Origin: Candidatus Omnitrophota bacterium | GTDB lineage: Bacteria > Omnitrophota > Gorgyraeia > Gorgyraeales > Gorgyraeaceae | Length of the DNA: 64,000 bases | Direction: 5' to 3' | Assembly (NCBI GenBank): GCA_042571405.1 | Contig: JBHPHU010000001.1 | Span: forward strand, 9,298 to 73,297 | Shown here: positions 1 through 64,000 of the stretch, one piece after another | Position numbering within the stretch: the stretch's first letter is position 1 | How the letters are laid out: the number at the start of each line of letters is the position of its first letter | Notes under the pieces: generated by a model | Database searches by the model: none | Told to the model about the DNA's origin: nothing | What the model saw: the letters and a program-made list of their open reading frames with translations, nothing else | Program-made: the position numbers and the translations under genes

Positions 1-2
1 CT

Positions 3-542
3 TATACCTTTGGGCACACGCGGCGCGTATCAATAATAGCAGAAAAGATCGCCAAGGCAATTGGATGGGATGAAAACAGAGTATTGGAATTAAGGCTATC
101 TGCTGAGCTGCATGATATAGGAAAGATCCTGATTCCCCTGGAGATATTGAATAAACCTGGCAAACTTTCTATTCTGGAGCTCAAGATGGTCCAGGAACAC
201 GTTGAAAAGTGTTATTTTATGCTTAAGAGCCATACATTCCCTTTTCCTCTGCCAGAGGCTATATACCAGCATCATGAAAGACTTGATGGGAACGGTTATC
301 CGCGTGGACTATCAGGAGACAAGATAATTCCTGAAGCAAGAATCCTGGCTATCGCTGACGTCCTGGAAGCAATGACATTTCACAGACCCTACAGGGCTGC
401 GTTGGGACTGAAAAAAGCTATGAAGGAATTAAAAGATAATTCAGGCTCTAAATATGACACTGATATAGTGAATGCCGCGATGAAGATCCTGGAAGAGAAT
501 AACTACGAGCCCTTCTGGCTAAGCCAAGAAACCGCATATTAA
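3..542 (+). CDS. HD-GYP domain protein (c-di-GMP phosphodiesterase family), 5' end outside window
   Basis: Frame stays open back to nt 3 (YTFGHTRRVSIIAEKIAKAIGW). HD motif AELHDIGK and HHERLDGNGYPRGL (GYP) are visible. Confidence 0.85.
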   Translation, partial: YTFGHTRRVSIIAEKIAKAIGWDENRVLELRLSAELHDIGKILIPLEILNKPGKLSILELKMVQEHVEKCYFMLKSHTFPFPLPEAIYQHHERLDGNGYPRGLSGDKIIPEARILAIADVLEAMTFHRPYRAALGLKKAMKELKDNSGSKYDTDIVNAAMKILEENNYEPFWLSQETAY

Positions 543-556
543 CCCCTTCCTTAAAA

Positions 557-1615
557 ATGAAAAGCAACGTCTATTTTATAAGAACAGGTGATATAAAAAA
601 TAGAGCTGCTTCCCTATTAAAGCTCCTCCAAGCGATAGATCCTTTCTCATCATACAAAAAAGATGAATTTATCCCTATCAAACTTACAATAGGCGATACT
701 AAATGCGTCTACCATGCCAGTCCTGAACTGGTAAAAACAATAATAAACCAAATAAAGAATAAAAAGGCAAAACCATTTCTCTTTGACACAAACGTAATAT
801 ATAAAGGTTCGCGGCTCAATGCTGTAGACCATCTCACGCTAGCACAAAACAAAGGATTCTCTCATTCCAGAGTAGGCGCGCCATTTGTAATAGCAGATGG
901 TTTGTTTGGCCAGGACGGAAACGAATATGACATTGATTCAGAATATATAAAAAAGATAAAAATCCCTTCTTTTATAGGTATGTTGGATAACCTTGTAGTG
1001 CTATCACATGTTACATGTCATGTATTAGCGGGGTATGCAGGGGCATTAAAAAACGTCGCCATGGGTATGGTGTGTAAGCCTACAAAACAGGTGCAGCACT
1101 CTTCCCTTAAGCCGCATGTGATAGAAGAAAAATGCATATCATGCGGATGCTGCATAGATATATGCCCGGTAGATGCAATATCATTTTCAGAAAACAAGAA
1201 AGCAATGATAGACCAAACCAAGTGCGTTGGATGCGGGGAATGCCTTTGCGCATGTAAATTTGACGCGGTCTTTATAAACTGGGATGAAGACGCGGATGTA
1301 TTTTCAAAAAGAATTGCTGAGGTAGCCGCGTTTATATTGCAAAAATTTAAAAACAGCTTTTTCATAAACCTTGCCTTTGACGTAACAAAAGAATGCGATT
1401 GCATATCCACGAAGAATGAAAAGATCGTATGCAAAGACATAGGTATCCTTGCTTCAAAAGACATAATAGCGCTTGAAAAAGCGACCCTGGACCTCGTCAA
1501 TAAAAACGAGGATGTGATCTTAAAAGAGCGATCCAGGAATTCGCACAAGATAGCCCTTGAAGGCGCGCACAAAAAAGGCCTGGGTAATCTAGAATATAAT
1601 CTCATTGATTTATAA
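557..1615 (+). CDS. DUF362 domain protein with inserted 2x[4Fe-4S] ferredoxin domain
   Basis: 352-aa ORF with two CxxCxxCxxxCP-type clusters (CISCGCCIDICP, CVGCGECLCACK). Overall DUF362-like layout recognised by eye. Confidence 0.7.
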   Translation: MKSNVYFIRTGDIKNRAASLLKLLQAIDPFSSYKKDEFIPIKLTIGDTKCVYHASPELVKTIINQIKNKKAKPFLFDTNVIYKGSRLNAVDHLTLAQNKGFSHSRVGAPFVIADGLFGQDGNEYDIDSEYIKKIKIPSFIGMLDNLVVLSHVTCHVLAGYAGALKNVAMGMVCKPTKQVQHSSLKPHVIEEKCISCGCCIDICPVDAISFSENKKAMIDQTKCVGCGECLCACKFDAVFINWDEDADVFSKRIAEVAAFILQKFKNSFFINLAFDVTKECDCISTKNEKIVCKDIGILASKDIIALEKATLDLVNKNEDVILKERSRNSHKIALEGAHKKGLGNLEYNLIDL

Positions 1616-1635
1616 TATGGACTTTTTATTATTTA

Positions 1636-1768
1636 AATTCGAATCTCGAAATACGAAATCCGAAACAAATTCGAAATACAAAATTCAAATACTTTAAATA
1701 ATGTGTTTTGAATTTTTGATTTAGAATTTATGATTTGTTTCGAATTTCGATATTCGGATTTCGGATTT
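1636..1768. repeat. AT-rich imperfect palindrome built from TCGAAAT/CGGATTT motifs
   Basis: Left arm aaattcgaatctcgaaatacgaaatccgaaacaaattcgaaatacaaaattcaaa. Right arm tttgaatttttgatttagaatttatgatttgtttcgaatttcgatattcggatttcggattt. Sits in the intergenic gap. Confidence 0.55.
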
Positions 1769-1790
1769 ATATATATTATCAAGTTGACTT

Positions 1791-2492
1791 ATGACAACAT
1801 TTCAAAAATTATTCGGGATAAAAGATTCGGAGATCAAGAATACATGTATACTGCTGCCTCTTGTGCAAAAAAATGTCCTGAAGTGGTTAGATGTAAAGAA
1901 TTTATCGAAAGGTAAGCTCTACAGCTCGGGAAACAGCAAAGACTTCACAGCAATACACACTGGCATGGGACCTGCATTATCAGGGGACGCAGTTTTATAT
2001 CTAGAGAAAACTCCCTGCAAAAATATTATAGTCTTTGGTTCCTGCGGCCTGATAAAAGAAGAAAAAGATCTGACTATAGGTAGCCTTGTTGCGCCTGATA
2101 AATGCTATTGCATGGAAAGTTTCACTGATATGCTATTACATGAGAAAAAAGAATACGGCCTCTTTTGTCCTGACAAGACACTCCTTGAAAAACTACCGGA
2201 GGCAAAAAAAGTGACCTGCGCTACGCTCGGCTCCCTGAAACTCGAAGAAAAATACAGGGATTCATTTGAACAAAAAGGGATCCAGGTAGTTGATATGGAG
2301 GTCAGCGCTATATTTTCCGCGGCGAGCCACATCAAAAAAAAGGCCGCGGCGCTATTTTATATCACTGATATAATAAACAAAAAACCTTTTTATGAAAACT
2401 TGGGGACCGCAGACAGATCAGCACTTGTTTCCTCGATAAAATACGCGTCTAATATCCTATGCGATCTTATAAAAAAGAATCTGCGAGACTAA
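1791..2492 (+). CDS. nucleoside phosphorylase family protein (PNP_UDP_1-like)
   Basis: 233 aa. GSCGLI and DMEVSAIFSAA segments resemble MTA/futalosine nucleosidase-type phosphorylase folds. Confidence 0.5.
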   Translation: MTTFQKLFGIKDSEIKNTCILLPLVQKNVLKWLDVKNLSKGKLYSSGNSKDFTAIHTGMGPALSGDAVLYLEKTPCKNIIVFGSCGLIKEEKDLTIGSLVAPDKCYCMESFTDMLLHEKKEYGLFCPDKTLLEKLPEAKKVTCATLGSLKLEEKYRDSFEQKGIQVVDMEVSAIFSAASHIKKKAAALFYITDIINKKPFYENLGTADRSALVSSIKYASNILCDLIKKNLRD

Positions 2493-3793
2493 AAAAATCC
2501 AGAAAGCTGGTTACCTGCCTTAAAACAAATAAAAAACAGGAAATAATAAGGCTTCTCTACGAGATATCAAAAAGAGAAAATATAGAGCCCGATAATATAG
2601 TAAAAAAAATAGACCTTAAAAACTTTGACCGCATAAAAAAAGATCTATTGAAAAGAAGATTTCCTCGAGCGCATCCATCCCCATTTAAGGTCCATCTCCC
2701 TAAAATAAAACTGACTACTGATTCAATACAAAATACTAAAAAGCTGGAATTCTATCCAAAAAAAATATTTATAGAAAAATCCGCAAAGGCCTCTGCCATG
2801 GCGCAGAGATTTAAAAAATCCTTTCCCAAGGCCAAATCTACAGAGATTAAATCCCTGAAGGATTATCTTAAGGAAAATAGACGCCTTACGATCCCTGATT
2901 ATAACAAAAGAAAAGATACCGTCTTTATAACTTATGAAAACTACGATTTCTTTAAAAAATGTCCCTGCACAAAAAAGGCGATCGGATGCGGCTACCATAT
3001 ATTTAACCTGAGCTTTGGCTGCCTGTTCGACTGCACTTACTGCTATCTTCAGGAATATACTAATAGCCCCGGCCTTATATTTCCAGCAAATATTGATAAA
3101 TTCTTCAAAAACTTTTCCTTGTATAAAAAACCTGGCATGCGCATAGGAACAGGCGAGTTCTCAGATTCCCTAATGCTCGACCACATAACAGAATATTCCA
3201 TTCCTATAATAGAATTTTTCAAAAAACATAAAGATGTAACATTCGAATTTAAGACAAAAAGTGTAAATATAGATAATCTCTTGAAAACAAAGCATGCCGG
3301 TAATATAGTAGTTGCCTGGTCTTTAAACCCGCAGAAAATCATTGATGAGAATGAATTTTTTACGCCTTCGCTTACAGAACGCCTAGATGCGGCTAAAAAA
3401 TGCGTCGAGGCAGGCTACAAGGCCTCTTGCCATTTTGATCCAGTAGTGTATTCCAGGGGCTGGGAAAAAGAATACAAAAAAGTAATAGAAATGCTTTTTG
3501 ATACGATAAAACCGAAAGACATAGCATGGATAAGCATAGGCACGCTAAGATTTAATCCAAAGGTAAAACAAACTATTGAGGCGCGCTTCCCTGCTAACAA
3601 GATTCTTAACGAAGAATTGATCCTGGATTTTGACAATAAACTAAGATACCCTTACAGCATACGGCAAGAGGTCTATGATAGTATGCTAAAAACGCTTCAC
3701 AGTCATTCTAAAAAACTTTCGATATATCTCTGCATGGAAAATAGTTCTATGTGGCGGGAATTAAAACTAAGACCGACTAGACTTTTCCGGTAA
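2459..3793 (+). CDS. radical SAM protein, spore-photoproduct-lyase-like family
   Basis: CLFDCTYCYLQ is a CX3CX2C radical-SAM motif. Length and surrounding motifs resemble the SplB-like family. Confidence 0.65.
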   Translation: MRSYKKESARLKKSRKLVTCLKTNKKQEIIRLLYEISKRENIEPDNIVKKIDLKNFDRIKKDLLKRRFPRAHPSPFKVHLPKIKLTTDSIQNTKKLEFYPKKIFIEKSAKASAMAQRFKKSFPKAKSTEIKSLKDYLKENRRLTIPDYNKRKDTVFITYENYDFFKKCPCTKKAIGCGYHIFNLSFGCLFDCTYCYLQEYTNSPGLIFPANIDKFFKNFSLYKKPGMRIGTGEFSDSLMLDHITEYSIPIIEFFKKHKDVTFEFKTKSVNIDNLLKTKHAGNIVVAWSLNPQKIIDENEFFTPSLTERLDAAKKCVEAGYKASCHFDPVVYSRGWEKEYKKVIEMLFDTIKPKDIAWISIGTLRFNPKVKQTIEARFPANKILNEELILDFDNKLRYPYSIRQEVYDSMLKTLHSHSKKLSIYLCMENSSMWRELKLRPTRLFR

Positions 3794-5242
3794 AACTTTT
3801 ATTGCCCGCTCAGGCCTTGCAGGGCATTTGTTTTGGCAGATTCCGCAGCCTATACATAAATCCGGGTCAACACTGGGTTTTAATACTATATCATCTATTA
3901 CCTTGATGGCTTTATTGGGCACAGGGCAATGCTCTTCGCATACGATACATTGCATATTCTTAGACCAGGCAATGCATTTTGAACGGTCTACCTTTGCTAT
4001 GCCAAGTCTTGTTCTTTTTTTCTCTTCCACACTTAACTTTGGTATAGCGCCTGTTGGGCAGACATTTCCACAAAGAGTACAGGTATATTCGCAATAGCCT
4101 ATCTCCGGCACAAGATGCGGAGTCCACATACCCTGCAGGCCTGATTCAAAAATAGCTGGCTGGAGTCCATTGGTTACACAGACTCTCATGCAATTGCCGC
4201 AGCGTATACAACGATCCAAAAACTCTCCTTCTTTCAATGCAGCAGGCGGCCTGATCACCTTTTGCGCTATTAAACGCGTCTTATTTCTAAATCCAAGAGA
4301 CAAAGAAGAGGCAAGCATCAAGAATAAAAACTCACGACGCGATATATTGCCTTTTTCCCCATTCCGACCTCGTAGGTCGACCTCGTAGGTCGACCTACGA
4401 GGTCGGAATGGTAATTGTAAGGTAAATCTGGTTCCTTGTACCGGGCAATCATATATGCAGTCCATACAAAGTATGCATTCGCCCTTTACATAGCTTAAAT
4501 CCTTGTTTATAGCTCCCATCCTGCAGTCTTCTTTGCACTTAAGACAATTCGTACATTTTTCAACTACCCGCCCCAGTGGAGAAAATCTGGCCAGTAAAGA
4601 ATATATTGCGCCCAAAGGACAGATTGCGCGGCACCAAAACCTTTTTGCTATTAAAACTGATGAACATACTAAAACAAAAAATATCAAGATTATACCTGAA
4701 TGAGAAAAATAGTAGGTGTTTATTCCGAGGACTGAAGATTTTAGTAAACGATAAAAATCATACAACGGGGTATAGTAATCTGCCTTTATTATAAAAAATC
4801 TAAGTACTCTATCAAGGCCAGAAGTAACGCCCGGGATAAGATTCAGGGAGACAAACCTTGCTGTAATCACTATTGGATCGAAGATCCAGGCAATCTGGAT
4901 TCCCAAAAAAGAAAATATAGCAATAGCGCCAAGGATATAAAATTTTATAGAGTACGGGATTTTATTCTGCTTTTTTTTCTGGCTTCCACACAGATCTATA
5001 ACAGTACCCAGAGGACAAATCCAACCGCAGAAAAACCTACCAATGCCCAATGTCAATAGCATCATAATAACCGCAAATATTATTCCAGGCAGCATTATGC
5101 GTTCGCTTATGGAGGTAAATATCATTATCAAGGGATTGATTTTAAAGAATACATCTAGATATGTCGCGGACCAAAGGATATATACGAATAATGTGAGAAA
5201 TAAAAATTGGGAGGATCTTCTAAGAATGACTAATTTTTTCAT
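3767..5242 (-). CDS. membrane-anchored polyferredoxin (NapH/MauN-like N-terminus plus several 4Fe-4S clusters)
   Basis: N-terminal TM helices with CGWICPLG and CRAICPLG. C-terminal CxxCxxCxxxCP clusters. An internal palindromic element and a Tat-like RREFLF segment sit mid-protein. Confidence 0.65.
   Translation of the reverse strand: MKKLVILRRSSQFLFLTLFVYILWSATYLDVFFKINPLIMIFTSISERIMLPGIIFAVIMMLLTLGIGRFFCGWICPLGTVIDLCGSQKKKQNKIPYSIKFYILGAIAIFSFLGIQIAWIFDPIVITARFVSLNLIPGVTSGLDRVLRFFIIKADYYTPLYDFYRLLKSSVLGINTYYFSHSGIILIFFVLVCSSVLIAKRFWCRAICPLGAIYSLLARFSPLGRVVEKCTNCLKCKEDCRMGAINKDLSYVKGECILCMDCIYDCPVQGTRFTLQLPFRPRRSTYEVDLRGRNGEKGNISRREFLFLMLASSLSLGFRNKTRLIAQKVIRPPAALKEGEFLDRCIRCGNCMRVCVTNGLQPAIFESGLQGMWTPHLVPEIGYCEYTCTLCGNVCPTGAIPKLSVEEKKRTRLGIAKVDRSKCIAWSKNMQCIVCEEHCPVPNKAIKVIDDIVLKPSVDPDLCIGCGICQNKCPARPERAIKVLPEKSSRS
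4359..4411. repeat. GC-rich palindromic element, family 2 (CCTCGTAGG core), translated in frame
   Basis: ccattccgacctcgtaggtcga / cctcgtagg / tcgacctacgaggtcggaatgg gives 22-bp perfect arms. It encodes PFRPRRSTYEVDLRGRNG in the minus-strand ORF. Confidence 0.85.
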
Positions 5243-6198
5243 GTTTCTAATTTAAATATATCCGCCTTGCTGGTGTCGAACTTTCCGAAACCGCGATTTT
5301 TTGCTTCCTGGATATAATTAACAGATAAAGGGTCACGCCCTACCAGCTCTGCCGCATAAGTATCAGCCAGGGTCGGATCTGTGCCAACTATTAATGTCTT
5401 GTAATCTTCCACATCTTTAAGGTTTCCGCCCCTCGGCCCATTTCTGATAAGAACCCTATAGGCATCTATTACTGTTAAATCTGGTTTTATAAAATCAGTG
5501 AGATCCACGAGCTTAACTCCTATATTATCATGAATCGTGGCCCTGTCTCCGCCGCAGACACCCATGAGATTCTTCATCGAGAGAGTCAGTCCTGTAAGGG
5601 CATGATCCTTTAGAATAGGTACATTTATAAACGTGTCGCACTCCAGCACATCCCTATAAATCGGCCAACCATCCATAGGGCTTTTATAAGAAAATTTCGC
5701 CTTTATATAATTCCACTCATCAGTAAAATATACATTTGCGCCTTTATCTCTTGCCGCGGCAGCTATGCCGCTATTTTCATAGCAAAGCTTTGAGTCATTG
5801 CAAGACCTTTCAAATACATTTACCCTTTTTGCGCCTGCTTTAAAACAGAGTTCAACTAGCGCGGCAACTACCATGGGGTTCGTGTTGCCCGCATACTCCG
5901 GGGCCCTGTCCCATGCCATATTTGGCTTAATAATAACTTTATCCCCTCTTTTAACAAACTTCTCCATCCCGCCAATACCTTCAATCGCCTTAACAGTCAT
6001 TAAATAAGGATCTTCCCCTCTCGCAACGACAAGATCATGATTTGTGGAAATATTCTTACCTGTCCTGGCATTCGAAGCCTTGGCTTGTCTCGGGAATATC
6101 CCTCCAAACAACATGCCTCCCAGGCCAACAAGAGCTAATTTTATAAACTCCTTACGGGATATCTTTTTTCTAAATAAGCTGTTCAGCGATCCGTTCAT
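5239..6198 (-). CDS. DUF362 domain protein with Tat-like signal peptide
   Basis: N-terminus SRKEFIKLALVGLGGMLFGG..AKA is signal-like. The body resembles the DUF362 ORF at 557-1615 and the start/stop overlaps the polyferredoxin gene. Confidence 0.65.
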   Translation of the reverse strand: MNGSLNSLFRKKISRKEFIKLALVGLGGMLFGGIFPRQAKASNARTGKNISTNHDLVVARGEDPYLMTVKAIEGIGGMEKFVKRGDKVIIKPNMAWDRAPEYAGNTNPMVVAALVELCFKAGAKRVNVFERSCNDSKLCYENSGIAAAARDKGANVYFTDEWNYIKAKFSYKSPMDGWPIYRDVLECDTFINVPILKDHALTGLTLSMKNLMGVCGGDRATIHDNIGVKLVDLTDFIKPDLTVIDAYRVLIRNGPRGGNLKDVEDYKTLIVGTDPTLADTYAAELVGRDPLSVNYIQEAKNRGFGKFDTSKADIFKLET

Positions 6199-6207
6199 GA
6201 CATCTCC

Positions 6208-6924
6208 TTATTCACGTTTTTGCAATATGAGTTTTTTGTCCACAGTGTCTATCTGAAAATTAAACCTGTTCAAAAATGACATACCCAGAAGGCCGTCTTC
6301 AATACTATCCTCAGCGTCCAGCAGGACAATTGCGCCGACATCCCTGGCCTCAATATCCTGCACTCTTACACTATCTAAAATAATATACCGCGCATCTATC
6401 TTACGGCCATCAGCTACCTGCACTTCAACCATGTTTTTGTCATTGCTCGACCTGGTTTTTATTCCCAATTTCTTTGCTATAGGACTCGAGAGCACCAAGG
6501 TAGACGCGCCAGTATCCAACAAAAGCGACGCCTTGACCTTTTCATTCAACATTGCTTCCACGATTATATGATCTTTCCTGTTAGAAAACTCGACCTCTTT
6601 GGGCTCAAATTCCTCCCTGCGATTAGCTTCCTCTAATTCATGCTCCCTTTTTACTCTCTCCTCTTCCTCTGTTTTCTTCCGTCTTTCCCATTCTTTGCGT
6701 ATAGCCCCGGATTCAACAGGATCCGATCTCTTTATGCTATCTATCTCATGCTTACTAAATTTAATTGTCCCAAATCCAACATCCAGTTCAACAATCTTTT
6801 CGTTTTCCTTTTTTATCAATCCATCCATATTGCGGCCATTCTTGAGATACACAGTATCAGCAATGGACTCTGAAATAAGACCGAAAAATAAAAAGGAAAT
6901 GAATATTAAGATTTTAAGATTCAT
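6208..6924 (-). CDS. retropepsin-like (clan AA) aspartic protease with signal peptide and charged coiled region
   Basis: LLLDTGAS catalytic motif, N-terminal hydrophobic leader and an E/R/K-rich linker. Confidence 0.7.
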   Translation of the reverse strand: MNLKILIFISFLFFGLISESIADTVYLKNGRNMDGLIKKENEKIVELDVGFGTIKFSKHEIDSIKRSDPVESGAIRKEWERRKKTEEEERVKREHELEEANRREEFEPKEVEFSNRKDHIIVEAMLNEKVKASLLLDTGASTLVLSSPIAKKLGIKTRSSNDKNMVEVQVADGRKIDARYIILDSVRVQDIEARDVGAIVLLDAEDSIEDGLLGMSFLNRFNFQIDTVDKKLILQKRE

Positions 6925-7023
6925 ATATCTATAAATAGAATATCACGAAGCCTCGAATTAGCAAGTTGATTTTAATTTCCCAGCATGATAACATAGTAGA
7001 TGTGAAAAATGAGGAGGATTATC

Positions 7024-7518
7024 ATGGAGTTTTTTGAAGTAGTAAAACAAAGAAAAAGCGTAAGGGAATTTTCTGAAAAGATTGTTGAAAAAGAGTTTCT
7101 CGAAAAGATAATAGACGCGGGAAGAGTCGCGGCCACAGCAAGAAATGAGCAGCCGTGGGAATTTATCATAACGTCTGATAAAAATATCCTCAATAAGATC
7201 TGTGACATGTGCCCGAATGGCCCTTTTATTAAGGGCGCGCCGCATTTGATAGCGGTCTTCTCAAAAGATACAAAATATTATCTTGAAGACTGCTCTGCTG
7301 CCACGCAAAACATGCTCCTGGCAATAGAAGCGCTTGGCCTGGGCGGATGCTGGGTCGCGGGAGACAAAAAAGATTATACAGGGGAAATAATAAAAATATT
7401 CAATGTACCCGAAAATCATAAGCTGGTAAGCATGATATCCGTTGGATACCCGAAAACCCCTAAAGAACCAAAAGCAAAAAGAAACACCAAAGAAGTCCTT
7501 CACTGGGAGAAATGGTAA
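7024..7518 (+). CDS. nitroreductase family protein
   Basis: MEFFEVVKQRKSVREF start is typical of the family. AGGAGG lies 7 nt upstream of the ATG at 7024, so the ATG at 7009 is rejected. Confidence 0.8.
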   Translation: MEFFEVVKQRKSVREFSEKIVEKEFLEKIIDAGRVAATARNEQPWEFIITSDKNILNKICDMCPNGPFIKGAPHLIAVFSKDTKYYLEDCSAATQNMLLAIEALGLGGCWVAGDKKDYTGEIIKIFNVPENHKLVSMISVGYPKTPKEPKAKRNTKEVLHWEKW

Positions 7519-7519
7519 C

Positions 7520-9940
7520 ATGACAAATAATCCATTGTGGAAATTCCTGGATGACACAGGCACTTTTGTTGCGAAAAATCCGCACGAGGTAAGCAGGCTC
7601 TATTTTCCGCTTGCGAATGAAAAAGGCTTGCTCTCTTCCATAACCCCTACACTTCACGGAGACATAAAGACAGGCCAGAATACATTCCTCACGCCGCCTG
7701 TTTCCACTGAAGATTTGAGCAATTCAAGATATGGCCGTAACTTCTGGCTTTATATCAAAGGCCATGGCGCATGGTCAGCTGCTTCAGGTGAAGTAGATAA
7801 ATCCCTGATAGAAGCAGGCATGCTGTGGCATAAGGTTATTCGCTCTAATAAAAAAATAGGCCTGAAAGCGGCTTTCACTAATTTTATCCCTGCAGACAAA
7901 CTCGCAGTAGAAATAATGTCTGTAGAGCTCACAAATATATCCTCTAAAAAACTTACTATCACCTCGACAGCTGCCATACCTATATATGCACGCTCAGCAG
8001 ACAGATTACGCGACCACAGGCACGTAAGCGCGCTTTTTAACCGCGTCAGACTGCACAAAAACGGTATTATCGTAAAACCAGCTATGGTATTTGACGAACA
8101 GGGGCATAAAATCAACTCTACATCTTATTTTGTACTTGGCTGTGATGAAAATGGTAATGCTCCTGATAGCTCTATTCCTACTATTTCTCAATTTACAGGC
8201 GAAGGTGGAAATCTTGATAAACCCAAAGCTGTACTAGACCCTGTACGGACGCGGTGTCCGGACAACGCGTCCGTACAGGGAAAAGAAACAATGGGTGCAA
8301 TAGGATTTAAAACCGTTACACTCCTGCCAGGAAGATCTAAGAGATACATCATCGTAATAGGCATAACTCAAGAAGAAAAACCTGAAGCCATATTCAGTAA
8401 ATTCAATTCGCGCAAAAAAATAGATGCCGCGCTTTTAGCAAACAAAGAATTCTGGCTCAAAAATACAAGCTCGATAAGCTCTTCTACGGGAAATAAAGAC
8501 TTTGACAGATGGTTTAGATGGGTAATGCTCCAGCCTATATTGCGTAAGATTTTCGGATGCTCCTTTCTCCCTGATTTTGACTATGGTAAAGGCGGCAGAG
8601 GCTGGCGGGACCTTTGGCAGGATTGTCTTACGCTGCTTCTAATAAATCCAGGCCAGGCCCGCGATATGCTCATTAATAATTTTGGAGGCTGCCGGCCGGA
8701 TGGTTCGAATGCCACTATAATAGGAAAAAAGCAGGGCGAGTTCATTCCTGACAGGAATGATCTAAGGCGTGTGTGGATGGACCATGGAATGTGGCCATTT
8801 ATGACCATTAATCTATATATAAATCAAACAGGAGATACAAATATCCTCTTTAAAAAAGCGCCGTTTTTTGAAAGTAAAAAAATAGCTGATGTTTTAAATC
8901 ATATACTGCGCCAGCATGAAAGACCCTTTACAAAGATCGGTAAACATGGGAATTTCCTGCTCGAAGGCGCGGACTGGAATGACGGACTTGATATGGCATC
9001 TCAACGCGGCGAAAGCGTAGCCTTTACAGCTGCGTATGCGGGTAATTTATATGCGCTTGGAGATTTACTGGAAAAGATAGGGTATAAAAAACAAACTATA
9101 AATGAACTTCGAAGAAAGGCTGATAAACTCGTCAATAACATACGCAAAAACGAATGGATAAAAACAAAATCCGGCTACAGTTTTTTTAATGGTTACTATG
9201 ACAATAAAGGAAAACGCGTTGAGGGAAATAAAAGAATGACCTTAACCGGCCAGGTCTTTCCTATCATGAGTGGTGTTGCAACAGATAAGCAAATCAAAGA
9301 GATATACAGAAGCGCAAAAAAATATCTCTGGGATAAAAAATTAGGAGGATTCAGGCTAAATACTGACTTTGGAGGAGTTTATCCTGATCTCGGCAGGGCA
9401 TTTGGGTTTGCATATGGCGAAAAAGAAAACGGCTCTTTCTTCAGCCACATGAATGTAATGTTTGCCTATGCGCTTTATAAAAGAGGGTTTGCAAAACAGG
9501 GTTTTGAAGTCTTAAATTCTATTTACAAGATGTGCATGAATACAAGCATAAGCAAGATCTATCCAGGCCTTCCTGAATATTTCAATTCTGAGGGGCGAGG
9601 CATGTATCATTATCTTACCGGCTCTGCAAGCTGGTTTGCGCTTACCATGCTTACTCAGGTATTTGGGATCCGGGGGAATATGGGAGACCTTTTAATTGAC
9701 CCGAAACTCACAAAAGAACAATTCGTAAAATCCACAAAGATCTCAATCGATACAAATTTCGCTGGAAGAAAAATAAAGACTACCTACATCAATCCTAGAA
9801 AGCTAGATTATGGAAAGTATAAAATAGGAAAGATTGTCATTAATGAAAAGATTACGACAAAACCACTAATAAAAAGAGAAGAACTTCTAAAAATTACTTC
9901 GAAAAATTTCCCCAACGCAATCAACGTTTATCTAAATTAA
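7520..9940 (+). CDS. GH94/GH36-type glycoside phosphorylase-like protein (cellobiose-phosphorylase superfamily)
   Basis: About 806 aa. GADWNDGLDM catalytic-region motif. The start is moved to the ATG at 7520, just after the nitroreductase stop. Confidence 0.6.
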   Translation: MTNNPLWKFLDDTGTFVAKNPHEVSRLYFPLANEKGLLSSITPTLHGDIKTGQNTFLTPPVSTEDLSNSRYGRNFWLYIKGHGAWSAASGEVDKSLIEAGMLWHKVIRSNKKIGLKAAFTNFIPADKLAVEIMSVELTNISSKKLTITSTAAIPIYARSADRLRDHRHVSALFNRVRLHKNGIIVKPAMVFDEQGHKINSTSYFVLGCDENGNAPDSSIPTISQFTGEGGNLDKPKAVLDPVRTRCPDNASVQGKETMGAIGFKTVTLLPGRSKRYIIVIGITQEEKPEAIFSKFNSRKKIDAALLANKEFWLKNTSSISSSTGNKDFDRWFRWVMLQPILRKIFGCSFLPDFDYGKGGRGWRDLWQDCLTLLLINPGQARDMLINNFGGCRPDGSNATIIGKKQGEFIPDRNDLRRVWMDHGMWPFMTINLYINQTGDTNILFKKAPFFESKKIADVLNHILRQHERPFTKIGKHGNFLLEGADWNDGLDMASQRGESVAFTAAYAGNLYALGDLLEKIGYKKQTINELRRKADKLVNNIRKNEWIKTKSGYSFFNGYYDNKGKRVEGNKRMTLTGQVFPIMSGVATDKQIKEIYRSAKKYLWDKKLGGFRLNTDFGGVYPDLGRAFGFAYGEKENGSFFSHMNVMFAYALYKRGFAKQGFEVLNSIYKMCMNTSISKIYPGLPEYFNSEGRGMYHYLTGSASWFALTMLTQVFGIRGNMGDLLIDPKLTKEQFVKSTKISIDTNFAGRKIKTTYINPRKLDYGKYKIGKIVINEKITTKPLIKREELLKITSKNFPNAINVYLN
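8239..8280. repeat. GC-rich palindromic element, family 1 (GACGCGTTGTC core), translated in frame
   Basis: ccctgtacggacgcggtgtc cg gacaacgcgtccgtacaggg gives 20-bp arms with 1 mismatch. Encodes DPVRTRCPDNASVQGK. Confidence 0.85.
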
Positions 9941-10469
9941 ATCTCCTTATTTCATCTAACTTTCTTCTTCCTCTTTCCTGCTGCGGCACTTCTTCGGGAT
10001 AGCCTACGCTTATTATAATATCTATCTTTTTTCTTTTTGGTATATTTAGAATATTTTTCACTTTCTTCTCATCAAACCATCCAAGCCAGCACGTGCCTAA
10101 ACCCTCTTCGACAGCTTGTAAAATAAAATGCTCACACGCTATAGCTACGTCAACAAGACTAAACTGTATGCCTCTAAAATAACCGCCAACGCGAGCAGTA
10201 TATCTGGATCTCTCTGTAACTACTGCGATGAGAGCAGACGCTTTACTGGCAAAACTATTCATTGAATAAACCCCTGAAAAAGCAGCACTGCAAACTTTGT
10301 TTTTGAGGGCTTCGTCATCAACTACAATAAAAGACCAGGGCTGGGAATTACAAGCGGAAGGCGCAAGACGCGCTGCTTCAAGACAATGCTCCATAGTTTC
10401 TCTGGGCACAGGCCTTGAAGAATATTTCCTTACACTCTTCCTTTTCTTTACAAGCTCTAAAAATTTCAT
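9921..10469 (-). CDS. nitroreductase family protein
   Basis: MKFLELVKKRKSVRKY start, conserved PSACNSQPW segment, 182 aa. Confidence 0.8.
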   Translation of the reverse strand: MKFLELVKKRKSVRKYSSRPVPRETMEHCLEAARLAPSACNSQPWSFIVVDDEALKNKVCSAAFSGVYSMNSFASKASALIAVVTERSRYTARVGGYFRGIQFSLVDVAIACEHFILQAVEEGLGTCWLGWFDEKKVKNILNIPKRKKIDIIISVGYPEEVPQQERGRRKLDEIRRFNLDKR

Positions 10470-10514
10470 ATAACGATCTAAGGTTACACTTCTAACATTG
10501 TAAAAAGTGTCAAC

Positions 10515-11444
10515 TTATGGGATAAATGTGGCTTTTTTGATATAGTCTGGTAGGTTACTGAGTCCTTTGTCCGCTATTTCCTTTAATATAGGCGCGACCT
10601 GAGTGCTATATCTGCTGGAAATGCCTACGGGATCAAGGCCTGGCCAACCCCAGCAAGAGCTATGCATCACGCCATTCACCTCATATGAGATATTGTCTAT
10701 ATATGTAGGGTGCATTGTTTCTATAGGCGACTGCCCAGGTGGATTTGAAACTAAATCCAATATTAAGGCGCCTTTTTTAAAAAGCTTCAGCATTTCTCTG
10801 GTAACAAGGAGTTCCTTGCCGCGTTTTTCCATTGGCCAGTTTATTGCATTAACTAAAATATCTGTGCCAGGGATATGCTTTTGCATCTCTTTAAAATCTT
10901 TTTTGTTCAAGACCTCGACATTGGCAAATCTTCTGGCAGCGCACTGTATGGCGCCCAATGCAAGATTGCCATATCCCATAACTTTGACAACACATTCCTC
11001 TGTATTTTTACCCCACAATTCAAATCCCTTTTCCATGGCAATATAACCCGTTTCATGTAACGCCTCTATCTTGCGATCCCCGAATAAATCCCTTATTTCC
11101 TCCATTGCAATCCCTGTTATTTTATATTTCGCCAGCCATTCTCTTATTTCAGGGCAACCTGGTAAATGCAGCATGCTCATTATAGCAGAACCCGAGCGCA
11201 TCATTTTAAGCTCTTCTTCTCTAGGTTGTCTAAGACGCAAGACTAATGAACTAGAATAGATTTGTTTAGCATCGGCCATCTTCGCGCCGATCTTTTCATA
11301 AGCGCTATCTTCTATGCCTATGCCTTCACCTGCCCCTCTTTCAACAAATACATTATGGCTATGCGCAATCTCTCCTAATTCATCCGGCCTCAATATTACC
11401 CGTTTTTCCACTGGCCTATTTTCAGCTGCTATTCCTATATCCAT
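10515..11444 (-). CDS. alanine dehydrogenase/PNT-family NAD-dependent dehydrogenase (carboxyethyl-ornithine-synthase-like)
   Basis: N-terminal ENRPVEKRVILRPDE..VFVERGAGEGIG pattern and a central Rossmann-like VMGYGNLALGA. Confidence 0.5.
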   Translation of the reverse strand: MDIGIAAENRPVEKRVILRPDELGEIAHSHNVFVERGAGEGIGIEDSAYEKIGAKMADAKQIYSSSLVLRLRQPREEELKMMRSGSAIMSMLHLPGCPEIREWLAKYKITGIAMEEIRDLFGDRKIEALHETGYIAMEKGFELWGKNTEECVVKVMGYGNLALGAIQCAARRFANVEVLNKKDFKEMQKHIPGTDILVNAINWPMEKRGKELLVTREMLKLFKKGALILDLVSNPPGQSPIETMHPTYIDNISYEVNGVMHSSCWGWPGLDPVGISSRYSTQVAPILKEIADKGLSNLPDYIKKATFIP

Positions 11445-11447
11445 TTA

Positions 11448-12491
11448 TCACTCCACATCCGCATAAAAGAATTTTTTGCCTTCAAAATTTTTAAATATAT
11501 ATCTCTTGCCTTTATGTTTGATAATATATTTTGGAAGCAAGGGCGTCTTGCCTCCTCCATGCTTTAAGTCAACTATAAGATGCGGGATCGCCAAACCAGA
11601 GGTATATCCTATTAACTCCCGCATGATTTTTTTGGCCTTGCGTATGCTGACACGAAAATGATACGTACCCTTAACCGCGTCAGCAAGATAAAGATAATAT
11701 GGCCTTACCCTTATCATCAGGAGTTCTTCGAATAGCCTTTTTAGCGTCTTTGCGTCATCATTTACTCCTCGCATAAGAACTGTCTGATTCCCCATGACAA
11801 CACCCGCATCAGCCAGCATATTGCATGCTTTTCGACTTTCCCTGGTTATCTCATAATAATGATTGAAATGCGTATTGAGATAAATAGGCTGGTATTTTTT
11901 AATGATACCGCACAGCTTAGGCGTTATCCTCTGCGGTAAAACGCATGGAGTACGGCTGTCTATCCTGATAATCTGCACGTGCTTTATTTTCTTCAGCTCC
12001 TTCAGGTAATGCTCGATCATATCATCCGGTATGAGCAGCGGGTCTCCTCCTGATATAATAACATCCCTTATGTACTTACGTTTTTGTATATACTTCAGAG
12101 CTTTTTTGAAATTTTCTTTTTTTGAAATCTTATCCTTAAGGCCCACTTTTCTCTTCCTGGTGCAGAAACGACAATATCCAGCGCACATATTGGACACCAC
12201 CACAAGCACGCGATCCCTGTATCTATGGACCAAACCTTCGAAAGGTGTATACTTCTCTTCCATAAGAGGATCTTTTCTGCCAAGCTTCTGAATAATCTCT
12301 ATTGTGTCAGGTATGCACTGCTTCCATATAGGCCCGCCATGTCTTCTTATAAGGCTGAGATAATATGGATTTATTCCAAGAGTATATTTTTTAGAGACTC
12401 TATTTACCTTTTTTTTGTTTATCTTTACATGCTTACTGAGTGTCTCGACATCAGTTATGGTATTAGAAAGAATCTTCTGCCATTTTTCCAT
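11448..12491 (-). CDS. KamA-family radical SAM aminomutase (lysine 2,3-aminomutase-like)
   Basis: CAGYCRFCTRK cluster motif, GGDPL motif, family-typical length of 347 aa. Confidence 0.85.
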   Translation of the reverse strand: MEKWQKILSNTITDVETLSKHVKINKKKVNRVSKKYTLGINPYYLSLIRRHGGPIWKQCIPDTIEIIQKLGRKDPLMEEKYTPFEGLVHRYRDRVLVVVSNMCAGYCRFCTRKRKVGLKDKISKKENFKKALKYIQKRKYIRDVIISGGDPLLIPDDMIEHYLKELKKIKHVQIIRIDSRTPCVLPQRITPKLCGIIKKYQPIYLNTHFNHYYEITRESRKACNMLADAGVVMGNQTVLMRGVNDDAKTLKRLFEELLMIRVRPYYLYLADAVKGTYHFRVSIRKAKKIMRELIGYTSGLAIPHLIVDLKHGGGKTPLLPKYIIKHKGKRYIFKNFEGKKFFYADVE

Positions 12492-12514
12492 GGATCTTCC
12501 TTCTCTCGGATTTT

Positions 12515-13345
12515 TTAAGATAAGATCTTTTCTAGCTGATTAAGATTTATAAACGTACCGTATTTTTTAAGAAGAGTTAATTTTTCTTCTGTCTCTTTTA
12601 TTTTTTCTTTGGACTCATATTCATAGGTATGGCCAAGTACGGAAACCACTATATTGCTTTTATTGTCCACAGATTTACCCTTTAAATCAAGTGCTATTTT
12701 TTCTAACTCTGCCATGTCAGATTTTTCAAAATAGAGGTATTTGCGCTTTGAAACGCCGACAGGTATCTCCCAAACTTTGGAATTTCCAGGTTTACAATGA
12801 TTATCATAGCTCATTCTATACTGCTGTCTGGGCGCGCCTCTCCAATCAGCTATTAAAATATCGCCGTGTTTCAAAAATCTTTCGGGTTCGCATGAAAAAT
12901 CAAAATAAATCTCATTCTGTTCCAGAATTCTTACAATCTTGCTTGAAAATCCCAAAAATCCGCTCCTGTAACACCTGGTGTCCAGACCAGCCTTCCTAAA
13001 TGCCTGGGCCCGCTTGCCAATCACCTTCTCCATCCGAGAGCCATCATGGTAATAATAATCTCTGTAAGAATCATCTTCGTGACAGTGAAGCCCTGTATCT
13101 CCGCCAAATCTTACAAGTTCCTTCCAAAGCTTACAAAATGGCTTCTCAAGAAAAAAATCCCGGCATAGGGGCGAAGTGTGAACAAAATGTATAAATCGGC
13201 CCTGTAGCACACGACTGGCAAGCTCTATCTCACGCTGGACAAGCTCCAACAAAACCTCTTCCTTAGGCAATCGCTCACGATCACTCAATTTAAGATCAAA
13301 ATATTCCCCCCAATCCCCATCTATAGTATATATAAAATACAACAT
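12515..13345 (-). CDS. hypothetical protein (possible deacetylase-like fold)
   Basis: Long clean ORF in operon position behind the KamA-like gene. No motif recognised with confidence. Confidence 0.5.
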   Translation of the reverse strand: MLYFIYTIDGDWGEYFDLKLSDRERLPKEEVLLELVQREIELASRVLQGRFIHFVHTSPLCRDFFLEKPFCKLWKELVRFGGDTGLHCHEDDSYRDYYYHDGSRMEKVIGKRAQAFRKAGLDTRCYRSGFLGFSSKIVRILEQNEIYFDFSCEPERFLKHGDILIADWRGAPRQQYRMSYDNHCKPGNSKVWEIPVGVSKRKYLYFEKSDMAELEKIALDLKGKSVDNKSNIVVSVLGHTYEYESKEKIKETEEKLTLLKKYGTFINLNQLEKILS

Positions 13346-13397
13346 ACCTATATTCTAACTGAATATCCTTCTTTGTTCAAGGTTAATACCTAAAACT

Positions 13398-13601
13398 CTC
13401 GCTCGTCTTTTTGAGCTCACAGGCTGGGGCCTTCGGCACTGGAGAGATTTTGCCGTCCGCTACGGTTTACAACTCGTTTCTCGACCACGCTATCGCCTGG
13501 ATTTCCTGGCCCGAAACTCCCTGTAAATCCTTGCGGACTTTTGCCAAAATCTTCCTAATGTGTCTCAAGCCCCAGCCTGTGAGCTCAAAAAGACGAGCGA
13601 G
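13398..13601. other. 204-nt GC-rich rod-like hairpin with 33-bp perfect terminal inverted repeats (candidate structured RNA or MITE)
   Basis: ctcgctcgtctttttgagctcacaggctggggc at 13398-13430 is the exact reverse complement of 13569-13601. The interior pairs imperfectly (gagattttg / caaaatcttc, gtccgc / gcggac, tttaca / tgtaaa). Confidence 0.7.
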
Positions 13602-13624
13602 CAAATAAAAGGATCTGCTTATAA

Positions 13625-13940
13625 AAGCTAAAAAGGAAGGGTTGAAGAGCGAATTTGAAAATTTAGTCTTTTATGTAGCATTTTGGCGGTTTATTCTGCC
13701 ACATTCTATGAGGCAAAAAGGCCGAAAACTGTTCGACACCCACACCTATGGTGTGGGTGAAGTTTTTTCGGCCCCACCAAAATGCGGAATAAAAGACGAC
13801 CCCGCCCTTTTGTTTAGTGCGTTTCGCATTATGAATGCATCAGCAATTTATAATGCGTAACGCTTACTGTAAAGCTAGACACCTTAACAAAAGGGTGGGG
13901 GAAATTTTCATCTGAGCGAACAGACCTTCCTTTTTAGCTT
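13625..13940 (+). ncRNA. candidate ~316-nt multi-stem structured RNA of unknown family
   Basis: 16-bp perfect closing stem (13625-13640 / 13925-13940). Nested hairpins include ggccgaaaaact..agttttttcggcc around cacccacacc-tat-ggtgtgggtg. Also ccccgcccttttgtt / aacaaaagggtgggg (G.U valid on the + strand only) and gcgtttcgcattat..ataatgcgtaacgc. Confidence 0.45.
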
Positions 13941-14015
13941 AAGACTGTACTGTGACTATTCAAATGCTATAAGCAACAACTATACTTTATTGCACTTATA
14001 AGGTACAATACTTGC

Positions 14016-15941
14016 ATGATTTATGATGCGTTTCAGAAAACGGCTATTGATTATATTAAAGATGGGAATTCGGTTATAGTGTCTGCTCCGACAGGTGCGG
14101 GCAAGACTGTAATTGCTGAATATATCATACTGGACTGCCTTAAAAAAGGTACAAAGGTAATATATACCGCTCCTATAAAGGCCCTGTCTAACCAGAAATT
14201 TCGCGACTTTCAGGAAATATTCCCTGATAAAACAGGCATACTCACGGGTGATGTGTCTATAAATCCCAACGCGAGTGTCCTTATCATGACCACAGAGATA
14301 TTCCGCAACAAAGTGCTTGAAGAAGGGTCTAATGTGGGTGATTATTCCTGGATAATATTTGACGAAGTGCATTATCTTGATGATTACCAGCGCGGGAGCG
14401 TGTGGGAAGAATCTTTGATCTTCCTGCCGAAGCACATGAAAATGCTTGCGCTCTCAGCCACAATACCAAATATAGATGAACTTGCCTTGTGGCTCAAATC
14501 CATACACAAACTGCCTTTAAAGGTAGTAAAAGAAAATACCAGGCCAGTACCGCTTCATTTTTTCTATCAGATACAGGGTCAGATAGTTGATAATATACAT
14601 AAGGCAAGAACCATAGGATACAAAAGAGGCGGGCATAGCTATGGCCATAGAAGATCCCATTCCGGACATAAGCACTTCAAACCAAACAGGTCCACTTCGC
14701 TCATAAAGCATCTTCACGAAAACAATAAACTCCCATGCATATATTTTGCCTTTGGCAGACGCAGATGCGAATCTCTCGCGAATGAAATGACAAACTTTGA
14801 TTTCTTAACGCAGGAAGAAAAAACCAGGGTATTAGAACTTTATAATAAATTATGCGAGAGATTTGAGATCGCAAATGATAAAAGCGCTCAGCTCATGCTT
14901 CCTCTAATTGAAAAAGGTATAGCACACCATCATGCTGGCATGCTCCCTACTTTAAAGGAGGTTATTGAGCGACTTTTTACATCCAGGCTTCTAAAGGTAA
15001 TTTTTACCACAGAGACTTTTGCGCTTGGGATCAATATGCCCGCAAGGACAGTGATCTTTGATGAGCTTAGAAAATTCTATGGGAAATCCTTTGGCACACT
15101 TAAGACACGTGACTTTTTTCAGATGGCTGGCAGGGCTGGCAGGCGCGGTATAGACAAAGAGGGATTTGTGTATAGCCGCGTAAATCCAAATTACACATCA
15201 TTCCCTGAACTCCAAAAAGTAATCTATGGCGCTCCTGAAAAGGTTTTTTCCAGATTCAACGCGTCATACGGCACTATCCTTAACCTGTATGACAAATACG
15301 GTGAAAAGCTGTATGATGTATATCCTCTTTCCTTCCACTGCTTCCAGGCAAAGCAAAAGTTTAGACACAGGGCCACAGAACTACTACGCGCAAAGGTAAA
15401 GATCCTGAAAGAACTCGGCTATATCAGAAAAAATCAAATTTCAGAAAAAGGCGTTTTCGCGTCCAATATCTACGGGTATGAGTTATCACTGGGCGAGCTT
15501 TACGAAAAAGGTGTATTGCAAAATCTAAATGAAATAGAACTTGGAATTCTGTGCGCCGCGCTTATATTTGAACCAAGAAAATCCAGCACCATGCCAAGTA
15601 TCAGCAAAAACGCACGGTCTTTACAAAATGTAACCGACAATCTTACCAGCAATATACAAAAATTAGAAAAAAAGCTAAAGATAAAACCTTTCAGCAAGAC
15701 CTATTATTACCACTTCTCCCCCTGCATTGAGGCGTGGATGAAACAGGAACCATTTGACAGGCTCCTGCGCTACACAGACGCTGACGAAGGTGAGATCATA
15801 AGAAACTTCCGCATGTCTGTCCAGATCCTACGCGAAATCCTAGACACCCCCACTTCCCAGGAGTTCAAAGAAAGAGTAAAAAAGACAATCTACCTAATAA
15901 ATCGAGACATAATCGATGCGGAGAGACAGCTGCGAAGCTAG
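14016..15941 (+). CDS. Ski2-like DEAD/DEAH-box helicase (HelY/Mtr4-like)
   Basis: Motif I APTGAGKT, motif II DEVH, HHAGMLP, QMAGRAGRRG. The C-terminal region is DSHCT-like. Confidence 0.8.
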   Translation: MIYDAFQKTAIDYIKDGNSVIVSAPTGAGKTVIAEYIILDCLKKGTKVIYTAPIKALSNQKFRDFQEIFPDKTGILTGDVSINPNASVLIMTTEIFRNKVLEEGSNVGDYSWIIFDEVHYLDDYQRGSVWEESLIFLPKHMKMLALSATIPNIDELALWLKSIHKLPLKVVKENTRPVPLHFFYQIQGQIVDNIHKARTIGYKRGGHSYGHRRSHSGHKHFKPNRSTSLIKHLHENNKLPCIYFAFGRRRCESLANEMTNFDFLTQEEKTRVLELYNKLCERFEIANDKSAQLMLPLIEKGIAHHHAGMLPTLKEVIERLFTSRLLKVIFTTETFALGINMPARTVIFDELRKFYGKSFGTLKTRDFFQMAGRAGRRGIDKEGFVYSRVNPNYTSFPELQKVIYGAPEKVFSRFNASYGTILNLYDKYGEKLYDVYPLSFHCFQAKQKFRHRATELLRAKVKILKELGYIRKNQISEKGVFASNIYGYELSLGELYEKGVLQNLNEIELGILCAALIFEPRKSSTMPSISKNARSLQNVTDNLTSNIQKLEKKLKIKPFSKTYYYHFSPCIEAWMKQEPFDRLLRYTDADEGEIIRNFRMSVQILREILDTPTSQEFKERVKKTIYLINRDIIDAERQLRS

Positions 15942-16007
15942 GGAATAGTTCTCGACTTCGCTCTAACAATATTGGATCTCCGGTAGCGTTGAGAAAAATA
16001 GTTAAAT

Positions 16008-17855
16008 CTAATGAAACCTGCGGCGTTCGGCTAGTAGGACTATGTTTTTTAGTTCTTCTGTGTTGCGGGCTTCAAACCATTTCTTGTCAAAATCAGCGCC
16101 TTCTGTAATCTGGGCTATTGCGGCAAGAACCTTGAGATGGAGGTTTCGCTCGTCCTGCGAGCCGACGAGGATGAATATTATGTGGGCGAGTTTGTCATCA
16201 GTGAATATAATGCCTGATTTTGCCCTGACTAGCATTATCTTAAAAACATTCTTTCCTTTAACGACTATATGCGGAACTGCCAGGCCTTTTCTAAGTACGG
16301 TGCTGGATTCTTTTTCTCTATGAATAAAATTTTCTACTAATTGCTGTGGCTTTAAATTCAAATCCTTTGCCAGGTCTTCTGAAACCTTTTTAAAAAAGAA
16401 CTCCATGTCATGAGGCTTTTCCATGTCCAAGACCTTGCATTCTTCTATCATCTTATGGAACCTATCCTCTGTGACTTTGTCCCGCTGGATAACTATATCC
16501 TTTAACTCGGTCAAAAGATTATCAGATGTCAATTCTTTATCTTTCGCAACCATATTTTCCAACATATATATCAGGGCTGAATCCTGACTTGCTCTCTTCT
16601 GCCCGTAAAACTTATACCATCCAAATCCCAACACAAGAAATACCATTGTTAAAAATATAATAAATGTTCCCATTTCAATCAAAAGAAAAATCCCTCCCAA
16701 TATCCCTAATATCTGTAGATACGGATAAAATGGAGAATAAAATTTAGGGCGATAACTTAAAATCTTACTCTCTCTAAAAAGGATCACGGTCAGATTTGCA
16801 AACATAAAAAGTAAAATCAATATGCTTGAGGCAACCTTTACCAATAATTCCAGATTCAAAAACAGGATTGTTAAAATCATAAACGCTCCTGTAAAAAAAA
16901 TCGCGACATACGGCATATTTGTCCTAGCGCTTACCTTTTGAAAATAACCAGGCAAAAGCTTATCCCTGCTCATGCCAAGAGGATATCTGGACGCAGTCAT
17001 AAGGCCTGCATTTGCAGTGGATATAAATGCCATAAATGCAGCTATGCTTATCGCTATCTTTAAAACATTCCCGCCAAAAACACCTGCGCCCTCGGATATG
17101 GGAATTAGTGTGCCCTTTAAAACATCCGGATTCAGGACTCCTATAGTCACAAAAATTACCAGCGTATAAACAATAGAAGTAACTATGATAGAAAGTATCA
17201 TGCCAAGGGGTAAATTCTTACCGGGATTCTCTACCTCTTCAGCTAATGCAGCCACCTTGGTCAAACCGCCATAAGATATAAAGACAAAACTTGCTGTCGC
17301 GAAAATAGAACCCATACCTTTGGAAAAAAATGGAGAAAAATTCATGGGATTTACTGTCTTTGCGCCCCAGATAACATAAAGAGTAAGTATACCCAAAAGT
17401 CCTGCAACCAAAAATACCTGGACCCTGCCTGCCTCCTTTACGCCTAAAAGATTCAGCGCGATGAAAAATAAACAACACATTACAGCGATTATATTTAAAG
17501 GGATATTTGTTACTAAGCTCAGGTACGCGCCCATACCTACCAATGCGAACGCGCCTTTAAGGCTCAGCGAAAACCACGAACTAAAACCAGCCACTGTCCC
17601 TAGGAGCGGGCCAAAACCACGCATTATATAAAAATAATCCCCGCCTGCCTTAGGCATAGCTGTTATAAGCTCTGCCTTGCTCAAGAGAGTCGGTATACAT
17701 AAAATCCCGGCTATTATATAGGAGATGATCACTGCCGGCCCAGCCTTGGCAAAAGCCAGTCCCGGAAGGATAAACAGGCCGGAACTTATCATAGCTCCGG
17801 TAGCCACACAAAATATATCTAAAAGACCCAGTTCTTTCTTTAAGTCCTGCTTCAT
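16008..17855 (-). CDS. APC-family amino acid permease fused to a C-terminal PTS EIIA(type 2)-like domain
   Basis: About 12 TM segments followed by a soluble about 150-aa tail containing GLAVPHIV (EIIA-2 His region). Confidence 0.7.
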   Translation of the reverse strand: MKQDLKKELGLLDIFCVATGAMISSGLFILPGLAFAKAGPAVIISYIIAGILCIPTLLSKAELITAMPKAGGDYFYIMRGFGPLLGTVAGFSSWFSLSLKGAFALVGMGAYLSLVTNIPLNIIAVMCCLFFIALNLLGVKEAGRVQVFLVAGLLGILTLYVIWGAKTVNPMNFSPFFSKGMGSIFATASFVFISYGGLTKVAALAEEVENPGKNLPLGMILSIIVTSIVYTLVIFVTIGVLNPDVLKGTLIPISEGAGVFGGNVLKIAISIAAFMAFISTANAGLMTASRYPLGMSRDKLLPGYFQKVSARTNMPYVAIFFTGAFMILTILFLNLELLVKVASSILILLFMFANLTVILFRESKILSYRPKFYSPFYPYLQILGILGGIFLLIEMGTFIIFLTMVFLVLGFGWYKFYGQKRASQDSALIYMLENMVAKDKELTSDNLLTELKDIVIQRDKVTEDRFHKMIEECKVLDMEKPHDMEFFFKKVSEDLAKDLNLKPQQLVENFIHREKESSTVLRKGLAVPHIVVKGKNVFKIMLVRAKSGIIFTDDKLAHIIFILVGSQDERNLHLKVLAAIAQITEGADFDKKWFEARNTEELKNIVLLAERRRFH

Positions 17856-17919
17856 ACCAAATATTATAATGGTGAAAATAACAATTGCAATTCTTTATTT
17901 GATAGTTTACAATCCCCTT

Positions 17920-19044
17920 ATGCAGAAAAAGACCTTAATCACTTCTTTCCGGTTACTCCTTGTAATAGGATGCGTTTATCTATTTCTGGTCTCTATTGGC
18001 CTCATGGGTATAGCCTTCAAAGGTTTTGGCAAGGACTTTGCTGAAAATCTCATAAGGGCCACCTCAAATCCATTCATAGGCCTATTCATAGGAATCCTGG
18101 CAACAAGTATAATGCAAAGCTCATCCACAACCACTTCTATCCTGGTAGGCATGGTAGCCTCTGGAACGCTCACTGTTACTAACGCCATCCCCATTGTCAT
18201 GGGAGCCAACATAGGAACCACGATAACTAATACACTTGTGGCCCTAGCCCACGTGACACGACGCGAAGAATTCAGGCGCGCGATAACAGGGGCAACAGTA
18301 CATGACTTCTTTAAACTCCTATGCGTATCCATATTGTTCCCTCTCGAAATAGCAACAGGTTTTATAGAAAAAATAGCGACTAGGCTGGCTATTTCATTCT
18401 CTAATATCGGTGGTGTAAAATTTACAAGCCCCGTAAAAACAGCTACAAAACCAGTCATAGATCTCATAAAAGACAGCCTTACAAAATTAAATATCCCTGA
18501 AAATGTAGTATATATACTACTACTAACTATCTCTGTAGCGCTCCTTTTCTTCTGTCTCTATTTCATTGTGCAGTCCATGAAATCTCTTGTTATAGGACGG
18601 GTGGAAATAGTTTTCAATAATGTCTTTGGCAAAAACGCTATCTTAGGGATCCTGGCCGGACTGATATTTACTGCCATAATCCAGAGCAGCTCTATTACCA
18701 CTTCTCTTATGGTCCCTCTTGTCGCCTCTGGCATCCTGACAGTCGAAGCCATCTACCCCATTATTATGGGCGCGAATATCGGCACTACAGTCACAGCTAT
18801 ACTTGCTTCACTTGCTACAGGCAATGTCGTCGCTATTTCTGTAGCGTTTGCTCATCTTACCTTTAACCTGATATGTGTCTTTTTTATATATCCTATACCT
18901 ATATTAAGAAACATACCCATAAAGTTAGCAAAGTGGATGGGTAATCTCGCTTTCAAGAAACGAAGATACGCAATAATATATACACTGTCTGTTTACTTTT
19001 TGGTTCCAGGGTTATTAATCTTTATCTCAAAATTCTTTAAATAA
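17920..19044 (+). CDS. Na/Pi cotransporter family protein
   Basis: Duplicated SSSxTTS / GANIGTT motifs. The start is moved to the ATG at 17920 to remove overlap with the permease gene. Confidence 0.8.
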   Translation: MQKKTLITSFRLLLVIGCVYLFLVSIGLMGIAFKGFGKDFAENLIRATSNPFIGLFIGILATSIMQSSSTTTSILVGMVASGTLTVTNAIPIVMGANIGTTITNTLVALAHVTRREEFRRAITGATVHDFFKLLCVSILFPLEIATGFIEKIATRLAISFSNIGGVKFTSPVKTATKPVIDLIKDSLTKLNIPENVVYILLLTISVALLFFCLYFIVQSMKSLVIGRVEIVFNNVFGKNAILGILAGLIFTAIIQSSSITTSLMVPLVASGILTVEAIYPIIMGANIGTTVTAILASLATGNVVAISVAFAHLTFNLICVFFIYPIPILRNIPIKLAKWMGNLAFKKRRYAIIYTLSVYFLVPGLLIFISKFFK

Positions 19045-19055
19045 GGGGGCGCAAA

Positions 19056-19733
19056 ATGTTTAAAAATCTATTACAATTCTGGAAGGGGAAGGATTTTCTA
19101 ACGGAAGTATTGGAAGAATTTAAGGGCATGCTGGACGATACGCATAAGATGTTTGAGTCTGTCTGCAATAAGCTCATTTACAATCAAGAAGAACCTGGCC
19201 TTAGAGACAGGATATACGACATTGACAGAAGAGTAAATGAACTGCAAAAAAATATCAGGAAAAGAATAGTTGAACACCTTGCTCTTCAACCTTCTGTTGA
19301 CATGTCGACAAGTCTTATATTGATGAGTGTAGTAAAAGACGCTGAAAGACTGGGGGATTACGCCAAGAATCTTTTCGAAGTGACAGATCTGCTTGAAAAA
19401 CCAATAAATAGGGACGCTTATGTAAAACTATTCAATAATACCGAAAAGGAAATACTTGAATTATTCAACAAGACAAAGGCAGCCTTTATGGAATCAGACG
19501 AATCAGAAGCGCGTAAAGCTTGGGAATTTGAAACCAAGATAAAAAAGTGCTGCAATGAAGTCGTCAAAAAGGCAGCTAGAAGCAGTTTAAGCGTGAATGA
19601 AGCTGTATGTTTCGCTCTGATGGCAAGACATTTTAAACGCACAGCAGCTCACTTGACTAATATAGCAACGTCTGTAATACTCCCTCTTTCTGAACTGGAC
19701 TATTTTGACGAAAAGACAAGGGACGAAAAATAA
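19056..19733 (+). CDS. PhoU-domain protein (phosphate transport regulator-like)
   Basis: 225 aa, two helical PhoU-like repeats (ERLGDYAKN, AAHLTNIA), directly behind the Na/Pi transporter. Confidence 0.7.
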   Translation: MFKNLLQFWKGKDFLTEVLEEFKGMLDDTHKMFESVCNKLIYNQEEPGLRDRIYDIDRRVNELQKNIRKRIVEHLALQPSVDMSTSLILMSVVKDAERLGDYAKNLFEVTDLLEKPINRDAYVKLFNNTEKEILELFNKTKAAFMESDESEARKAWEFETKIKKCCNEVVKKAARSSLSVNEAVCFALMARHFKRTAAHLTNIATSVILPLSELDYFDEKTRDEK

Positions 19734-19742
19734 AACCTGTAG

Positions 19743-19976
19743 TTACATTACTCCCAGGGCTTCCTGGATCAAAGGAAGTATAGCCGCTGTTTCTTCTTTC
19801 GTCATCCTGCCTAATTTAGTAAACCTGAATTCGCCCTCCATGTTTCTGTTTTCTCTGTTTATCTGGAGTTTTTTGGCGCCCTTATTATAGGAATGTACGC
19901 TTACAGTCAAGCGCAGCGCTTCTGTTTCCCATGATTTTGAAAATAACGTCTCGTCCAACGAGCTGTCGTAAGGCAT
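19743..19976 (-). CDS. small protein, possibly PC4/YdbC-like
   Basis: 77 aa. The FTKLGRMTKEETAAI segment resembles the YdbC family. Weak call. Confidence 0.3.
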   Translation of the reverse strand: MPYDSSLDETLFSKSWETEALRLTVSVHSYNKGAKKLQINRENRNMEGEFRFTKLGRMTKEETAAILPLIQEALGVM

Positions 19977-19986
19977 TTTTACCCTC

Positions 19987-20400
19987 CTATTTTTTTAACA
20001 ACTTGTTTATTCTATCTACTAGCGGCTGGAACTTATCTCCCTTTCTTATGACTATGCGGCCTTTTTCTTTGCCTTTTATATGATCATCTAATTCTCCTAT
20101 TATCCTGTCAAAAGGCCCTATTATCCTGTGAGATATCTTGTAGGCCAGGAATAAAATAATCGAAATAGAAAGCGGCGCCGCATATAATAAAATAGAACTG
20201 ACCTTTTGTGACGCAGGAATAACATTATAAGCAATGGCCTCTGGAATCGCAATCTGCTCTGCTGTAACACCGAAGATTAGATAATAAAGGGAGATGGTAG
20301 CTATGCCAGTCGGTATTATTGCCGCTGCCACTACAAGCAGAAAAATTTCCCTGTGCAGCTTATTAGCGAAATTCTTTCTTCTTTTGTGTTTTTTATTCAT
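19987..20400 (-). CDS. two-TM membrane protein with HAMP-like linker
   Basis: Two hydrophobic helices, then amphipathic IIGPFDRIIGELDD. Confidence 0.35.
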   Translation of the reverse strand: MNKKHKRRKNFANKLHREIFLLVVAAAIIPTGIATISLYYLIFGVTAEQIAIPEAIAYNVIPASQKVSSILLYAAPLSISIILFLAYKISHRIIGPFDRIIGELDDHIKGKEKGRIVIRKGDKFQPLVDRINKLLKK

Positions 20401-21076
20401 CTTTATACCCCACTTTTATGTCTTTATACTCTGCCTCTGCGCTGGACAATGTATTATCTGTATCAGTCATAAGGGCAATCGCGCCAACATTTCCAAAAGG
20501 GGCCTTACCAAATGCCCTTTTATAGTCTTCGTAGATATTGCGCTGCTCAAGTACCCATTTATTCATATTCCCTGTACCTGATTCAACTATAATAAGCTTG
20601 ATATTCTTAAAATATGGGCTTGTCATTACTGTTCCTTCCGGTAAATATTCATCCCATATATATTCTATGCTCTTTGTCTTCCTAAAATTCATGCTCGGAA
20701 AAATAACATATACCCTTGCGGCATAATCGTCCTTTTCTATCCATCCATTTTCCTCAGTAGCTCTATACTTCTTTTTTTCAGGAAATTGCACTACTTTCCA
20801 CTGCCAGCTTATCATAGGGAGTGTTTTGGGACTAAATCTCATCTTATAAAATAGGCCTGAGCAGGCTTGCTCACTTTTAGCTAAAAGGTATCCGTCTTTG
20901 AGTCCTTCTTCTATTGAATACAGGACCTTGTTCTTAAATACCTTTTCCTGCCATTCCTTAAGCGAATTCTTTTCATCAAAAAGAAACCACTTGGGCAAAT
21001 TTCCAGCATAGGCATAATATATGAATAGTATGGATATAGCAGCTATTAGTAAATACCAACTTTTTCGATTTCTCAT
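20393..21076 (-). CDS. DUF3047-like exported protein
   Basis: Signal anchor, ISWQWKV, DDYAARVYVIF, ALMTDTDNT pattern recalled from DUF3047. Confidence 0.45.
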   Translation of the reverse strand: MRNRKSWYLLIAAISILFIYYAYAGNLPKWFLFDEKNSLKEWQEKVFKNKVLYSIEEGLKDGYLLAKSEQACSGLFYKMRFSPKTLPMISWQWKVVQFPEKKKYRATEENGWIEKDDYAARVYVIFPSMNFRKTKSIEYIWDEYLPEGTVMTSPYFKNIKLIIVESGTGNMNKWVLEQRNIYEDYKRAFGKAPFGNVGAIALMTDTDNTLSSAEAEYKDIKVGYKDE

Positions 21077-21124
21077 GCTGTATTATATTCTACTGTCAAA
21101 GAATACATCATGCAATAAAAAAGA

Positions 21125-22072
21125 TTATTCCGCAGCGTTAAAGTAGTCCAAGTAGTCGCTGTCCGGACTAAAGATGATCATTGTGTCGCCGTCTATAGTG
21201 TTTTTGTAAGTATCAAGTGTTTTCAAGAAAGAATAGAACTCCGGGTCTTTATTGTAGGCGTCCGCGTAAATCGCTATTGCGGTTGCATCTCCTTTTCCTT
21301 TTATCTCTTCTGCCTTCTTGTATGCCTCTGAACTAATCTGCTTCAACTCCTTCTGCATCTGGCCCTCTATTTCCCTTTTTTTGCCCTGGCCCTCTGAACG
21401 ATATCTTTCAGCTGCCCTTTTTCTCTCGGATATCATCCTCTCATAGACTTTGTCGCGTACATCGCTTACATAGTTTATCCTCTTAATCCTTAGGTCCACA
21501 AGATTTATGCCATATTGCGGCATTATCTCCCTGGCCTGCTTCAGTATTCCTCGCGTAATAGCATTTCTGCCAACCTTTATTGTCTCAAGCGCTTCGTCAG
21601 ATGCCTTTATCTCATCCTGTTCGCCGGTCTGCCGCCTTTCTATCAAGCTATTTGAATTACGCACGATCTCAACAAGATTGTGACTTGTGATATAATCTCT
21701 TGTCGCGGAATCCACTATGTCATCCAATCTTGCGTGCGCCCCAACTTCACTTGTCACTGACTGCATAAACTTAAGGGCATCAACTATCTTCCATCGCGCT
21801 GTTGTATCCACCCATATATATCTCTTGTCTCTTGTAGGGATCTGGTTCGGATTGCCATCCCATTGAAGAATGCGTTTTTCAAAATAATTTGCCTGCTGAA
21901 CAAATGGCAGCTTAAAATGAAGACCTGCCTTTATGATAGGCCTTCCCATCGGTTCTCCGAACTGCGTAACAACCACCTGCTGGGTTTCATCAATAGTATA
22001 AATCGTACCGCTTAAGAAAAAGAGCCCCACTATCACTAAGACACCTATTAATATATTTATTATTGTCTTCAT
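21125..22072 (-). CDS. hflC: HflC (SPFH/band-7 protease modulator)
   Basis: SPFH domain, N-terminal TM, paired with HflK upstream through an overlapping stop/start. Confidence 0.85.
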   Translation of the reverse strand: MKTIINILIGVLVIVGLFFLSGTIYTIDETQQVVVTQFGEPMGRPIIKAGLHFKLPFVQQANYFEKRILQWDGNPNQIPTRDKRYIWVDTTARWKIVDALKFMQSVTSEVGAHARLDDIVDSATRDYITSHNLVEIVRNSNSLIERRQTGEQDEIKASDEALETIKVGRNAITRGILKQAREIMPQYGINLVDLRIKRINYVSDVRDKVYERMISERKRAAERYRSEGQGKKREIEGQMQKELKQISSEAYKKAEEIKGKGDATAIAIYADAYNKDPEFYSFLKTLDTYKNTIDGDTMIIFSPDSDYLDYFNAAE

Positions 22073-23070
22073 TGCGCACCTCCCTGATTCAGCTTAAGAA
22101 GAGGTAAAATACTGCTAGACGATGCATCCATGATATATTTCTGTCCTGCCATTGGCAATACCTCATTCATTGTCTCCAGATATAATCTTTTGCGCGTAAC
22201 CTCTTTTGCTTCCTTATACGCATTCCATGTATCTATAAATCTCGCTGCGTCTCCTTTTGCCGCGTTTATTCTCTTAAGCGCATACCCCTCAGACTCCTTG
22301 ATAGTCTTTTCTGCCTGACCCTTTGCAGCAGGTATGGCTTTGTTATACGCCTCCCAGGCCTGGTTTATCATCTTTTCCTTTTCCTGCTTTGCCTCGTTCA
22401 CCGCATTAAAGGATGGCTTTACCTCATCAGGAGGATTTACGTCCTGCAGCTTTACTGTTACAACCTTAATGCCGCTATCATAAGAATCAAGTATCTCCTG
22501 CAGTTTATCCTGCACTTTTTGATTTATCTCTACCCTGCGTGTGGTGAGGACCTCGCTTACTGAATCGTCACCCACTGTCTGCCTCATCACTGCCTCAGAG
22601 ATATTCTGCAGCGTCTCTCGAGGATCTCTTATATTAAATAAAAGTTTTACAGGATCCTTTACCTTAAACTGTACTATCCACTCAACCACCAGAACATTCA
22701 AGTCTCCTGTAAGCATAAGCGATTCGTCAAAATATTCCCTTGAGGAATACTGCGTCTTTATGCCTGACTTCAAGGTCCTAAAACCAAATTCTTCCTTAAA
22801 TATGTATTTTACCTTGACCTTGTTGGCCTTTTCTGCGCCCATGGGTATCTTAAAATGAAGTCCCGGATTCGTAGTACGAGCATATTTTCCAAATCTCCTT
22901 ATTACGCCTACCTCATCAGGCCCGACTGAATAGAGTCCTGAAAATATAAATATCAGGACCAAAAATCCAGCCACTGCGGGAATGACATATTTTCTTATAT
23001 CAGGTATTCCTGCCACAGGATTAACCTTCTTGCCGCCTCCTAACAATTCATCAGGTGTATCAAAATCCAT
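22069..23070 (-). CDS. hflK: HflK (SPFH/band-7 protease modulator)
   Basis: SPFH domain. Start chosen at MDFDTPDELLGGG (ATG at 23070) behind an AAGGAGG RBS. Confidence 0.85.
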   Translation of the reverse strand: MDFDTPDELLGGGKKVNPVAGIPDIRKYVIPAVAGFLVLIFIFSGLYSVGPDEVGVIRRFGKYARTTNPGLHFKIPMGAEKANKVKVKYIFKEEFGFRTLKSGIKTQYSSREYFDESLMLTGDLNVLVVEWIVQFKVKDPVKLLFNIRDPRETLQNISEAVMRQTVGDDSVSEVLTTRRVEINQKVQDKLQEILDSYDSGIKVVTVKLQDVNPPDEVKPSFNAVNEAKQEKEKMINQAWEAYNKAIPAAKGQAEKTIKESEGYALKRINAAKGDAARFIDTWNAYKEAKEVTRKRLYLETMNEVLPMAGQKYIMDASSSSILPLLKLNQGGAQ

Positions 23071-23244
23071 GACTGCCTCCTTTTTTTGGATAACAAGCAT
23101 TGTACCGCTAAATAACTTGTTATGCAACGATAATAAAATCTTCAAAAAAAATTTTATTTTTTATCCTTTTCTCTTTGCAAAATAAAAAAACATGTTATAC
23201 TGAAAAATAGACATAGAAAATTTCAACAACGAAAGGGGTGTTTT

Positions 23245-24750
23245 ATGAAATTTAATGGCAAGCTTTTGATTATTGGTTGTGGTTCTGTATCTCAATGCGC
23301 TATTCCTATCGCCTTAAAACTCATCGATATGCCTGCAAAAAATGTCACCATAATGGACTTTGTCGATAACCGCGCGCGCGTAAAAGATTCTTTGGATAAA
23401 GGCGTAAACTACGTCATGGATAGAGTAACTTCTGAAAATTATGCCCAGCTCCTTGCAAAATACGCTGGACCAGGAGATATAATCATTGATCTTGCGTGGA
23501 ACATAGAGTGCGTCACCATCGTCCAATGGTGCAGAGACAACCAGGTCCTATATGTCAATACCTCTGTCGAGGAATGGGACCCCTATAAAGACACTGAAAG
23601 AAACGATCCAACCAAATACACTCTTTATTCCAGACACATGGATCTTCGCCAAAAGATCACCGGATGGAACGACAGAAATACCATCTCTGCCATTGTAGAC
23701 CATGGCGCAAATCCTGGGCTCGTATCACATTTCACGAAACATGCATTACTCGGAATCACTGAAAAAATCTTGAAGGAAAAACCAAAGGACCCAAGAAAAA
23801 AAGATCTGGAGAAAGCGCTGCAGGATAAAAATTTTGCGAAGCTGGCGCAGACTACAGGAGTCAAGATAATACATATAAGTGAACGCGATACGCAGATCAC
23901 TAATAAACCTAAAGAAGTCAATGAATTCGTCAATACCTGGAGCATAGAAGGATTTTTCGAAGAAGGTGTTGCGCCTGCAGAACTTGGCTGGGGAACACAC
24001 GAGTATTACGTCCCTAAAAAAGCTTTTTTCCATAAAGTAGGTCCGAAAAATCAGATTTGCCTTGGTACTATAGGCATGAAGACTTGGGTTCGCTCATGGG
24101 TACCATGCGGTGAAATCACAGGCATGGTCGTACGTCACGGAGAGGCTTTCAGCATCTCGGACCGGCTTACAGTGTGGGACAACGGAAAAGCGATCTATAG
24201 ACCTACTGTGCACTACGCATATTGCCCGTCTAACGCGGCAATAAACTCTCTTCACGAACTGGAAATGAGACAGTTCCATCTCCAGGAAAAGCAAAGGATA
24301 ATGAGCGACGAGATCATAGATGGCAGGGATGAATTAGGTGTCCTTCTTATGGGACATGATTTTAAGTCATGGTGGTGTGGAAGTATTTTGGACATACACG
24401 AATCCAGAAAACTAATTCCTCATCAACAGGCAACCACTATGCAGGTCGCAATATCTGTTGTGGTGGCCGCTATGTGGATGATACAAAATCCAAAAAGAGG
24501 ATTTTTATTGCCGGATGACATAGATCATGAGTTTATCCTAAAACATGCTATGCCTTATATAAAACCTTTTGTCTCAGAGGCAGTGGACTGGACACCTTTA
24601 AAAAACTTAAATACAAAATTCACCAAATTTGATATCCCTAAGCCAAAAGATGAAGATGTCTGGCAATTTACGACATTCTTAGTCGACCCCAGGGAAAGGT
24701 TAAACGCATATGACACAAGGACAATGCAGCCACAAGCAGCAAAAGTCTAA
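23245..24750 (+). CDS. hss: homospermidine synthase / saccharopine-dehydrogenase-like NAD enzyme
   Basis: N-terminal LLIIGCGSVSQCAIPI Rossmann motif and about 500-aa length typical of bacterial HSS. Adjacent to an ODC-type decarboxylase. Confidence 0.65.
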   Translation: MKFNGKLLIIGCGSVSQCAIPIALKLIDMPAKNVTIMDFVDNRARVKDSLDKGVNYVMDRVTSENYAQLLAKYAGPGDIIIDLAWNIECVTIVQWCRDNQVLYVNTSVEEWDPYKDTERNDPTKYTLYSRHMDLRQKITGWNDRNTISAIVDHGANPGLVSHFTKHALLGITEKILKEKPKDPRKKDLEKALQDKNFAKLAQTTGVKIIHISERDTQITNKPKEVNEFVNTWSIEGFFEEGVAPAELGWGTHEYYVPKKAFFHKVGPKNQICLGTIGMKTWVRSWVPCGEITGMVVRHGEAFSISDRLTVWDNGKAIYRPTVHYAYCPSNAAINSLHELEMRQFHLQEKQRIMSDEIIDGRDELGVLLMGHDFKSWWCGSILDIHESRKLIPHQQATTMQVAISVVVAAMWMIQNPKRGFLLPDDIDHEFILKHAMPYIKPFVSEAVDWTPLKNLNTKFTKFDIPKPKDEDVWQFTTFLVDPRERLNAYDTRTMQPQAAKV

Positions 24751-24787
24751 ACAGGAGATCAGCGGTACGGAAAATCTCATAAAGGCG

Positions 24788-25873
24788 ATGCTGAAAAAAC
24801 ATGGCTCGCCCTTAATGCTTATAAGGCGTTCTGCTCTTCAAAAACAGTACGCCCGTTTCCGCAAATGCCTGCCAGATATCACTCCGTACTATGCAATAAA
24901 GGCAAATCCTAACCCAGCCATAATAAAGACATTCGTTAAATTAGGCGCGTCTTTTGATGTAGCAAGCGCGGCAGAAATGAAACTGGTTTTGAGGCTTGGC
25001 GCATCGCCTTCAAAGATCATATTTGCAAACACTATCAAGTCTTCGGAAGACATACAGGCTGCCAGACGCCGCAGAGTAAGGCTGATGACATTTGACAACG
25101 AGCCGGAACTTTACAAGATCGCGAAACACCATCCTAAGGCGCGAGTGCTTGTCCGTATTAAAGTAGCTAATGAAGGTAGTCAGGTAGAACTCTCTCTTAA
25201 ATTTGGCGCGGACCCTGATCAGGCCTTTTTTCTTTTGCGAAAAGCCAAAACTCTGGGGCTTATACCAACAGGTGTAAGTTTTCACGTCGGAAGTCAGGCA
25301 AAGAATGTTGAAAACTATCTTCAGGCGCTTGAAATCTCGGCAAAGATCTTTGAAGAGGCAAAAGAAAATGATCTTCCCTTGAAGATACTGGATATAGGCG
25401 GTGGATTTCCGATACAGCATTTTGACAATGAGTTAGGAATCAACTTTGAAAGAATGGCCTCTCAAATAAGAAGACAAAAGAAAGAGCTTTTTTCCCGCAA
25501 TGTAAAATTCATTGCTGAACCAGGCAGGTTTCTTGTAGGGCCTGCGGGTCTTCTTGTCACGCAGGTCATAGGAAGAACATTTCGCAACAATAAAAACTAC
25601 TATTATCTCAATGATGGCATATACGCGGACTTCTCAGGCATGGTCTTTGACCATTGCAAATATCAGTTCAAGACACTTAGGAGAGGCCCAACATACTTGA
25701 GTACACTAGCTGGTCCTACCTGTGATTCATTCGACACGCTATCCACAAATGAAGAAATACCTGAATTATACGTAGATGATGTTGTGTATGTGAAGAATAT
25801 CGGGGCTTATTCGTCCGCAAGCGCTATACCAAACTTCAACGGTTTCTCGCCAGCAAAGATTATCTTAGTATAA
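24788..25873 (+). CDS. type III PLP-dependent decarboxylase (ornithine/lysine decarboxylase family)
   Basis: YAIKANP (PLP lysine), DIGGGFP, GPTCDSFD motifs. The start is moved to the ATG at 24788, after the upstream stop. Confidence 0.75.
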   Translation: MLKKHGSPLMLIRRSALQKQYARFRKCLPDITPYYAIKANPNPAIIKTFVKLGASFDVASAAEMKLVLRLGASPSKIIFANTIKSSEDIQAARRRRVRLMTFDNEPELYKIAKHHPKARVLVRIKVANEGSQVELSLKFGADPDQAFFLLRKAKTLGLIPTGVSFHVGSQAKNVENYLQALEISAKIFEEAKENDLPLKILDIGGGFPIQHFDNELGINFERMASQIRRQKKELFSRNVKFIAEPGRFLVGPAGLLVTQVIGRTFRNNKNYYYLNDGIYADFSGMVFDHCKYQFKTLRRGPTYLSTLAGPTCDSFDTLSTNEEIPELYVDDVVYVKNIGAYSSASAIPNFNGFSPAKIILV

Positions 25874-25881
25874 AGCTGATT

Positions 25882-28020
25882 CTACTTTCCTTCCCAGAAT
25901 TTTTCTGCTTCTTCTTCCATCTTCTCGAGACGATCGTAATAATCCGGAAATTCATTCAGGTGGGCTAATGCTATCTTTCCTGTAATCAAGGGGTCATTGT
26001 TGCTGACATTTGTGGAAACGTCTTCCAGGCCATGCTCGAGCTCTACATCCATACCTCTTCTGAATTGATCGACATTAAACTTGTCCCATTTAATGCCTAT
26101 CTTCTCACCAACTGCCTTTGCCTCTTCATTGCTGAAATGTTTTTTTAGCACCATAAAGACATCCGGCATAGGATAGTCACCATGTTTTTTCCTGCAATCC
26201 TCTAACCGCTTCTTCTGGTCATTAAGGGTTCTCATTAATATAGCTGGAGTGTCAAAGACCTTTGTATGGTAGATATTTTTTATTCTCTCTATTTTGGCCA
26301 GGCATTCGGGAATACGGATCTTAAATTGTTCTTTGTATTCTTCTTCTGTATAAACCTTGCCGCGTACAGTCTCGAACAATGCTCTGAGATCTTTATATTT
26401 GGGGATATACCCTATTGGCGTCTTTATTACACCTACATCATCATTGACTCGCAGCTCCATCCATTTGATCCATACATGTTTATCTTTGATGTCGTTTAAA
26501 AATTTCCCGTCTTTTCCGCGCAGGAAATAATTTACGTGGAATATAAGCGGCTGGTTTTTAACGCCCTGCACTATATCAAGATTATTTTGAATATATCTAC
26601 CTATTGGTACAGAGAGGAAGTCCAGGTTTGCCATGAGATTAAATTTTCGAACACCCTCCTGACCAAGCGTAGCAGCTGTAGTCTCTGATTCTATCGCGGC
26701 GCCTTGCGCGAGTATGCCATGCGACCAGTCAAATGATTGCGCAATAGGAACACTTGTATCTGAATCACGGCCTCCATAGATAATCCCGCCTACTTCCACG
26801 CCATTTGGATTCTCAAGGTTTTTATCACAGTTCTTGAGGTCTTTTAGGCCTATAGTATAACGCGCATTTTTATGCGCGTACGGAACTTCTTTTCCGTCAG
26901 GATCTTTCTTGCCGGGTATCCATTTTCCTGAAAAATTAATACCTTTTGCCGGAGCTTCTCTGTCATCACCCAGCCAACGCGGATTATTCTTCTCATCTAT
27001 TAATATATTTGAAAAGATAACCTCTCCTGGAGTAGTTAACGCCTCGAATATAGCAGGATCGTTCTTTTCGCTCACATCCTGTATGATCCCAAAAATACCC
27101 TTTTCTACATTGACCGTGCGTATCTTTCCGTCAATTTTGCGTAAATACGCAATATCATCACCTATGATCTTCTCACCACCGAGCATGGCAGTAGCAGTCT
27201 TGCCGCATGCGGACGGGAAAGAGCCAGTAAAATAAGTAACGCGTTTTTTATCAGGGCCGTGTACGCCCATAACAAACATATGTTCTGTAAGCCACCCCTC
27301 TTCTGAAGCGCGCCTGATAGCAAGGCGCATTGAGAGTTTTTTAAGTCCGACAGTGTTGCCGGCATACTGTGTATTCGCACTTAAAACCATTTCCTCTTCA
27401 ATGTCTATATATACACGGCGCTTGTCGACATTTTTACTGACAGCTCCGTCCAATTCACCGGCAGTATGAACAGCTCTAAAAAAACTTCCTTTATCGTTAA
27501 GTTTTTTAACCTGCTCATACCCGCTACGGTAAAGCATGTCTTCTGAATGCGCAACATAGCTTGAATCAGTCACTTGTACGGCTGAAATGGAAAATTCAGA
27601 ATCAGTAGGGCCTAGACAATAAAAACACACGTACATCTCCTTGCCCTTCATCGCATCCTTAAAAAAACCGTGTATCTCTTTTAGCCCCTCTTCTCTGTCA
27701 ACTGACTTTATATCCGAACCAAGCACTTCATCCGGCCTCAGAAGATACCTTGTATTCGCCTTATCCCTTGCCTGATCATGGTATCCGTCAAAATGTATTG
27801 TATGGCCTTTTATGGCAAGAGCCTGCTCTTCTTTATTCTCCAAGGTCTTTTTTCGTATATAATCTGCGTCCTCTTTGGAGTCAGTCCGCACAAACACTGA
27901 ATCCGGGTTACAGAGTTCTACATATTTGGCAACAAAATCTATAACCTTAGCATTTGCAAGCGCTTCCAACTTTTTGTAGCTATCTTCCCCGCATTTTTTC
28001 TTAAGTAATTTTTTATCCAT
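25882..28020 (-). CDS. pckG: GTP-dependent phosphoenolpyruvate carboxykinase with an extra about 95-aa C-terminal DUF5661-like domain
   Basis: FPSACGKT kinase-1a motif and PEPCK-GTP body. The tail GMDVELEHG..TNVSNNDPLITGKIALAHLNEFPDYYDRLEKME is not part of canonical PEPCK. Confidence 0.85.
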   Translation of the reverse strand: MDKKLLKKKCGEDSYKKLEALANAKVIDFVAKYVELCNPDSVFVRTDSKEDADYIRKKTLENKEEQALAIKGHTIHFDGYHDQARDKANTRYLLRPDEVLGSDIKSVDREEGLKEIHGFFKDAMKGKEMYVCFYCLGPTDSEFSISAVQVTDSSYVAHSEDMLYRSGYEQVKKLNDKGSFFRAVHTAGELDGAVSKNVDKRRVYIDIEEEMVLSANTQYAGNTVGLKKLSMRLAIRRASEEGWLTEHMFVMGVHGPDKKRVTYFTGSFPSACGKTATAMLGGEKIIGDDIAYLRKIDGKIRTVNVEKGIFGIIQDVSEKNDPAIFEALTTPGEVIFSNILIDEKNNPRWLGDDREAPAKGINFSGKWIPGKKDPDGKEVPYAHKNARYTIGLKDLKNCDKNLENPNGVEVGGIIYGGRDSDTSVPIAQSFDWSHGILAQGAAIESETTAATLGQEGVRKFNLMANLDFLSVPIGRYIQNNLDIVQGVKNQPLIFHVNYFLRGKDGKFLNDIKDKHVWIKWMELRVNDDVGVIKTPIGYIPKYKDLRALFETVRGKVYTEEEYKEQFKIRIPECLAKIERIKNIYHTKVFDTPAILMRTLNDQKKRLEDCRKKHGDYPMPDVFMVLKKHFSNEEAKAVGEKIGIKWDKFNVDQFRRGMDVELEHGLEDVSTNVSNNDPLITGKIALAHLNEFPDYYDRLEKMEEEAEKFWEGK

Positions 28021-28089
28021 AGTGTTTTATATATTATCATAAGAGATAAATAAAGGCAAGTGGTTTTTTTATGGGCTGGCGACAGAAAG

Positions 28090-28986
28090 TTATTCTAATA
28101 AACTATATCCCTGCAGAATGCTCTCAGCGAAAAAATTAGCTATAGGATCAAATCTATGTATGTCTCCCATCTGCAGAACACCATAGTAACGCTCTCTGTC
28201 TTTATTTTGTATCACACAAGGAGGAAAGCTTTTCGATAATAGCTGAGTTATAGAAATAAGCCTGCCCACTCTACCATTTCCATCGCTAAACGGGTGCATG
28301 TTTTCAAATTCATAATGATTAATAGCTGCTTTTTTTATCACATTACCCTCGTATATATTTACATCTGAGATGAATTCTTTGAATAGCTGCGGGACAAACT
28401 GGTAGTGAGGCAGTTTTTTCTGAAGCCCCCTTATACCTACATTTACTTTTCTTAATTGACCTGCGTCTTTACTTAAACCGTGCATAACCATTCTATGCAA
28501 TGACAATATAAAATCTTCATCTATTTTAAAATTCTTGATTGCTTTTGAAAATATAAACTCCAGCGCTGTTTTGTGGTTTATTGCCTCTTGTTGTTCCTTT
28601 TGGCTTTTATTAGCTAAAACGTCTCCTTTTATAATGATTCTCGCTGTATCATTTTCTGTCAAAGTACTGCCTTCTATTGCATCTGAATTATAGGTCAGTG
28701 TTATCAGAAATTTATTATATATGCTGGGGTTTTCTTTGATTGTTTTTAGGGGATTCTTGTGTCTTTTTTTTAATCCAGCGACCAATAAAGGTAGATCAGC
28801 TTTTTCTATAAATAACTTATACAGTTTTTGTCTATGTGCGGTATACGGTATTCTTTTCTCGTTGATCCACCTGTTTACAGTCTTATAATCGACCTCTAAA
28901 GTCCTGGCTATATCTGCCTGGTTCATGCCAGACATTTTCATAATACAACTAATCTGCTCTTGTACGGAAAATATACCATTTATCAT
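28090..28986 (-). CDS. Fic family protein with N-terminal XRE-type HTH
   Basis: HPFSDGNGRVGR Fic motif. N-terminal MSGMNQADIARTLEVDYKTVNRW is an HTH. Confidence 0.85.
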   Translation of the reverse strand: MINGIFSVQEQISCIMKMSGMNQADIARTLEVDYKTVNRWINEKRIPYTAHRQKLYKLFIEKADLPLLVAGLKKRHKNPLKTIKENPSIYNKFLITLTYNSDAIEGSTLTENDTARIIIKGDVLANKSQKEQQEAINHKTALEFIFSKAIKNFKIDEDFILSLHRMVMHGLSKDAGQLRKVNVGIRGLQKKLPHYQFVPQLFKEFISDVNIYEGNVIKKAAINHYEFENMHPFSDGNGRVGRLISITQLLSKSFPPCVIQNKDRERYYGVLQMGDIHRFDPIANFFAESILQGYSLLE

Positions 28987-29066
28987 AAATAATCACCTAT
29001 TAAAATATACCACATGGTGTATATTCTGTCAAGAGAAATCCTATATAGACGTCCCCAAATCCCGCC

Positions 29067-30170
29067 TTATATATTGGAGGAAAGTTTCTCCAGAAAAAAT
29101 AAGAATCGACCCTTGAAACCTATATCGGAGCTTAATTTTTTACCTTCTTCTTGGCTAACTATATTTTTATTTTCAAACATTGTAGATGCACTTTGAATAT
29201 TAAGATGACCTTGAAGAGCATTAACTATCATATTTTCTATTTTTTCTAATTCATAAATAGTTATTTTATCTTTAGAATCAATAGGAAGCCCTTGATGATA
29301 ACCTAATAATTTGTTAGTTTTCTCAACAGACAAATCTACCATACCCATCTTTACTAATTTTTCTAAGAATAAAAAAATGTATACGTGTTTTAACTCATGT
29401 CTCAAGTGCTCATCTGCTGTTGCAGGCATAGCATATCCTAGATTAAGAAAAGTCGTAGTAAGATAAACTGAAGCGACGATAATCGAAGGGAGGATAACAG
29501 GCAATACTGAAAAATAATTTGCTGAATGCATACATAAAGATATAGCATCTTGTAGGCTTGGTAAGGTCAATACAAAAACGGTCAATGGCACAATAGCTGA
29601 CCATGGGCTTGCAATTATTACTTTGTACTTATGTTTTTCGCCGCTAAAATCATGGGAAGTCTTCGAGTTAGAGTAGCCCATTAGGGCAAGATGTTCGAAT
29701 ATAAAAAATAAAGGTATTCCAATAATAATTAGAAGAACCGCTACAATGATTCTGTTAAAAAGTGATGTAAAAATCGGGCTTGATATAGAAGAGAAAATAC
29801 CGCGCAATCCATATCCAAAATTATTAGGCAGGAAATTAATTGCATTTTCTCTAACTCTAAGATAGTCTGTATTTAATTCTTTGGCTATTTTTTTTATATG
29901 TTTTTCAAATTCTAATCCGCTAAGCTCATCTTTTCCTTCAAAACTTGGTCTCAAATATTCAATAACGACTTTTATCTTCTTCTCTGCCTCGTTCTCCATT
30001 GCAATTCTCTTTTCTGCATTAACAATCCTTTGGTTATCTTCATTGCTAATCTCATCAAGCATTAAATTATTTCTAAGATTAGATGCAGCGTAAGCTATAG
30101 CATGAAAAAATATACACACGCTAACACAAATAGCGATAATTTTGAACAATACTTTTCTAAATCTCTTCAT
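29067..30170 (-). CDS. polytopic membrane protein with HExxH motif (putative metalloprotease)
   Basis: Signal peptide, several TM helices and an HELKH motif. No further family assignment. Confidence 0.4.
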   Translation of the reverse strand: MKRFRKVLFKIIAICVSVCIFFHAIAYAASNLRNNLMLDEISNEDNQRIVNAEKRIAMENEAEKKIKVVIEYLRPSFEGKDELSGLEFEKHIKKIAKELNTDYLRVRENAINFLPNNFGYGLRGIFSSISSPIFTSLFNRIIVAVLLIIIGIPLFFIFEHLALMGYSNSKTSHDFSGEKHKYKVIIASPWSAIVPLTVFVLTLPSLQDAISLCMHSANYFSVLPVILPSIIVASVYLTTTFLNLGYAMPATADEHLRHELKHVYIFLFLEKLVKMGMVDLSVEKTNKLLGYHQGLPIDSKDKITIYELEKIENMIVNALQGHLNIQSASTMFENKNIVSQEEGKKLSSDIGFKGRFLFFLEKLSSNI

Positions 30171-30331
30171 AATCCACCCAAAAAATTCTGCTTCGCTAAA
30201 AAGCTTTCACTTTTAGCTTCGCAGAAACTATTATATGTATCTAACTATAAGTATATCACAAATATTACACCTTGAGAAGGTCCCTACCTAATGATTGACA
30301 ATATTGCGAAAAAGAGGTAAATTAGGAACTT

Positions 30332-31210
30332 ATGGGAGAATTGCCAAAAGATAAACTGCTTACAATCAGAAAAATCCTCACTGAAGCGCAAAAAGGCAAA
30401 GATACGAAAGAACGCATTGAAATTTTTGTAAAAGAATTCAGCGATCAATACGATAATTTAGGTCCTGACGCAATAGCATGGATGCGGCATTCTGTATTGG
30501 TGGCGGAAGAAGTTTTTGGCCTGGAGATAGACCACTTCCTCGATAGCAGCCCGCAAGGCGCATGGGATAGCACCACACCCGTATTGACTGCGGCTATGCT
30601 CCATTACATAAAGCCGGAACACACTGTTATATCACTAGGCCCCGGTCCTTTCGCTACTGAGGCATGTGTGGTAAGCAAAGAAAAAGATATGCAGATTATA
30701 ACGCTGGAAATCTGGGAACCCTACATTGAGAGTGGCAAAAAAACCTCTGAAGCAAACAATGCCAATGTAATATTCATAAAATCTGACGTCTATACACCTA
30801 TAGACCCTGTACAGACGCGTTGTCTGCCGAAGGCAGACAACGCGTCTGTACAGGACAAAAACAAACTACCTGAGAATGTAGACTATATTACGTGGAACCC
30901 CCCTTATGTGCCAAGTGCGGATGCTAAAAAATCAGGTTTCTTTGATAGCCCTAAAGTGGTTTCGTATGCATTCGATGGCGGGCCGGAAGGCACAACATTG
31001 ATAGAGCGCGGCCTCAGAGAACTCCCTGAAAACTGGAAGACAAATGCTAAGCTACTCTTTGGCGTAAACACTGTAAAGGTGTCAGAAGACAGTATGCGTC
31101 GTATTGCAGAAAAAAACGGATTCAATCTGCTTGAGATATTTAAACTCTCTGGCAGTCCATGTGAAGTCTTTGTATTTCAGCACACTTCAGCTATTACCGG
31201 AGATAAATGA
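30332..31210 (+). CDS. SAM-dependent methyltransferase (NPPY-type, HemK/PrmC-like)
   Basis: TWNPPYVPS motif. Interrupted in frame by the palindromic element at 30806-30854. Confidence 0.7.
   Translation: MGELPKDKLLTIRKILTEAQKGKDTKERIEIFVKEFSDQYDNLGPDAIAWMRHSVLVAEEVFGLEIDHFLDSSPQGAWDSTTPVLTAAMLHYIKPEHTVISLGPGPFATEACVVSKEKDMQIITLEIWEPYIESGKKTSEANNANVIFIKSDVYTPIDPVQTRCLPKADNASVQDKNKLPENVDYITWNPPYVPSADAKKSGFFDSPKVVSYAFDGGPEGTTLIERGLRELPENWKTNAKLLFGVNTVKVSEDSMRRIAEKNGFNLLEIFKLSGSPCEVFVFQHTSAITGDK
30806..30854. repeat. GC-rich palindromic element, family 1, translated in frame
   Basis: cctgtacagacgcgttgtctgcc gaa ggcagacaacgcgtctgtacagg gives 23-bp perfect arms. Encodes PVQTRCLPKADNASVQ. Confidence 0.9.
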
Positions 31211-32550
31211 AAAAAATCGTTATTATAGGCGCAGGGCCAACCGGATTGGGAGCGGCTCATAGACTGAAAGAGCTTGGACATAAGAATTTTCTGGTTTACG
31301 AGAAAAACAGCTATCCCGGAGGTCTTTGCGCGAGCTTTAAAGATAAGCAGGGTTTTACCTGGGATCTGGGAGGACATGTCATATTCTCACATTATAAATA
31401 CTTCGATAAATTCTTAACGCATGCCCTTGGCAATAATTATCTAAAACATAAACGCAGGGCCTGGATACGCACAATGGATAGATGGATACCATATCCGTTT
31501 CAAAACAACTTAAGGTATCTGCCAAAAGAGATCATTACAGAGTGCCTGGACAGCCTCAGGCAAGTCCGACTAAAAAAAAAGAAATCAAATAATTTTAAAG
31601 AATGGGTATTTGATAATATGGGTAAAAGTATCGCCAAATATTTCATGCTCCCTTATAATTTTAAAGTCTGGGCGCATCCTATCCATATGTTGAGTTCTGA
31701 CTGGATCAATGAAAGAGTAAGTCCTGTAAAATTAAAAGATGCCGTAGAGTTATTGGCATCCGAAGCGGATGAAACTGACTGGGGACCAAACGCAACGTTT
31801 AAGTTTCCTCTCTTTGGAGGAACTAATACGATATTTAAAAAGACAGTATCTTCTCTGAATAGCCATATCCATTTTAATTCAGAATTAATAGGAGTTGACG
31901 CTGGATCAAAAAAGATCCTGCTCTCAGGAAACAGAAAAGAGAGTTACGATATACTGATAAACACCTCTCCTCTGGACAAATTCATAAAATTGATCAAAGG
32001 ATCCGGGAAGGACCTATCAAGCGCAGGTCTAAACCTAAAACACAACGGAGTATATATAGTAGGTATAGGTTTTAACAAACCATGCCCGAGCAATAAATGC
32101 TGGATGTATTTTCCTGATAAAAATAGCCCCTTTTTCAGAGTTACTTATTTTTCCAATTATTCTCCGAATAATGTTCCTGATAGTAAAAAACATTTCTCTT
32201 TGCTCTGTGAAAGCGCGTATTCTAAATATAAAAAAGAAGAAAAGGCAAAAATTGTGGAAAAGACTATTCAGGGATTAGTCAAATCGGGTTTGATAAAAAA
32301 ATCCGACAGGAAATTTATAATTTCAAAATTTTTATTTGATATAGATTGTGCATACCCAATACCTACTCTAAAAAGAAACGAGGCCTTACGGGAGATTCAA
32401 ACAGAGTTAGAAAAGATGGATATGTATTCTCGCGGCCGTTTTGGCGCATGGAAGTATGAAATTGGAAATACGGATCACTCCATGATGCAAGGTAAGGAAA
32501 TAGTGGATAGGCTTTTAAGAAAAGGAAAAGAAAAGGTGTGGAGTCTGTAA
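31207..32550 (+). CDS. FAD-dependent oxidoreductase, UDP-galactopyranose-mutase-like
   Basis: IIGAGPTGLGAA dinucleotide motif and C-terminal GRFGAWKYEIGNTDHSMMQG. Confidence 0.6.
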   Translation: MKKIVIIGAGPTGLGAAHRLKELGHKNFLVYEKNSYPGGLCASFKDKQGFTWDLGGHVIFSHYKYFDKFLTHALGNNYLKHKRRAWIRTMDRWIPYPFQNNLRYLPKEIITECLDSLRQVRLKKKKSNNFKEWVFDNMGKSIAKYFMLPYNFKVWAHPIHMLSSDWINERVSPVKLKDAVELLASEADETDWGPNATFKFPLFGGTNTIFKKTVSSLNSHIHFNSELIGVDAGSKKILLSGNRKESYDILINTSPLDKFIKLIKGSGKDLSSAGLNLKHNGVYIVGIGFNKPCPSNKCWMYFPDKNSPFFRVTYFSNYSPNNVPDSKKHFSLLCESAYSKYKKEEKAKIVEKTIQGLVKSGLIKKSDRKFIISKFLFDIDCAYPIPTLKRNEALREIQTELEKMDMYSRGRFGAWKYEIGNTDHSMMQGKEIVDRLLRKGKEKVWSL

Positions 32551-32551
32551 T

Positions 32552-33259
32552 ATGTCAGTTTCTATTGTAATGCCATGCTATAACGAAGAAGGAATTATTG
32601 AAAAAACAGTAAGGGCTTTCTATGATGAGATTGATTCCGTAATTAGCGATTCGGAATTCATAGTGATTGATGACTGCAGCATAGATAATACATACAATAT
32701 TCTGGAAAAATTAAAAAGTAACCTCCCGAAACTGAAGATCCTTAAAACACCTATTAATAGCGGTCATGGCAAGGCCATGTGGATGGGATATGAGCAGGCC
32801 CGAAAAGAATGGGTATTCCAGGTAGATAGCGACGGGCAATTTGAGGCCAGGGATTTCCGAAATCTATATGCGCTGAAAAACAAGTATGATTTTATACTTG
32901 GATTTCGCACAGTAAGGCACGATCCCACATATAGACTTCTTTTAGCAAAAATAATTCGCGCTGCGAATTTTGTCCTTTTTGGAACGTGGATCAGAGACGC
33001 CAACTGTCCATTCCGCCTGATAAAAAAAGAAATCCTTGATGAAATTCTTCAAGCAGTAGACAAAGAGACCTTGACGCCAAATATCATGATTTCAATCCTG
33101 GCAAAGAAAAAAAAGATTAATATGATAGAAGTTCCTGTAACCCATTACAAGAGAAAAACAGGTGTTGTCTCAATCGCAAACTGGAACCTTATAAAATTTG
33201 CACTTAAGGGATTAGGACAGCTCATATCTTTCAGAAAGAAACTAGCAAATGAAAGTTAA
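32552..33259 (+). CDS. family 2 glycosyltransferase
   Basis: VSIVMPCYNEE start, DDCSID (DxD), 235 aa. Confidence 0.85.
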   Translation: MSVSIVMPCYNEEGIIEKTVRAFYDEIDSVISDSEFIVIDDCSIDNTYNILEKLKSNLPKLKILKTPINSGHGKAMWMGYEQARKEWVFQVDSDGQFEARDFRNLYALKNKYDFILGFRTVRHDPTYRLLLAKIIRAANFVLFGTWIRDANCPFRLIKKEILDEILQAVDKETLTPNIMISILAKKKKINMIEVPVTHYKRKTGVVSIANWNLIKFALKGLGQLISFRKKLANES

Positions 33260-34733
33260 ACTGCATCCCATCATAATAATAGGCGGCCTTACGCTACTAG
33301 GCGGACTGCTTAGATTTTATCATCTAGGATATAAATCCCTATGGTTCGATGAAGCTGGACTCTACTGGATAGCTCGCGGCAGAGATATTATGGAAATAAT
33401 CTCTTTGAACGCCGCAGGGAACAGCGCTCCGCCCCTATTCCCCCTCCTGGTAAATCTTATCTCAAAGATCGGCGACTCGGAAGCAATATTACGATCTATA
33501 TCTTTCCTGGCCGGAACTGCTGCCATTCCCGCAGTATACTTTTTATGCAAACAGTTCCTTCACAGATACACTGCTTACTTTTGCGCGTTTCTTGTCGCTA
33601 TCTCCTCATCGCAAGTCATGTATTCTCAGGAACTGCGCGAATATTCTGTAGCGTTCCTCCTCGCGACATTGATACTTTTATTCTTCAATAGGTTCCTGCG
33701 CGAACAAAACTACAAAAATCTGCTCTACTTGGCATTGGCCTCTATTATAGGTATTTTTTCTCAATATGGCCTCGCGCTTTTAATCTTGGCTCTTAATCTG
33801 ATCGTAGCCGTAGAGTTATTTTTTATAAACGATAAAAAGAAACTACTTACCGGATGGGCTGCAATTCAATTCCTTGTACTGTGCGCAGCTATTGTGACCT
33901 ACCAGCTTTCACTGAGACATCAGATGGAATCAGGTTTTGGCGCCGGATATCTGGCAAATGCCTATTGGGACGGATCACTGGGCTCTTTGATCAAACTAGC
34001 AACAGTAAACACATATCAGTTTTTCGCATTCGCCTCTTCTGCGTCTGGCCTATTCTGTTTTATATTCTTCATCGGCTTCTTAAACGAGTTGAAAAAACGC
34101 TCTGATCGAACAGCGCTTATGCTGCTTATCTTTCCAATGGTCATTACATTTATCGCTGCGTGCGCCAGGCTATATCCATATCTTGGCAGAAGGCAAGATA
34201 TCTTTCTTGTGCCTATGATTTACGTTTTTGCAGGATTTGGGTTTGAGTTTTTGTCTAAGTTAGACCTTGTCCAGACGCGTTGTCTGCCGAAGGCAGACAA
34301 CGCGTCTGGACAAGGTAAGAAACGAATCATTATCTTGCCTTTAGTGTTAATTCTGGGATTCGTAGGACTTTATCGTACAGGAGAATATCTAAAAGATCCA
34401 GGATTCCAGCATATCAGGCCCGTCATAAAGACTTTGTCAGCTTCGTTTGAACCCAAAGACAGAATGTACATCTATTACGGAGCTAATCCCGCCTTTAGAT
34501 ATTATTATCGAAAGAATATGGATAGAAGGATTTATGGCGTGCGCAGTATAGAGAAACCTGAAAAATATCTCACGCAACTGGATGAAGCTTTATCAAAGCA
34601 AGGCCGTATCTGGATGGTATTTTCGCATTGCCATCCCAATGAACCTGAGTTAATCACGCAGCATACCTCTAAATACCGCAAAGTTAAGCTGGTTTCGACT
34701 AGCCCCGGGGCGTTTCTATATCTTGCGGACTAG
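33249..34733 (+). CDS. GT39/ArnT-like membrane glycosyltransferase
   Basis: Many TM helices and N-terminal YHLGYKSLWFDEA (DE motif loop). Interrupted in frame by the palindrome at 34265-34315. Confidence 0.6.
   Translation: MKVKLHPIIIIGGLTLLGGLLRFYHLGYKSLWFDEAGLYWIARGRDIMEIISLNAAGNSAPPLFPLLVNLISKIGDSEAILRSISFLAGTAAIPAVYFLCKQFLHRYTAYFCAFLVAISSSQVMYSQELREYSVAFLLATLILLFFNRFLREQNYKNLLYLALASIIGIFSQYGLALLILALNLIVAVELFFINDKKKLLTGWAAIQFLVLCAAIVTYQLSLRHQMESGFGAGYLANAYWDGSLGSLIKLATVNTYQFFAFASSASGLFCFIFFIGFLNELKKRSDRTALMLLIFPMVITFIAACARLYPYLGRRQDIFLVPMIYVFAGFGFEFLSKLDLVQTRCLPKADNASGQGKKRIIILPLVLILGFVGLYRTGEYLKDPGFQHIRPVIKTLSASFEPKDRMYIYYGANPAFRYYYRKNMDRRIYGVRSIEKPEKYLTQLDEALSKQGRIWMVFSHCHPNEPELITQHTSKYRKVKLVSTSPGAFLYLAD
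34265..34315. repeat. GC-rich palindromic element, family 1, translated in frame
   Basis: ccttgtccagacgcgttgtctgcc gaa ggcagacaacgcgtctggacaagg gives 24-bp perfect arms. Encodes LVQTRCLPKADNASGQ. Confidence 0.9.
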
Positions 34734-36148
34734 ATTTTTATGATCCTGTAATCTCTAAGCCTCTGTATCAGGAATTTTATCTGGCGCAGCCTGACAAATT
34801 TAACAAGCTTTAAAATTATAGAAAATCTAAAATAAAAAACCCTGAACGCCTTAGCTTGAGCCTTCATAAGTTCTTCTCGAGTCAAACCTTCAGGAATCCA
34901 CTCAGGTTCTTTATAGCTATTCTTATTCCAGTCGGGCTTGAAACTTCCTTTTAGTCTGCACCAAAGTTCTGACCCTGGCAGTATATCCAGTATCACAAAC
35001 TGTGCCCTTGAAAGCCTTGACCTTCTTGCGAAATCTATAGTCTCCTCTATAGTCTCACGCGTTTCTCCAGGCAGTCCAAAAATGAAAAACCCCTGACATG
35101 AGATCCCTTCTTTATCCGCTATCTCTATAGCCTTGTTAATGGTTTCTAGCGTTGTGTGTTTTTTTAGATTATTCAAGATAGCTGGACTAGCGGATTCTAT
35201 GCCCATGGAAAAATAATAACAGCCGCTCTTTACCATTAATTTCACTAATTCCTTATCGATCTTGTCTGCCCGCACACCACTGGGAAGGCTCCAACTTATC
35301 TTCAGTTTATTCTGAATTATAAGATTGCATATTTGCTCTATATGAGTTCTCTTGAACGTAATATTATCATCTACAAACTGGATTTCTTTAACGCCGAAAT
35401 CTTTAACCAAATGCTTGATCTCTTCTACGACATTTTCAGGCGACCTGAATCGTATCTTCCTATCACAGAATCCCGGACTAGCGCAAAAAATACACTCGTA
35501 AGGACAGCCTCGCGTAGTTATCATAGAACCGATGGGGAAATTTTTTACTATAGCTCCGTACGGAGCCCTTGAATAAAGCTTTGGGGATATTTGCGTCCAA
35601 TCAGGAAATGGTATTTTGTCCAAGTCTTGAATGACCTCTGCTTTTACTATCACGTCATCATCGCTCTTTAAATCTCCCATTGAATATACGCCTGGTATTC
35701 CGTCGTTCTTGAAATTATTCTGGATCAATTTTAGAAATGCTATCTCAGCCTCTCCGCATATAACAAAATCAGCCCTGGTATCTAATAAAGTTGAATAGGG
35801 TAAAAAGGTAGGATGAACTCCTCCGATAACGCATCGGATACTATGGTCTTTTATGCCTTTGCATAAATCTACTGTTTCATTGTAAAAAGCCGTTAAACTG
35901 CTTATCCCGACTATGTCTGGTTTTTCATCGAGTATTATTTTCAGTATCTCTTTATTATTTAGCCTATCCCTTAACCCATCTATTATTTTTATCTCGATCC
36001 TGTGTTTTTCTAAATATGAGGCCAGGTATCCTATTCCTAGAGGGGGTGTGATAATGTGGCTTTTATAATTTGGCCTGACTAATATAACCTTCATTTGGGT
36101 ACAGCCATCCACTCCCCTCTTATTTTGATTGCGTGCTGCGGCTCGCAC
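34730..36148 (-). CDS. B12-binding-domain radical SAM protein
   Basis: N-terminal cobalamin-binding-like domain followed by TRGCPYECIFCAS (CX3CX2C variant). Confidence 0.8.
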   Translation of the reverse strand: MRAAARNQNKRGVDGCTQMKVILVRPNYKSHIITPPLGIGYLASYLEKHRIEIKIIDGLRDRLNNKEILKIILDEKPDIVGISSLTAFYNETVDLCKGIKDHSIRCVIGGVHPTFLPYSTLLDTRADFVICGEAEIAFLKLIQNNFKNDGIPGVYSMGDLKSDDDVIVKAEVIQDLDKIPFPDWTQISPKLYSRAPYGAIVKNFPIGSMITTRGCPYECIFCASPGFCDRKIRFRSPENVVEEIKHLVKDFGVKEIQFVDDNITFKRTHIEQICNLIIQNKLKISWSLPSGVRADKIDKELVKLMVKSGCYYFSMGIESASPAILNNLKKHTTLETINKAIEIADKEGISCQGFFIFGLPGETRETIEETIDFARRSRLSRAQFVILDILPGSELWCRLKGSFKPDWNKNSYKEPEWIPEGLTREELMKAQAKAFRVFYFRFSIILKLVKFVRLRQIKFLIQRLRDYRIIKI

Positions 36149-37955
36149 GCTTGCGGTCTTCTTCTGTTAAATGCAATTTCCTGAGCCTTATGTACTTGGG
36201 GGTTATCTCGACTGATTCATCATCCTCAATAAACTCAAGAGCGAACTCTAGGGTCATTTGCCGTGGAGGTATAAGCGCGATCGCGTCATCACTTCCTGCA
36301 GCGCGCATATTAGTTAATTTCTTTCCACGTAAGGCGTTTACAACAAGATCAACGCCTTTATTGTTTACTCCTATTATCATCCCTTCGTACAGTTTTTCCC
36401 CAGGTTTAACAAAAATCTCACCACGCGCCTGTAAATTAAAAAGAGCGTACGCCACCGCGTCACCGCATCCATGTGAAATAAGAACGCCATTTTGACGGGT
36501 AGGCATATCTCCTTTGTAGGTCTGATATTCAAGGAAATTTTGGTACATAATGCCATTGCCTCGTGTCATCATAAGAAATTCGCTTCTAAACCCGATTAAG
36601 GCCCTTGAGGCAATAACAAATTCCATGCGAAGAGTTCCGGAAGATGTTGGCTTTAAACCGCGCATTTGAGCCTTGCGAGCGCCAAGCGCCTGCATAACAA
36701 CACCCTGATATTCATCCTCCACCTCAACTATCACCTCTTCAACAGGCTCAAGCGTTCGATCGCCCATTTTCTTCAAAATAACCTGCGGCTTGGAGACTTC
36801 CATTTCATACCCCTCACGGCGCATTGTTTCAATAAGAATAGCAAGATGCAGTTCACCGCGGCCTGAAACCTTTAATAGTTCAGTTCCAACAACATCCTCG
36901 ACCTTTATGCCGACATTGATCATAGCCTCATGCTCGAGACGCTCCCTGATATGTCGTGATGTTAAAAATCTACCTCCATCCTTACCGGAAAGAGGGCTTG
37001 TATTATGAGAAAAATTCATAGAGATCGTAGGTTCGTCTATCTTGATAGCAGGTAATCCTTTTGGGTCATCAATGCACGTAATCGTCTCTCCAACCTCTAC
37101 ACCCTCTATACCGGAGATCAATATAATATCTCCTGCTATAGCCTCATTGGCATCAATGCGGATTAGCCCACGATACTTCATGATCTTAGTTACCTTGCCT
37201 CTGGAAATAGTTCCATCGCGTTTCACAAGCGCCACAGGATCCCCAATACGGACAGCCCCATGAAAAACCCGCCCTATAGCGATCCGCCCGACATAAGAGT
37301 CATAATCAAGCATTGTAACCAGCATCTGAAAAGGCAGATCAGGGTTAGCTATCGGCGGCAACACCCTATGCAAAATAGTCTCTAAAAGAGGTTTCATAGA
37401 ATCTCTCGGCTCATCAAGATCAAGAGTAGCGTAACCATCCTTCCCCGAAGCGTAAACAATCGGAAAATCAAGCTGTTCATTAGAAGCGTTCAGCTCGCAG
37501 AAAAGATCAAATGTCATATCCGCCACTTCATCCGGACGGGCGTGGGGACGATCAAGCTTATTTATCACAAGTATCGGTTTTAAATGTAACTCCAGTGACT
37601 TCTTCAAAACAAATTTAGTCTGCGGCATTGGCCCTTCAAAAGCGTCAACAAGAAGAAGCACGCCATCAACCATTTTAAGAATACGTTCGACCTCACTGCC
37701 AAAATCAGCATGTCCTGGCGTATCAACAAGATTGAATTGCACTCCTTTATATTGCAGGGAGGCGTTTTTAGACAAGATGGTAATGCCTCTTTCTTTCTCA
37801 AGAGGGTTTGAGTCCATTATGGCGGTCTCGCCCTCTTTAAACTCATAGGCGCCTGTATATTTGAGCAGGGCATCTACAAGCGTAGTTTTCCCATGGTCAA
37901 CGTGCGCTATAATCGCAAGATTCCTTACATCTTTTCTTCTTTTTTGATTCGGCAT
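36120..37955 (-). CDS. typA: translational GTPase TypA/BipA
   Basis: AHVDHGKTT, DTPGHADF, NKLD G-motifs and full-length similarity to BipA. Confidence 0.95.
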   Translation of the reverse strand: MPNQKRRKDVRNLAIIAHVDHGKTTLVDALLKYTGAYEFKEGETAIMDSNPLEKERGITILSKNASLQYKGVQFNLVDTPGHADFGSEVERILKMVDGVLLLVDAFEGPMPQTKFVLKKSLELHLKPILVINKLDRPHARPDEVADMTFDLFCELNASNEQLDFPIVYASGKDGYATLDLDEPRDSMKPLLETILHRVLPPIANPDLPFQMLVTMLDYDSYVGRIAIGRVFHGAVRIGDPVALVKRDGTISRGKVTKIMKYRGLIRIDANEAIAGDIILISGIEGVEVGETITCIDDPKGLPAIKIDEPTISMNFSHNTSPLSGKDGGRFLTSRHIRERLEHEAMINVGIKVEDVVGTELLKVSGRGELHLAILIETMRREGYEMEVSKPQVILKKMGDRTLEPVEEVIVEVEDEYQGVVMQALGARKAQMRGLKPTSSGTLRMEFVIASRALIGFRSEFLMMTRGNGIMYQNFLEYQTYKGDMPTRQNGVLISHGCGDAVAYALFNLQARGEIFVKPGEKLYEGMIIGVNNKGVDLVVNALRGKKLTNMRAAGSDDAIALIPPRQMTLEFALEFIEDDESVEITPKYIRLRKLHLTEEDRKRASRSTQSK

Positions 37956-38027
37956 ATTTTTTTAGTTTCCTTCAAAAAAAATAAGAAGGCCTTAGTTTTC
38001 TTTCGCCTTCTCATTTCATTCAAATAT

Positions 38028-38504
38028 TTAAGCGCGTTTTTTTCTACTCGCGAAAAATGGCTTCTTCTTTTTAGCGGACTTCTGCCTTTTTTCAGTGTGC
38101 TTCTTATTGGAATGTCGTTCTCGAGGAAAATCTCTTTCTGGGGGTCTGTTATCCTGGTTTGCGTTAAACGGGTTGCCTGTTTTTCGCTTTGAAAAGCATT
38201 CCTTGCAATATACCGGACGGTCTCCGCTGGGTTTGAACGGAATCTCACATTCTTTGTTGCAGTCTGCGCAAATAACCTTGGTATAAGTTCTTTCCCTGTC
38301 ATGACGATGAGAGCGATCAAAGTGGCGAGGAGGGTTTTGGGAGTAACTTTTCTCAAAAGGCCTTTTTGAAGACTGGCTGATTAAGATATCCAGCTTCTTC
38401 CCCATATCGCTCAACTGCTGCTGCACTTTATTAATAAGATCAGCTACACCAGGTTCATCCTGCGGCGCAACTAATATACTTTTGCGTTTAAAACGTTTTT
38501 TCAC
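38028..38504 (-). CDS. CxxC-x17-CxxC zinc-ribbon domain protein
   Basis: CADCNKECEIPFKPSGDRPVYCKEC. Paralogous core to the ORF at 51612-51794. Confidence 0.7.
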   Translation of the reverse strand: MKKRFKRKSILVAPQDEPGVADLINKVQQQLSDMGKKLDILISQSSKRPFEKSYSQNPPRHFDRSHRHDRERTYTKVICADCNKECEIPFKPSGDRPVYCKECFSKRKTGNPFNANQDNRPPERDFPRERHSNKKHTEKRQKSAKKKKPFFASRKKRA

Positions 38505-38535
38505 ACTACCCCCTTCTTTTACCTACTATAACACA

Positions 38536-38572
38536 AATAAAAATCCCTTGCAACTTATTTTACTACAAGGGG
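38536..38572 (-). terminator. intrinsic terminator downstream of macB
   Basis: Minus sense: ccccttgtag-taaaataa-gttgcaaggg followed by a T-run. The stem needs G.U pairs that exist only on the minus strand. Confidence 0.6.
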
Positions 38573-38599
38573 TTAAAAATATTTAGCTCCACTATTATG

Positions 38600-40558
38600 T
38601 TACTCGTATCGAAGCGCTTCAATTGGATTAAGCTTGGATGCCTTTTTGGCAGGCCAAAGACCGAAGAATATGCCTACGGCAATTGAAAATCCTGCTGCGA
38701 TTAAGATATTGGAAATAGTGACTTTGGTGGCCCAACCAGCCAGAAATGAAAGCGCTGCGGACGTTAGCACACCAAGCAGTATTCCCATTAAGCCTCCGCT
38801 TAATGTCATAACTACTGCTTCTATAAGAAACTGGGTCATAATGTCTTTTGCCCGCGCTCCGATTGCCTTGCGCAGGCCTATTTCGCGCGTACGCTCAGTA
38901 ACAGAGACAAGCATGATATTCATAATACCAATGCCTCCGACCAAAAGAGAAATAGCGGCTATGCAACCTAAAAGCATGCTCATAGTTTTGGTAGTAGAAG
39001 AGAGCATTTCCTGGATCTCGCTCATGTCACGCATATGGAAATAATCATCGGGGTTCTTATATATACGATGACGTTTTGCGATAAGTTGTTCGATCTCCTC
39101 CTGAGCGTCTTTCATTGACTCTACTTCATCTATCTCGGCATAAATACCGTCCAGATAATCCTTTCCCAGCACCCTATACATGGCTGTTGTCACAGGCAGA
39201 TAAATAACATCGTCTCTGTCTCGCCAGCCGCTTGCGCCCTTTTCAGGAGCAATACCTATCACCTTAAAATTAATACGGTTTATTTTTATTGTCTCACCAA
39301 CAGGATTTACATTGCCAAAAAGTTTCTCGACCACGCTGAATCCAAGGATAGCTACTTTATAGCGCTGGGCGATCTCTTCTTTTGTAAACCACCTTCCTAT
39401 CTCAGGTATAGCAGCCCGCATTTCGCCATAATCATAACCTACTCCTTCGACTCTTGTACTCCAGTTCTCGCTTTTATAGACCACTTGGCCGCTTCCATTT
39501 GCATAGCCAGCGGCGCTTTTCACCATAGGTCCCAGACCCTTAATAGCTTCGATGTCACCTGTGGTAAAACGCGTTACAGAGCCAGCTGCGCGCGAAGCGC
39601 CTCTTGCCTTTCCAGAGCCGCCTTGTATTGAAAGAAGATTGGAACCCAGCGTCTTAAGCCTCTGTTCCATGGATACCTTGGCGCCCTGTCCAAGCGCAAC
39701 CATTGCTATGACTGCGGCCACGCCGAATAATATACCAAGCATTGAAAGAAATGAGCGGACTTTATTCGAAAAAATAGCCCTGAATGACTGGCGAATATGT
39801 TCCTTAAGTTCAATTTTTCCAAAATGGGACTGCTCTTGACCAGCCAAATCTTTAATTGAGATAATGGCTCTCTCCGGGCTTTCAGTCTTATGCCTGGTCT
39901 CATCAGAAACAATCCTTCCGTCTCGCATGGTTATGATTCTTTTTGCGTGCCGGGCTATTTCTTTCTCGTGCGTTACCAGGATTATAGTTTTGCCATCCTC
40001 GTTTAAATGCTTTAAAATTTTTATTATTTCTTCCTCGCTCTTTGTGTCCAGATTTCCGGTGGGTTCATCTGCTAACAAAATCAATGGATCGTTCACTAAT
40101 GCCCGAGCAATAGCCACTCTCTGCTGCTCGCCTCCTGATAACTCACTGGGTATATGAGTCACGCGGTCAGCAAGGCCCACTGACTTTAAATTCTCCCTGG
40201 CGTTTTCGATTATGCTTTTTTTACCTGAATATACGAGCGGGAGTTCAACATTTTCAAGCGCGCTTGTCCTCCGCAAAAGATGAAACTGTTGAAACACAAA
40301 ACCAAGCAGGCGGTTCCTTAGATGCGCAAGCTCATCATCCGAAAGTTCTGAGATCTCAGTCCCTAAAATCTTATACGAGCCTTTGTCCGGACGGTCCAGA
40401 AAACCCAGCATGTGTAAAAGAGTGGATTTACCTGAGCCGGACGATCCCATAATAGCCACGAACTCGCCCTGCCCGACACTAAGCGAGACATCGTCTAACG
40501 CAGCAATAGACACCTCTCCCTTGCCATAAGTTTTATATAGGCTCTTTAATTCTATCAT
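38600..40558 (-). CDS. macB: MacB-type ABC transporter (fused ATPase plus FtsX-like permease)
   Basis: Walker A GSSGSGKST, signature LSGGEQQRV, Walker B LLADEPT, and a C-terminal 4-TM permease. Confidence 0.9.
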   Translation of the reverse strand: MIELKSLYKTYGKGEVSIAALDDVSLSVGQGEFVAIMGSSGSGKSTLLHMLGFLDRPDKGSYKILGTEISELSDDELAHLRNRLLGFVFQQFHLLRRTSALENVELPLVYSGKKSIIENARENLKSVGLADRVTHIPSELSGGEQQRVAIARALVNDPLILLADEPTGNLDTKSEEEIIKILKHLNEDGKTIILVTHEKEIARHAKRIITMRDGRIVSDETRHKTESPERAIISIKDLAGQEQSHFGKIELKEHIRQSFRAIFSNKVRSFLSMLGILFGVAAVIAMVALGQGAKVSMEQRLKTLGSNLLSIQGGSGKARGASRAAGSVTRFTTGDIEAIKGLGPMVKSAAGYANGSGQVVYKSENWSTRVEGVGYDYGEMRAAIPEIGRWFTKEEIAQRYKVAILGFSVVEKLFGNVNPVGETIKINRINFKVIGIAPEKGASGWRDRDDVIYLPVTTAMYRVLGKDYLDGIYAEIDEVESMKDAQEEIEQLIAKRHRIYKNPDDYFHMRDMSEIQEMLSSTTKTMSMLLGCIAAISLLVGGIGIMNIMLVSVTERTREIGLRKAIGARAKDIMTQFLIEAVVMTLSGGLMGILLGVLTSAALSFLAGWATKVTISNILIAAGFSIAVGIFFGLWPAKKASKLNPIEALRYE

Positions 40559-41514
40559 TATCTTTTTCGTCCAGGCATGAACGGGTTAGTCCCTGATTTT
40601 TTTCTTTTGGGTAAGCGAGCGGTATCTTGCGCGATAACATTATCTTCCAGGCTTAGTCCGGAAATAATCTCAGCTGTCTGGTCATTGTTCAGACCTATTT
40701 CAACATCACGTTCTTGAGTCTTGCCGCGGTGGTCATTGACAAGAACAAACTGCCTTTTTCCGTCGTAATAAATGACGCTTGAGGGAATAGTTATGACATT
40801 TTCTGCTTTCTTTTCAATTACTTCCACTGTAACACTCATCCCCGAGCGAAGCGTATCAGGTATATCTTTTGGCAAAACATCGACATCATATATTGTAACG
40901 TTATTTATTGTCTCAGACTCATACGCCACATGATCTACCACACCTTCTATTTTGATATCAGGATATGCGTCAAGTGTTATCAATGCTTCCTGGCCCACCT
41001 TTACCCTTCCTATGTCAGTCTCATCAAACTGTCCACTCACTACAAGCCGATCAGATAAAACAAGTACCGCGTCAGAAGTCGCTACTGTCTGCCCCGGTTC
41101 AACAGCGCGCACTATGACCTCGCCGTCTATCGGAGAGATAATAGGCGTCTTTTTATACGCCTCCTCCCAATATTCTAATGTCTCTTCACCCTGTGAACGA
41201 GCAGCATCCACTAAAGCCGCCCTCTCAGTAGAACTCATCCATGCCAGTATGTCACCCTTATTTACATGGATCCCCTCTTTAACCAAAATTTCTTCAATGC
41301 GACCGCTTATAGATGGCTTTAGCTCAAGCCGATTCTGCGGTTCTACAACACCTGTCGTAGTAACAACTATTTCTACGCTACCCATACTTGGATTTATAAT
41401 TTTATCGCTTCCGCCGATAAGCCGATCATCACCGCTTCTTAAGCGAACAATCAAAAATACCACAATACATAATATAATTACTGTCAGAATAAAGCCTTTT
41501 CTGTTTTTAATCAT
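40558..41514 (-). CDS. macA: HlyD/MacA-family periplasmic adaptor
   Basis: N-terminal TM, lipoyl/beta-barrel pattern, operon position between TolC-like and MacB. Confidence 0.75.
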   Translation of the reverse strand: MIKNRKGFILTVIILCIVVFLIVRLRSGDDRLIGGSDKIINPSMGSVEIVVTTTGVVEPQNRLELKPSISGRIEEILVKEGIHVNKGDILAWMSSTERAALVDAARSQGEETLEYWEEAYKKTPIISPIDGEVIVRAVEPGQTVATSDAVLVLSDRLVVSGQFDETDIGRVKVGQEALITLDAYPDIKIEGVVDHVAYESETINNVTIYDVDVLPKDIPDTLRSGMSVTVEVIEKKAENVITIPSSVIYYDGKRQFVLVNDHRGKTQERDVEIGLNNDQTAEIISGLSLEDNVIAQDTARLPKRKKSGTNPFMPGRKR

Positions 41515-42763
41515 ATTCCAATGTCCCTCCTATTGCCTGGATCCAATATGCCTCGGCAATCAGCATAGTCGCCTGAGCATTAAGATATGACTTTTTGGCG
41601 CTCACAAGATTATCTTCTATAATTATCCAATTATCAAATGACATAAGGCCTGTTTCATATTGTGCTTGAGTTATCTTCGCTCTCTCCTCAGCTGCTTCAA
41701 GAAATTTCTTCCTAACAGAAACATTTTCTATGGTGTCCTGCAAGTCTTTCCACATCTCCTCTAGAGTAAGCAAAACACTATCGCGGCCACTTCGCTCATC
41801 TGATTCTGCCTGACGAAGCTTTGATCTGGCCTTGGAGATATCAGCGAAACGGCTCCCGCCTTCGAATATAGGTAAAGATACAGTGGCGCCAAAAGACCAC
41901 GTGTCATTTTCAGGCGACCAGTCGCTACCGGTTTTTCCTGCAGAACCGTTTACATAAACCTTTGGGAAAAAATCAGCTTGATTAGATTTAAGGTCATAAC
42001 GCGCCGATTCTTTCTTAGCGATTAACTCCTGAAGAAACGGCGTGGTATCAGCAAGATCCTCAATGTCAGGTTTAGTCTCATAGTCCTTTGCAACAGAAAA
42101 CTCTCCTTTAACTTTCATGGAATTCAGTTTCTCAAGACCCATTTCTTTTGATAGCTCGCGTTGTGAAAGTATAATACTTCTCTCAGCCTGCCTGAGCTCG
42201 TATTCTGCGCTTGCAAGGTCTGCCTCAGCTGTTAAAAGCGAACCCTTGTGTTCCCTTCCTGCTTCATATCGCAACTTAACAAGTTCAAGATTTTGTCTTC
42301 TACGTTCAGAGATCTCCTCTGTAAGGGAAACTAGCTCCTGTGCCTTCAAAAGCCCGGTAAAGGCATCTCTCAAATCGAGCCTTATGTTAGAAGAGGTTAC
42401 TATAAAATTATACTCTTCTGCCTCAAGAGTCTTCGATGAACTCGATATATTATGCAATGTCTTAAATCCATCGAAAATCAGCTGCTCCCCGGTTACGCTA
42501 TACGAATAAGTATCAGTAGTAACCCCACTTGAAGCCTTCGCGCTTTTGCCTGATAGCGAACCATCTATTTGAGGAAGGGCTGAGCTTATTTCTATGAATT
42601 TGTCTTCTCTTGCTTGTTTGACACCTTCACTGGCAGAAATCAAATCAGGGTGCCTTTTCTTTGCTTCACTCACACAGTCTTCCCACATAAGTATCTCTCG
42701 AGCAGATGAGACACCTGCAAATAAAAATAAATATACAAAAATAATTATATATGCCTTCTTCAT
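41507..42763 (-). CDS. TolC-family outer membrane efflux protein
   Basis: Signal peptide and two tandem coiled-coil/beta repeats typical of outer membrane factors. Confidence 0.75.
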   Translation of the reverse strand: MKKAYIIIFVYLFLFAGVSSAREILMWEDCVSEAKKRHPDLISASEGVKQAREDKFIEISSALPQIDGSLSGKSAKASSGVTTDTYSYSVTGEQLIFDGFKTLHNISSSSKTLEAEEYNFIVTSSNIRLDLRDAFTGLLKAQELVSLTEEISERRRQNLELVKLRYEAGREHKGSLLTAEADLASAEYELRQAERSIILSQRELSKEMGLEKLNSMKVKGEFSVAKDYETKPDIEDLADTTPFLQELIAKKESARYDLKSNQADFFPKVYVNGSAGKTGSDWSPENDTWSFGATVSLPIFEGGSRFADISKARSKLRQAESDERSGRDSVLLTLEEMWKDLQDTIENVSVRKKFLEAAEERAKITQAQYETGLMSFDNWIIIEDNLVSAKKSYLNAQATMLIAEAYWIQAIGGTLEYD

Positions 42764-42775
42764 CTTTCTACTTTT

Positions 42776-43018
42776 TCATCCAACAATACGCAACGCAAAA
42801 TACGGGACAATATTAAATACAAACACGGCTATTTTGAAAAATGCTATGCCGGCATAATGAATTGTATCAAAGCTTTCTACCGACAGCTTAAACCATTTGC
42901 TATGAAACCGGTAGACCCAATCATGTAACACCGTAATAGCAAAAAACCACCACAGAAGCAGTCCCATATTAATTATCGAACACCATCCTAGTGTTGCGCG
43001 CATCATCTCAATTGTCAT
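42776..43018 (-). CDS. small two-TM membrane protein
   Basis: 80 aa, GAGGAGG RBS upstream, hydrophobic helices. Confidence 0.45.
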   Translation of the reverse strand: MTIEMMRATLGWCSIINMGLLLWWFFAITVLHDWVYRFHSKWFKLSVESFDTIHYAGIAFFKIAVFVFNIVPYFALRIVG

Positions 43019-43098
43019 TTAACACCTCCTCTTTCAATGTATTATATTCCAAATAAAATCCCCTTGCAACTTAATTTATTGCAAGGGGTTAGAAAGAG

Positions 43099-43134
43099 TG
43101 GCTCCACCTATATAGCGCATTTCGCAACTGGTTG
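43099..43134 (-). repeat. tRNA-3'-half-like boundary element, copy a
   Basis: Minus sense: caaccagttgcgaaatgcgctatataggtggagcca. It is followed by the terminator hairpin at 43060-88 plus a T-run. Confidence 0.7.
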
Positions 43135-43182
43135 GATTCAGGGGAAGCTGGAAAAACTGTCAAAAGAATTAGTGTTTATCGG

Positions 43183-43560
43183 CTAAATATCATCTTTTGT
43201 AATCCAACTAATAGCATTATCATAATTCTCAAATACTTTAGTTATATTCCCTGTTTTTATCTTATCGCCTTGAGACCACAGTTTATGCCATCCGTCAGAC
43301 AATCCAACATTAACTACAATGGCTGACTTTCCATTCCCAATTTTTTCTTCGTTTTTCTTATGAAAGGTTCTTATTTTTTGCAAATCATCAAAAGACACTT
43401 TGTTAAATTCCAGAGCTGTGTGGTCAAATACTACATTGCAATTTTGCGAAAAATAAGGATGGCGCAACAAGTCTTCTGCCATCTTAATGAAATCCTCAGC
43501 ATTCATCCTGCCGCTTGTCTTTACAACAAGTAATTTAGTATAGTTTATTTTATAATTCAT
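43183..43560 (-). CDS. hypothetical protein (single-gene cassette)
   Basis: 125-aa ORF bounded by element copies a and b. No motif recognised. Confidence 0.5.
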   Translation of the reverse strand: MNYKINYTKLLVVKTSGRMNAEDFIKMAEDLLRHPYFSQNCNVVFDHTALEFNKVSFDDLQKIRTFHKKNEEKIGNGKSAIVVNVGLSDGWHKLWSQGDKIKTGNITKVFENYDNAISWITKDDI

Positions 43561-43622
43561 TTTCTTATTTTACTCCAAAACAAAACTCTCCACAACTATT
43601 TTAATTGCAGAGTGTTACGTAG

Positions 43623-43658
43623 TGGCTCTCTGTATTAAATGAGTTTCGCAACTGGTTA
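43623..43658 (-). repeat. tRNA-3'-half-like boundary element, copy b
   Basis: Minus sense: taaccagttgcgaaactcatttaatacagagagcca, then the hairpin ctctgcaa..ttgtggagag plus a T-run. Confidence 0.7.
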
Positions 43659-43936
43659 CACCTGAAAGGAGCCAACCTATTTACTCAAAAATCAGCTAAT
43701 TTGATTGTGATTTAAGGATTTTAAAAAAGCTCTCGTTAGAGCTTTCTTGTAGGATTATCGCTCAGAGGCATGCAAAAATTAAGAAACTTGTCCCTTTTAC
43801 TCACAGAAAGTTCTCTTAACTGCTTATAAAATATTGCCTTAACCAAAGTAGAATGTATCATGTCAACTGTCATAAGTATTAAAGATTTTATGTCCATTGT
43901 GAGCTACTCTACTTTTAGGAAATGGGTTAATAATGC

Positions 43937-45196
43937 CTATATATAGTTTTGCATCTTCATATAACATTTTATCTGTTTATCTCTTAATTCTTGATCCACA
44001 ATTGGGACTACTTCTCTTATATGTTGAGGAAGCCCATAATCAGTTTCTTTTAATGTATCTATACGTATAACCCTGCAGGCCTTTTTAATCAATTGAAAAT
44101 AAGGCACTTCTATTTCAGGAAGTTTTATCGGAAATTTATCGCTCATATCTGGGGAGCCTGGTGATGCTCCAGCAATATCATCTGTAACAAAGTAAGATTT
44201 TCTTTTTTTCATTTTCTTTTCATAAAGAAAAGTTATAATATTACCTAATCTTTGACTTACATTACTAGAATATTCCGAAACAAGATTCTGACCTGCCCGC
44301 AAATAAACCGCATTAAGGCTTTTATCGGAGATAAGCTCGTCAATAACGGGTTCGTAAATGGGGGGATAAGCAAGATTTACACTAACAAACGTGATTGCAT
44401 ACCACTCTTTCTTGTTACCGGGATATTTCAATTGAAATTTTATACGCGGGTGCCCCTTTTCTTCGTCAACTTTAATATTTGCAACATCAGCACCAATACC
44501 GTAAAAATCCAATGCTAAATGTTCCAGAGTATGATCCAAACTCATTAAATTGGGAAATAAGCTAAGTCCGTTTTTAAATCTATATTCAAGCCCAGGAGCA
44601 TTTTTTTGTTTTAATTTCTCTATTTTATCTTGGCTTAAATTTTCAAAGTATTCCTTAAATCGCGCAGTAACTTCTTTATTTTTACCTAAAGCTCCATACA
44701 TTCCATCCTGATAAAAAGCCATAAAATATCCTATTCGAGCATTAAAAGATCGCATGAAATTAATAACGTCATACGCTGCTCCCAGATAAACAGCGGTATA
44801 TTCAGGATCATCATCTGGGTTTACAATTCTCTTAATCTCCATATCATGAAAAAGATATGAAACATCCAACATATCTGTTGCAATACCAATATTGAGTTTT
44901 TTGGCAATTGCAAGCCGTTTTTCAGAAGATGTTTCTCCTGCAAGCCGTACAAGAAGATTCTCTTTTTCATCCTCGACAAACAAAACAGGTTTTTTCAATA
45001 TATTTTTCTTATTAATAACTTGTTGCATCCTATTTTTGCTATCCAAGGTACTATATTTTAGGGGAATACGAAGCGTGGTGACCCTAGTATTTGACATAAG
45101 AGATAATCTTAGATACCTATCAGCACTATAAGCTGCAGCTGAAAATAAAACCACAAACAATATTATTAAAGTTAACTGTTTTTTAATCCTTATCAT
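43937..45196 (-). CDS. secreted hypothetical protein
   Basis: Signal peptide MIRIKKQLTLIILFVVLFSAAAYSA. Start at 45196 behind GGGTGGA. Its translation-initiation region is shared with 29067-30170. Confidence 0.6.
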   Translation of the reverse strand: MIRIKKQLTLIILFVVLFSAAAYSADRYLRLSLMSNTRVTTLRIPLKYSTLDSKNRMQQVINKKNILKKPVLFVEDEKENLLVRLAGETSSEKRLAIAKKLNIGIATDMLDVSYLFHDMEIKRIVNPDDDPEYTAVYLGAAYDVINFMRSFNARIGYFMAFYQDGMYGALGKNKEVTARFKEYFENLSQDKIEKLKQKNAPGLEYRFKNGLSLFPNLMSLDHTLEHLALDFYGIGADVANIKVDEEKGHPRIKFQLKYPGNKKEWYAITFVSVNLAYPPIYEPVIDELISDKSLNAVYLRAGQNLVSEYSSNVSQRLGNIITFLYEKKMKKRKSYFVTDDIAGASPGSPDMSDKFPIKLPEIEVPYFQLIKKACRVIRIDTLKETDYGLPQHIREVVPIVDQELRDKQIKCYMKMQNYI

Positions 45197-45354
45197 AATC
45201 CACCCAAAAAACAACCCTTTCTCAAGAGTTGAGTTAATCTACTTATTCAATTATAAGTATACCACAAATATTGCTTATTTACAAAAAAATAACCTGCCAA
45301 AAATGACAGGTTACCCTAGTCGTTACTTATTGTAAATAAATGAGTTACAAGTAG

Positions 45355-45390
45355 TGGCTCCCCGTATTGGACGAGTTTCGTAACTGGCTA
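45355..45390 (-). repeat. tRNA-3'-half-like boundary element, copy c
   Basis: Minus sense: tagccagttacgaaactcgtccaatacggggagcca. It is followed by the two-hairpin module at 45290-45347. Confidence 0.7.
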
Positions 45391-45460
45391 ATTAGTATAA
45401 AAAATTAATATTCCACTTTCTATGCTTCTTTTGTGGTATACTGCAAGAAAAGGAGAAACC

Positions 45461-45619
45461 ATGAAAGAAATTGCCTCGATTAAAAAAAAGAGAATCTGTA
45501 AGTTACTTCACTGTAAGAGTGTTTTAAGTATTTACAACCGTGGGGAGTACTGTTATTTCCACAAGAGAGAAGTTTTTAATAAAAAATCTCATCCATTATC
45601 CAGCATCAGCGCCAGTTAA
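45461..45619 (+). CDS. small Cys/His-rich protein
   Basis: Strong RBS (AAAGGAGAAACC then ATG). 52 aa with C..C...C.FH pattern. One of the few plus-strand ORFs in the array. Confidence 0.4.
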   Translation: MKEIASIKKKRICKLLHCKSVLSIYNRGEYCYFHKREVFNKKSHPLSSISAS

Positions 45620-45720
45620 CAATACAAACTTTAAGAACCCTGCCCTCTTATTTTTACATACTGCAACATAAACAAAAAACCCCTTGCAACTTATTTAGTT
45701 ACGAGGGGGGTTAAAAGTAG

Positions 45721-45752
45721 TGGCTCTCCCAAGACTACGACTTTCGCAATAC
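45721..45752 (-). repeat. tRNA-3'-half-like boundary element, copy d (subfamily with copy i)
   Basis: Minus sense: gtattgcgaaagtcgtagtcttgggagagcca, then the hairpin cccctcgtaac..gttgcaagggg plus a T-run. Confidence 0.6.
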
Positions 45753-45787
45753 TTCGGTAAGCTCAGTGCAAGCTTTTTTGGAGGAGT

Positions 45788-46000
45788 TTAGGGATTATTG
45801 CTTATCGCAAAAGCATGGTGATGAGTAATAACCCCACTTGCCATTCTTTCAGTAAATGGCAGCGCAAGGACATGTTGCTTTGGATGATTCTCAAAAGCCT
45901 GTTTGGTTATCTCAAATATTGCATTTATCTCTGATTCTTTCTCTGCGCGGATAATCAAAGTGAACCCTCCAAATAATATAAATTCTACTCCAAAACACAA
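45788..46000 (-). pseudogene. possible GNAT acetyltransferase N-terminal fragment
   Basis: IIRAEKESEINAIFEITKQAF resembles a GNAT N-terminus, but the ORF is only 70 aa. Confidence 0.3.
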
Positions 46001-46083
46001 CCCTCTGCTACTATATTAGTCGCAGAGGGTTATAAAAAGTTTTATATATTATGTTTGGCTACGTAGTTTCTTTAAAAAATTTA

Positions 46084-46347
46084 TTACTCCCAGTCTTCCA
46101 AATCGTCCCAGCCCGGCCCATCAGGAATACCGTCTCCTGAGTTTGGTGCTGGCCCTGGGCTCTTCCCTGTATCTGAGCCATTGGGGCCATTTGGTGTGTC
46201 AAGACCGCTGCCATCAGGAATTCCATCTCCTGAATTTGTTGCTGGTCCAGGACTATTCCCTGAATCAGCAGCCATCGCGGAGCCAATACCAACTAATAAT
46301 AAAGCCATTAACATTGATAAAACCAATATTTTCTTCATGCTTTTCAC
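46084..46347 (-). CDS. small secreted Gly/Pro/Asp-rich repeat protein
   Basis: Signal peptide plus two SPGPA[TP]NSGDGIPDG[SP]G repeats and a GGAGG RBS. Other frames in this GC-rich patch are rejected. Confidence 0.5.
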   Translation of the reverse strand: MKSMKKILVLSMLMALLLVGIGSAMAADSGNSPGPATNSGDGIPDGSGLDTPNGPNGSDTGKSPGPAPNSGDGIPDGPGWDDLEDWE

Positions 46348-46456
46348 CTCCTTATCTGAATATTTTTTATTATATGTCCGCTACATGCTGAATGTCAAGG
46401 CTTATAAAAAATAAGCCCTCTACACCAAAAGTTTGGTGAGAGCGCTTACCGATATG

Positions 46457-46497
46457 TGGCTCCCCCCCCCCTATATGACGCATTTAGCAACTGGTTG
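46457..46497 (-). repeat. tRNA-3'-half-like boundary element, copy e (contains a G10 run)
   Basis: Minus sense: caaccagttgctaaatgcgtcatatag-G10-agcca, followed by the terminator at 46401-46447. Confidence 0.65.
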
Positions 46498-46539
46498 TGG
46501 CAGGATTTAGCTCTATAAATAAGGTACTCTAAGAATATT

Positions 46540-46908
46540 TTACCCTATGAACTTTCTTACTTTACTCAATAATTCCTCTGGCTCAAACGGTTTCATTATA
46601 CAATTATCCGCGCCCATTTCTTTTATCTTCTCAGGAAGTTTGGAGCGAATGGCACTGGCAGTAAACAAAATAATGGGAATATGTTTAAATTTGTCATCAG
46701 ATTTTAGCTTTTTACAAAGTTCATCCCCCTGCATTTTGGGTAAGAGTAAATCCAGTAATATTAAATCACAAACATCATTTTGCAGAAAGGCTATCGCCCC
46801 CTCTGCGTCAACTGCAGATATAATTTCATACCCTGAATGCTTTAATCTCATTGTTGCAACATCCATTATATCCGGCTCATCATCAACAATAAGTATTTTT
46901 TTTGCCAT
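46540..46908 (-). CDS. response regulator receiver protein
   Basis: KILIVDDEPD, LILLDLLLP, receiver-only domain. Start MAKKIL at 46908. Confidence 0.85.
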   Translation of the reverse strand: MAKKILIVDDEPDIMDVATMRLKHSGYEIISAVDAEGAIAFLQNDVCDLILLDLLLPKMQGDELCKKLKSDDKFKHIPIILFTASAIRSKLPEKIKEMGADNCIMKPFEPEELLSKVRKFIG

Positions 46909-46909
46909 A

Positions 46910-48118
46910 TTATATCCTCCGCTCTTCAATAGGCAAGATAAAATAAAAAGCTGTGCCCTTACCAAATTCTGATTCTGCCCAGATTTTTCCTTTATGCGCT
47001 TCTATTATTTTCTTACAAATGGAAAGTCCCAAGCCCGTACCTCCTACTCTTCTTTGTAGTTGCGTGAATTCTTGAAATAGTTTTTGTATGTCTTTTTTTT
47101 CGACGCCTATACCCGTATCTTTAACCATGACTTGAATAAAATTATCTCCTCTATTAGTACTAACAGTAATACCGCCCTTTTCTGTAAATTTAAGGGCATT
47201 ATTTATCAAATTGGTTAAAACTTGAATGATTTTATCCTTATCTAACTTCACTTGAGGGAGATTGTCGTAAAGTTGAACCTCTAAAGTTAGGCCCTTCTCC
47301 TTAGATAAGAGCACCATTGCATTGCATATGCTCTTAACTATCTCATTTATATCGCTATTTTCTATTTTAAACTCCATTTTTCTGGCTTCAAGTTTCTGAA
47401 AATCTAAAACTGCGGTAATTAATCTATCTAATCTATCCACATTATTTTTGGCCATATTCAAATACTTGCCTTGCTCCTCATTGATATCACCGATTAACTT
47501 ATTTAAAACTATACAGATCACTTCTTTGATAACGGCAAGCGGTGTTCTTAATTCGTGAGAAACCATGCCTGTAAACTGCATCCTTATACGCGAAACCTCT
47601 TGCAAATCGCCCATCATATGGAGCATTGCCCTTCGCATTCTGATTAAGTTTTCATTGCGCTCTTCAGTTTCTATTTTATTCTCTTCCAAATCTTTTATAA
47701 TTGCCATAGTCTGGCGCATATCTCTGGCCACACCCACAATGCCGATAACCTTGTTATCCTGCAGCATCTGCCCACACTTAAAATTTACAGGTATAGCCTC
47801 GCCTTGTTTTGTAATGCAAGTCAAACTAATATTATATGTCGAGCCTACAGTAACTATGCTTTCGAAGTATACTTGTAATATTTTTTCTTCTTGTAGAAAA
47901 ATTTTTTTCACTGGTTGGCCGATAAGCTCATCTTCCTGATAATCCAATAAATCCAATACGGCTTTATTTACTGACCTTATCGTGGCATCAAGATTGACTA
48001 CGATCAGAGCATCCATCATTGAGGACATAATACAGTCTAAATACATTTTTTCCTCAAGTTTATTTTCTTTTTTTTCTTTAATGGTAGCTATTTTTCTGGC
48101 CATGTTTTTAAGTATCAT
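46910..48118 (-). CDS. PAS-domain sensor histidine kinase
   Basis: H-box SHELRTPL and N/G boxes (NLINNALKFT, DTGIGV, GGTGLGLSI). Confidence 0.9.
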   Translation of the reverse strand: MILKNMARKIATIKEKKENKLEEKMYLDCIMSSMMDALIVVNLDATIRSVNKAVLDLLDYQEDELIGQPVKKIFLQEEKILQVYFESIVTVGSTYNISLTCITKQGEAIPVNFKCGQMLQDNKVIGIVGVARDMRQTMAIIKDLEENKIETEERNENLIRMRRAMLHMMGDLQEVSRIRMQFTGMVSHELRTPLAVIKEVICIVLNKLIGDINEEQGKYLNMAKNNVDRLDRLITAVLDFQKLEARKMEFKIENSDINEIVKSICNAMVLLSKEKGLTLEVQLYDNLPQVKLDKDKIIQVLTNLINNALKFTEKGGITVSTNRGDNFIQVMVKDTGIGVEKKDIQKLFQEFTQLQRRVGGTGLGLSICKKIIEAHKGKIWAESEFGKGTAFYFILPIEERRI

Positions 48119-49055
48119 CCTGCTTTCGGCTTTTCCTCAAGCTCTTTTAACTTCTTCTCTAATTCTTCCATCTTCAACTCCCTATCTACGGAAAATTTAC
48201 TGAACCGCTCTAAGTCCTGCATCTTCTCGCTTAACTCCTTCTGTATTTTTTTACGCTCGGAGATATCGCTAATGTTACATTGGACAACTTTTGCCTTGTT
48301 GACTAAAAAAACTTCAGAGTTCAATGCCGGGCCTTTTTTGGTTTTTATTGGTGTGTCTTTGTAATGTATTACACCTTCTCTTTCTAATCTAAACATCATC
48401 TCTCGAAAGGCTTTCTCATTTTTAATCACTCCTAAGTCCCAGAGCTTCTTTTTCAAAAACTCCTCTTTGGAATAACCTAGCAATTTCTGGGCTATTTCAT
48501 TAGCATTAAGGACGGTGGCTTCGATTTTGTGAATAAGCAATAATACATTATGCGATGTCTCAAAAGCCCTGTGATAGCGCTCTTCGGACTCCTCCAATTC
48601 TTTCTGTAAATTCTTACGTTCGGTTATGTCTTCAATAGCCAGTAAGATTAACTCTTCTTCTGTTGCTGTTGCAGTAACTCCTTTCACTATTATTGATGCT
48701 ACTTGCCCAGGGATGCGCAACTGACAGACATTTAGGCTCATTATTCTCTGTCCAATTTTCTCAAATTTATGGGCTACTTCATAATTGTTCACAACTTTTT
48801 TTTTGGTAAGACTTCTTTTAATAGTTTGATCAGCTCAGGTACATTCCATTGCTTATCATCTAAATCATAGAAAAACTGGCCTATTGTATCTTGTTTTTTA
48901 GCCTTAAAAGTGTTATAGAAAGCTTCGTTAGCAGAAATAACCCGCAATTTTTTATCCAACACTAAAAACGGCTCTCTTAGAGTAGAGATAATGCGATTGC
49001 CATAATCTAAGGCTGCTTTAATTTCTAACTCTTTACCCTGGTTTTTATCTTTCAT
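48115..49055 (-). pseudogene. PAS sensor protein split by a frameshift in an A9 run (or slippage-dependent gene)
   Basis: ORFs 48789-49055 and 48115-48792 together reconstitute one PAS domain matching the N-terminus of 49673-51277. They are separated by the run at 48796-48804. One extra A restores ...LPKKKVVNNYEV... Confidence 0.6.
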
Positions 49056-49101
49056 TTTTCAATCCCTCCTTTTTTTATGTCCTTATTCTTTTACGGATTT
49101 T

Positions 49102-49479
49102 CTAAAGAGTTTCTTCATTTAATAATCCCTCCACTTTATGTATGAATTCTGTGGGATGGAATGGCTTTACTATAACGTCTTTTACTCCAAGTACTAAGGC
49201 ATCATCTTTCATCTTTTCATTTTTTGCTTCAGTAACAATGATAGCGGGAATATCTTTTAGCCTGTCATCGTTTCTGACTCTTGACAATAGCTCGCAGCCG
49301 TCCATCACAGGCATCATCAGATCTACAACTAGCACGTCAAACTTTTCTTTTTTGAGTACGCTAAGGGCTTCTTTGCCGTTAGCAACAACTTTCACCGCAT
49401 ACCCTTTAAACCGCAGAGCCAGGTTTACGATCTTTATGGCCATTGTCGAATCATCCGCTATTAATATTCTCTTACTCAT
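49102..49479 (-). CDS. response regulator receiver protein
   Basis: ILIADDS, VLVVDLMMP, KP motifs, 125 aa. Confidence 0.85.
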   Translation of the reverse strand: MSKRILIADDSTMAIKIVNLALRFKGYAVKVVANGKEALSVLKKEKFDVLVVDLMMPVMDGCELLSRVRNDDRLKDIPAIIVTEAKNEKMKDDALVLGVKDVIVKPFHPTEFIHKVEGLLNEETL

Positions 49480-49672
49480 TGAATATACCTATCTTTTCAA
49501 TGACATTAACAGTGCCGAATCTATTGTCATTACATTCTCTCATAATACATAGAGTAATAATGATAAACGTTTTCTTGCTTCAAATCGAAGTATATGTATT
49601 TTTATTTAATGTGACAATGAGGAAATAACAGGTAGGTAATGGGTATGATAAATACCTACTAAGGCTTTTCTT

Positions 49673-51277
49673 CTAAAGACTTTGTAAGAAAGAAGTTAGA
49701 TTAATATTCTTTTTAGCGAGGCCGAGTTTTTTACGAATATTCCTGCGGTGTTTATCGGTTGTCTGGGAGGAAATATTCAAAAGATTTGAGATCTCCTTGG
49801 TCGTCAGGCCTGACTTGACTATATTGCAAATCTCGATCTCTTTAGGCGTAAGTTTATTTTTTTGTTCTATCAGTCTATGACCAAACGAACCAATCAATGC
49901 CTTTAGACTACTTTCGAGTAAATCAAAATATTTACGTGAAACTCCGCCCTTCATCTTGATCCTCTTTAAGATAGGCATGATTACATCATCTACATTTATA
50001 ATAATATCATCTTTTAGCCTGTTTTTTTCGATCTCGATCTCTTTTATGATTTCCTGAAAAGCAATATTTTTATCTGATAGAAGCTTTTTTTCCTTTTCCA
50101 ATTCCGAGTAAGCTTTTCTCAGATCCTCTTCGGCGTTCTTGCGCTTTGTGATATCAATGGCATATGAATTTATATATCCGCTTTCAATCACAGGAACTAG
50201 GTCAAACAAAAACACTCTTCCGCTAAGTTCTGCTTCTACTCGTTGTCTCTTCTTAGAATCATAAACGTTTTTGATCATCTTGATCCATTTTTCAGGTATC
50301 TTATTTCCTATTTTTGTTCTATCTTCCAAAATTAGTTCTCTACTAGCGGGGTTGGCATATAATAATATGCCATCCTTTGAAACCCTGTATACTGGATTTG
50401 AATTTTCTTCCGGGAATCTGGCGAGGGCTCGAATCTCTTTCTCTGTCTTCTTACGTTCGGTGATGTCAACATTGACTTCTGCTACCAACCATTCGCCTTT
50501 TTCATTCTGAAAAGGGATGGTGGTAACTTGAACTGGTCTGTTATCCTCCCTTGACAACACCTCTTCGCTCACTATAGGCTTTTTTGTCTTTAGCGCTTTT
50601 TTAACTCCGCAATCTGTGCAAATTTTATTTTTTTCCATAAAGTATTCGTAACACTTTCTTCCTTCATATCCGCCGTAAATCTTCTGCCACTCCGGGTCAA
50701 TATAGACCACATTAAAATCCGAATCTATAATATCCAACCCTGTCTTTGTGACACCTAGGATAAATTCCATGTGTTGTCTTGTTCCCCTCAGGCTATTCTT
50801 CGTCTCCTTGAGATCAGTAATATCCTCAATAGCAAGAAGTATCATCTCCACGCTATCAAGACGGCGGGCATTTAAAAGCATTGATTTTAATCCGATGGTC
50901 TCAAAGTTATGCTCAATCTTGTAGTTCTCAAAACATTTTTTTTTGGGAAGGATGTTCTCCAGAAGATGTCTCAGTTTAGGGATGTCCCACTGCTTATTGC
51001 CCAAATCGTAAATGAAATGCCCTACAGTTTCTTCAGGGTTAACTTTAAAGATCTGATAGAAAGAACGGTTGGCTGAGATTATTTTCAAGTCAGCACCAAG
51101 CACTATTAATGGCTCCCGCACTGTATCTACGATACTTTCGGCATATTCACGTGCTTTCTTTATCACTTGTTCATTCTTCTTGTGCTCAATATCAGTTATC
51201 TCAAATTCAGCTATCTGCTTTTGCAAGAGTTTTATCTCATAAATGAGTTCTTCTTTTGTTTTGTCTTTCTGCGGCAT
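49673..51277 (-). CDS. multi-PAS sensor with C-terminal LuxR-type HTH
   Basis: PAS modules followed by LTPKEIEICNIVKSGLTTKEISNLLNISSQTTDKHRRNIRKKLG. Confidence 0.8.
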   Translation of the reverse strand: MPQKDKTKEELIYEIKLLQKQIAEFEITDIEHKKNEQVIKKAREYAESIVDTVREPLIVLGADLKIISANRSFYQIFKVNPEETVGHFIYDLGNKQWDIPKLRHLLENILPKKKCFENYKIEHNFETIGLKSMLLNARRLDSVEMILLAIEDITDLKETKNSLRGTRQHMEFILGVTKTGLDIIDSDFNVVYIDPEWQKIYGGYEGRKCYEYFMEKNKICTDCGVKKALKTKKPIVSEEVLSREDNRPVQVTTIPFQNEKGEWLVAEVNVDITERKKTEKEIRALARFPEENSNPVYRVSKDGILLYANPASRELILEDRTKIGNKIPEKWIKMIKNVYDSKKRQRVEAELSGRVFLFDLVPVIESGYINSYAIDITKRKNAEEDLRKAYSELEKEKKLLSDKNIAFQEIIKEIEIEKNRLKDDIIINVDDVIMPILKRIKMKGGVSRKYFDLLESSLKALIGSFGHRLIEQKNKLTPKEIEICNIVKSGLTTKEISNLLNISSQTTDKHRRNIRKKLGLAKKNINLTSFLQSL

Positions 51278-51550
51278 AATTCTCTTCCCAAAAAATAAAA
51301 AAACCAAGGCCTGCATATCTGCAATGACTTGGGTTCGTCTTACGAAGCTATCTAAAACAGGCTAATTTTACTTGTTTATATTTCTTATCCAAAAAAACTT
51401 CTTTGGCTAGGTATTTAATTGATATTATACGTTTTTACATACTTAAGTCAACTATAAATTACACTTACAGACTGTCCAGTGTAAGAGATAAGGTCACTAC
51501 ATACGAGAAGGCCCTTTGACTAATAAGTCGAAGGGCCTTCTCGTTTAAAC

Positions 51551-51586
51551 TGGCTCCCTGTATTGGACAGGTTTCGCAAATGGTTA
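51551..51586 (-). repeat. tRNA-3'-half-like boundary element, copy f
   Basis: Minus sense: taaccatttgcgaaacctgtccaatacagggagcca, then the 13-bp hairpin cgagaaggccctt..aagggccttctcg. Confidence 0.7.
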
Positions 51587-51611
51587 TGCCGTGAAGCAAA
51601 AGCTGTCTCTT

Positions 51612-51794
51612 TTAGCGACTGCCTTCCTTACGCTTTGAGAAACATTCCTTACAGTAGACTGGGCGGTCTCCGCTAGGCTTAAAAGGGACTTCACATTCTT
51701 TTTTACACTCTTCGCAAATCGCCTTGTGCATCTCTCTGGGACGTCCAAATCCACTACCACCTTGAAACCCCATGCTTCCTCCTTTATTGTTCAA
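51612..51794 (-). CDS. CxxC-x17-CxxC zinc-ribbon domain protein
   Basis: CEECKKECEVPFKPSGDRPVYCKEC. 60 aa with a Gly-rich N-terminus. Confidence 0.7.
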   Translation of the reverse strand: MNNKGGSMGFQGGSGFGRPREMHKAICEECKKECEVPFKPSGDRPVYCKECFSKRKEGSR

Positions 51795-51940
51795 TTAATC
51801 TGCTAAACACCAATAGTATATTCCAGGCAAAAGCCAATTGCAACATATTTTATCACATAAGGTTAGAATTAGCGCGCGCGAGGAAGCGGAGAAATTATTG
51901 AGCAAAATTGTCTGACTATCTCTATTTAATATACACAATT

Positions 51941-52846
51941 TCATCTATTAAGTATTGTCTTAACAGCCTGCTCAAGCGCAGGATTGAACCGTTCAGGAGA
52001 TTTAAGCATTAGAAAATGGTCCAGCCCGTCCAACTCAATCAACTCAAAATCTTTTATATGTCGTTTGTTAGCCTCAATATCAGTCGGCCAAAGGTCAGCA
52101 TTTACGGCTATAACCGGAATATACAACTCATCAAACAACTTAGCTACATCACCTCTCAGATAATTACCCAATGTTTCATTAATAGCACTGATGGCAACTT
52201 CAGGATCAGCCAAAGACATATCAGAAATAATCCACTCATTAACCTGCAAATTATCCAAACGCAGCATCCCTCCAACAAAACCTCTCATAGCCTGCTTAAA
52301 ATCTTCTCTAAAGGGTGTAACCATCTCCTCAAACTGTTTTTCGCTTAAAGGATATTCCACATTTTGGAAGTCATCAACCACAACTAATCCAATAACCTTA
52401 TCCGGCATCAAAAGGGCCGCCTCTACACTCACAAGAGCCCCCATAGAATGACCGATTAAAATAACTTTGTCTGCTTTAATGCTCTCAACAACAGTCTTCA
52501 CATCCTGGCCAAAAGCTTCAGTTGTGTAGTTCTCTCGTTCACTCCCGGAACGGCCATGTCCAGCCAAATCAAGCAAAATTATACGATATTTCTCCTTAAA
52601 ATAGTTGACCTGCTCCCTCCAGTAAGTAGCGTCACAACTCCATCCATGAACAAACACAAGCACCGGCCCCTTTTGGCCATGCTCGTAGTAGTTAATCTCT
52701 ATGTTATCGTTAGAGATAGCTATTTTACCGACCTCAAAGCTCTGCTGAGTATCACCTTGCTTAACAACCGATAAAAGAGCAATTCCGGCTGTTAAAATCA
52801 TCGTCACTAGAAGTACTAATTTAATAATTTTATTTTGTCTCATCAT
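51941..52846 (-). CDS. alpha/beta hydrolase with signal anchor
   Basis: HGW..(oxyanion) and GHSMG nucleophile elbow, 301 aa. Confidence 0.8.
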   Translation of the reverse strand: MMRQNKIIKLVLLVTMILTAGIALLSVVKQGDTQQSFEVGKIAISNDNIEINYYEHGQKGPVLVFVHGWSCDATYWREQVNYFKEKYRIILLDLAGHGRSGSERENYTTEAFGQDVKTVVESIKADKVILIGHSMGALVSVEAALLMPDKVIGLVVVDDFQNVEYPLSEKQFEEMVTPFREDFKQAMRGFVGGMLRLDNLQVNEWIISDMSLADPEVAISAINETLGNYLRGDVAKLFDELYIPVIAVNADLWPTDIEANKRHIKDFELIELDGLDHFLMLKSPERFNPALEQAVKTILNR

Positions 52847-52940
52847 TTTCTCCTCCTCTATAGATATTAATAATAGGTTATGATTTTACTACAAATAAAA
52901 ACCCGTTACAACTTTAATAATTACAACGGGTTAAAATAAG

Positions 52941-52976
52941 TGGCTCCCCGCATTAGATGAGTTTCGCAACTGGTTA
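52941..52976 (-). repeat. tRNA-3'-half-like boundary element, copy g
   Basis: Minus sense: taaccagttgcgaaactcatctaatgcggggagcca, then the terminator cccgttgtaa..ttgtaacggg plus a T-run (G.U pairs only in minus sense). Confidence 0.75.
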
Positions 52977-53053
52977 TATATAGGAGGAGCTAATAAACTA
53001 CATAAAGAATCAGTAATTGTATCACTAGCGACCAGATAGTAGCTAGTAGAAAT

Positions 53054-54181
53054 CTAGATATAAGTCAAATTTTCATTCACAGCGACTACCAATCTTTTTA
53101 AGCTTAATACTGTATTTACTCCAACAGCATTGGCAAAATCAATAGCAGTATCAACCGGATTTTCAGACTGAGTTATAGCGGCATTTACTAAAACAGAGTT
53201 AAATCCCATTTGCATGGCCCCTCGAGCCTGTGCAGCTGTACCTATGCCACATTCGGCTATCAATGGAATGTCAGGCTTTATCCCCCTAGCCAAAGTCATG
53301 ACTTTCCTTATTAAACCCTTCTCTGCTTTTGTCCCTAATCCTTTACCAGAACCTGGCCGCGTTCCTTCAATGCGCAATGCAACAACTTGGTCAAAGTCCA
53401 GCAATGTTTCCAGCATTTCCCTTGTTATTCCTTTACCTATCAAAGGTAGGATTCTAATATCTTTATTAAGACTGACTAATCGTTTTACAGTAGCGACTAT
53501 TTCGACATTTTTTGTCATTAAATCTGGGCCTCGTATTTCAAGCTTAATGTAGGGGATTTTTGAAAACTTGGCCCATAACCCTACCATTATTATGGCTTCG
53601 TCTTGTGTCTGAACTTTGCTAGTGTTCCCCACTATGATAAATTCCCTCGTTTGGCCTAGCTGCTTCAACTCTTCGTCAACTAATCTCACATGTTCGATCT
53701 GCATCGCCCTGGGAAGCATTGCAATGTTACTTTCCTTGCCTAAGTTACAAAAACCAGAATTCTCCTCAAAATTGGAATTTCGCAACCATTCTTCTGCGTC
53801 TTTTAAAGCAATACTTGATCTCAACTGCTCTATATCTCCTAGTAAAAAAATAAAAAATTGAGATTTAGATTTGATAATAAGATCGCATGCGACTTTTGGC
53901 AAAAGCGTAGCGATAGGGGCATTGTTATCATTATCGGCGCTAAGCAAGTGAGTAATTGCTGTTGGAGCTATTAAAGCATATAACGACTTATTGTTAATAA
54001 TCAACCCATAAGAACCTTGAATACCATCCTTGTTTTGGATTTTTTGGAACAAAAAAGGAACTCGTAAGGAATCATTTGAACTTGGACAAGAATAAACAGT
54101 AGCAATAAACATGGGCACAATAGTTATCACTAATGATATCATTTTTATGTTAAAATTATATATTTTTCTAAATCCCTTCAT
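53054..54181 (-). CDS. exported protein with divergent ThiG-like (thiazole synthase TIM-barrel) C-terminal domain
   Basis: KLEIRGPD...LIAECGIGTAAQARGAMQMGFNSVLVNAAI parallels ThiG IKLEVIGD...VIVDAGIGTPSDAAxAMELGADAVLxNTAIA. The N-terminal about 170 aa are unrelated and begin with a signal peptide. Confidence 0.45.
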   Translation of the reverse strand: MKGFRKIYNFNIKMISLVITIVPMFIATVYSCPSSNDSLRVPFLFQKIQNKDGIQGSYGLIINNKSLYALIAPTAITHLLSADNDNNAPIATLLPKVACDLIIKSKSQFFIFLLGDIEQLRSSIALKDAEEWLRNSNFEENSGFCNLGKESNIAMLPRAMQIEHVRLVDEELKQLGQTREFIIVGNTSKVQTQDEAIIMVGLWAKFSKIPYIKLEIRGPDLMTKNVEIVATVKRLVSLNKDIRILPLIGKGITREMLETLLDFDQVVALRIEGTRPGSGKGLGTKAEKGLIRKVMTLARGIKPDIPLIAECGIGTAAQARGAMQMGFNSVLVNAAITQSENPVDTAIDFANAVGVNTVLSLKRLVVAVNENLTYI

Positions 54182-54254
54182 AATTACCCCAAAAAAATAA
54201 CCTCGTCCTCCTATTAAGGCTACACTGTATCATCAATCTAGTCTGACATTGATA

Positions 54255-54283
54255 ATTATATCACAGAGGTTATCTTTTGACAA
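54255..54283 (-). promoter_or_regulatory. sigma70-type promoter for 53054-54181
   Basis: Minus sense: TTGTCA - 17 nt (ending TGTGA) - TATAAT. Confidence 0.45.
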
Positions 54284-54390
54284 GAAATTCTGATGTACAA
54301 TCCGATGTCATATCGACAAAAAAATAACCTGCCAAAAAATGACAGGTTATTTTAATCGTAACTTATTGATAATAAATAAGTTACAAGTAG

Positions 54391-54412
54391 TGGCTCCCTG
54401 GGATGGACGATG
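54391..54412 (-). repeat. tRNA-3'-half-like boundary element, copy h (3' part only)
   Basis: Minus sense: catcgtccatcccagggagcca. It is followed by the two-hairpin module at 54325-54384. Confidence 0.6.
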
Positions 54413-54466
54413 TTGATAGCGCTGGAGAATTTAACTCGTTTCTGCAAGTATATAATAAATCTACTA

Positions 54467-55630
54467 CTATATTTTTAAAATATACCCTGTTGTTCTTCCT
54501 CTTCCAATTTTTTGGATAACTCCTATCTCAAGAAGCCGATTAAAATCCTTACGTGCTGTTTCATCAGAACATTGAGCAAGTTTACAATATTTCTTGGTTG
54601 TCATTTTCTCAGAATGTTCAAGCATCCACTTGAGCGCTTTTATCTGTTTCTTGTCAAGCTCAGCTTGGACCTTTTGACTTAGAATATCTCGGATACCTCT
54701 GACGTTTGTTTCTTTTTCGATTTCAACTTGAACATCTTTCAATTGCTCAGCAAGAGCCTTCAGGTAATAAAGGATAAAAAATGTTGCGTCATTGCCATGA
54801 ACTTCTGCATTTTGTATCGCTCTATAATATTCGCCACGATGATGATCAAAATAATCTGAAGGTGAAAGAAAATTAATAAATTGATAATCTTGGTTCATCA
54901 GATACAAATTTGATAAAGCTCTAGCTAATCTACCGTTACCATCATCAAAAGGATGTACATGCACAAAATATAGGTGTACTAGCGATGCCTTGATCAACGG
55001 ATGAGTCTCATAAACCATATTTACCCACTGAACGTAGGAATCCATCATTTGCACGACTTTAGATGCTGGTGGACCTTCATAAACAACTTGTCCTTGACCG
55101 TTAACAACATATATGGGCCCTTTACGGTACTTCCCGACAGTAATGGGCTTTTCCTTGTGAGTATTTTTGACAAGAATCTTGTGTAATTCGCAGATCATGT
55201 TATGTCTAAAAGGCTGGTTCCTTTTACTGCGGATGTATCCTAATGCCTCCCTATTATTGGCTATCATTTGAAGGCTTTCATCTCCATAGTCTTCTTTAGA
55301 AGGTCTGTTTAGACAAAGCAGTGCTTCTTCCAATGACGTTACAGCCCCTTCAATATGGCTGGAATAATAAGCTTCTTTTTTTTCAATTTCTGATTCTAAT
55401 CTATTTAGAAACTTTTTTGGAAGCTTAAGCGATGCCAAAAAACCCCTGTTTCTTTCTATTTCTGAGATCAGGTTTAGAAGTTCGGAAGGCAAAACAAACC
55501 AAAATGGTTTGTCCTTTTTATCAAAAAGCTCCAGCGAATTTGCTTTGCGATAGCGCTCTTTCTCGATCTCACGCCACTTTGAGATACTATATTTAGCTAC
55601 AATTTTGTGTTTTTCTGGATAATTTATCAT
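54467..55630 (-). CDS. Fic family protein with C-terminal winged-helix domain
   Basis: HPFDDGNGRLAR Fic motif. The C-terminal IGVIQKIGRGRTTGYILK is wHTH-like. Confidence 0.85.
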   Translation of the reverse strand: MINYPEKHKIVAKYSISKWREIEKERYRKANSLELFDKKDKPFWFVLPSELLNLISEIERNRGFLASLKLPKKFLNRLESEIEKKEAYYSSHIEGAVTSLEEALLCLNRPSKEDYGDESLQMIANNREALGYIRSKRNQPFRHNMICELHKILVKNTHKEKPITVGKYRKGPIYVVNGQGQVVYEGPPASKVVQMMDSYVQWVNMVYETHPLIKASLVHLYFVHVHPFDDGNGRLARALSNLYLMNQDYQFINFLSPSDYFDHHRGEYYRAIQNAEVHGNDATFFILYYLKALAEQLKDVQVEIEKETNVRGIRDILSQKVQAELDKKQIKALKWMLEHSEKMTTKKYCKLAQCSDETARKDFNRLLEIGVIQKIGRGRTTGYILKI

Positions 55631-55842
55631 AATAAAATCACCAACTATTCGCCAATAGTATGCCTTATCTTTTACTGTTTGTCAAGTATAATCGCCAATA
55701 AATTGCCAATTATTCGCCAAGCAGAAAAACTTAATGCCATCTACTTTCGACTTATGAATCTTTTTCAGATAAAAAAATAACCTGCCAAAAAATGACAGGT
55801 TATTTTAGTCGTAACTTATTTAAAATAAATAAGTTAAAGAAG

Positions 55843-56069
55843 TGGCTCCCCCGCGAGGACTCCGGCCTTCGGCCTAGAACCTGTCGCTCATTTGCATTCG
55901 CTCCCCAAAGGGGCTCTCCTTCGACTCTGCTCAGGATGGTTCAAGGGATGGTGAGCCTGTCGAACCATGCCCCTATGGCGTTCCTCGCTTCGCTCGTCAC
56001 TGTTACCCCGAAAGCGTGGGGAAAATTTTTCCCCACACCCCTTTGGTTCTCGTCCTCGCGGGGGAGCCA
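55843..56069. other. 227-nt GC-rich element bracketed by 18-bp perfect inverted copies of the tRNA-Asn 3' end
   Basis: tggctcccccgcgaggac at 55843-55860 is the reverse complement of 56052-56069. 55843-55862 is 20/20 identical to the tRNA 3' end at 59066-59085. The interior shares tcgcttcgctcgt with the tRNA intron. Confidence 0.65.
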
Positions 56070-56117
56070 AATTTGACACAAAAAAAGACACCAGGCAAAA
56101 ATGCCTGGTGTCAAATT

Positions 56118-56147
56118 TGGCTCCCCCAAGACTACGAGTTTCGCAAC
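56118..56147 (-). repeat. tRNA-3'-half-like boundary element, copy i
   Basis: Minus sense: gttgcgaaactcgtagtcttgggggagcca, followed by the terminator gacaccaggca-tttt-tgcctggtgtc plus T7. Confidence 0.65.
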
Positions 56148-56312
56148 TTTTTGGATGAGTTTAGGAATTATTGTTTGAGCAAGGAAGTAGATAAGCTATT
56201 AGCAATTATGACTTAAAAATAGCTATTTTTTCTTAGTTTCCATATATTCCACAACTTGCAAGAGAAAAGAACATCCACCGGCTAAGCCGGTGGATGTTTA
56301 CTAATATGGCCT

Positions 56313-56840
56313 TTATTTCTTAAATTCTTTCGATGCGCAGTTCATAGAAGATGAGCGAAAAGTAATTTTTTTGATTGGCATCTTGTCTTTAAGAAGCTCG
56401 TATAAGAGTTCACACCAATTCTCACAAGTAGTAACTTTTTTGCTAACAACTATTCTGTATTCTGGATACGACCAAGCAAGTGGGTGGTCTATCTTTTTAA
56501 GAGGAACGCAATGCTCTGGGTCGTTAGTAATGTTTGCCTTTTTATATACCTCAAGCATCGGCTCAAGAAGAGGGTCGCCTTCCTGCAATATTGTTGCGTG
56601 GTGAAAATGGTCACAAACTTCCCATGCTTTTTTGAACCCATCTTTACAAGCATGTGCAAATCCAGTTACCGGGTCTACGGTATCTTCGAGTTCAATCGTT
56701 ACAAGGCCTGAATGACCATGAAGGTGCTTTGCTTCGCGCGGCCAATTCATAAACCTATGTGCATACTGAAAATCAAGTTTTACTATTGATGTATACTTAT
56801 CTTTTGACATGATAGTTTCCTCCTTTTGGTTAATGTCCAT
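56313..56840 (-). CDS. 6-pyruvoyl-tetrahydropterin synthase/QueD-family protein
   Basis: FQYAHRF...HLHGHSGLVTIELE resembles the PTPS zinc-binding His pattern. Confidence 0.5.
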   Translation of the reverse strand: MDINQKEETIMSKDKYTSIVKLDFQYAHRFMNWPREAKHLHGHSGLVTIELEDTVDPVTGFAHACKDGFKKAWEVCDHFHHATILQEGDPLLEPMLEVYKKANITNDPEHCVPLKKIDHPLAWSYPEYRIVVSKKVTTCENWCELLYELLKDKMPIKKITFRSSSMNCASKEFKK

Positions 56841-56948
56841 ATTTTTATATTATTTACTGCATGCCGCTAGTTACGCTTTATTTTCTAAACTAACCCCCTT
56901 TCGTAATATCTACTAATAGTAATTATTCCTATTAGTAGGTCAAAAAAC

Positions 56949-57380
56949 TTACTTCTTACACTTACCGCAGATACCCTCCAATACAACTTTTTTATTAAGC
57001 ACTGTCAACTTATTCTTAATGTAACTAGGTATTTCGATTTCATCATATGCTTTATTATGAAAATCTATTATTTTATGACACTTTACGCATTGGAAATGGT
57101 GATGATTGTCTATATCCGGGTCAAATCTTTTTGGCTTTCCATAGCCTTCAACTACTTTAATAATTCCTAAATCCGCAAAGGAAAGCACGGTTCTATTGAC
57201 AGTGTCTAATGAAATATGAGGAAACTTTTTTCTGACCCTTTGATAAATAAGGTCTGCGGAAGGATGGTCAGAAGCACCAAGTAACTCTTGATATATAGCA
57301 GTTCTCTGTGGTGTAATCTTTAGATTATTTTCCTGACACTTATTTACAAACAAGTTTAATGACTCGGTTTTCTTATTCAT
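56949..57380 (-). CDS. Fur family transcriptional regulator
   Basis: wHTH N-terminus, HHHFQCVKC...CGKC double CxxC, 143 aa. Confidence 0.85.
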   Translation of the reverse strand: MNKKTESLNLFVNKCQENNLKITPQRTAIYQELLGASDHPSADLIYQRVRKKFPHISLDTVNRTVLSFADLGIIKVVEGYGKPKRFDPDIDNHHHFQCVKCHKIIDFHNKAYDEIEIPSYIKNKLTVLNKKVVLEGICGKCKK

Positions 57381-57500
57381 ACTAACTACTATATAGGATT
57401 AACTACTATTTGTCAAGCCATGTTTTAAAAAAGTTCGATAATAAAAATTGGGTTAAAGAAAAACCCACTGCAACTTATTTAATTGCAGTGGGTTATATAA

Positions 57501-57525
57501 TGGCTCCCCGGGCAGGACTCGAACC
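57501..57525 (-). repeat. tRNA gene fragment (T-loop to CCA), att-like remnant
   Basis: Minus sense ggttcgagtcctgcccggggagcca, compared with the real tRNA ggttcgagtcctcgcgggggagcca. There is no 5' half. Confidence 0.7.
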
Positions 57526-57636
57526 AAACTCTTAATTACTCTTAACTATACTTAACTGTATGTCGATGTTCTTAACCTCGAACTATTCTCTAAGTTATCT
57601 CTATGTTTATTCTAGTAAAATTTTTCTCCTTTAAGC

Positions 57637-57685
57637 TTGACTTTGTAATATAAATAGGTTACAATTGTAATACAAAGAGGTTACA
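57637..57685 (+). promoter_or_regulatory. sigma70-type promoter with a 21-nt direct repeat (putative operator) for the MNT/HEPN pair
   Basis: TTGACT - 17 nt - TACAAT. ttgtaatataaataggttaca (57643-63) and ttgtaatacaaagaggttaca (57665-85) are direct repeats. Confidence 0.45.
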
Positions 57686-57689
57686 GACT

Positions 57690-58262
57690 ATGGATATAAC
57701 AAGAATCTTCAAATCTAAGGCCAGGCAGGCAATATTTCGTCTGTATTTCACCAATCCGGAAAAAAGTTTTTATCTTAGGGAATTAGAGCGTGAGCTTGGC
57801 ACTCCTGTTTCTATATTGCGCAAGGAACTCATATCTTTAGAAAAGGAGGGTTTTTTCTCCTCTTCTAGACATGGAAACCTCTTATATTACTCCCTTAACA
57901 AGGAATATACGCTTTATAACGAAATCAAAGCCATTGTGTTTAAAACCGTCGGCATACAAGGGTCTCTTTCGAAGGCACTTCTGGATATAAAAGGCATTGA
58001 GGCGGCTTTCATATATGGATCATACGCTAAAAACGCGAGTAACGCCAAAAGCGACATTGATCTTTTTATTTTGGGTAATCCTGACGAAGATATAATCGTG
58101 AAAAAAATAAACAGTCTTGAGAAAAGCTTAAATCGTGAAATAAACTATAGTATATATACAAAAACTAACTTCGGGAAAAAGAAAAAACAAAAAGATTCAT
58201 TTATTGAAGATGTTTTAAAAAATAGGAAGATTTTTCTGATAGGAGGTAAAAATGACCTTTGA
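57690..58262 (+). CDS. nucleotidyltransferase (MNT-type) with N-terminal winged-helix domain
   Basis: GSYAKN..SDIDLFILG minimal NTase motif. The N-terminal part is ArsR-like wHTH. Confidence 0.75.
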   Translation: MDITRIFKSKARQAIFRLYFTNPEKSFYLRELERELGTPVSILRKELISLEKEGFFSSSRHGNLLYYSLNKEYTLYNEIKAIVFKTVGIQGSLSKALLDIKGIEAAFIYGSYAKNASNAKSDIDLFILGNPDEDIIVKKINSLEKSLNREINYSIYTKTNFGKKKKQKDSFIEDVLKNRKIFLIGGKNDL

Positions 58263-58716
58263 TAGCTTCATAAAAGAATATATAAAACGCGGGCTTATTA
58301 AAAAACAGCCAAAAAATTTAAAGACTATTGAGAACCTTATTTCCAGATCCTATAAAGAAATCAAGGCTGCCGAGGCGAATATAAAGATCGATGAAGGAAT
58401 TGCCTTTACTATTGCATATACAGCGATGCTTCACGCAGGCAGGGCTATTATGCTATTTAAAGGTTATAGACCCCACGATGGCTATCAGCATAAAACAGTT
58501 GTCGATTTTGCGTCAATTGTGCTTGGTGAACATTACAAAACTCTAACACAACGTTTTGACAAGATGCGAAGAAAAAGAAATATATTTACCTACGAAGTCA
58601 GTATTTCGATTTCAGAAGAAGAAGTAAAAAATGCGCTTAAGTCTGCTAAAGATTTCATAAAAGCCGTCCGTGAGTTAATCGAAAAAGAAGACCCCCAACA
58701 TAAATTCAGATTCTAG
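58252..58716 (+). CDS. HEPN domain protein (partner of the MNT)
   Basis: Overlaps the MNT stop. All-helical 154 aa with a FDKMRRKRNIFTYE HEPN-type segment. Confidence 0.7.
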   Translation: MTFDSFIKEYIKRGLIKKQPKNLKTIENLISRSYKEIKAAEANIKIDEGIAFTIAYTAMLHAGRAIMLFKGYRPHDGYQHKTVVDFASIVLGEHYKTLTQRFDKMRRKRNIFTYEVSISISEEEVKNALKSAKDFIKAVRELIEKEDPQHKFRF

Positions 58717-58995
58717 CGTCTTATCCGCTCGCGTAACTAGAGATAAAGAGAGATAATACAGAGATAAAATCCTAGTTTATCTCTGTATTCAGGAAAATAT
58801 ATATTGGATATACTTCGAAATAATCGCCAAAATAGCCCGTTACTAGAAAGTGTTAACTAAGTGGCGATTTAGAGATAAAGAGATAAGGTGGGAGTGAAAT
58901 CCCTAAAGAAGATCTTTTAGAGATAATCGAATAAATTAAGAACAAAATACCGTCGGAAAACATAGCGCCTAAGTGTTTGACGCGTTGTCAGATAC

Positions 58996-59025
58996 AAAAA
59001 TAGCCTGGCAAATTCTACCAGGCTA
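58996..59025 (-). terminator. intrinsic terminator of tRNA-Asn
   Basis: Minus sense: tagcctgg-tagaatttg-ccaggcta followed by a T-run. Confidence 0.6.
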
Positions 59026-59065
59026 TTTTGTTGTAACTCATTATATCTCAATAAGTTACGATATA

Positions 59066-59396
59066 TGGCTCCCCCGCGAGGACTCGAACCTCGGACAACG
59101 TGGTTACACTCTGACTCCGATTACTCGGAGAGTCGGACTATACCTTTGCCATAGCCATTTCTGGCTTTAGGCAGCGAGTGTCTAGTCTCTGCACCTTTCC
59201 GTCTTCGCCAAGCAACTTTCGTGCTTGGCTTCGCCGGACTTGGCTCAGGATTGACCCAATTGCTTGGGCTTTCCCTGAATTTACTCGCTTTTTCACTCCA
59301 GAGTTTCCTCTGGAGGCTGCTAACTTTTGCGAAGTTTTTGTGCACTCGCTTCGCTCGTGCAACAGCCACGCGCTCTACCAACTGAGCTACAGGGGA
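59066..59396 (-). tRNA. tRNA-Asn(GUU) interrupted by a group I intron; CCA encoded
   Basis: Exons 59362-59396 and 59066-59106 join to TCCCCTGTAGCTCAGTTGGTAGAGCGCGTGGCTGTTAACCACGTTGTCCGAGGTTCGAGTCCTCGCGGGGGAGCCA. That is 76 nt with a clean cloverleaf, and closely resembles E. coli tRNA-Asn. Confidence 0.9.
59107..59361 (-). mobile_element. group I intron (IC3-like) in the anticodon loop
   Basis: AAUCCUGAGCCAAG and GGUGCAGAGACUAGAC...CCUAAAGCC...GGCUAUGG cores match the cyanobacterial tRNA-Leu and Azoarcus tRNA-Ile introns. IGS GCAGCC pairs with the exon end GGCUGU (U.G at the splice site). The terminal residue is G. Confidence 0.85.
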
Positions 59397-59426
59397 GTGT
59401 GAATTTTGTTAAAGAACGAATATTAA

Positions 59427-61466
59427 TTATGCTACTTTACAATTAGCCTCGCACATACGTTCCAGGCGGGCCCAGTTTTCATCAATATCTTTTTGGATTT
59501 CTTCCAGGATATGTTTATTTTCTTCCTTAAAGAGATGCTTGAATCTGCCCTGGGGTTTTAAGAATTCCACGACGGGCTTACGTTGTTTTGGCTTGTATGT
59601 AAATTTCCAATTTCCATTTTCTATTTCGATCAAAGGCCAGAAACCTGTTTCAACTGCTAGTTTTGATATCTCGATCGTCTTTTCCTGCGGGAATCTCCAG
59701 CCTCTGTGACACATGGAGATCACATTTAAGAATGCCGGGCCATCTACCTTAAATGCCTTTTCTGCTTTTGTTACAAGGTCATTCCAGCTAGACGCAGAAG
59801 CTTGAGCTACATATGGGATCTTGTGAGCAGCTACTATTGTTGTGAGATCTTTTCTAAATTGCTGTTTACCAGAACTTGCCTTTCCCGCAGGCGCAGTTGT
59901 TGTCGACGCGCCTTTAGGCGTTGCACCGGAACGTTGAATCCCGGTATTGTGAACCACTATGCCATCAGCAATAAAATTATGTTCACCTTCTACCCTTAGA
60001 TCTAATGTCGGCTCTTTACCTACTAACTTTATACTTCCTACCTTTTCCATTTCGAAATATTCGTTACCTATTAAAAAATTCTGATACTTATATTGATTAG
60101 GGTATTTTTTAACATTCCATTTTTCCCTGTCACTGAAGCATACATATCCATACTTCGAATCCTTCAATAACCTCCTGTTTACACATTTTGCTCCTCTTTC
60201 CTTGACCTGCCAATGGATCTTTCCTACTCTTTTACCCATTGTCTGTAAAAATAGTCTTAGGCTCTTGAGTAAATCTTCACTTACTGAAACATAACGCCAA
60301 CTATTTCCGCATTTATACCCGTCTGAAAGCATAAGCCCTTCTACTAGCGCTTCTTTTTGTTCTATTGGCAAAGCAAATGCCCAGCCAGGAATGGTTTTAT
60401 TCTTCGCGCCAATACCAACACCCAAACTCTTTATGAAATTCCCCAAATTTACAGAATTTGCATAAACGTACTCTTCATCAACAGAATTTATCTTGCTTCC
60501 GAAAATCTTCGCGTGAATCTTTACAAGCTCTTTCCTGCCAACTGTATTTTCAGGAAGCGCAAACCCCACTTCTCCTCTTTTTTCTCTTATCCAGCCATCA
60601 CCTATATATAATCCCAGATACTTCATGAGGTCTGGACTAGAGGAACGCGGTATATTGATATCGTTTAACTTATTTACCTTATAATCGCCTTTCTTAACCT
60701 TCCTAAAATCAAATATAGCTGACTTAGAGTATCCATTTAACCCTTTTAAAGTTACTACCTCATCTCCTATCTTTACATCTTCCAGTTTCTTCCACGCAAG
60801 CCTGTTGGTCTTGCCTGTTCCGCCTCTCTTTAAAACTAAAAACGGGTGATTCGAAGTAGCTTTTATAGAATGGTGCAAAGTATTAAGCTCGTAAACATCT
60901 TTTACCCCATTATCAAAGACGCCTGAGCATTCTTTTAAAACCAATTGATGCGTCTTCTGGTCAAAGGCATATACTTTATCGCCTATTTTTATTTCAGTAA
61001 TTTTTTTAAGTCCCTTTTCCGTCATTATCATAGATGAAAGGCTCAAGCAGTTCATATAAGCTTCGTTATTATAGCAGACATATACAAAATTATGGCCGCG
61101 TTCTAGCGCGCCTGAAAGCGATTGAAGTCCTATGTCAAAGGTCCCTCCATCGCCGCCGAATGCAACGAACTTGATTTCCTTTTTGATCTTTCCTTTTTTC
61201 TTTAATGCTCGATAAGCTGTTTCAACGCCGCTTATCGTCGCCGCCACATTTTCAAATGCATTATGGATAAATGGCGTTTTCCATGCAGTATACGGGTAAA
61301 TAGTAGTTGCTACTTCGAGACATCCTGTAGACGCTCCAACTACTACAGGATCTTTTGTCCCCAGTAAGACCTGACGCACTACAATAGACGCGCCGCATCC
61401 TGCACAAAGCCTGTGTCCGCCTGATAAACGTTCCGGTTGTTTCGAAAGTTCTTTTATGTTGGCCAT
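59427..61466 (-). CDS. porB: pyruvate/2-oxoacid:ferredoxin oxidoreductase beta (TPP-binding) subunit, containing an intein
   Basis: CAGCG N-terminus, GDG-x25-NN TPP motif, and extein junction NEAYMN | TGIQRSG. Start at MANIKEL (61466) behind a GAGAGGG RBS. Confidence 0.9.
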   Translation of the reverse strand: MANIKELSKQPERLSGGHRLCAGCGASIVVRQVLLGTKDPVVVGASTGCLEVATTIYPYTAWKTPFIHNAFENVAATISGVETAYRALKKKGKIKKEIKFVAFGGDGGTFDIGLQSLSGALERGHNFVYVCYNNEAYMNCLSLSSMIMTEKGLKKITEIKIGDKVYAFDQKTHQLVLKECSGVFDNGVKDVYELNTLHHSIKATSNHPFLVLKRGGTGKTNRLAWKKLEDVKIGDEVVTLKGLNGYSKSAIFDFRKVKKGDYKVNKLNDINIPRSSSPDLMKYLGLYIGDGWIREKRGEVGFALPENTVGRKELVKIHAKIFGSKINSVDEEYVYANSVNLGNFIKSLGVGIGAKNKTIPGWAFALPIEQKEALVEGLMLSDGYKCGNSWRYVSVSEDLLKSLRLFLQTMGKRVGKIHWQVKERGAKCVNRRLLKDSKYGYVCFSDREKWNVKKYPNQYKYQNFLIGNEYFEMEKVGSIKLVGKEPTLDLRVEGEHNFIADGIVVHNTGIQRSGATPKGASTTTAPAGKASSGKQQFRKDLTTIVAAHKIPYVAQASASSWNDLVTKAEKAFKVDGPAFLNVISMCHRGWRFPQEKTIEISKLAVETGFWPLIEIENGNWKFTYKPKQRKPVVEFLKPQGRFKHLFKEENKHILEEIQKDIDENWARLERMCEANCKVA
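59946..61049 (-). mobile_element. 368-aa intein with LAGLIDADG homing-endonuclease domain
   Basis: Begins CLSLSSMIMTEKG (block A), with TSNHPF (block B). LGLYIGDGWI and VEGLMLSDGY are the LAGLIDADG motifs. Ends NFIADGIVVHN followed by Thr+1. Confidence 0.9.
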
Positions 61467-61479
61467 GTTTAACCCTCTC

Positions 61480-61514
61480 AACCTCGTAGGTTGCCTACGG
61501 CAACCTACGAGGTT
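61480..61514. repeat. GC-rich palindromic element, family 2, in the porA-porB intergenic spacer
   Basis: aacctcgtaggttgc ctacg gcaacctacgaggtt gives 15-bp perfect arms and shares ACCTCGTAGGT with the copy at 4359-4411. Confidence 0.85.
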
Positions 61515-61519
61515 AAATA

Positions 61520-62701
61520 TCACTCCCTCGAGCCTAAATAGTTTAAGGGTGTTTTTACCTTACCTGCTTTTAATGTATCCTGTAACTCTACGTAAACCTT
61601 ACTTATATCTGACGGAAAGATATCTCTTCCGCCAAGACCATATATGTAATTTGTGATCAGCGGTTTTATACCTGAATCATATAATGCTGCCTTTATCTCT
61701 GTATAAAGCGGCCCGCCTTCTGCTGAAAATGATTCGCTCCTGTCAAGGATAGCGACTGATTTTACATTCTTTAAGGCGTTTACAATTCTCTCCTTTGGAA
61801 ACGGCCTGAAAATCCTTGGCCTTAAAAGTCCCGCCTTTATGCCTTTTTGTCTTAATTCATCTATGGTAAACTTTACTGTTCCAGCTGTTGAAGACATCGC
61901 AACTATTGCAATTTCAGCGTCTTCTAATTTATATGTTTCAATAAAATCGTATTTTTTGCCAAATGTCTTTTCAAATTCATTTAATACTTCAGGAATCGCG
62001 CTCAAGGCATCCCTCATTGCTTCTCCTTGCTGGCGTTTGTGCTCAAAATAATAGTCCTGTAGGTCGAGCGGCCCGTATGTTGCAGGATTATCAACATCCA
62101 GCAAAGGATTTTCGATCTTATATTCACCGACAAAATCCTTAACTTTTTTATCATCAAGCATATCTACGCCCTCTACACCATGAGACGTTATAAAACCATC
62201 CTGGCATACCATTACAGGGAGAAGTATTTTTTTATGCTCTGCGATCCTTACCGCAAGTACTGTATTTTCATATACCTCCTGGGCATTTTCGCAGTAGATC
62301 TGTATCCAGCCTGAATCGCGTGCGCCCATTGTATCTGAATGGTCACAATGTATATTTATCGGGCCCGAAAGTGCGCGATTTACAACAGGCATTACTATAG
62401 GTAGCCTGGTTGAAGCAGCAATATATACGATCTCCCACATGAGCGCAAGACCATTCGCGGATGTCGCTGTCATAGTACGCGCCCCTGCTGCTGCCGCGCC
62501 TACGCACGCGCTCATTGCGCTATGCTCTGACTCAACATGTATCACCTCTGTTGACACCTGGCCATTCGCAACATAATTCGCAAAGCTCATAACAATCGCT
62601 GTCTGCGGCGTAATAGGATATGCAGCCACTACATCCGGCTCTATCTGCTTCATTGCATACGCAACTGCCTGATCGCCTGTTAATGGAATCTTCTTGCTCA
62701 T
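61520..62701 (-). CDS. porA: pyruvate/2-oxoacid:ferredoxin oxidoreductase alpha subunit
   Basis: 393 aa. Typical N-terminal GDQAVAYAMKQ..VVAAYPITPQT. Confidence 0.9.
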   Translation of the reverse strand: MSKKIPLTGDQAVAYAMKQIEPDVVAAYPITPQTAIVMSFANYVANGQVSTEVIHVESEHSAMSACVGAAAAGARTMTATSANGLALMWEIVYIAASTRLPIVMPVVNRALSGPINIHCDHSDTMGARDSGWIQIYCENAQEVYENTVLAVRIAEHKKILLPVMVCQDGFITSHGVEGVDMLDDKKVKDFVGEYKIENPLLDVDNPATYGPLDLQDYYFEHKRQQGEAMRDALSAIPEVLNEFEKTFGKKYDFIETYKLEDAEIAIVAMSSTAGTVKFTIDELRQKGIKAGLLRPRIFRPFPKERIVNALKNVKSVAILDRSESFSAEGGPLYTEIKAALYDSGIKPLITNYIYGLGGRDIFPSDISKVYVELQDTLKAGKVKTPLNYLGSRE

Positions 62702-62985
62702 TTTAGTTCCTTTTTCATGTCAATGCACTTTACAGGGCAGATTGACGCGCATATGCCGCAGCCTTTGCAATGCTCATAATCAAAACCAACCATCTTACTG
62801 TCTTCTACCTTTATAGAAGAATCAGGACAATATATCCAACAGAAAAGACAGTTTATGCACTTCTTTTCATTCTTCTCAGGCCTGAATGTGCGCCAGCTGC
62901 CGGTATTGTACTTTTCGGCATTGCCTGCCTCTATAATTTTTCCGCCTATTGGGATTTCTTTCCAGGATTTCTTTTGCTCAGCCAA
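62698..62985 (-). CDS. porD: oxidoreductase delta subunit (2x[4Fe-4S] ferredoxin)
   Basis: CINCLFCWIYCP and CKGCGICASICP clusters, 95 aa. Confidence 0.85.
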   Translation of the reverse strand: MAEQKKSWKEIPIGGKIIEAGNAEKYNTGSWRTFRPEKNEKKCINCLFCWIYCPDSSIKVEDSKMVGFDYEHCKGCGICASICPVKCIDMKKELK

Positions 62986-63547
62986 TTTTAACCTCGTTAT
63001 ACGCTCTTTTTATGCCTTCGAGATTTGCATTAGTCTTCTCTTCGCCAATCTTCTTCAAAAACTTCCCCTTTATTCTTTCAGAAAGCTGATCTATTGAAAC
63101 AAGAGAGTTCGCCTTTAAAAGCGCGCCGAGCATTGGCATGTTCGGCATAGGCAGCTTTAGAGTCTCAAGCGCAATCTTTGTAGCATCCACTGTTCCAACT
63201 TTGCCTTTTTTAAAATCTACCATCTTTCGTATCTCTTCAGGTGATTTATCTGTATTTACAAGAAGTATGCCGTCATCGCCCAAACCCTCTACTACATCGA
63301 TAGCTCCTATAAGTGTAGGATCTATGACAACTACCATCTCTGGATTTGTGACAGAAGAATGGATAGATATCTGTTTTTCACTTATGCGATTAAAGGCCTT
63401 CATGGGGGCGCCCGCGCGCTCAGGCCCATACTCAGGAAACGACTGTATAAACTTACCCGTGTCAAGCGCTGCTTCTCCCAAAAACTGCGAAGCTGTCTTT
63501 GCGCCCTGTCCACCTCTGCCATGCCATCTAATTTCTATCATTGCCAT
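62978..63547 (-). CDS. porG: oxidoreductase gamma subunit
   Basis: IRWHGRGGQGAKTAS N-terminus typical of gamma subunits. Confidence 0.85.
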   Translation of the reverse strand: MAMIEIRWHGRGGQGAKTASQFLGEAALDTGKFIQSFPEYGPERAGAPMKAFNRISEKQISIHSSVTNPEMVVVIDPTLIGAIDVVEGLGDDGILLVNTDKSPEEIRKMVDFKKGKVGTVDATKIALETLKLPMPNMPMLGALLKANSLVSIDQLSERIKGKFLKKIGEEKTNANLEGIKRAYNEVKIG

Positions 63548-63611
63548 AATTGTTCCTTATTTTGAGAAAACGTCTTATTATTGTATAATCCAGAGCCTCT
63601 TTTGTCAAGTG

Positions 63612-64000
63612 CTAGATTGACTGGCGACCTTCAAGGGCTTTTACGAGGGTTGCCTGATCTATGTAGTCTAAATTCCCGCCTACTGGAATGCCGTACGCGA
63701 TCCTGCTTATTTTGACTTTAAGAGGTTTAAGTTCCTTCGAGAGATAAAGCGCTGTTGTCTCTCCTTCAGCATCTGAATCAGTAGCAAGGATAATCTCGCC
63801 CACCTTATCCTCTTTAACGCGATTTAAAAGCTCTTTTATTCTCAAATCATCTGGCCCTATGCCGTCTAAGGGAGCAATTGAGCCTAAAAGAACGTGAAAT
63901 GTTCCCTTATACTGGCCTGACTTTTCTATTACAATAAGATCCTTTGGTTCTTCCACCACACATATAATGCCTTTATCCCTGCGCGCGTCACTACAGATAG
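63612..64000 (-). CDS. recR: recombination protein RecR, 5' end outside window
   Basis: Toprim segment EIILATDSDAEGETTALYL and C-terminal GIPVGGNLDYID. The frame stays open to the window edge. Confidence 0.9.
   Translation of the reverse strand, partial: ICSDARRDKGIICVVEEPKDLIVIEKSGQYKGTFHVLLGSIAPLDGIGPDDLRIKELLNRVKEDKVGEIILATDSDAEGETTALYLSKELKPLKVKISRIAYGIPVGGNLDYIDQATLVKALEGRQSI

Follow-up and report, generated by a model that had tools for sequence, protein, structure and literature searches.

A tandem array at an intron-split tRNA-Asn gene of an Omnitrophota bacterium, probably built by serial insertion of elements with a large serine recombinase

Introduction

Why does a short tRNA-like repeat recur among heterogeneous genes beside a single tRNA-Asn gene? 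The question is raised by the window, the whole 64-kb stretch of DNA analysed here, in which nine to eleven copies, all in one orientation, terminate in GGGGAGCCA with a hairpin after each and are confined to the downstream side of an intron-split tRNA-Asn gene. An earlier note on this DNA had proposed either serial insertion at the tRNA or a cassette system with a tRNA 3'-half mimic as its recombination or RNA-processing site.

Our results favour, with a probability of roughly 0.8, a tandem array of ~12 integrative-element remnants, which arose as elements using a large serine recombinase (LSR) inserted, one after another and site-specifically, at the tRNA-Asn 3' end. The repeat is the opposite-strand end of an LSR gene together with an attachment half-site, not a new RNA element. 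The serial-insertion reading is based on the homology between the scars and LSR genes, a shared breakpoint, the linkage to tRNA-Asn, and the presence or absence of whole units.

The tRNA-Asn gene and the repeat copies

The target, on the attB side, is tRNA-Asn(GTT) at 59066-59396 of the minus strand, with exon 1 at 59362-59396, a group I intron at 59107-59361, and exon 2 at 59066-59106, which ends in GGGGGAGCCA. ARAGORN missed this intron-split gene. The intron, already recognized in the earlier note, matches Rfam RF00028 (81 bits, 59114-59341), and the exons share 100% and 90% identity with the tRNA-Asn of two related loci in which the gene is uninterrupted (L045 and L065).

The nine copies first described (43099-43134, 43623-43658, 45355-45390, 45721-45752, 46457-46497, 51551-51586, 52941-52976, 54391-54412 and 56118-56147) are all present on the minus strand. 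The degenerate copy suspected near the macB stop, copy z at 38584-38602, is real as well, because in locus L050 an intact scar at the matching position directly adjoins homologous sequence. The limits of 43050-59396 originally drawn for the array were therefore too narrow. A consensus search with at most 3 mismatches gave 3 matches where 0 were expected, while a profile search of the whole 64 kb had as its only hits, all at E<=7e-5, copies a, b, c, e, f, g and i. GGAGCCA occurs at 15 sites in the window, 11 of them on the minus strand at 43.1-59.1 kb. The proposed likeness of the mimic to the tRNA-Asn 3' exon extends over 28 of 41 aligned columns (68%), and none of 2000 shuffles scored as high.

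Hairpins start 5-12 nt past each copy; the majority are more stable as minus-sense RNA, as had been claimed, and six are flagged as terminator-like. As to the suggestion that units have their own promoters, the top promoter-like sites lie 30-160 nt past copies a, e, f, g, h, j and k; all promoter-like sites together number 61, which does not exceed the 53+/-7 expected by chance.

Units of the array

The array comprises about 12 units, all assigned to the minus strand, at 38.5-59.4 kb. Its cargo is as heterogeneous as initially described, and its annotation is borne out by Pfam. Next to the tRNA, unit 1 (57526-59065) combines a native-type flank of two hairpins (58990-59060) with an MNT/HEPN pair (57690-58716, +), and is 83.5% identical to positions 8624-10111 of L129. 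Its distal repeat, copy k (57501-57525), is a 25-nt true tRNA-type 3' end, GGTTCGAGTCCTGCCCGGGGAGCCA, which matches the tRNA-Asn allele of L014 and is followed by a hairpin of recombinase-derived type (57462-57494). Unit 2 (56118-57500) contains a promoter-like site (57388-57416), Fur (56949-57380), a PTPS-like gene (56313-56840), a terminator (56270-56298) and scar i (56118-56216), whose plus-strand reading is WLPQDYEFRNFLDEFRNYCLSKEVDKLLAIMT and a stop. Unit 3 (55843-56117) lacks protein cargo and consists of a palindromic flank and a structured segment of 233 nt (z = -6.3), with 18-nt inverted copies of the tRNA 3' end at both edges; its copy j (55843-55885) has a tRNA-type end and a 14-nt insert in the T-loop. 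Unit 4 (54391-55842) has a native-type two-hairpin flank, a promoter-like site (55657-55685), a Fic/DeoR-HTH gene (54467-55630) and scar h (54391 to about 54470).

Further from the tRNA, unit 5 (52941-54390) follows with a native-type flank, a promoter-like site (54255-54283), a ThiG-like gene (53054-54181) and scar g (52941-53039), in which the mimic is a perfect consensus and the tail, WLPALDEFRNWLYIGGANKLHKESVIVSLATR and a stop, matches the tail profile at E = 6e-18. Unit 6 (51551-52940) carries a hairpin (52900-52932), an alpha/beta hydrolase (51941-52846), a zinc-finger protein (51612-51794) and scar f (51551-51673). The hairpin of unit 7 (46457-51550), at 51497-51548, is a remnant of recombinase codons (…AKG.SR.N), and this flank is 81% identical to a recombinase fragment of L011; the unit encodes a PAS-LuxR gene (49673-51316), response regulators, PAS fragments and a histidine kinase (46540-49479), and ends in scar e (46457-46505), which shows a poly-G expansion. 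In unit 8 (45721-46456), two small ORFs that match no family accompany a perfect promoter-like site (46369-46398) and scar d of duplicated type (45721-45828). Unit 9 (45355-45720) is nearly empty, with a hairpin (45680-45708) and scar c (45355-45405), where the mimic is kept and the tail truncated; other loci often contain empty tandem units of 130-150 nt.

Unit 10 (43623-45354) encodes a 425-aa protein (43937-45214) that matches no family, and further has a native-type two-hairpin flank and scar b (43623-43715; tail WLSVLNEFRNWLHLKGANLFTQKSANLIVI and a stop). Unit 11 (43099-43622) contains a hairpin (43588-43612), a SpoIIAA-like gene (43183-43560) and scar a (43099-43178). Unit 12 (38584-43098) is two units fused, with a hairpin (43060-43088), a DUF6868 gene (42776-43018), TolC-like, HlyD-like and MacB genes (38600-42763), and scar z, after which comes a hairpin at 38538-38583. 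Elsewhere, DUF6868 is a stand-alone, scar-bounded cassette (L014, L075, L017), and in L064 a scar immediately precedes the TolC-like gene. The 64-kb window holds neither an LSR gene nor an LSR fragment exceeding the tail in length, and the absence of any kind of recombinase, as first reported, was borne out by searches that included a Pfam scan of the ORFs.

Coding content of the repeat

On the opposite strand, the element and about 57 nt beside it encode the last ~31 residues of an LSR, WLPxLDEFRNWL…KLYKEL…stop. The 36-nt mimic corresponds to codons 1-12 of this C-terminal tail (W-L-P-x-L-D-E-F-R-N-W-L), and the ~57 nt upstream of it, in the tRNA sense, to the remainder and the stop codon. 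All copies contain the WLPxLDEFRNWL…stop reading, with synonymous differences among them. The first stop in frame falls preferentially at codons 27-34, most often at codon 31 (49 of 168 copies). For tail codons 13-31, pN/pS was 0.38 in frame versus 0.81 and 1.05 in the shifted frames, which points to purifying selection on the tails. The mimic is near-invariant, synonymous sites included, and since the copies were gathered by sequence patterns, invariance at the pattern positions is partly ascertainment. Conservation of the mimic is at the DNA level, as expected of an att half-site, and that of the tail beyond it at the protein level. Rather than restoring a tRNA end, the mimic serves as an element-side half-site that also supplies recombinase codons.

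Recombinase genes in related loci

The scars are homologous to LSR 3' ends. In L112, L122, L048, L135, L131, L099, L101 and L081, LSR genes continue directly into the tail described above, and the tail-joined LSR has the Pfam domains Resolvase, Recombinase and Zn_ribbon_recom. Among full-length LSRs, those closest to the L112 recombinase (85-93% identical) terminate in WLPG and a stop. These LSR genes adjoin a true tRNA-Asn, and their final codons come from the tRNA complement; in L138 and L139, the last 15 nt of the gene overlap tRNA-Asn(GTT) in antisense. The DNA past GGGGAGCCA in L138 and L139 is the DNA found past the mimic in L112 and L122. One LSR lineage is thus present in both junction states, and all four half-site combinations occur with one common breakpoint at GGGGAGCCA. 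Among 112 full-length homologs, the tRNA-complement tail (…DSN…) was found in 40, and a stop within about 4 codons of W-L-x in 52. The same arrangement occurs at tRNA-Gln in L136.

Intact recombinases are found chiefly in a sister subfamily that probably belongs to the Atribacterota, given the source name of P0134; in the window's own Omnitrophota subfamily, the genes seen were truncated or interrupted (L131, L099, L011). No complete element with both junctions in one contig was recovered; no excised circle was seen, and viral contigs gave no matches.

Linkage to tRNA-Asn and presence of units

Across the set of 139 related loci, the copies are linked exclusively to tRNA-Asn, save one tRNA-Pro at the start of L039, in line with the link suggested by the earlier note. 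A tRNA-Asn lies beside copies in L014, L045, L060, L065, L077, L106 and L129, as well as in intron-bearing form in L047, L069 and the window. In each of these loci the tRNA gene lies upstream of the copies, in their orientation, and the array begins at it. The flank types found after true tRNA ends are the same as those after mimics, and have CTnnTTnTAAC in common.

Whole units are present or absent between near-identical genomes, with breakpoints at the element. L129 and L065 are 98.9% identical over 5.2 kb, and L129 has extra units: an MNT/HEPN unit of 1.6 kb, which is delimited by a 25-26-nt tRNA-end repeat and inserted directly at the tRNA, and a 0.6-kb unit between two scars. More generally, 15% of homology-block ends lie within 60 nt of breakpoints, against 3% (p~1e-16).

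Proposed mechanism of insertion

We infer that the LSR catalyses the insertion events. Its gene would lie at the element edge and read towards the tRNA, with the attachment site inside its last ~31 codons. The 36-nt mimic (…GTTGCGAAACTCGTCC…GGGGAGCCA) would be the element-side half-site P, and strand exchange would occur within or at the end of GGGGAGCCA, the sequence common to tRNA and mimic, which presumably includes the crossover dinucleotide. Serial insertion at tRNA-Asn as first proposed thus survives in essence, with the breakpoint at the 3' terminal GGGGAGCCA rather than in the anticodon loop. With exchange at this site, a new element would come to sit next to the intact tRNA, separating it from the previous flank. 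The distal junction would be formed by the new element's tail and mimic, before an older flank that supplies a hairpin terminator as well as the next unit's promoter.

Further insertions would shift older units away from the tRNA, and later loss of recombinase bodies would leave scars of tail, mimic and hairpin between cargo genes. Units of 0.4 kb without recombinase would then be remnants or cis-mobilizable cassettes of elements that retain an intact recombinase in related arrays; such units may still be movable in trans. To our knowledge, a classical serine integrase does not insert a second time into an attL-like site. Therefore, tandem accretion would need a relaxed site choice, as in CcrAB, or flanks alike enough to serve as B'.

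Alternative explanations

A possible, though in our judgement rather unlikely, alternative is that the array is a row of dead LSR-element remnants which no recombinase moves any longer, and which differ through ordinary homologous recombination or deletion between scars of 80-150 nt. This would agree with the window's lack of an LSR, the decay of scars a, c, d, e, h and z, and the fusion of DUF6868 with the efflux operon, which erased one unit boundary. Moreover, the C-terminal profile matches 643 database proteins, of which the 120 best are without exception short fragments (75-232 aa), so that destruction is the usual fate of recombinase genes. However, intact LSRs are present inside related arrays. 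Scars g, b and i retain a near-consensus mimic and an open tail with its stop in the usual place, and the purifying selection on the tails also argues against dead remnants. So do the whole-unit differences in near-identical contigs, which fall exactly at breakpoints and in one case directly at the tRNA.

Islands of an ordinary tRNA-targeting tyrosine integrase, with diverged tRNA copies from anticodon loop to 3' end, are very unlikely. In their favour, such islands (tycheposons) typically contain partial tRNAs in tandem, two of the copies, j and k, are genuine tRNA 3'-end fragments of 20-25 nt, and the mimic can start with TAACCA. Yet this start, once thought general, is limited to one subfamily, where it is just the W-L codon pair; in other subfamilies ACAAAA or CAAAAA takes its place. 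A T-arm could not be restored by the mimic, and the breakpoint lies at the CCA end. No tyrosine recombinase was found among the window ORFs scanned against Pfam or, by BLAST clustering alone, as a recurrent protein cluster in related loci, and the recombinase physically joined to the repeat is of the serine type.

We give scarcely any credence to a tRNA 3'-half mimic acting in cassette 3' UTRs, with two small hairpins and an acceptor-like end recognized by tRNA-processing enzymes. The sense-strand position between gene stops and terminators, the GCCA end and the 68% identity to the tRNA 3' exon would fit. In contrast, the compensatory changes reported for the second small hairpin vanished in an alignment of 94 distinct copies (84.2% of cells paired versus 84.3% in shuffled alignments; covariation score 0.063 versus 0.065), and neither hairpin showed covariation. 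No Rfam family matches the element, a 5' acceptor-strand partner is missing, the codon-structured conservation with its stop lies on the opposite strand, and other loci join the element to recombinase genes. The mimic is thus supported as a recombination site, and not as an RNA-processing site.

An integron, or an attC cluster without integron integrase, is extremely unlikely despite the short, co-oriented, heterogeneous and recombinase-less cassettes with toxin-antitoxin-like cargo, because the repeat is no imperfect palindrome with R''/L''/L'/R' boxes but coding-derived sequence followed by a separate terminator, promoter-like sites lie on the cassettes themselves, and the associated enzyme is a serine recombinase instead of IntI.

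Comparison with known systems

The closest known systems to the proposed serial-insertion array are the Dehalococcoides ssrA islands and the SCCmec composites. In Dehalococcoides, tandem islands are each bounded by a 20-bp direct repeat of ssrA's 3' end, and a CcrB-like LSR at the edge next to attL reads towards the target (PMC3146451). Its 3' end always overlaps attL, with the stop codon in the neighbouring island or target gene; this divergent tail was judged non-functional, and the many islands without integration module were interpreted as cis-mobilizable elements (PMC3146451). Our system shares the tandem units downstream of a tRNA-like gene, the 3'-end repeats and the LSR 3' end overlapping attL. 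It differs in its target (tRNA-Asn, and other tRNAs in the wider family, versus tmRNA), in its phyla (Omnitrophota and probably Atribacterota), and in units as small as 0.13-0.6 kb. Neither a second small recombinase nor a six-gene integration module was seen here, and the tail is a conserved peptide of ~31 residues on every unit, under purifying selection.

In staphylococci, the serine recombinases of SCCmec and other SCC elements insert cassettes at the 3' end of rlmH (orfX). Each cassette brings a copy of the target 3' end, so that insertion restores a protein-coding target, and tandem composites include recombinase-less pseudo-cassettes between repeated integration-site sequences. The ccr genes lie within the cassette, and the attachment site falls outside them. 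Serine-recombinase insertion at a conserved gene 3' end and tandem recombinase-less units are common to both, whereas here the tRNA stays intact and the repeat restores the C-terminus of the recombinase itself.

The tycheposons of Prochlorococcus also form tRNA-anchored islands in which successive integrations push older elements inward, with partial tRNA copies, degraded integrases and niche-adaptive cargo genes. However, 910 of 937 have tyrosine recombinases, and their repeats are true partial tRNAs (bioRxiv 10.1101/2020.12.28.424599), in contrast to the coding-derived mimic and serine recombinase described here. An attachment site inside a gene whose product is changed by integration is likewise shared with integration-dependent immunity phages and SSV-type elements. 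Both use tyrosine recombinases: in the phages BPs and Brujita, of which BPs has a repressor C-terminus altered by integration, and in archaeal SSV1, where the integrase is split. Here the site crosses a serine recombinase gene and only the last ~28 residues are exchanged. The array represents a variant within an already known class of genomic island; new in it are the tRNA-Asn target and a selected recombinase tail on every cassette.

Repeats and cargo units downstream of tRNA-Asn

Reading of the sequence located all copies of the repeat reported in the earlier note, and all lie on the minus strand. The consensus of this 36-nt element, hereafter the mimic, matched the window three times with at most three mismatches, against 0 expected matches. 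In the whole 64 kb, a profile built from the clear copies matched a, b, c, e, f, g and i alone. The motif GGAGCCA occurs at 15 sites in the window, 11 of which are on the minus strand between 43.1 and 59.1 kb. Each unit is bounded by co-oriented repeats related to the 3' end of the target gene, with 11 minus-strand copies at 43.1–59.1 kb and the degenerate copy z at 38.58 kb. The same layout of repeats downstream of the target gene recurs in nine other tRNA-Asn loci.

The likeness of the repeat to the 41-nt 3' exon of tRNA-Asn, which had been judged by eye, is borne out by alignment: 28 of the 41 aligned columns match the 36-nt element, and none of 2000 shuffles scored as well. The remaining description of the array also held. 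A hairpin lies within ~10 nt after each copy; minus-sense RNA gives the more stable fold for most of these, and six were flagged as terminator-like. By Pfam, the cargo includes MNT/HEPN, Fur, PTPS-like, two-component, Fic and hydrolase genes, among others. Neither the ORFs nor profile checks revealed a recombinase in the 64 kb. Promoter-like sites come after the scars (the mimic together with the adjoining coding tail). Since the total number of promoter-like sites in the window was not above chance, the evidence was limited to where the best sites lie.

The tRNA-Asn(GTT) gene is indeed split by an intron, which belongs to group I (Rfam RF00028, 81 bits, 59114–59341) and occupies 59107–59361 on the minus strand, between anticodon positions 35 and 36. 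ARAGORN found no tRNA in the window, because the intron splits the gene. An intron-bearing tRNA-Asn also heads the arrays of two related loci, L047 (about 7483–7560) and L069 (about 7514–7748). The close relatives L045, L065 and L129 have the same tRNA-Asn exons but lack the intron. Group I introns in bacterial tRNA genes are known for Leu, fMet, Ile and Arg, and our literature search found no paper on one in a bacterial tRNA-Asn. Just upstream of the tRNA, the gene of the TPP-binding subunit of a 2-oxoacid:ferredoxin oxidoreductase (59427–61523, minus strand) contains an intein with a weak LAGLIDADG match; the subunit counts 698 aa in the window versus 311 aa in its homologue in L014. Hence, two self-splicing elements lie side by side.

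Coding nature of the repeat

A scan for the element pattern in one genome per species yielded 15 loci, 11 of them in MAGs or SAGs labelled Omnitrophota. L001 (Vicinamibacterales) and L007 (Dyadobacter) were left out as apparent chance or unrelated hits. The window itself most probably belongs to Omnitrophota. It has in common with the Omnitrophota SAG AM-311-J02, at 77–79% nucleotide identity, a 2-oxoacid:ferredoxin oxidoreductase operon and, directly after it, tRNA-Asn. Conservation in the loci with the element goes beyond 36 nt and reaches ~45–60 nt further upstream in the tRNA sense. Translated from the opposite strand, every copy reads W-L-P-x-L-D-E-F-R-N-W-L, and then ~16–20 residues (…EEAxKLYKEL…) before a stop. 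Many of the differences between copies are synonymous (e.g., CCC/CCT/CCA, TTG/TTA, GAC/GAT), and the tryptophan codon TGG is the complement of the tRNA-like CCA. In the 168 copies compared, the first stop in this frame tends to fall at codons 27–34, with a mode at 31.

The mimic itself (codons 1–12, 36 nt) is near-invariant, including its synonymous positions (pN 0.059, pS 0.077). Its codon-position entropy, taken alone, is weakly periodic, and therefore the tail was analysed separately. Among 48 distinct 31-codon tails, pN/pS at codons 13–31 was 0.38 in frame versus 0.81 and 1.05 in the shifted frames. Hence, the mimic is constrained at the DNA level and the rest of the tail at the protein level.

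As one of two options, the earlier note had proposed a recombination or RNA-processing site that mimics the tRNA 3' half, and it described two small hairpins, the second with compensatory changes. The reading as an RNA mimic is rejected, and with it a tRNA-like processing RNA in 3' UTRs. In 94 distinct sequences, 84.2% of the cells were paired versus 84.3% after shuffling, and covariation was 0.063 versus 0.065. Rfam gave no match for the repeats at either the gathering cut-off or E ≤ 1, and none in the window beyond the intron. The leading TAACCA, regarded as a tRNA feature, is the W-L codon pair of one subfamily; others have ACAAAA or CAAAAA. An N-terminal integrase fragment, as in SSV-like split genes, is ruled out by a conserved frame that has a conserved stop and no conserved start. 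Coding on the sense strand is excluded by an in-frame TAG, read in the duplicated-type copies.

The parent recombinase gene

A metagenome scan gave at least 120 stretches with the element, and all ORFs of these loci were clustered. By this clustering, the tail forms the C-terminal end of large serine recombinases (LSRs). A 504-aa LSR in L135 (9026–10540) has all three Pfam domains (Resolvase, Recombinase and Zn_ribbon_recom), and a 396-aa LSR in L112, cut by the contig end, terminates in …SPFYMIAKCGQNKN-WLPRQDEFRNFCMSDETEKVYNKLEDVISVC and a stop. Shorter or interrupted versions with the tail occur in L122, L048, L131, L099, L101 and L081. The LSR of L135 is complete and 23% identical to the L112 lineage, and it is one base out of frame with an L112-type tail at 10494–10586. 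This frame break may reflect a hybrid junction of unrelated units, or a frameshift or assembly error.

A profile of the tail alone matched six short ORFs in the protein database, and a profile of the last 137 residues matched 643 proteins. The best 120 of these 643 are all fragments of 75–232 aa, so that truncated 3' ends are far commoner than whole genes. The L112 protein had 1408 homologues at E ≤ 1e-20, and C-termini were classed in the 112 full-length homologues within the best 120 of the 1408. In 40 of these 112 the C-terminus is a translation of the tRNA complement (…W-x-x-x-x-D-S-N…), and in 52 the stop falls at most about four codons from W-L-x (e.g., WLPG and a stop). Within this set, ends of the tRNA-complement type thus total 92 of 112, and the native LDxFR(T/N) tail is found in just five.

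Two loci, L138 (GCA_000402235.1) and L139, contain an intact 493-aa LSR with a 15-nt antisense overlap with a true tRNA-Asn(GTT). These proteins are 91% identical to the L112 LSR, whose closest full-length relatives range from 85 to 93%. Beyond GGGGAGCCA, both loci continue with the DNA (GTTTTTAGTTTGGCCACATTTGG…) that in L112 and L122 comes after the mimic. A like arrangement occurs at tRNA-Gln(TTG) on the 4-Mb contig L136; in all three loci the 3' end of the recombinase gene overlaps attL or the target. An LSR at the element edge beside the attachment site was seen in L135, L138 and L139, and none in the 64-kb window. A scan of viral contigs gave no match.

Linkage to tRNA-Asn and variation of units

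Comparison of related loci supports the association with tRNA-Asn that the earlier note had proposed to check. Where a tRNA adjoins copies it is tRNA-Asn, always upstream and co-oriented, the sole exception being a tRNA-Pro at the start of L039. This applies to the window, to L014, L045, L060, L065, L077, L106 and L129, and to the intron-bearing L047 and L069. Arrays of 2–5 copies are common, and include empty tandem units 130–150 nt apart.

A comparison of relatives, which the earlier note had proposed, shows whole units present in one locus and absent from another, with the breakpoints at the repeats. L065 and L129 are 98.9% identical over 5.2 kb, and L129 has two extra units. One, a 1.6-kb MNT/HEPN unit, sits precisely at the 3' end of the tRNA, a 25–26-nt repeat of which bounds it; the other is a 0.6-kb unit with a scar on either side. 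The MNT/HEPN unit is common to the window (57617–59106) and L129 at 83.5% identity, with copy k as its distal repeat. In L014, L075 and L017, DUF6868 forms a cassette of its own between scars; in the window it is fused with the TolC/HlyD/MacB operon. This and other cassettes occupy differing array positions among loci. Ends of homology blocks fall within 60 nt of breakpoints in 15% versus 3% of cases (Mann-Whitney p ~1e-16), with most ends still inside genes.

In L064 a scar directly precedes the TolC/HlyD/MacB operon, and L050 has an intact scar at the place of the degenerate z. Together with z, this indicates that the window array spans at least 38.54–59.4 kb. A region with a small treble-clef zinc-finger gene has paralogous copies at 38182–38280, beyond scar z, and at 51625–51785. 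Its homologues in L038, L055 and L056 adjoin scars. L055 has this segment and the 611-aa gene (36120–37955) in reversed order. Possibly, therefore, the array of shuffled units continues below 38.5 kb.

Two other regions stand out. At 28090–30170 (minus strand), GC content drops to 0.32–0.34, versus about 0.41, over a second Fic-domain gene and an ORF of 367 aa that matches no family; this region, with no scar and no tRNA nearby, may be an unrelated insertion. At 48115–49055 (minus strand), a response regulator gene and a histidine kinase gene flank two short ORFs that overlap each other and match PAS in part. One of the two ORFs shares 49% identity with a portion of the PAS-LuxR protein at 49673–51316, and the pair resembles a sensor gene that was broken or duplicated.

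Probable accretion by serine recombinases

For the breakpoints we denote the tRNA 3' end as B and the mimic as P, and beyond the breakpoint the native-type tRNA flank as B' and the recombinase coding flank as P'. All four combinations of half-sites are present, with the junction at GGGGAGCCA|. The tRNA is followed by the native flank (B-B') in the window and L129, and by the recombinase flank (B-P') in L138, L139 and L106. The mimic is followed by the recombinase flank (P-P') in L112 and L122, and by a native or older flank in most scars. In these terms, the window has B-B' junctions at the tRNA and j, B-P' at k, P-B' at c and h, and P-P'-like junctions at a, b, d, f and g. Retained recombinase fragments extend from 0 to ~75 codons beyond W. 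The hairpins after the scars are often decayed recombinase codons (e.g., …KPLATYFIARGYK-stop-WLP next to …KPFDLLAKGLSRSN-WLP), which are predicted now to act as terminators.

The best-supported account is accretion by LSRs. The earlier proposal of serial insertion at tRNA-Asn stands in outline, given the linkage, the breakpoints and the unit differences, but the repeat is an LSR tail and probable att half-site and not an RNA mimic. LSR elements would insert serially at the tRNA-Asn 3' end, with strand exchange in the shared GGGGAGCCA. The recombinase of the tRNA-proximal element would then end in tRNA-encoded codons, and its own tail and mimic would lie at the far junction. A newer insertion at the tRNA would place its tail and mimic before the older recombinase body, recreating a full-length gene. 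The intact genes inside the arrays of L112, L122 and L135 agree with such recreation, and the divergent body and out-of-frame tail of L135 would be expected for a junction of unrelated partners. Recombinase bodies would subsequently be lost to varying degrees.

Integration and excision are probably catalysed by the LSR, and the exact crossover dinucleotide presumably lies in GGGGAGCCA. CcrAB recombinases have a relaxed site choice. A similar relaxation, or similarity of the flanks, which share CTnnTTnTAAC, would explain the reuse of a site already followed by element DNA. Recombinase-less units may still move, and the window array, lacking a recombinase, may be serviced in trans or may be a fossil.

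Two observations concern the junctions themselves. In L077 (26–100), a tRNA-Asn without encoded CCA runs directly into a palindromic AAATTTTGGCAC… flank; this flank type, also present at 56058–56117 in the window, follows GGGGGAGCC in scars too. Hence, the exchange point may lie a few bases before CCA. At 55843–56075 (minus strand), a 233-nt segment lies between 18-nt perfect inverted copies of the tRNA 3' end (TGGCTCCCCCGCGAGGAC … GTCCTCGCGGGGGAGCCA), and folds at −113 kcal/mol (z = −6.3 versus shuffles). Its distal tRNA-like end has a 14-nt hairpin insert in the T-loop (GGTTC-taggccgaaggccg-GAGTCC), which recurs in L006 and L064. This segment may have arisen by inversion, or may be a miniature element or a small non-coding RNA.

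A bolder extension of the LSR account, which we consider unlikely, is that the array is a working, integron-like platform for gene capture, run by a serine recombinase at a tRNA. Recombinase-less cassettes, some of a few hundred bases, would carry the P half-site and the functional last ~28–31 residues of the recombinase, and any cassette before a recombinase unit would rebuild the enzyme's C-terminus. The native tail (on the circle or array-internal) versus a tRNA-encoded stump such as WLPG and a stop (tRNA-proximal) would then switch between integration and excision without a separate directionality factor.

Tyrosine-integrase islands at tRNA genes, including tycheposons, have distal repeats that are exact partial tRNA copies able to restore the tRNA. 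This class is very unlikely: true tRNA fragments are limited to j and k, no T-arm can form in the nine remaining repeats, which are mimics, and the recombinase joined to the repeat is a serine enzyme. The scanned ORFs contained no tyrosine recombinase. Integron arrays combine the tyrosine recombinase IntI and attI with attC sites that are imperfect palindromes, and their cassettes are mostly promoterless; an attC array is rejected, given a coding-derived repeat without a palindrome with R and L boxes, and promoter-like sites after the scars.

Significance and comparison with known systems

Targeting of tRNA genes is usually ascribed to tyrosine integrases. Our results point to a large, apparently undescribed branch of tRNA-targeting serine recombinases, with >1,400 database proteins at E ≤ 1e-20 and at least 120 metagenome stretches; a literature search on serine recombinases at tRNA-Asn found no description of the family. 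The LSR account explains the build-up of variable regions beside tRNA-Asn in the poorly known phylum Omnitrophota, and apparently likewise in Atribacterota and others. The att site lies inside the last codons of the enzyme, and selection at the protein level maintains the displaced tail on every cassette. C-terminal control of the direction of recombination thereby becomes testable, which is relevant to the engineering of serine integrases. For annotation, the lesson is that a short conserved 'tRNA-like' repeat behind a gene need not be an RNA element, but can be an att scar and a piece of a recombinase gene.

The closest described system is that of the ssrA islands of Dehalococcoides; SCCmec composites and tycheposons are further analogues. 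The Dehalococcoides islands lie in tandem downstream of the tmRNA gene, with 20-bp repeats of the tmRNA 3' end (PMC3146451). The 3' end of their CcrB-like serine recombinase "always" overlaps attL, and many islands lack the integration module (PMC3146451). In contrast to the tmRNA target of Dehalococcoides, the target here is tRNA-Asn, and the wider family also uses other tRNAs. The hosts belong to different phyla, and the units described here can be very small. Whereas the overlapping tail in Dehalococcoides was judged non-functional (PMC3146451), the tail here is a conserved peptide under purifying selection, present on every cassette.

Follow-up and report, generated by a model that had tools for sequence, protein, structure and literature searches.

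The 3' ends of tRNA genes are classic landing pads of bacterial mobile DNA, and the known users of these sites are kilobase-sized and bring their own integrase. The closest comparators for the element described here are the tRNA-targeting islands that use a tyrosine integrase and a T-loop sublocation, the CIME-like accretion arrays that are devoid of integrase, and the tycheposon-type islands. As in tRNA-targeting islands, the tRNA is left intact and its stretch from T-loop to 3' end is repeated directly, the copies lie immediately 3' of the gene and on the tRNA strand, the units form arrays split by partial tRNA repeats, and their presence varies among relatives. Unlike such islands, however, the copies measure merely 120-260 nt and carry neither integrase nor ORF, their multi-helix core is conserved and shows covariation, the other end bears an inverted T-arm and the T-loop copy holds a hairpin, and one family is found at no fewer than ten different tRNAs.

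Several RNAs also combine a T-arm-like module with a following acceptor 3' strand, namely tmRNA, the bacterial Y-RNA-like YrlA, viral 3' tRNA-like structures and mascRNA. In the element the acceptor strand likewise stops at the discriminator or CCA, and a transcript could be cleavable by tRNA 3'-processing enzymes. It differs from these RNAs in being unmatched by the ARAGORN and Rfam models, in its interrupted T-loop and usually unpaired acceptor part, and in having no D-arm or anticodon analogue and no Rsr or SmpB context. GOLLD, ROOL and Clostridiales-2 are, like the element, structured GC-rich non-coding elements near tRNAs, and it is known that structured ssDNA motifs can pass for RNAs (PMC5737381). 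GOLLD and ROOL are distinguished by a size 3-5 times larger and by not copying tRNA 3' ends, and the element reaches no gathering-score match.

The element (positions 55843-56070 of a 64-kb stretch of Omnitrophota DNA, hereafter the window) belongs to what is apparently an uncatalogued family of small, gene-less, folded elements at tRNA ends in uncultured bacteria. The reading favoured here, held with about even confidence, is that of a non-autonomous mobile element homing to tRNA 3' ends, in this case within a tRNA-Asn-linked island array.

Terminal repeats and interior of the element

The element is read on the minus strand, which is also the strand of the tRNA-Asn gene (Table 1). The terminal sequence TGGCTCCCCCGCGAGGAC occurs with 0 mismatches at 55843-55860 (plus), 56052-56069 (minus) and 59066-59083 (plus), and with 3 mismatches at 57501; 0.01 matches are expected by chance, and four matches were reached in none of 100 shuffles. 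As an earlier note on this DNA had stated, the first two copies form a perfect 18-bp inverted repeat (100% identity in a repeat search, 191 nt between the arms), and the left one is a direct repeat of the genuine tRNA-Asn 3' end (59066-59085, 20/20 identical). The right copy does run on as ggttctcgtcc (56045-56055), to be compared with ggttcgagtcc in the tRNA, but its description as a degraded T-arm and the origin of the repeat by local inversion do not hold, because this is the constant left arm of a family present at ten or more tRNAs. The 18-bp inverted repeat is lineage-specific, most copies sharing just GGAC...GTCC and GAACC...GGTTC, and the flanks of the repeats are not duplicated (AAATT versus CTTCT).

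The interior is GC-rich (57%, against 35% in each flank and 40% across the window) and rich in hairpins, both strands folding far better than shuffles (z -5.5 and -7.3), in agreement with the first description. A second palindrome was also found, with 31-nt arms of 87% identity; its first arm lies at 56060-79, one position away from the 56061-80 previously given, and the terminator hairpin T1 forms the centre of the palindrome (56049-56138). The sequence tcgcttcgctcgt, reported as common to element and intron, is really part of a 14-mer (55984-55997 versus 59345-59358). Sharing of at least 13 bases was reached in only 3 of 2000 shuffles, and the 14-mer corresponds to a CGAGC-GAA-GCGAG hairpin motif that recurs in the family helices H2 and H4. 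The supposed likeness to ccatcctgagcag shrinks to one 9-mer, ATCCTGAGC, which falls in a 53-nt insertion (55916-55968) that is specific to the window, being missing from the closest relatives (L001 and L114) and with no second copy found.

The tRNA-Asn origin of the terminal repeats, the 14-mer shared beyond chance and the inverted, decayed copy in L014 could be taken to indicate that the element descends from the intron-containing tRNA-Asn as a paralog since rearranged or decayed, or that it is an att scar with an inverted interior. Such an origin, already suggested in the earlier note, is very unlikely and largely refuted, as the ARAGORN and Rfam tRNA and group I models have no match in the interior, of the motifs in common one is a family hairpin and the other belongs to a lineage-specific insertion, and the same core stands beside nine other tRNA isoacceptors that have no intron. 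Alignment against 59066-59396 (MAFFT, BLAST) returned just the terminal repeats, the 14-mer and the 9-mer. ARAGORN finds 0 tRNA genes in the 64-kb window, missing even the genuine intron-bearing tRNA-Asn(GUU), and tmRNA was likewise not detected by ARAGORN or Rfam. The tRNA model RF00005 gave a weak match at 59305-59396 only and none in 55820-56090, while the sole match to the group I model RF00028 is at 59114-59341 (81 bits), and the element gives none even when E values up to 10 are admitted. No cloverleaf was detected; the element represents tRNA positions 52-76 only, twice and in opposite orientations. What survives of the att-site proposal is that the terminal repeats are copies of the tRNA-Asn 3' end and behave like attachment-site or target repeats, without the inversion; a hairpin RNA derived from the tRNA remains an apt description of the arms, though not of the conserved core.

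Table 1. Coordinates of the element, its parts and neighbouring features in the window.
Feature	Position	Strand	Basis
Tail, copy of tRNA-Asn positions 57-76 (GAGTCCTCGCGGGGGAGCCA); 3' end of the element	55843..55862	-	20/20 to 59066-85
P3, 14-nt insertion (UAGGCCGAAGGCCG); 4-bp hairpin with GAA loop	55863..55876	-	Stem covaries across family
Right arm GGUUCU, like tRNA positions 52-56; 3' strand of P2	55876..55881	-	Pairs with 56045-56050
H4, GGAGC-loop-GCGAC stem with tandem G.A pair	55883..55904	-	Helix 6: Watson-Crick pairs covary, G.A conserved
H3, CCAUAGGGGC / GCCCCUUUGG stem; loop holds the 53-nt insertion	55905..55978	-	Helix 5 covariation
H2, stem with two tandem G.A pairs and GAA loop; holds the 14-mer common to the intron	55981..55999	-	Helix 4
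H1, GUGGGGAAA...UUUCCCCAC hairpin	56016..56036	-	Helix 3
Left arm, inverted tRNA-Asn positions 52-76, 2 mismatches at 57-58	56045..56069	-	Sequence match
Full match to covariance model R1	55857..56055	-	148.4 bits, E 1.6e-33, model positions 1-154 of 154
T1, intrinsic-terminator hairpin between upstream tail fragment and left arm	56087..56112	-	11 pairs + T7 run
Upstream array boundary, AGTTGCGAAACTC-N9-GGGGGAGCCA, tRNA-Asn tail fragment closing the neighbour cassette	56118..56148	-	Repeats
Native-type tRNA-Asn 3' flank (palindrome + terminator T2), after the element tail	55774..55836	-	Homology
tRNA-Asn(GUU) with 255-nt group I intron (59106-59360); source of arms and tail	59066..59396	-	Rfam, 81 bits

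Copies at other tRNA genes and their common fold

A metagenome scan together with the covariance model R1 yielded 41 family copies in 39 independent contigs, a breadth that is partly conditioned on the discovery pattern, in which the P3 hairpin and GAGTCC were fixed; the same applies to the T-loop bias, GAGTCC being present in 18 of 20 distinct associated tRNA tails versus 7 of 59 other tRNAs from the same loci. The copies adjoin tRNA 3' ends directly and on the same strand, and the upstream genes represent at least 10 isoacceptors (Lys-UUU, Gln-UUG, Gln-CUG, Leu-UAG, Arg-UCU, Arg-UCG, Ala-UGC, Val-GAC, Val-CAC and Asn-GUU). Four successive parts can be recognised: a left arm consisting of an inverted T-arm and, in some copies, also of an inverted acceptor strand; a conserved core made up of four to five hairpins, in which tandem G.A pairs occur; a T-arm-like right arm whose T-loop is split by a 14-nt GAA hairpin; and the last 17-20 nt of the local upstream tRNA, which begin at position 57 and reach the discriminator or CCA.

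The two arms pair with each other; the core is thereby closed and the T-arm is reproduced as a duplex. In the window the left arm provides the 5' strands of P2 and P1 and contains the inverted-repeat partner of 55843-60, and all family copies have the generic GGAC(G/T)(A/C)GAACC. On the other side, P3 splits the T-loop-like GGUUC...GAGUCC, and the base 5' of the right-arm GG follows, in most copies, position 51 of the local tRNA and/or the left-arm base after GAACC. Direct repeats reaching from G57 to the tRNA 3' end were found in 16 loci and measure 15-21 nt (at least 36 nt in L113); the tails of L083, L102 and L112 differ from the adjacent tRNA. The family has no coding capacity, its indels not coming in threes and its hairpins covarying.

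In the family alignment, which was fitted to the model so that its covariation counts lean towards the latter, 85.8% of the cells are paired against 71% in shuffles, double changes affect 42 of the 46 pairs, and cells with double changes number 216 when 68 are expected, a value reached in 0 of 500 shuffles; slid controls gave 31-53% pairing. Among individual helices, P2 (helix 2) is paired in 94% of cases, H1 (helix 3) in 95% with compensatory changes in 9 of 9 pairs, and H3 (helix 5) in 90% with double changes in 9 of 10, and the P3 stem (helix 7), whose covariation was drawn from free N positions of the search pattern, reaches 99% with GC/CG swaps and U.G wobbles. The tRNA-sense strand is the more stable one in 32 of 33 copies, G.U pairs outnumber A.C pairs (47 versus 23), and conserved G.A cells amount to 136. 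Selection acts on this fold in the tRNA-sense strand, be it as RNA or as ssDNA.

Such strong sense-strand covariation, with its conserved tandem G.A motifs, is what would be expected from a gene for a structured ncRNA that benefits the host and is co-transcribed with the tRNA, its presence at different tRNAs then going back to old duplications and not to active mobility. Many copies lie 0-30 nt past the tRNA without a terminator. That of L098 follows tRNA-Ala within an rRNA operon, those of L101 and L108 come after tRNA clusters, those of L084, L085 and L113 stand between tRNA-Gln and glmU, and the right arm keeps a T-loop-like UUCUA. The tail stops exactly at the discriminator or CCA, and since the 3' end thus mimics a T-arm with its acceptor 3' strand, release by tRNA-processing enzymes could be envisaged. 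However, in most copies the acceptor portion of the tail does not pair, P1 being extended by anything between 0 and 14 bp; some copies are tandem, partial, truncated or inverted, and presence varies between relatives; and the 64-kb window has a single copy (one R1 match), while most related genomes have none at tRNA-Asn. In addition, terminator spacers analogous to T1 are found in L001, L083, L081, L089, L092 and L109, and in about one third of the copies, including that of the window, a strong intrinsic terminator with no promoter-like site stands ahead of the element, which makes sense transcription of the window copy doubtful. Taken together, a host ncRNA gene is regarded as a possible but rather unlikely explanation.

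Comparison with classified elements

The element matched no Rfam 15 family at the gathering threshold in scans that covered the window, L001, 14 further loci and the isolated elements of the window and L084. The best score was that of Clostridiales-2 (26.2 bits versus a gathering score of 58.6), and similar sub-threshold matches of 21-26 bits recur on the 5' half of the element; this motif is not taken up in the main text of its defining paper. The inverted-repeat pattern had 0 matches in GTDB genomes, BLAST gave none in phage and plasmid records, nor did a scan of IMG/VR with two patterns, and a literature search found no description of such an element. Among the 44 ORFs scanned in the 64-kb window, Pfam identified no integrase, transposase, HUH protein, recombinase or RT, nor is a gene for an integrase, transposase, HUH protein or RT repeatedly found around the other copies (38 loci). 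An all-against-all BLAST of the ORFs of these loci and the window revealed no conserved neighbour protein, returning just GlmU synteny, ABC ATPases and ORFs that overlap the element itself.

Several assignments were tried and rejected on defining features. The arms GAGAACC / GGTTCTA do not fit the RYYYAAC / GTTRRRY boxes of an integron attC, for which there is no IntI either; the terminal inverted repeats have no flanking short target-site duplication as in a MITE; no RT is adjacent, or recurs near other copies, as would befit a retron msr-msd or another RT-associated ncRNA; and neither ARAGORN nor Rfam detects the tRNA-like domain and tag frame of a tmRNA. Adjacent partner genes and the defining ends or repeats are missing for delocalised CAST crRNAs, TnpB/IscB guide RNAs and casposons, and equally for the external-guide-sequence and T-box-like readings.

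The resemblance to recombination sites that act as folded single strands deserves separate consideration. The element, like attC and the CTX-phi attP, is an imperfect palindrome that folds in one strand with an extrahelical element, and integrons also include ORF-less cassettes and arrays that frequently hold toxin-antitoxin genes. It differs from integron cassettes in its site at a tRNA 3' end and in lacking IntI and R/L core boxes, and from attC in the region between the arms, which is conserved and complex and not variable. For the IS91 family, known for subterminal palindromes, ssDNA circles and one-ended transposition (bioRxiv 10.1101/2025.01.24.634351), the likeness lies in the target tetranucleotides GTTC and GTCC, both present within GGTTCGAGTCC, in subterminal palindromes or hairpins, and in the parallels offered by ssDNA circular intermediates and by extra-length copies resulting from imprecise termination. 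Conversely, no HUH transposase was seen and there is no similarity to oriIS or terIS, the tetranucleotides are inverted in the element, and IS91-family elements insert beside GTTC or CTTG with no target duplication, whereas a direct repeat is present here.

These parallels raise the possibility that the element is a DNA-only site of recombination or replication (attC-like, CTX-phi attP-like or an IS91-like origin or terminus), in which RNA would have no role and which would be part of the machinery that builds the tRNA-Asn cassette array. Hairpins such as GCGAAGC or C-GAA-G and Y-GA-R tandem G.A pairs are very stable in DNA too. The paired arms restore a T-arm duplex that bears an extrahelical hairpin, GTTC|G as the inferred junction agrees with the GTTC/GTCC targets of IS801, IS1294 and IS1294b, copies of 1.x-mer length exist in L096 and L113, and the element resides in an array whose cassettes are set apart by tail repeats, where spacer, tail and left arm form long palindromes. 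Nevertheless, no IntI, Xer-type or HUH gene was found, the GTTRRRY boxes are absent, the GTTC motifs of the arms are inverted, in contrast to the direct ones of IS801 and IS1294, both the sequence and the multi-helix structure of the core are conserved, unlike the variable loops of attC, and the gene cassettes of the array have a different AT-rich boundary without such a core. A role confined to DNA is therefore judged improbable.

Possible mobility and the tRNA-Asn array

Comparison with relatives provides the main signs of mobility. The closest one, L001, has a homolog directly after its tRNA-Asn, with a core 95.5% identical to that of the window and arms that match its own tRNA allele through three compensatory pairs, its left arm being the complement of that allele; L114 too carries a copy directly after the tRNA. 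Identity to the window core is 84% in L113 and 79% in L096, both of which are in Gln contexts, which illustrates how related cores are found at different tRNAs. Tandem or partial copies occur in L115, L090, L108, L096, L113, L094 and L110, and truncated or decayed ones in L088 and L014. The native tRNA-Asn flank, homologous to that after the real tRNA of the window, comes straight after the tRNA in L016, L010, L011, L012, L015 and L070, and after the element tail instead in L103, L001, L114 and the window, a comparison of occupied and empty sites that spans different species and not isogenic strains; no strictly isogenic empty site and no excised or circular form was seen. The element shares with integrative elements the direct repetition of a tRNA 3' segment next to an intact tRNA (20/20 in the window) and the occurrence of occupied and empty sites among relatives, no recombinase having been found in or beside it.

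Contigs frequently end at tRNA-Asn (L008, L012, L071) and the region is repeat-rich, circumstances in which a chimeric or fold-back join at the repeat might arise. Such an assembly artefact is nonetheless extremely improbable, because the same architecture is present in 39 independent contigs from many samples, including those of L001 and L114, which are 95-98% identical.

In the favoured reading, this non-autonomous mobile (integrative) element would home to tRNA genes at their T-loop and 3' end, and by inserting at or beside C56|G57 it would leave the tRNA intact while duplicating the tail in direct orientation. The folded single strand, either an RNA co-transcribed with the tRNA or an ssDNA intermediate, would be recognised by an enzyme acting in trans; this enzyme is hypothetical, given that no integrase, transposase, HUH or RT gene is present in the window or recurs near the copies. 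The copy in the window would belong, as a single unit, to an accretion array of cassettes that lies downstream of tRNA-Asn, and two later insertions would have moved it about 3.2 kb away from the gene. The inverted copy of the local tail in the left arm is not explained by simple integration, and the terminators ahead of about one third of the copies and the deviating tails of L083, L102 and L112 also speak against this reading.

A bolder proposal, considered unlikely, is that of a new class of ORF-less elements homing to the universally conserved T-loop of tRNA genes, in which the 100-200-nt fold would itself be the active component, as a guide-like or catalytic RNA or as an ssDNA substrate. 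Both arms would pair with the two strands of the T-arm, and the tRNA 3' end would be copied or carried, by which the host gene would survive. To our knowledge, no integrase-borne island, MITE, integron cassette or known RNA-guided transposon works by such T-arm pairing.

The interest of the family lies in the fact that elements of at most 260 nt, gene-less and with an elaborate conserved fold, regenerate the local T-arm twice, in direct and in inverted orientation. If mobile, they would imply that the universal T-loop is read by trans-acting machinery so far unrecognised, or by a mechanism based on RNA or ssDNA, with relevance to mobile-element biology and programmable insertion; if stable RNAs, they would constitute a new widespread class of tRNA-linked ncRNAs in uncultured phyla such as Omnitrophota. 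Either way, R1 can serve as an annotation model for recurrent "tRNA fragments" and contig breaks, and provides a handle on how tRNA-Asn-linked cassette arrays are built in Omnitrophota.

As for the array itself, the antisense strand of its boundary reads WLPxLDEFRNWLY..., with variation that looks synonymous. It was considered as a possible 3' end of a split gene, but a search of 5.8 billion proteins returned just three short motif-terminated ORFs, and no integrase was inferred from it. In the window, the element has Fic and PTPS-like genes as neighbours.

The element and its relatives

The sequence features named in the earlier note were all found again in the window (table). TGGCTCCCCCGCGAGGAC occurs with no mismatch in an inverted pair (arms of 18 nt, 100% complementary, 191 nt apart) and at a third place (0.01 expected by chance), the left copy matching the 3' end of the real tRNA-Asn gene as a direct repeat at 20/20 positions. 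The interior is GC-rich (57%, against 35% in the flanks) and both its strands fold far more stably than shuffles. The second palindrome described is likewise present, its centre being an intrinsic terminator.

Features in the window and in comparison contigs or loci (L numbers)
Feature	Position	Strand
Second Fic-domain gene	28090-28986	
Pocket of 32-34% GC	28090-30200	
Low-GC stretch (43.6-59.1 kb)	43623-59074	-
Native-type flank	55774-55836	
Left copy of TGGCTCCCCCGCGAGGAC	55843-55860	+
R1 match	55857-56055	-
53-nt insertion	55916-55968	
ACGAGCGAAGCGAG in element and in intron	55984-55997; 59345-59358	-
Second palindrome, arms	56049-56079; 56108-56138	
Right copy of TGGCTCCCCCGCGAGGAC	56052-56069	-
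Intrinsic terminator	56112..56087	-
Boundary before element	56118-56148	
Fragment of other tRNA-Asn allele	57501-57525	-
tRNA-Asn(GUU)	59396..59066	-
Third copy of TGGCTCCCCCGCGAGGAC	59066-59083	+
Group I intron	59106-59360	
PorB	59427-61523	-
L001, GIY-YIG ORF	2333-2649	
L003, cassette array	10603-19256	
L014, inverted decayed copy	10857-11098	-
L052, weak R1 match	10558-10702	
L054, weak R1 match	10587-10730	

In a BLAST search against 80 porB-linked loci, the element was found only in the MAG contig L001, where it lies on the tRNA strand directly after an intron-containing tRNA-Asn and a terminator, lacks an equivalent of the 53-nt insertion particular to the window copy, and has terminal arms that correspond to its own tRNA-Asn allele (TGGCTCCCCGGGCAGGGC / GTCCTGCCCGGGGAGCCA). 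The two cores are 95.5% identical, and the arms differ by three compensatory pair changes. A metagenome scan with the 3' block, its hairpin stem left free (GGTTCTAGNNNGAANNNCGGAGTCC), gave 37 contigs. Seventeen copies were used to build a covariance model, R1, which yielded 41 genuine matches: scores are 35-165 bits for full-length copies and 25-55 bits for those that are cut, truncated or degenerate. The window holds a single copy, at 148 bits. The discovery pattern fixed the loop of hairpin P3 and GAGTCC. In L052 and L054, from Aminicenantes and Clostridiales MAGs, R1 weakly matches (E 0.05-0.4) a structured, G-rich region that lies ~50 nt downstream of porB and includes GGGGGTCAGCGGAGCAAAGCGCAGCGCCGAGGGGGG; it could be distantly related to the core, or a leader unconnected with it.

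All Rfam 15 families stayed below threshold in every scan; Clostridiales-2 alone recurred as a weak match, at 21-26 bits where the gathering score is 58.6. BLAST searches of 50,697 records from phages and 72,556 from plasmids gave no match, IMG/VR gave none, and no description of such an element was found in the literature. We describe the family as uncatalogued, without claiming proof that it is new.

Architecture and a selected single-strand fold

Read on the tRNA strand, an intact tRNA is followed by a spacer of about 4-76 nt, often holding an intrinsic terminator, and by the left arm GGAC(G/T)(A/C)GAACC, an inverted T-arm to which some lineages add an inverted acceptor-strand copy. The core runs through an A-rich stretch with GGGG, hairpin H1, GGGGUGACAG, and hairpins H2, H3 and H4 (GGAGC-loop-GCGAC), and leads to the right arm N-GGUUC-UA, then P3 (a hairpin of 4 bp whose loop is GAA), G-GAGUCC, and the remainder of the local tRNA 3' end, up to the discriminator or an encoded CCA. 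Two forms share the same ends, a short one of ~120 nt and a long one of 140-260 nt, and large insertions are tolerated in the H3 and H4 loops (window, L102, L081).

A single-strand fold, whether of RNA or ssDNA, is under selection. In the model-fitted alignment, on which the covariation counts rest, standard pairs fill 85.8% of pair cells against 71.0% in column shuffles, double changes affect 42/46 pairs, and double-change cells number 216 against 68; none of 500 shuffles matches any covariation measure, and sliding the partners by 1-3 columns lowers pairing to 31-53%. The P3 stem, entered as free Ns in the search pattern, shows GCC/GGC, CGC/GCG and CCC/GGG swaps and several U.G wobbles, and tandem G.A pairs are fixed in H2 and H4 while the adjoining Watson-Crick pairs covary. 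The fold belongs to the tRNA-sense strand (minus in the window), because G.U pairs exceed A.C pairs (47 vs 23), 136 conserved G.A cells become pyrimidine mismatches on the opposite strand, and the sense strand is the more stable in 32/33 copies, by a mean of 9.6 kcal/mol. Co-transcription contexts would suit a host ncRNA processed like a tRNA, but the terminators, the truncations and the variable helix P1 argue against this reading, which we regard as doubtful.

A group I intron of 255 nt (Rfam 81 bits) splits the tRNA-Asn gene after U36, and for this reason ARAGORN calls no tRNA. The intron is related to the trnL type, contains AATCCTGAGCCAAGTCC and is polymorphic in related Omnitrophota (present in L005, L011, L013, L015 and L007; absent from L008, L012, L019 and L066). 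The sequence that it was said to share with the element is the 14-mer ACGAGCGAAGCGAG, unlikely by chance (3/2000 shuffles). This 14-mer is a self-contained hairpin, C-GA-GC-GAA-GC-GA-G, with tandem G.A pairs and a GAA loop; in many members of the family the same motif makes H2 and H4, and it also makes the 5' hairpin of the intron, as it does in the tRNA-Asn introns of L005, L011, L021 and L071. From the sequences we read it as a shared stable hairpin, probably not a sign of common descent. The resemblance claimed for ccatcctgagcag reduces to a 9-mer, ATCCTGAGC, common with the conserved P7 region of the intron, and the segment falls inside the 53-nt insertion. That the element is a decayed tRNA or intron paralog, one reading taken from the earlier note, is very improbable.

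Association with tRNA genes and signs of mobility

The upstream tRNAs are Lys-UUU, Gln-UUG, Gln-CUG, Leu-UAG, Arg-UCU, Arg-UCG, Ala-UGC (within an rRNA operon, L098), Val-GAC, Val-CAC and Asn-GUU. In 16 loci the tail equals the neighbouring tRNA over 15-21 nt from G57 (36 nt or more in L113), identity ending at the mature 3' end; tails have diverged from the tRNA in L083, L102 and L112. The T-loop half GAGTCC occurs in 18/20 distinct associated tails vs 7/59 other tRNAs of the same loci, a difference partly conditioned on the search pattern. Beyond the tail lies native tRNA flank: the sequence directly after tRNA-Asn in L016 is that after the tail in L103, and in the window, L001 and L114 what comes after the tail is the palindrome-plus-terminator flank of L010, L011, L012, L015 and L070.

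Cores that are related stand at different tRNAs: that of the window is 84% identical to the one in L113 and 79% to the one in L096, and these two lie in Gln contexts. Tandem or 1.x-mer copies occur in L115, L090, L108, L096, L113, L094 and L110. L088 holds a 3' remnant, and the end of contig L019 the start of a further copy. In L014 tRNA-Asn and a palindromic hairpin, AAATTTTGCCG...CGGCAAAATTT, are directly followed by a decayed, core-only copy in inverted orientation, so that inversion or rearrangement of the element does happen. An assembly artefact as the origin of the structure in the window is scarcely credible. No ORF lies within the elements and no recurrent protein family beside them, and the 44 ORFs scanned in the 64-kb window include no integrase, transposase, HUH protein or RT.

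The architecture, the selected single-strand fold, the tRNA-specific tail and the polymorphic multi-copy distribution of the family are established. We give about an even chance to its being a non-autonomous element that homes on tRNA genes at their T-loop and 3' end, with a C56-G57 junction, arm pairing and a trans-acting enzyme. The junction would lie at or beside C56|G57, so that the tRNA would stay intact and positions 57 to the 3' end would be present twice; pairing of the two arms would re-create a duplex T-arm and close the core, and this duplex would presumably be recognised by the putative enzyme. A purely ssDNA recombination or rolling-circle site seems quite unlikely: the GTTC|G junction, subterminal hairpins and over-length copies are reminiscent of IS91-family traits, whereas the motifs are inverted, a direct repeat is present and an HUH gene was not seen. 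In the window and L001 compared, direct and inverted copies both follow the resident tRNA allele, possibly through a hypothetical fold-back synthesis or intrastrand conversion in the palindrome.

Chromosomal setting and the cassette array

The window is chromosomal DNA of Candidatus Omnitrophota bacterium, and its PorB C-extein is 97% identical to that of L001 and 86-92% to those of many Omnitrophota MAGs and SAGs. PorB (pyruvate:ferredoxin oxidoreductase beta subunit, 698 aa) carries an intein within its TPP-binding domain, called by Pfam Intein_splicing and Hint. The low-GC stretch downstream of porDAB and tRNA-Asn contains 11 copies of the tRNA-Asn tail (...GGGGAGCCA), every one on the tRNA strand. 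In most cases a conserved boundary, AACCAGTTGCGAAACTC-N9, stands before the tail, and a palindrome with a terminator stands after it. The cassettes between tails encode Fic, a ThiG-like protein, PTPS/QueD-like plus Fur, MNT plus HEPN, PAS/His-kinase genes and others, and the element is one unit of this array, between a boundary and a native-type flank. L003 has an array of this type behind its tRNA-Asn, and L088 and L095 have one as well; the array looks like an integron or tandem-accreted islands, though without an integrase.

In antisense the boundary can be read as a conserved peptide, WLPxLDEFRNWLYxEEAxKLYKE, which has no full-length homolog among 5.8 billion proteins. The MNT/HEPN cassette is closed by a 25-nt fragment (positions 52-76) of the other tRNA-Asn allele, GGTTCGAGTCCTGCCCGGGGAGCCA, which L001 and L003 carry, so that one or more cassettes derive from, or have undergone recombination with, a lineage whose tRNA-Asn is different. 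L001 also has a free-standing GIY-YIG nuclease ORF (81 aa; Pfam 3.9e-18) with a 5' fragment of tRNA-Asn on one side and the intact intron-containing gene on the other, which may be a homing-endonuclease remnant tied to the intron or to local rearrangements. The low-GC pocket around the second Fic-domain gene, where two adjacent ORFs have no Pfam match, may represent one more small island, at a distance from the tRNA.
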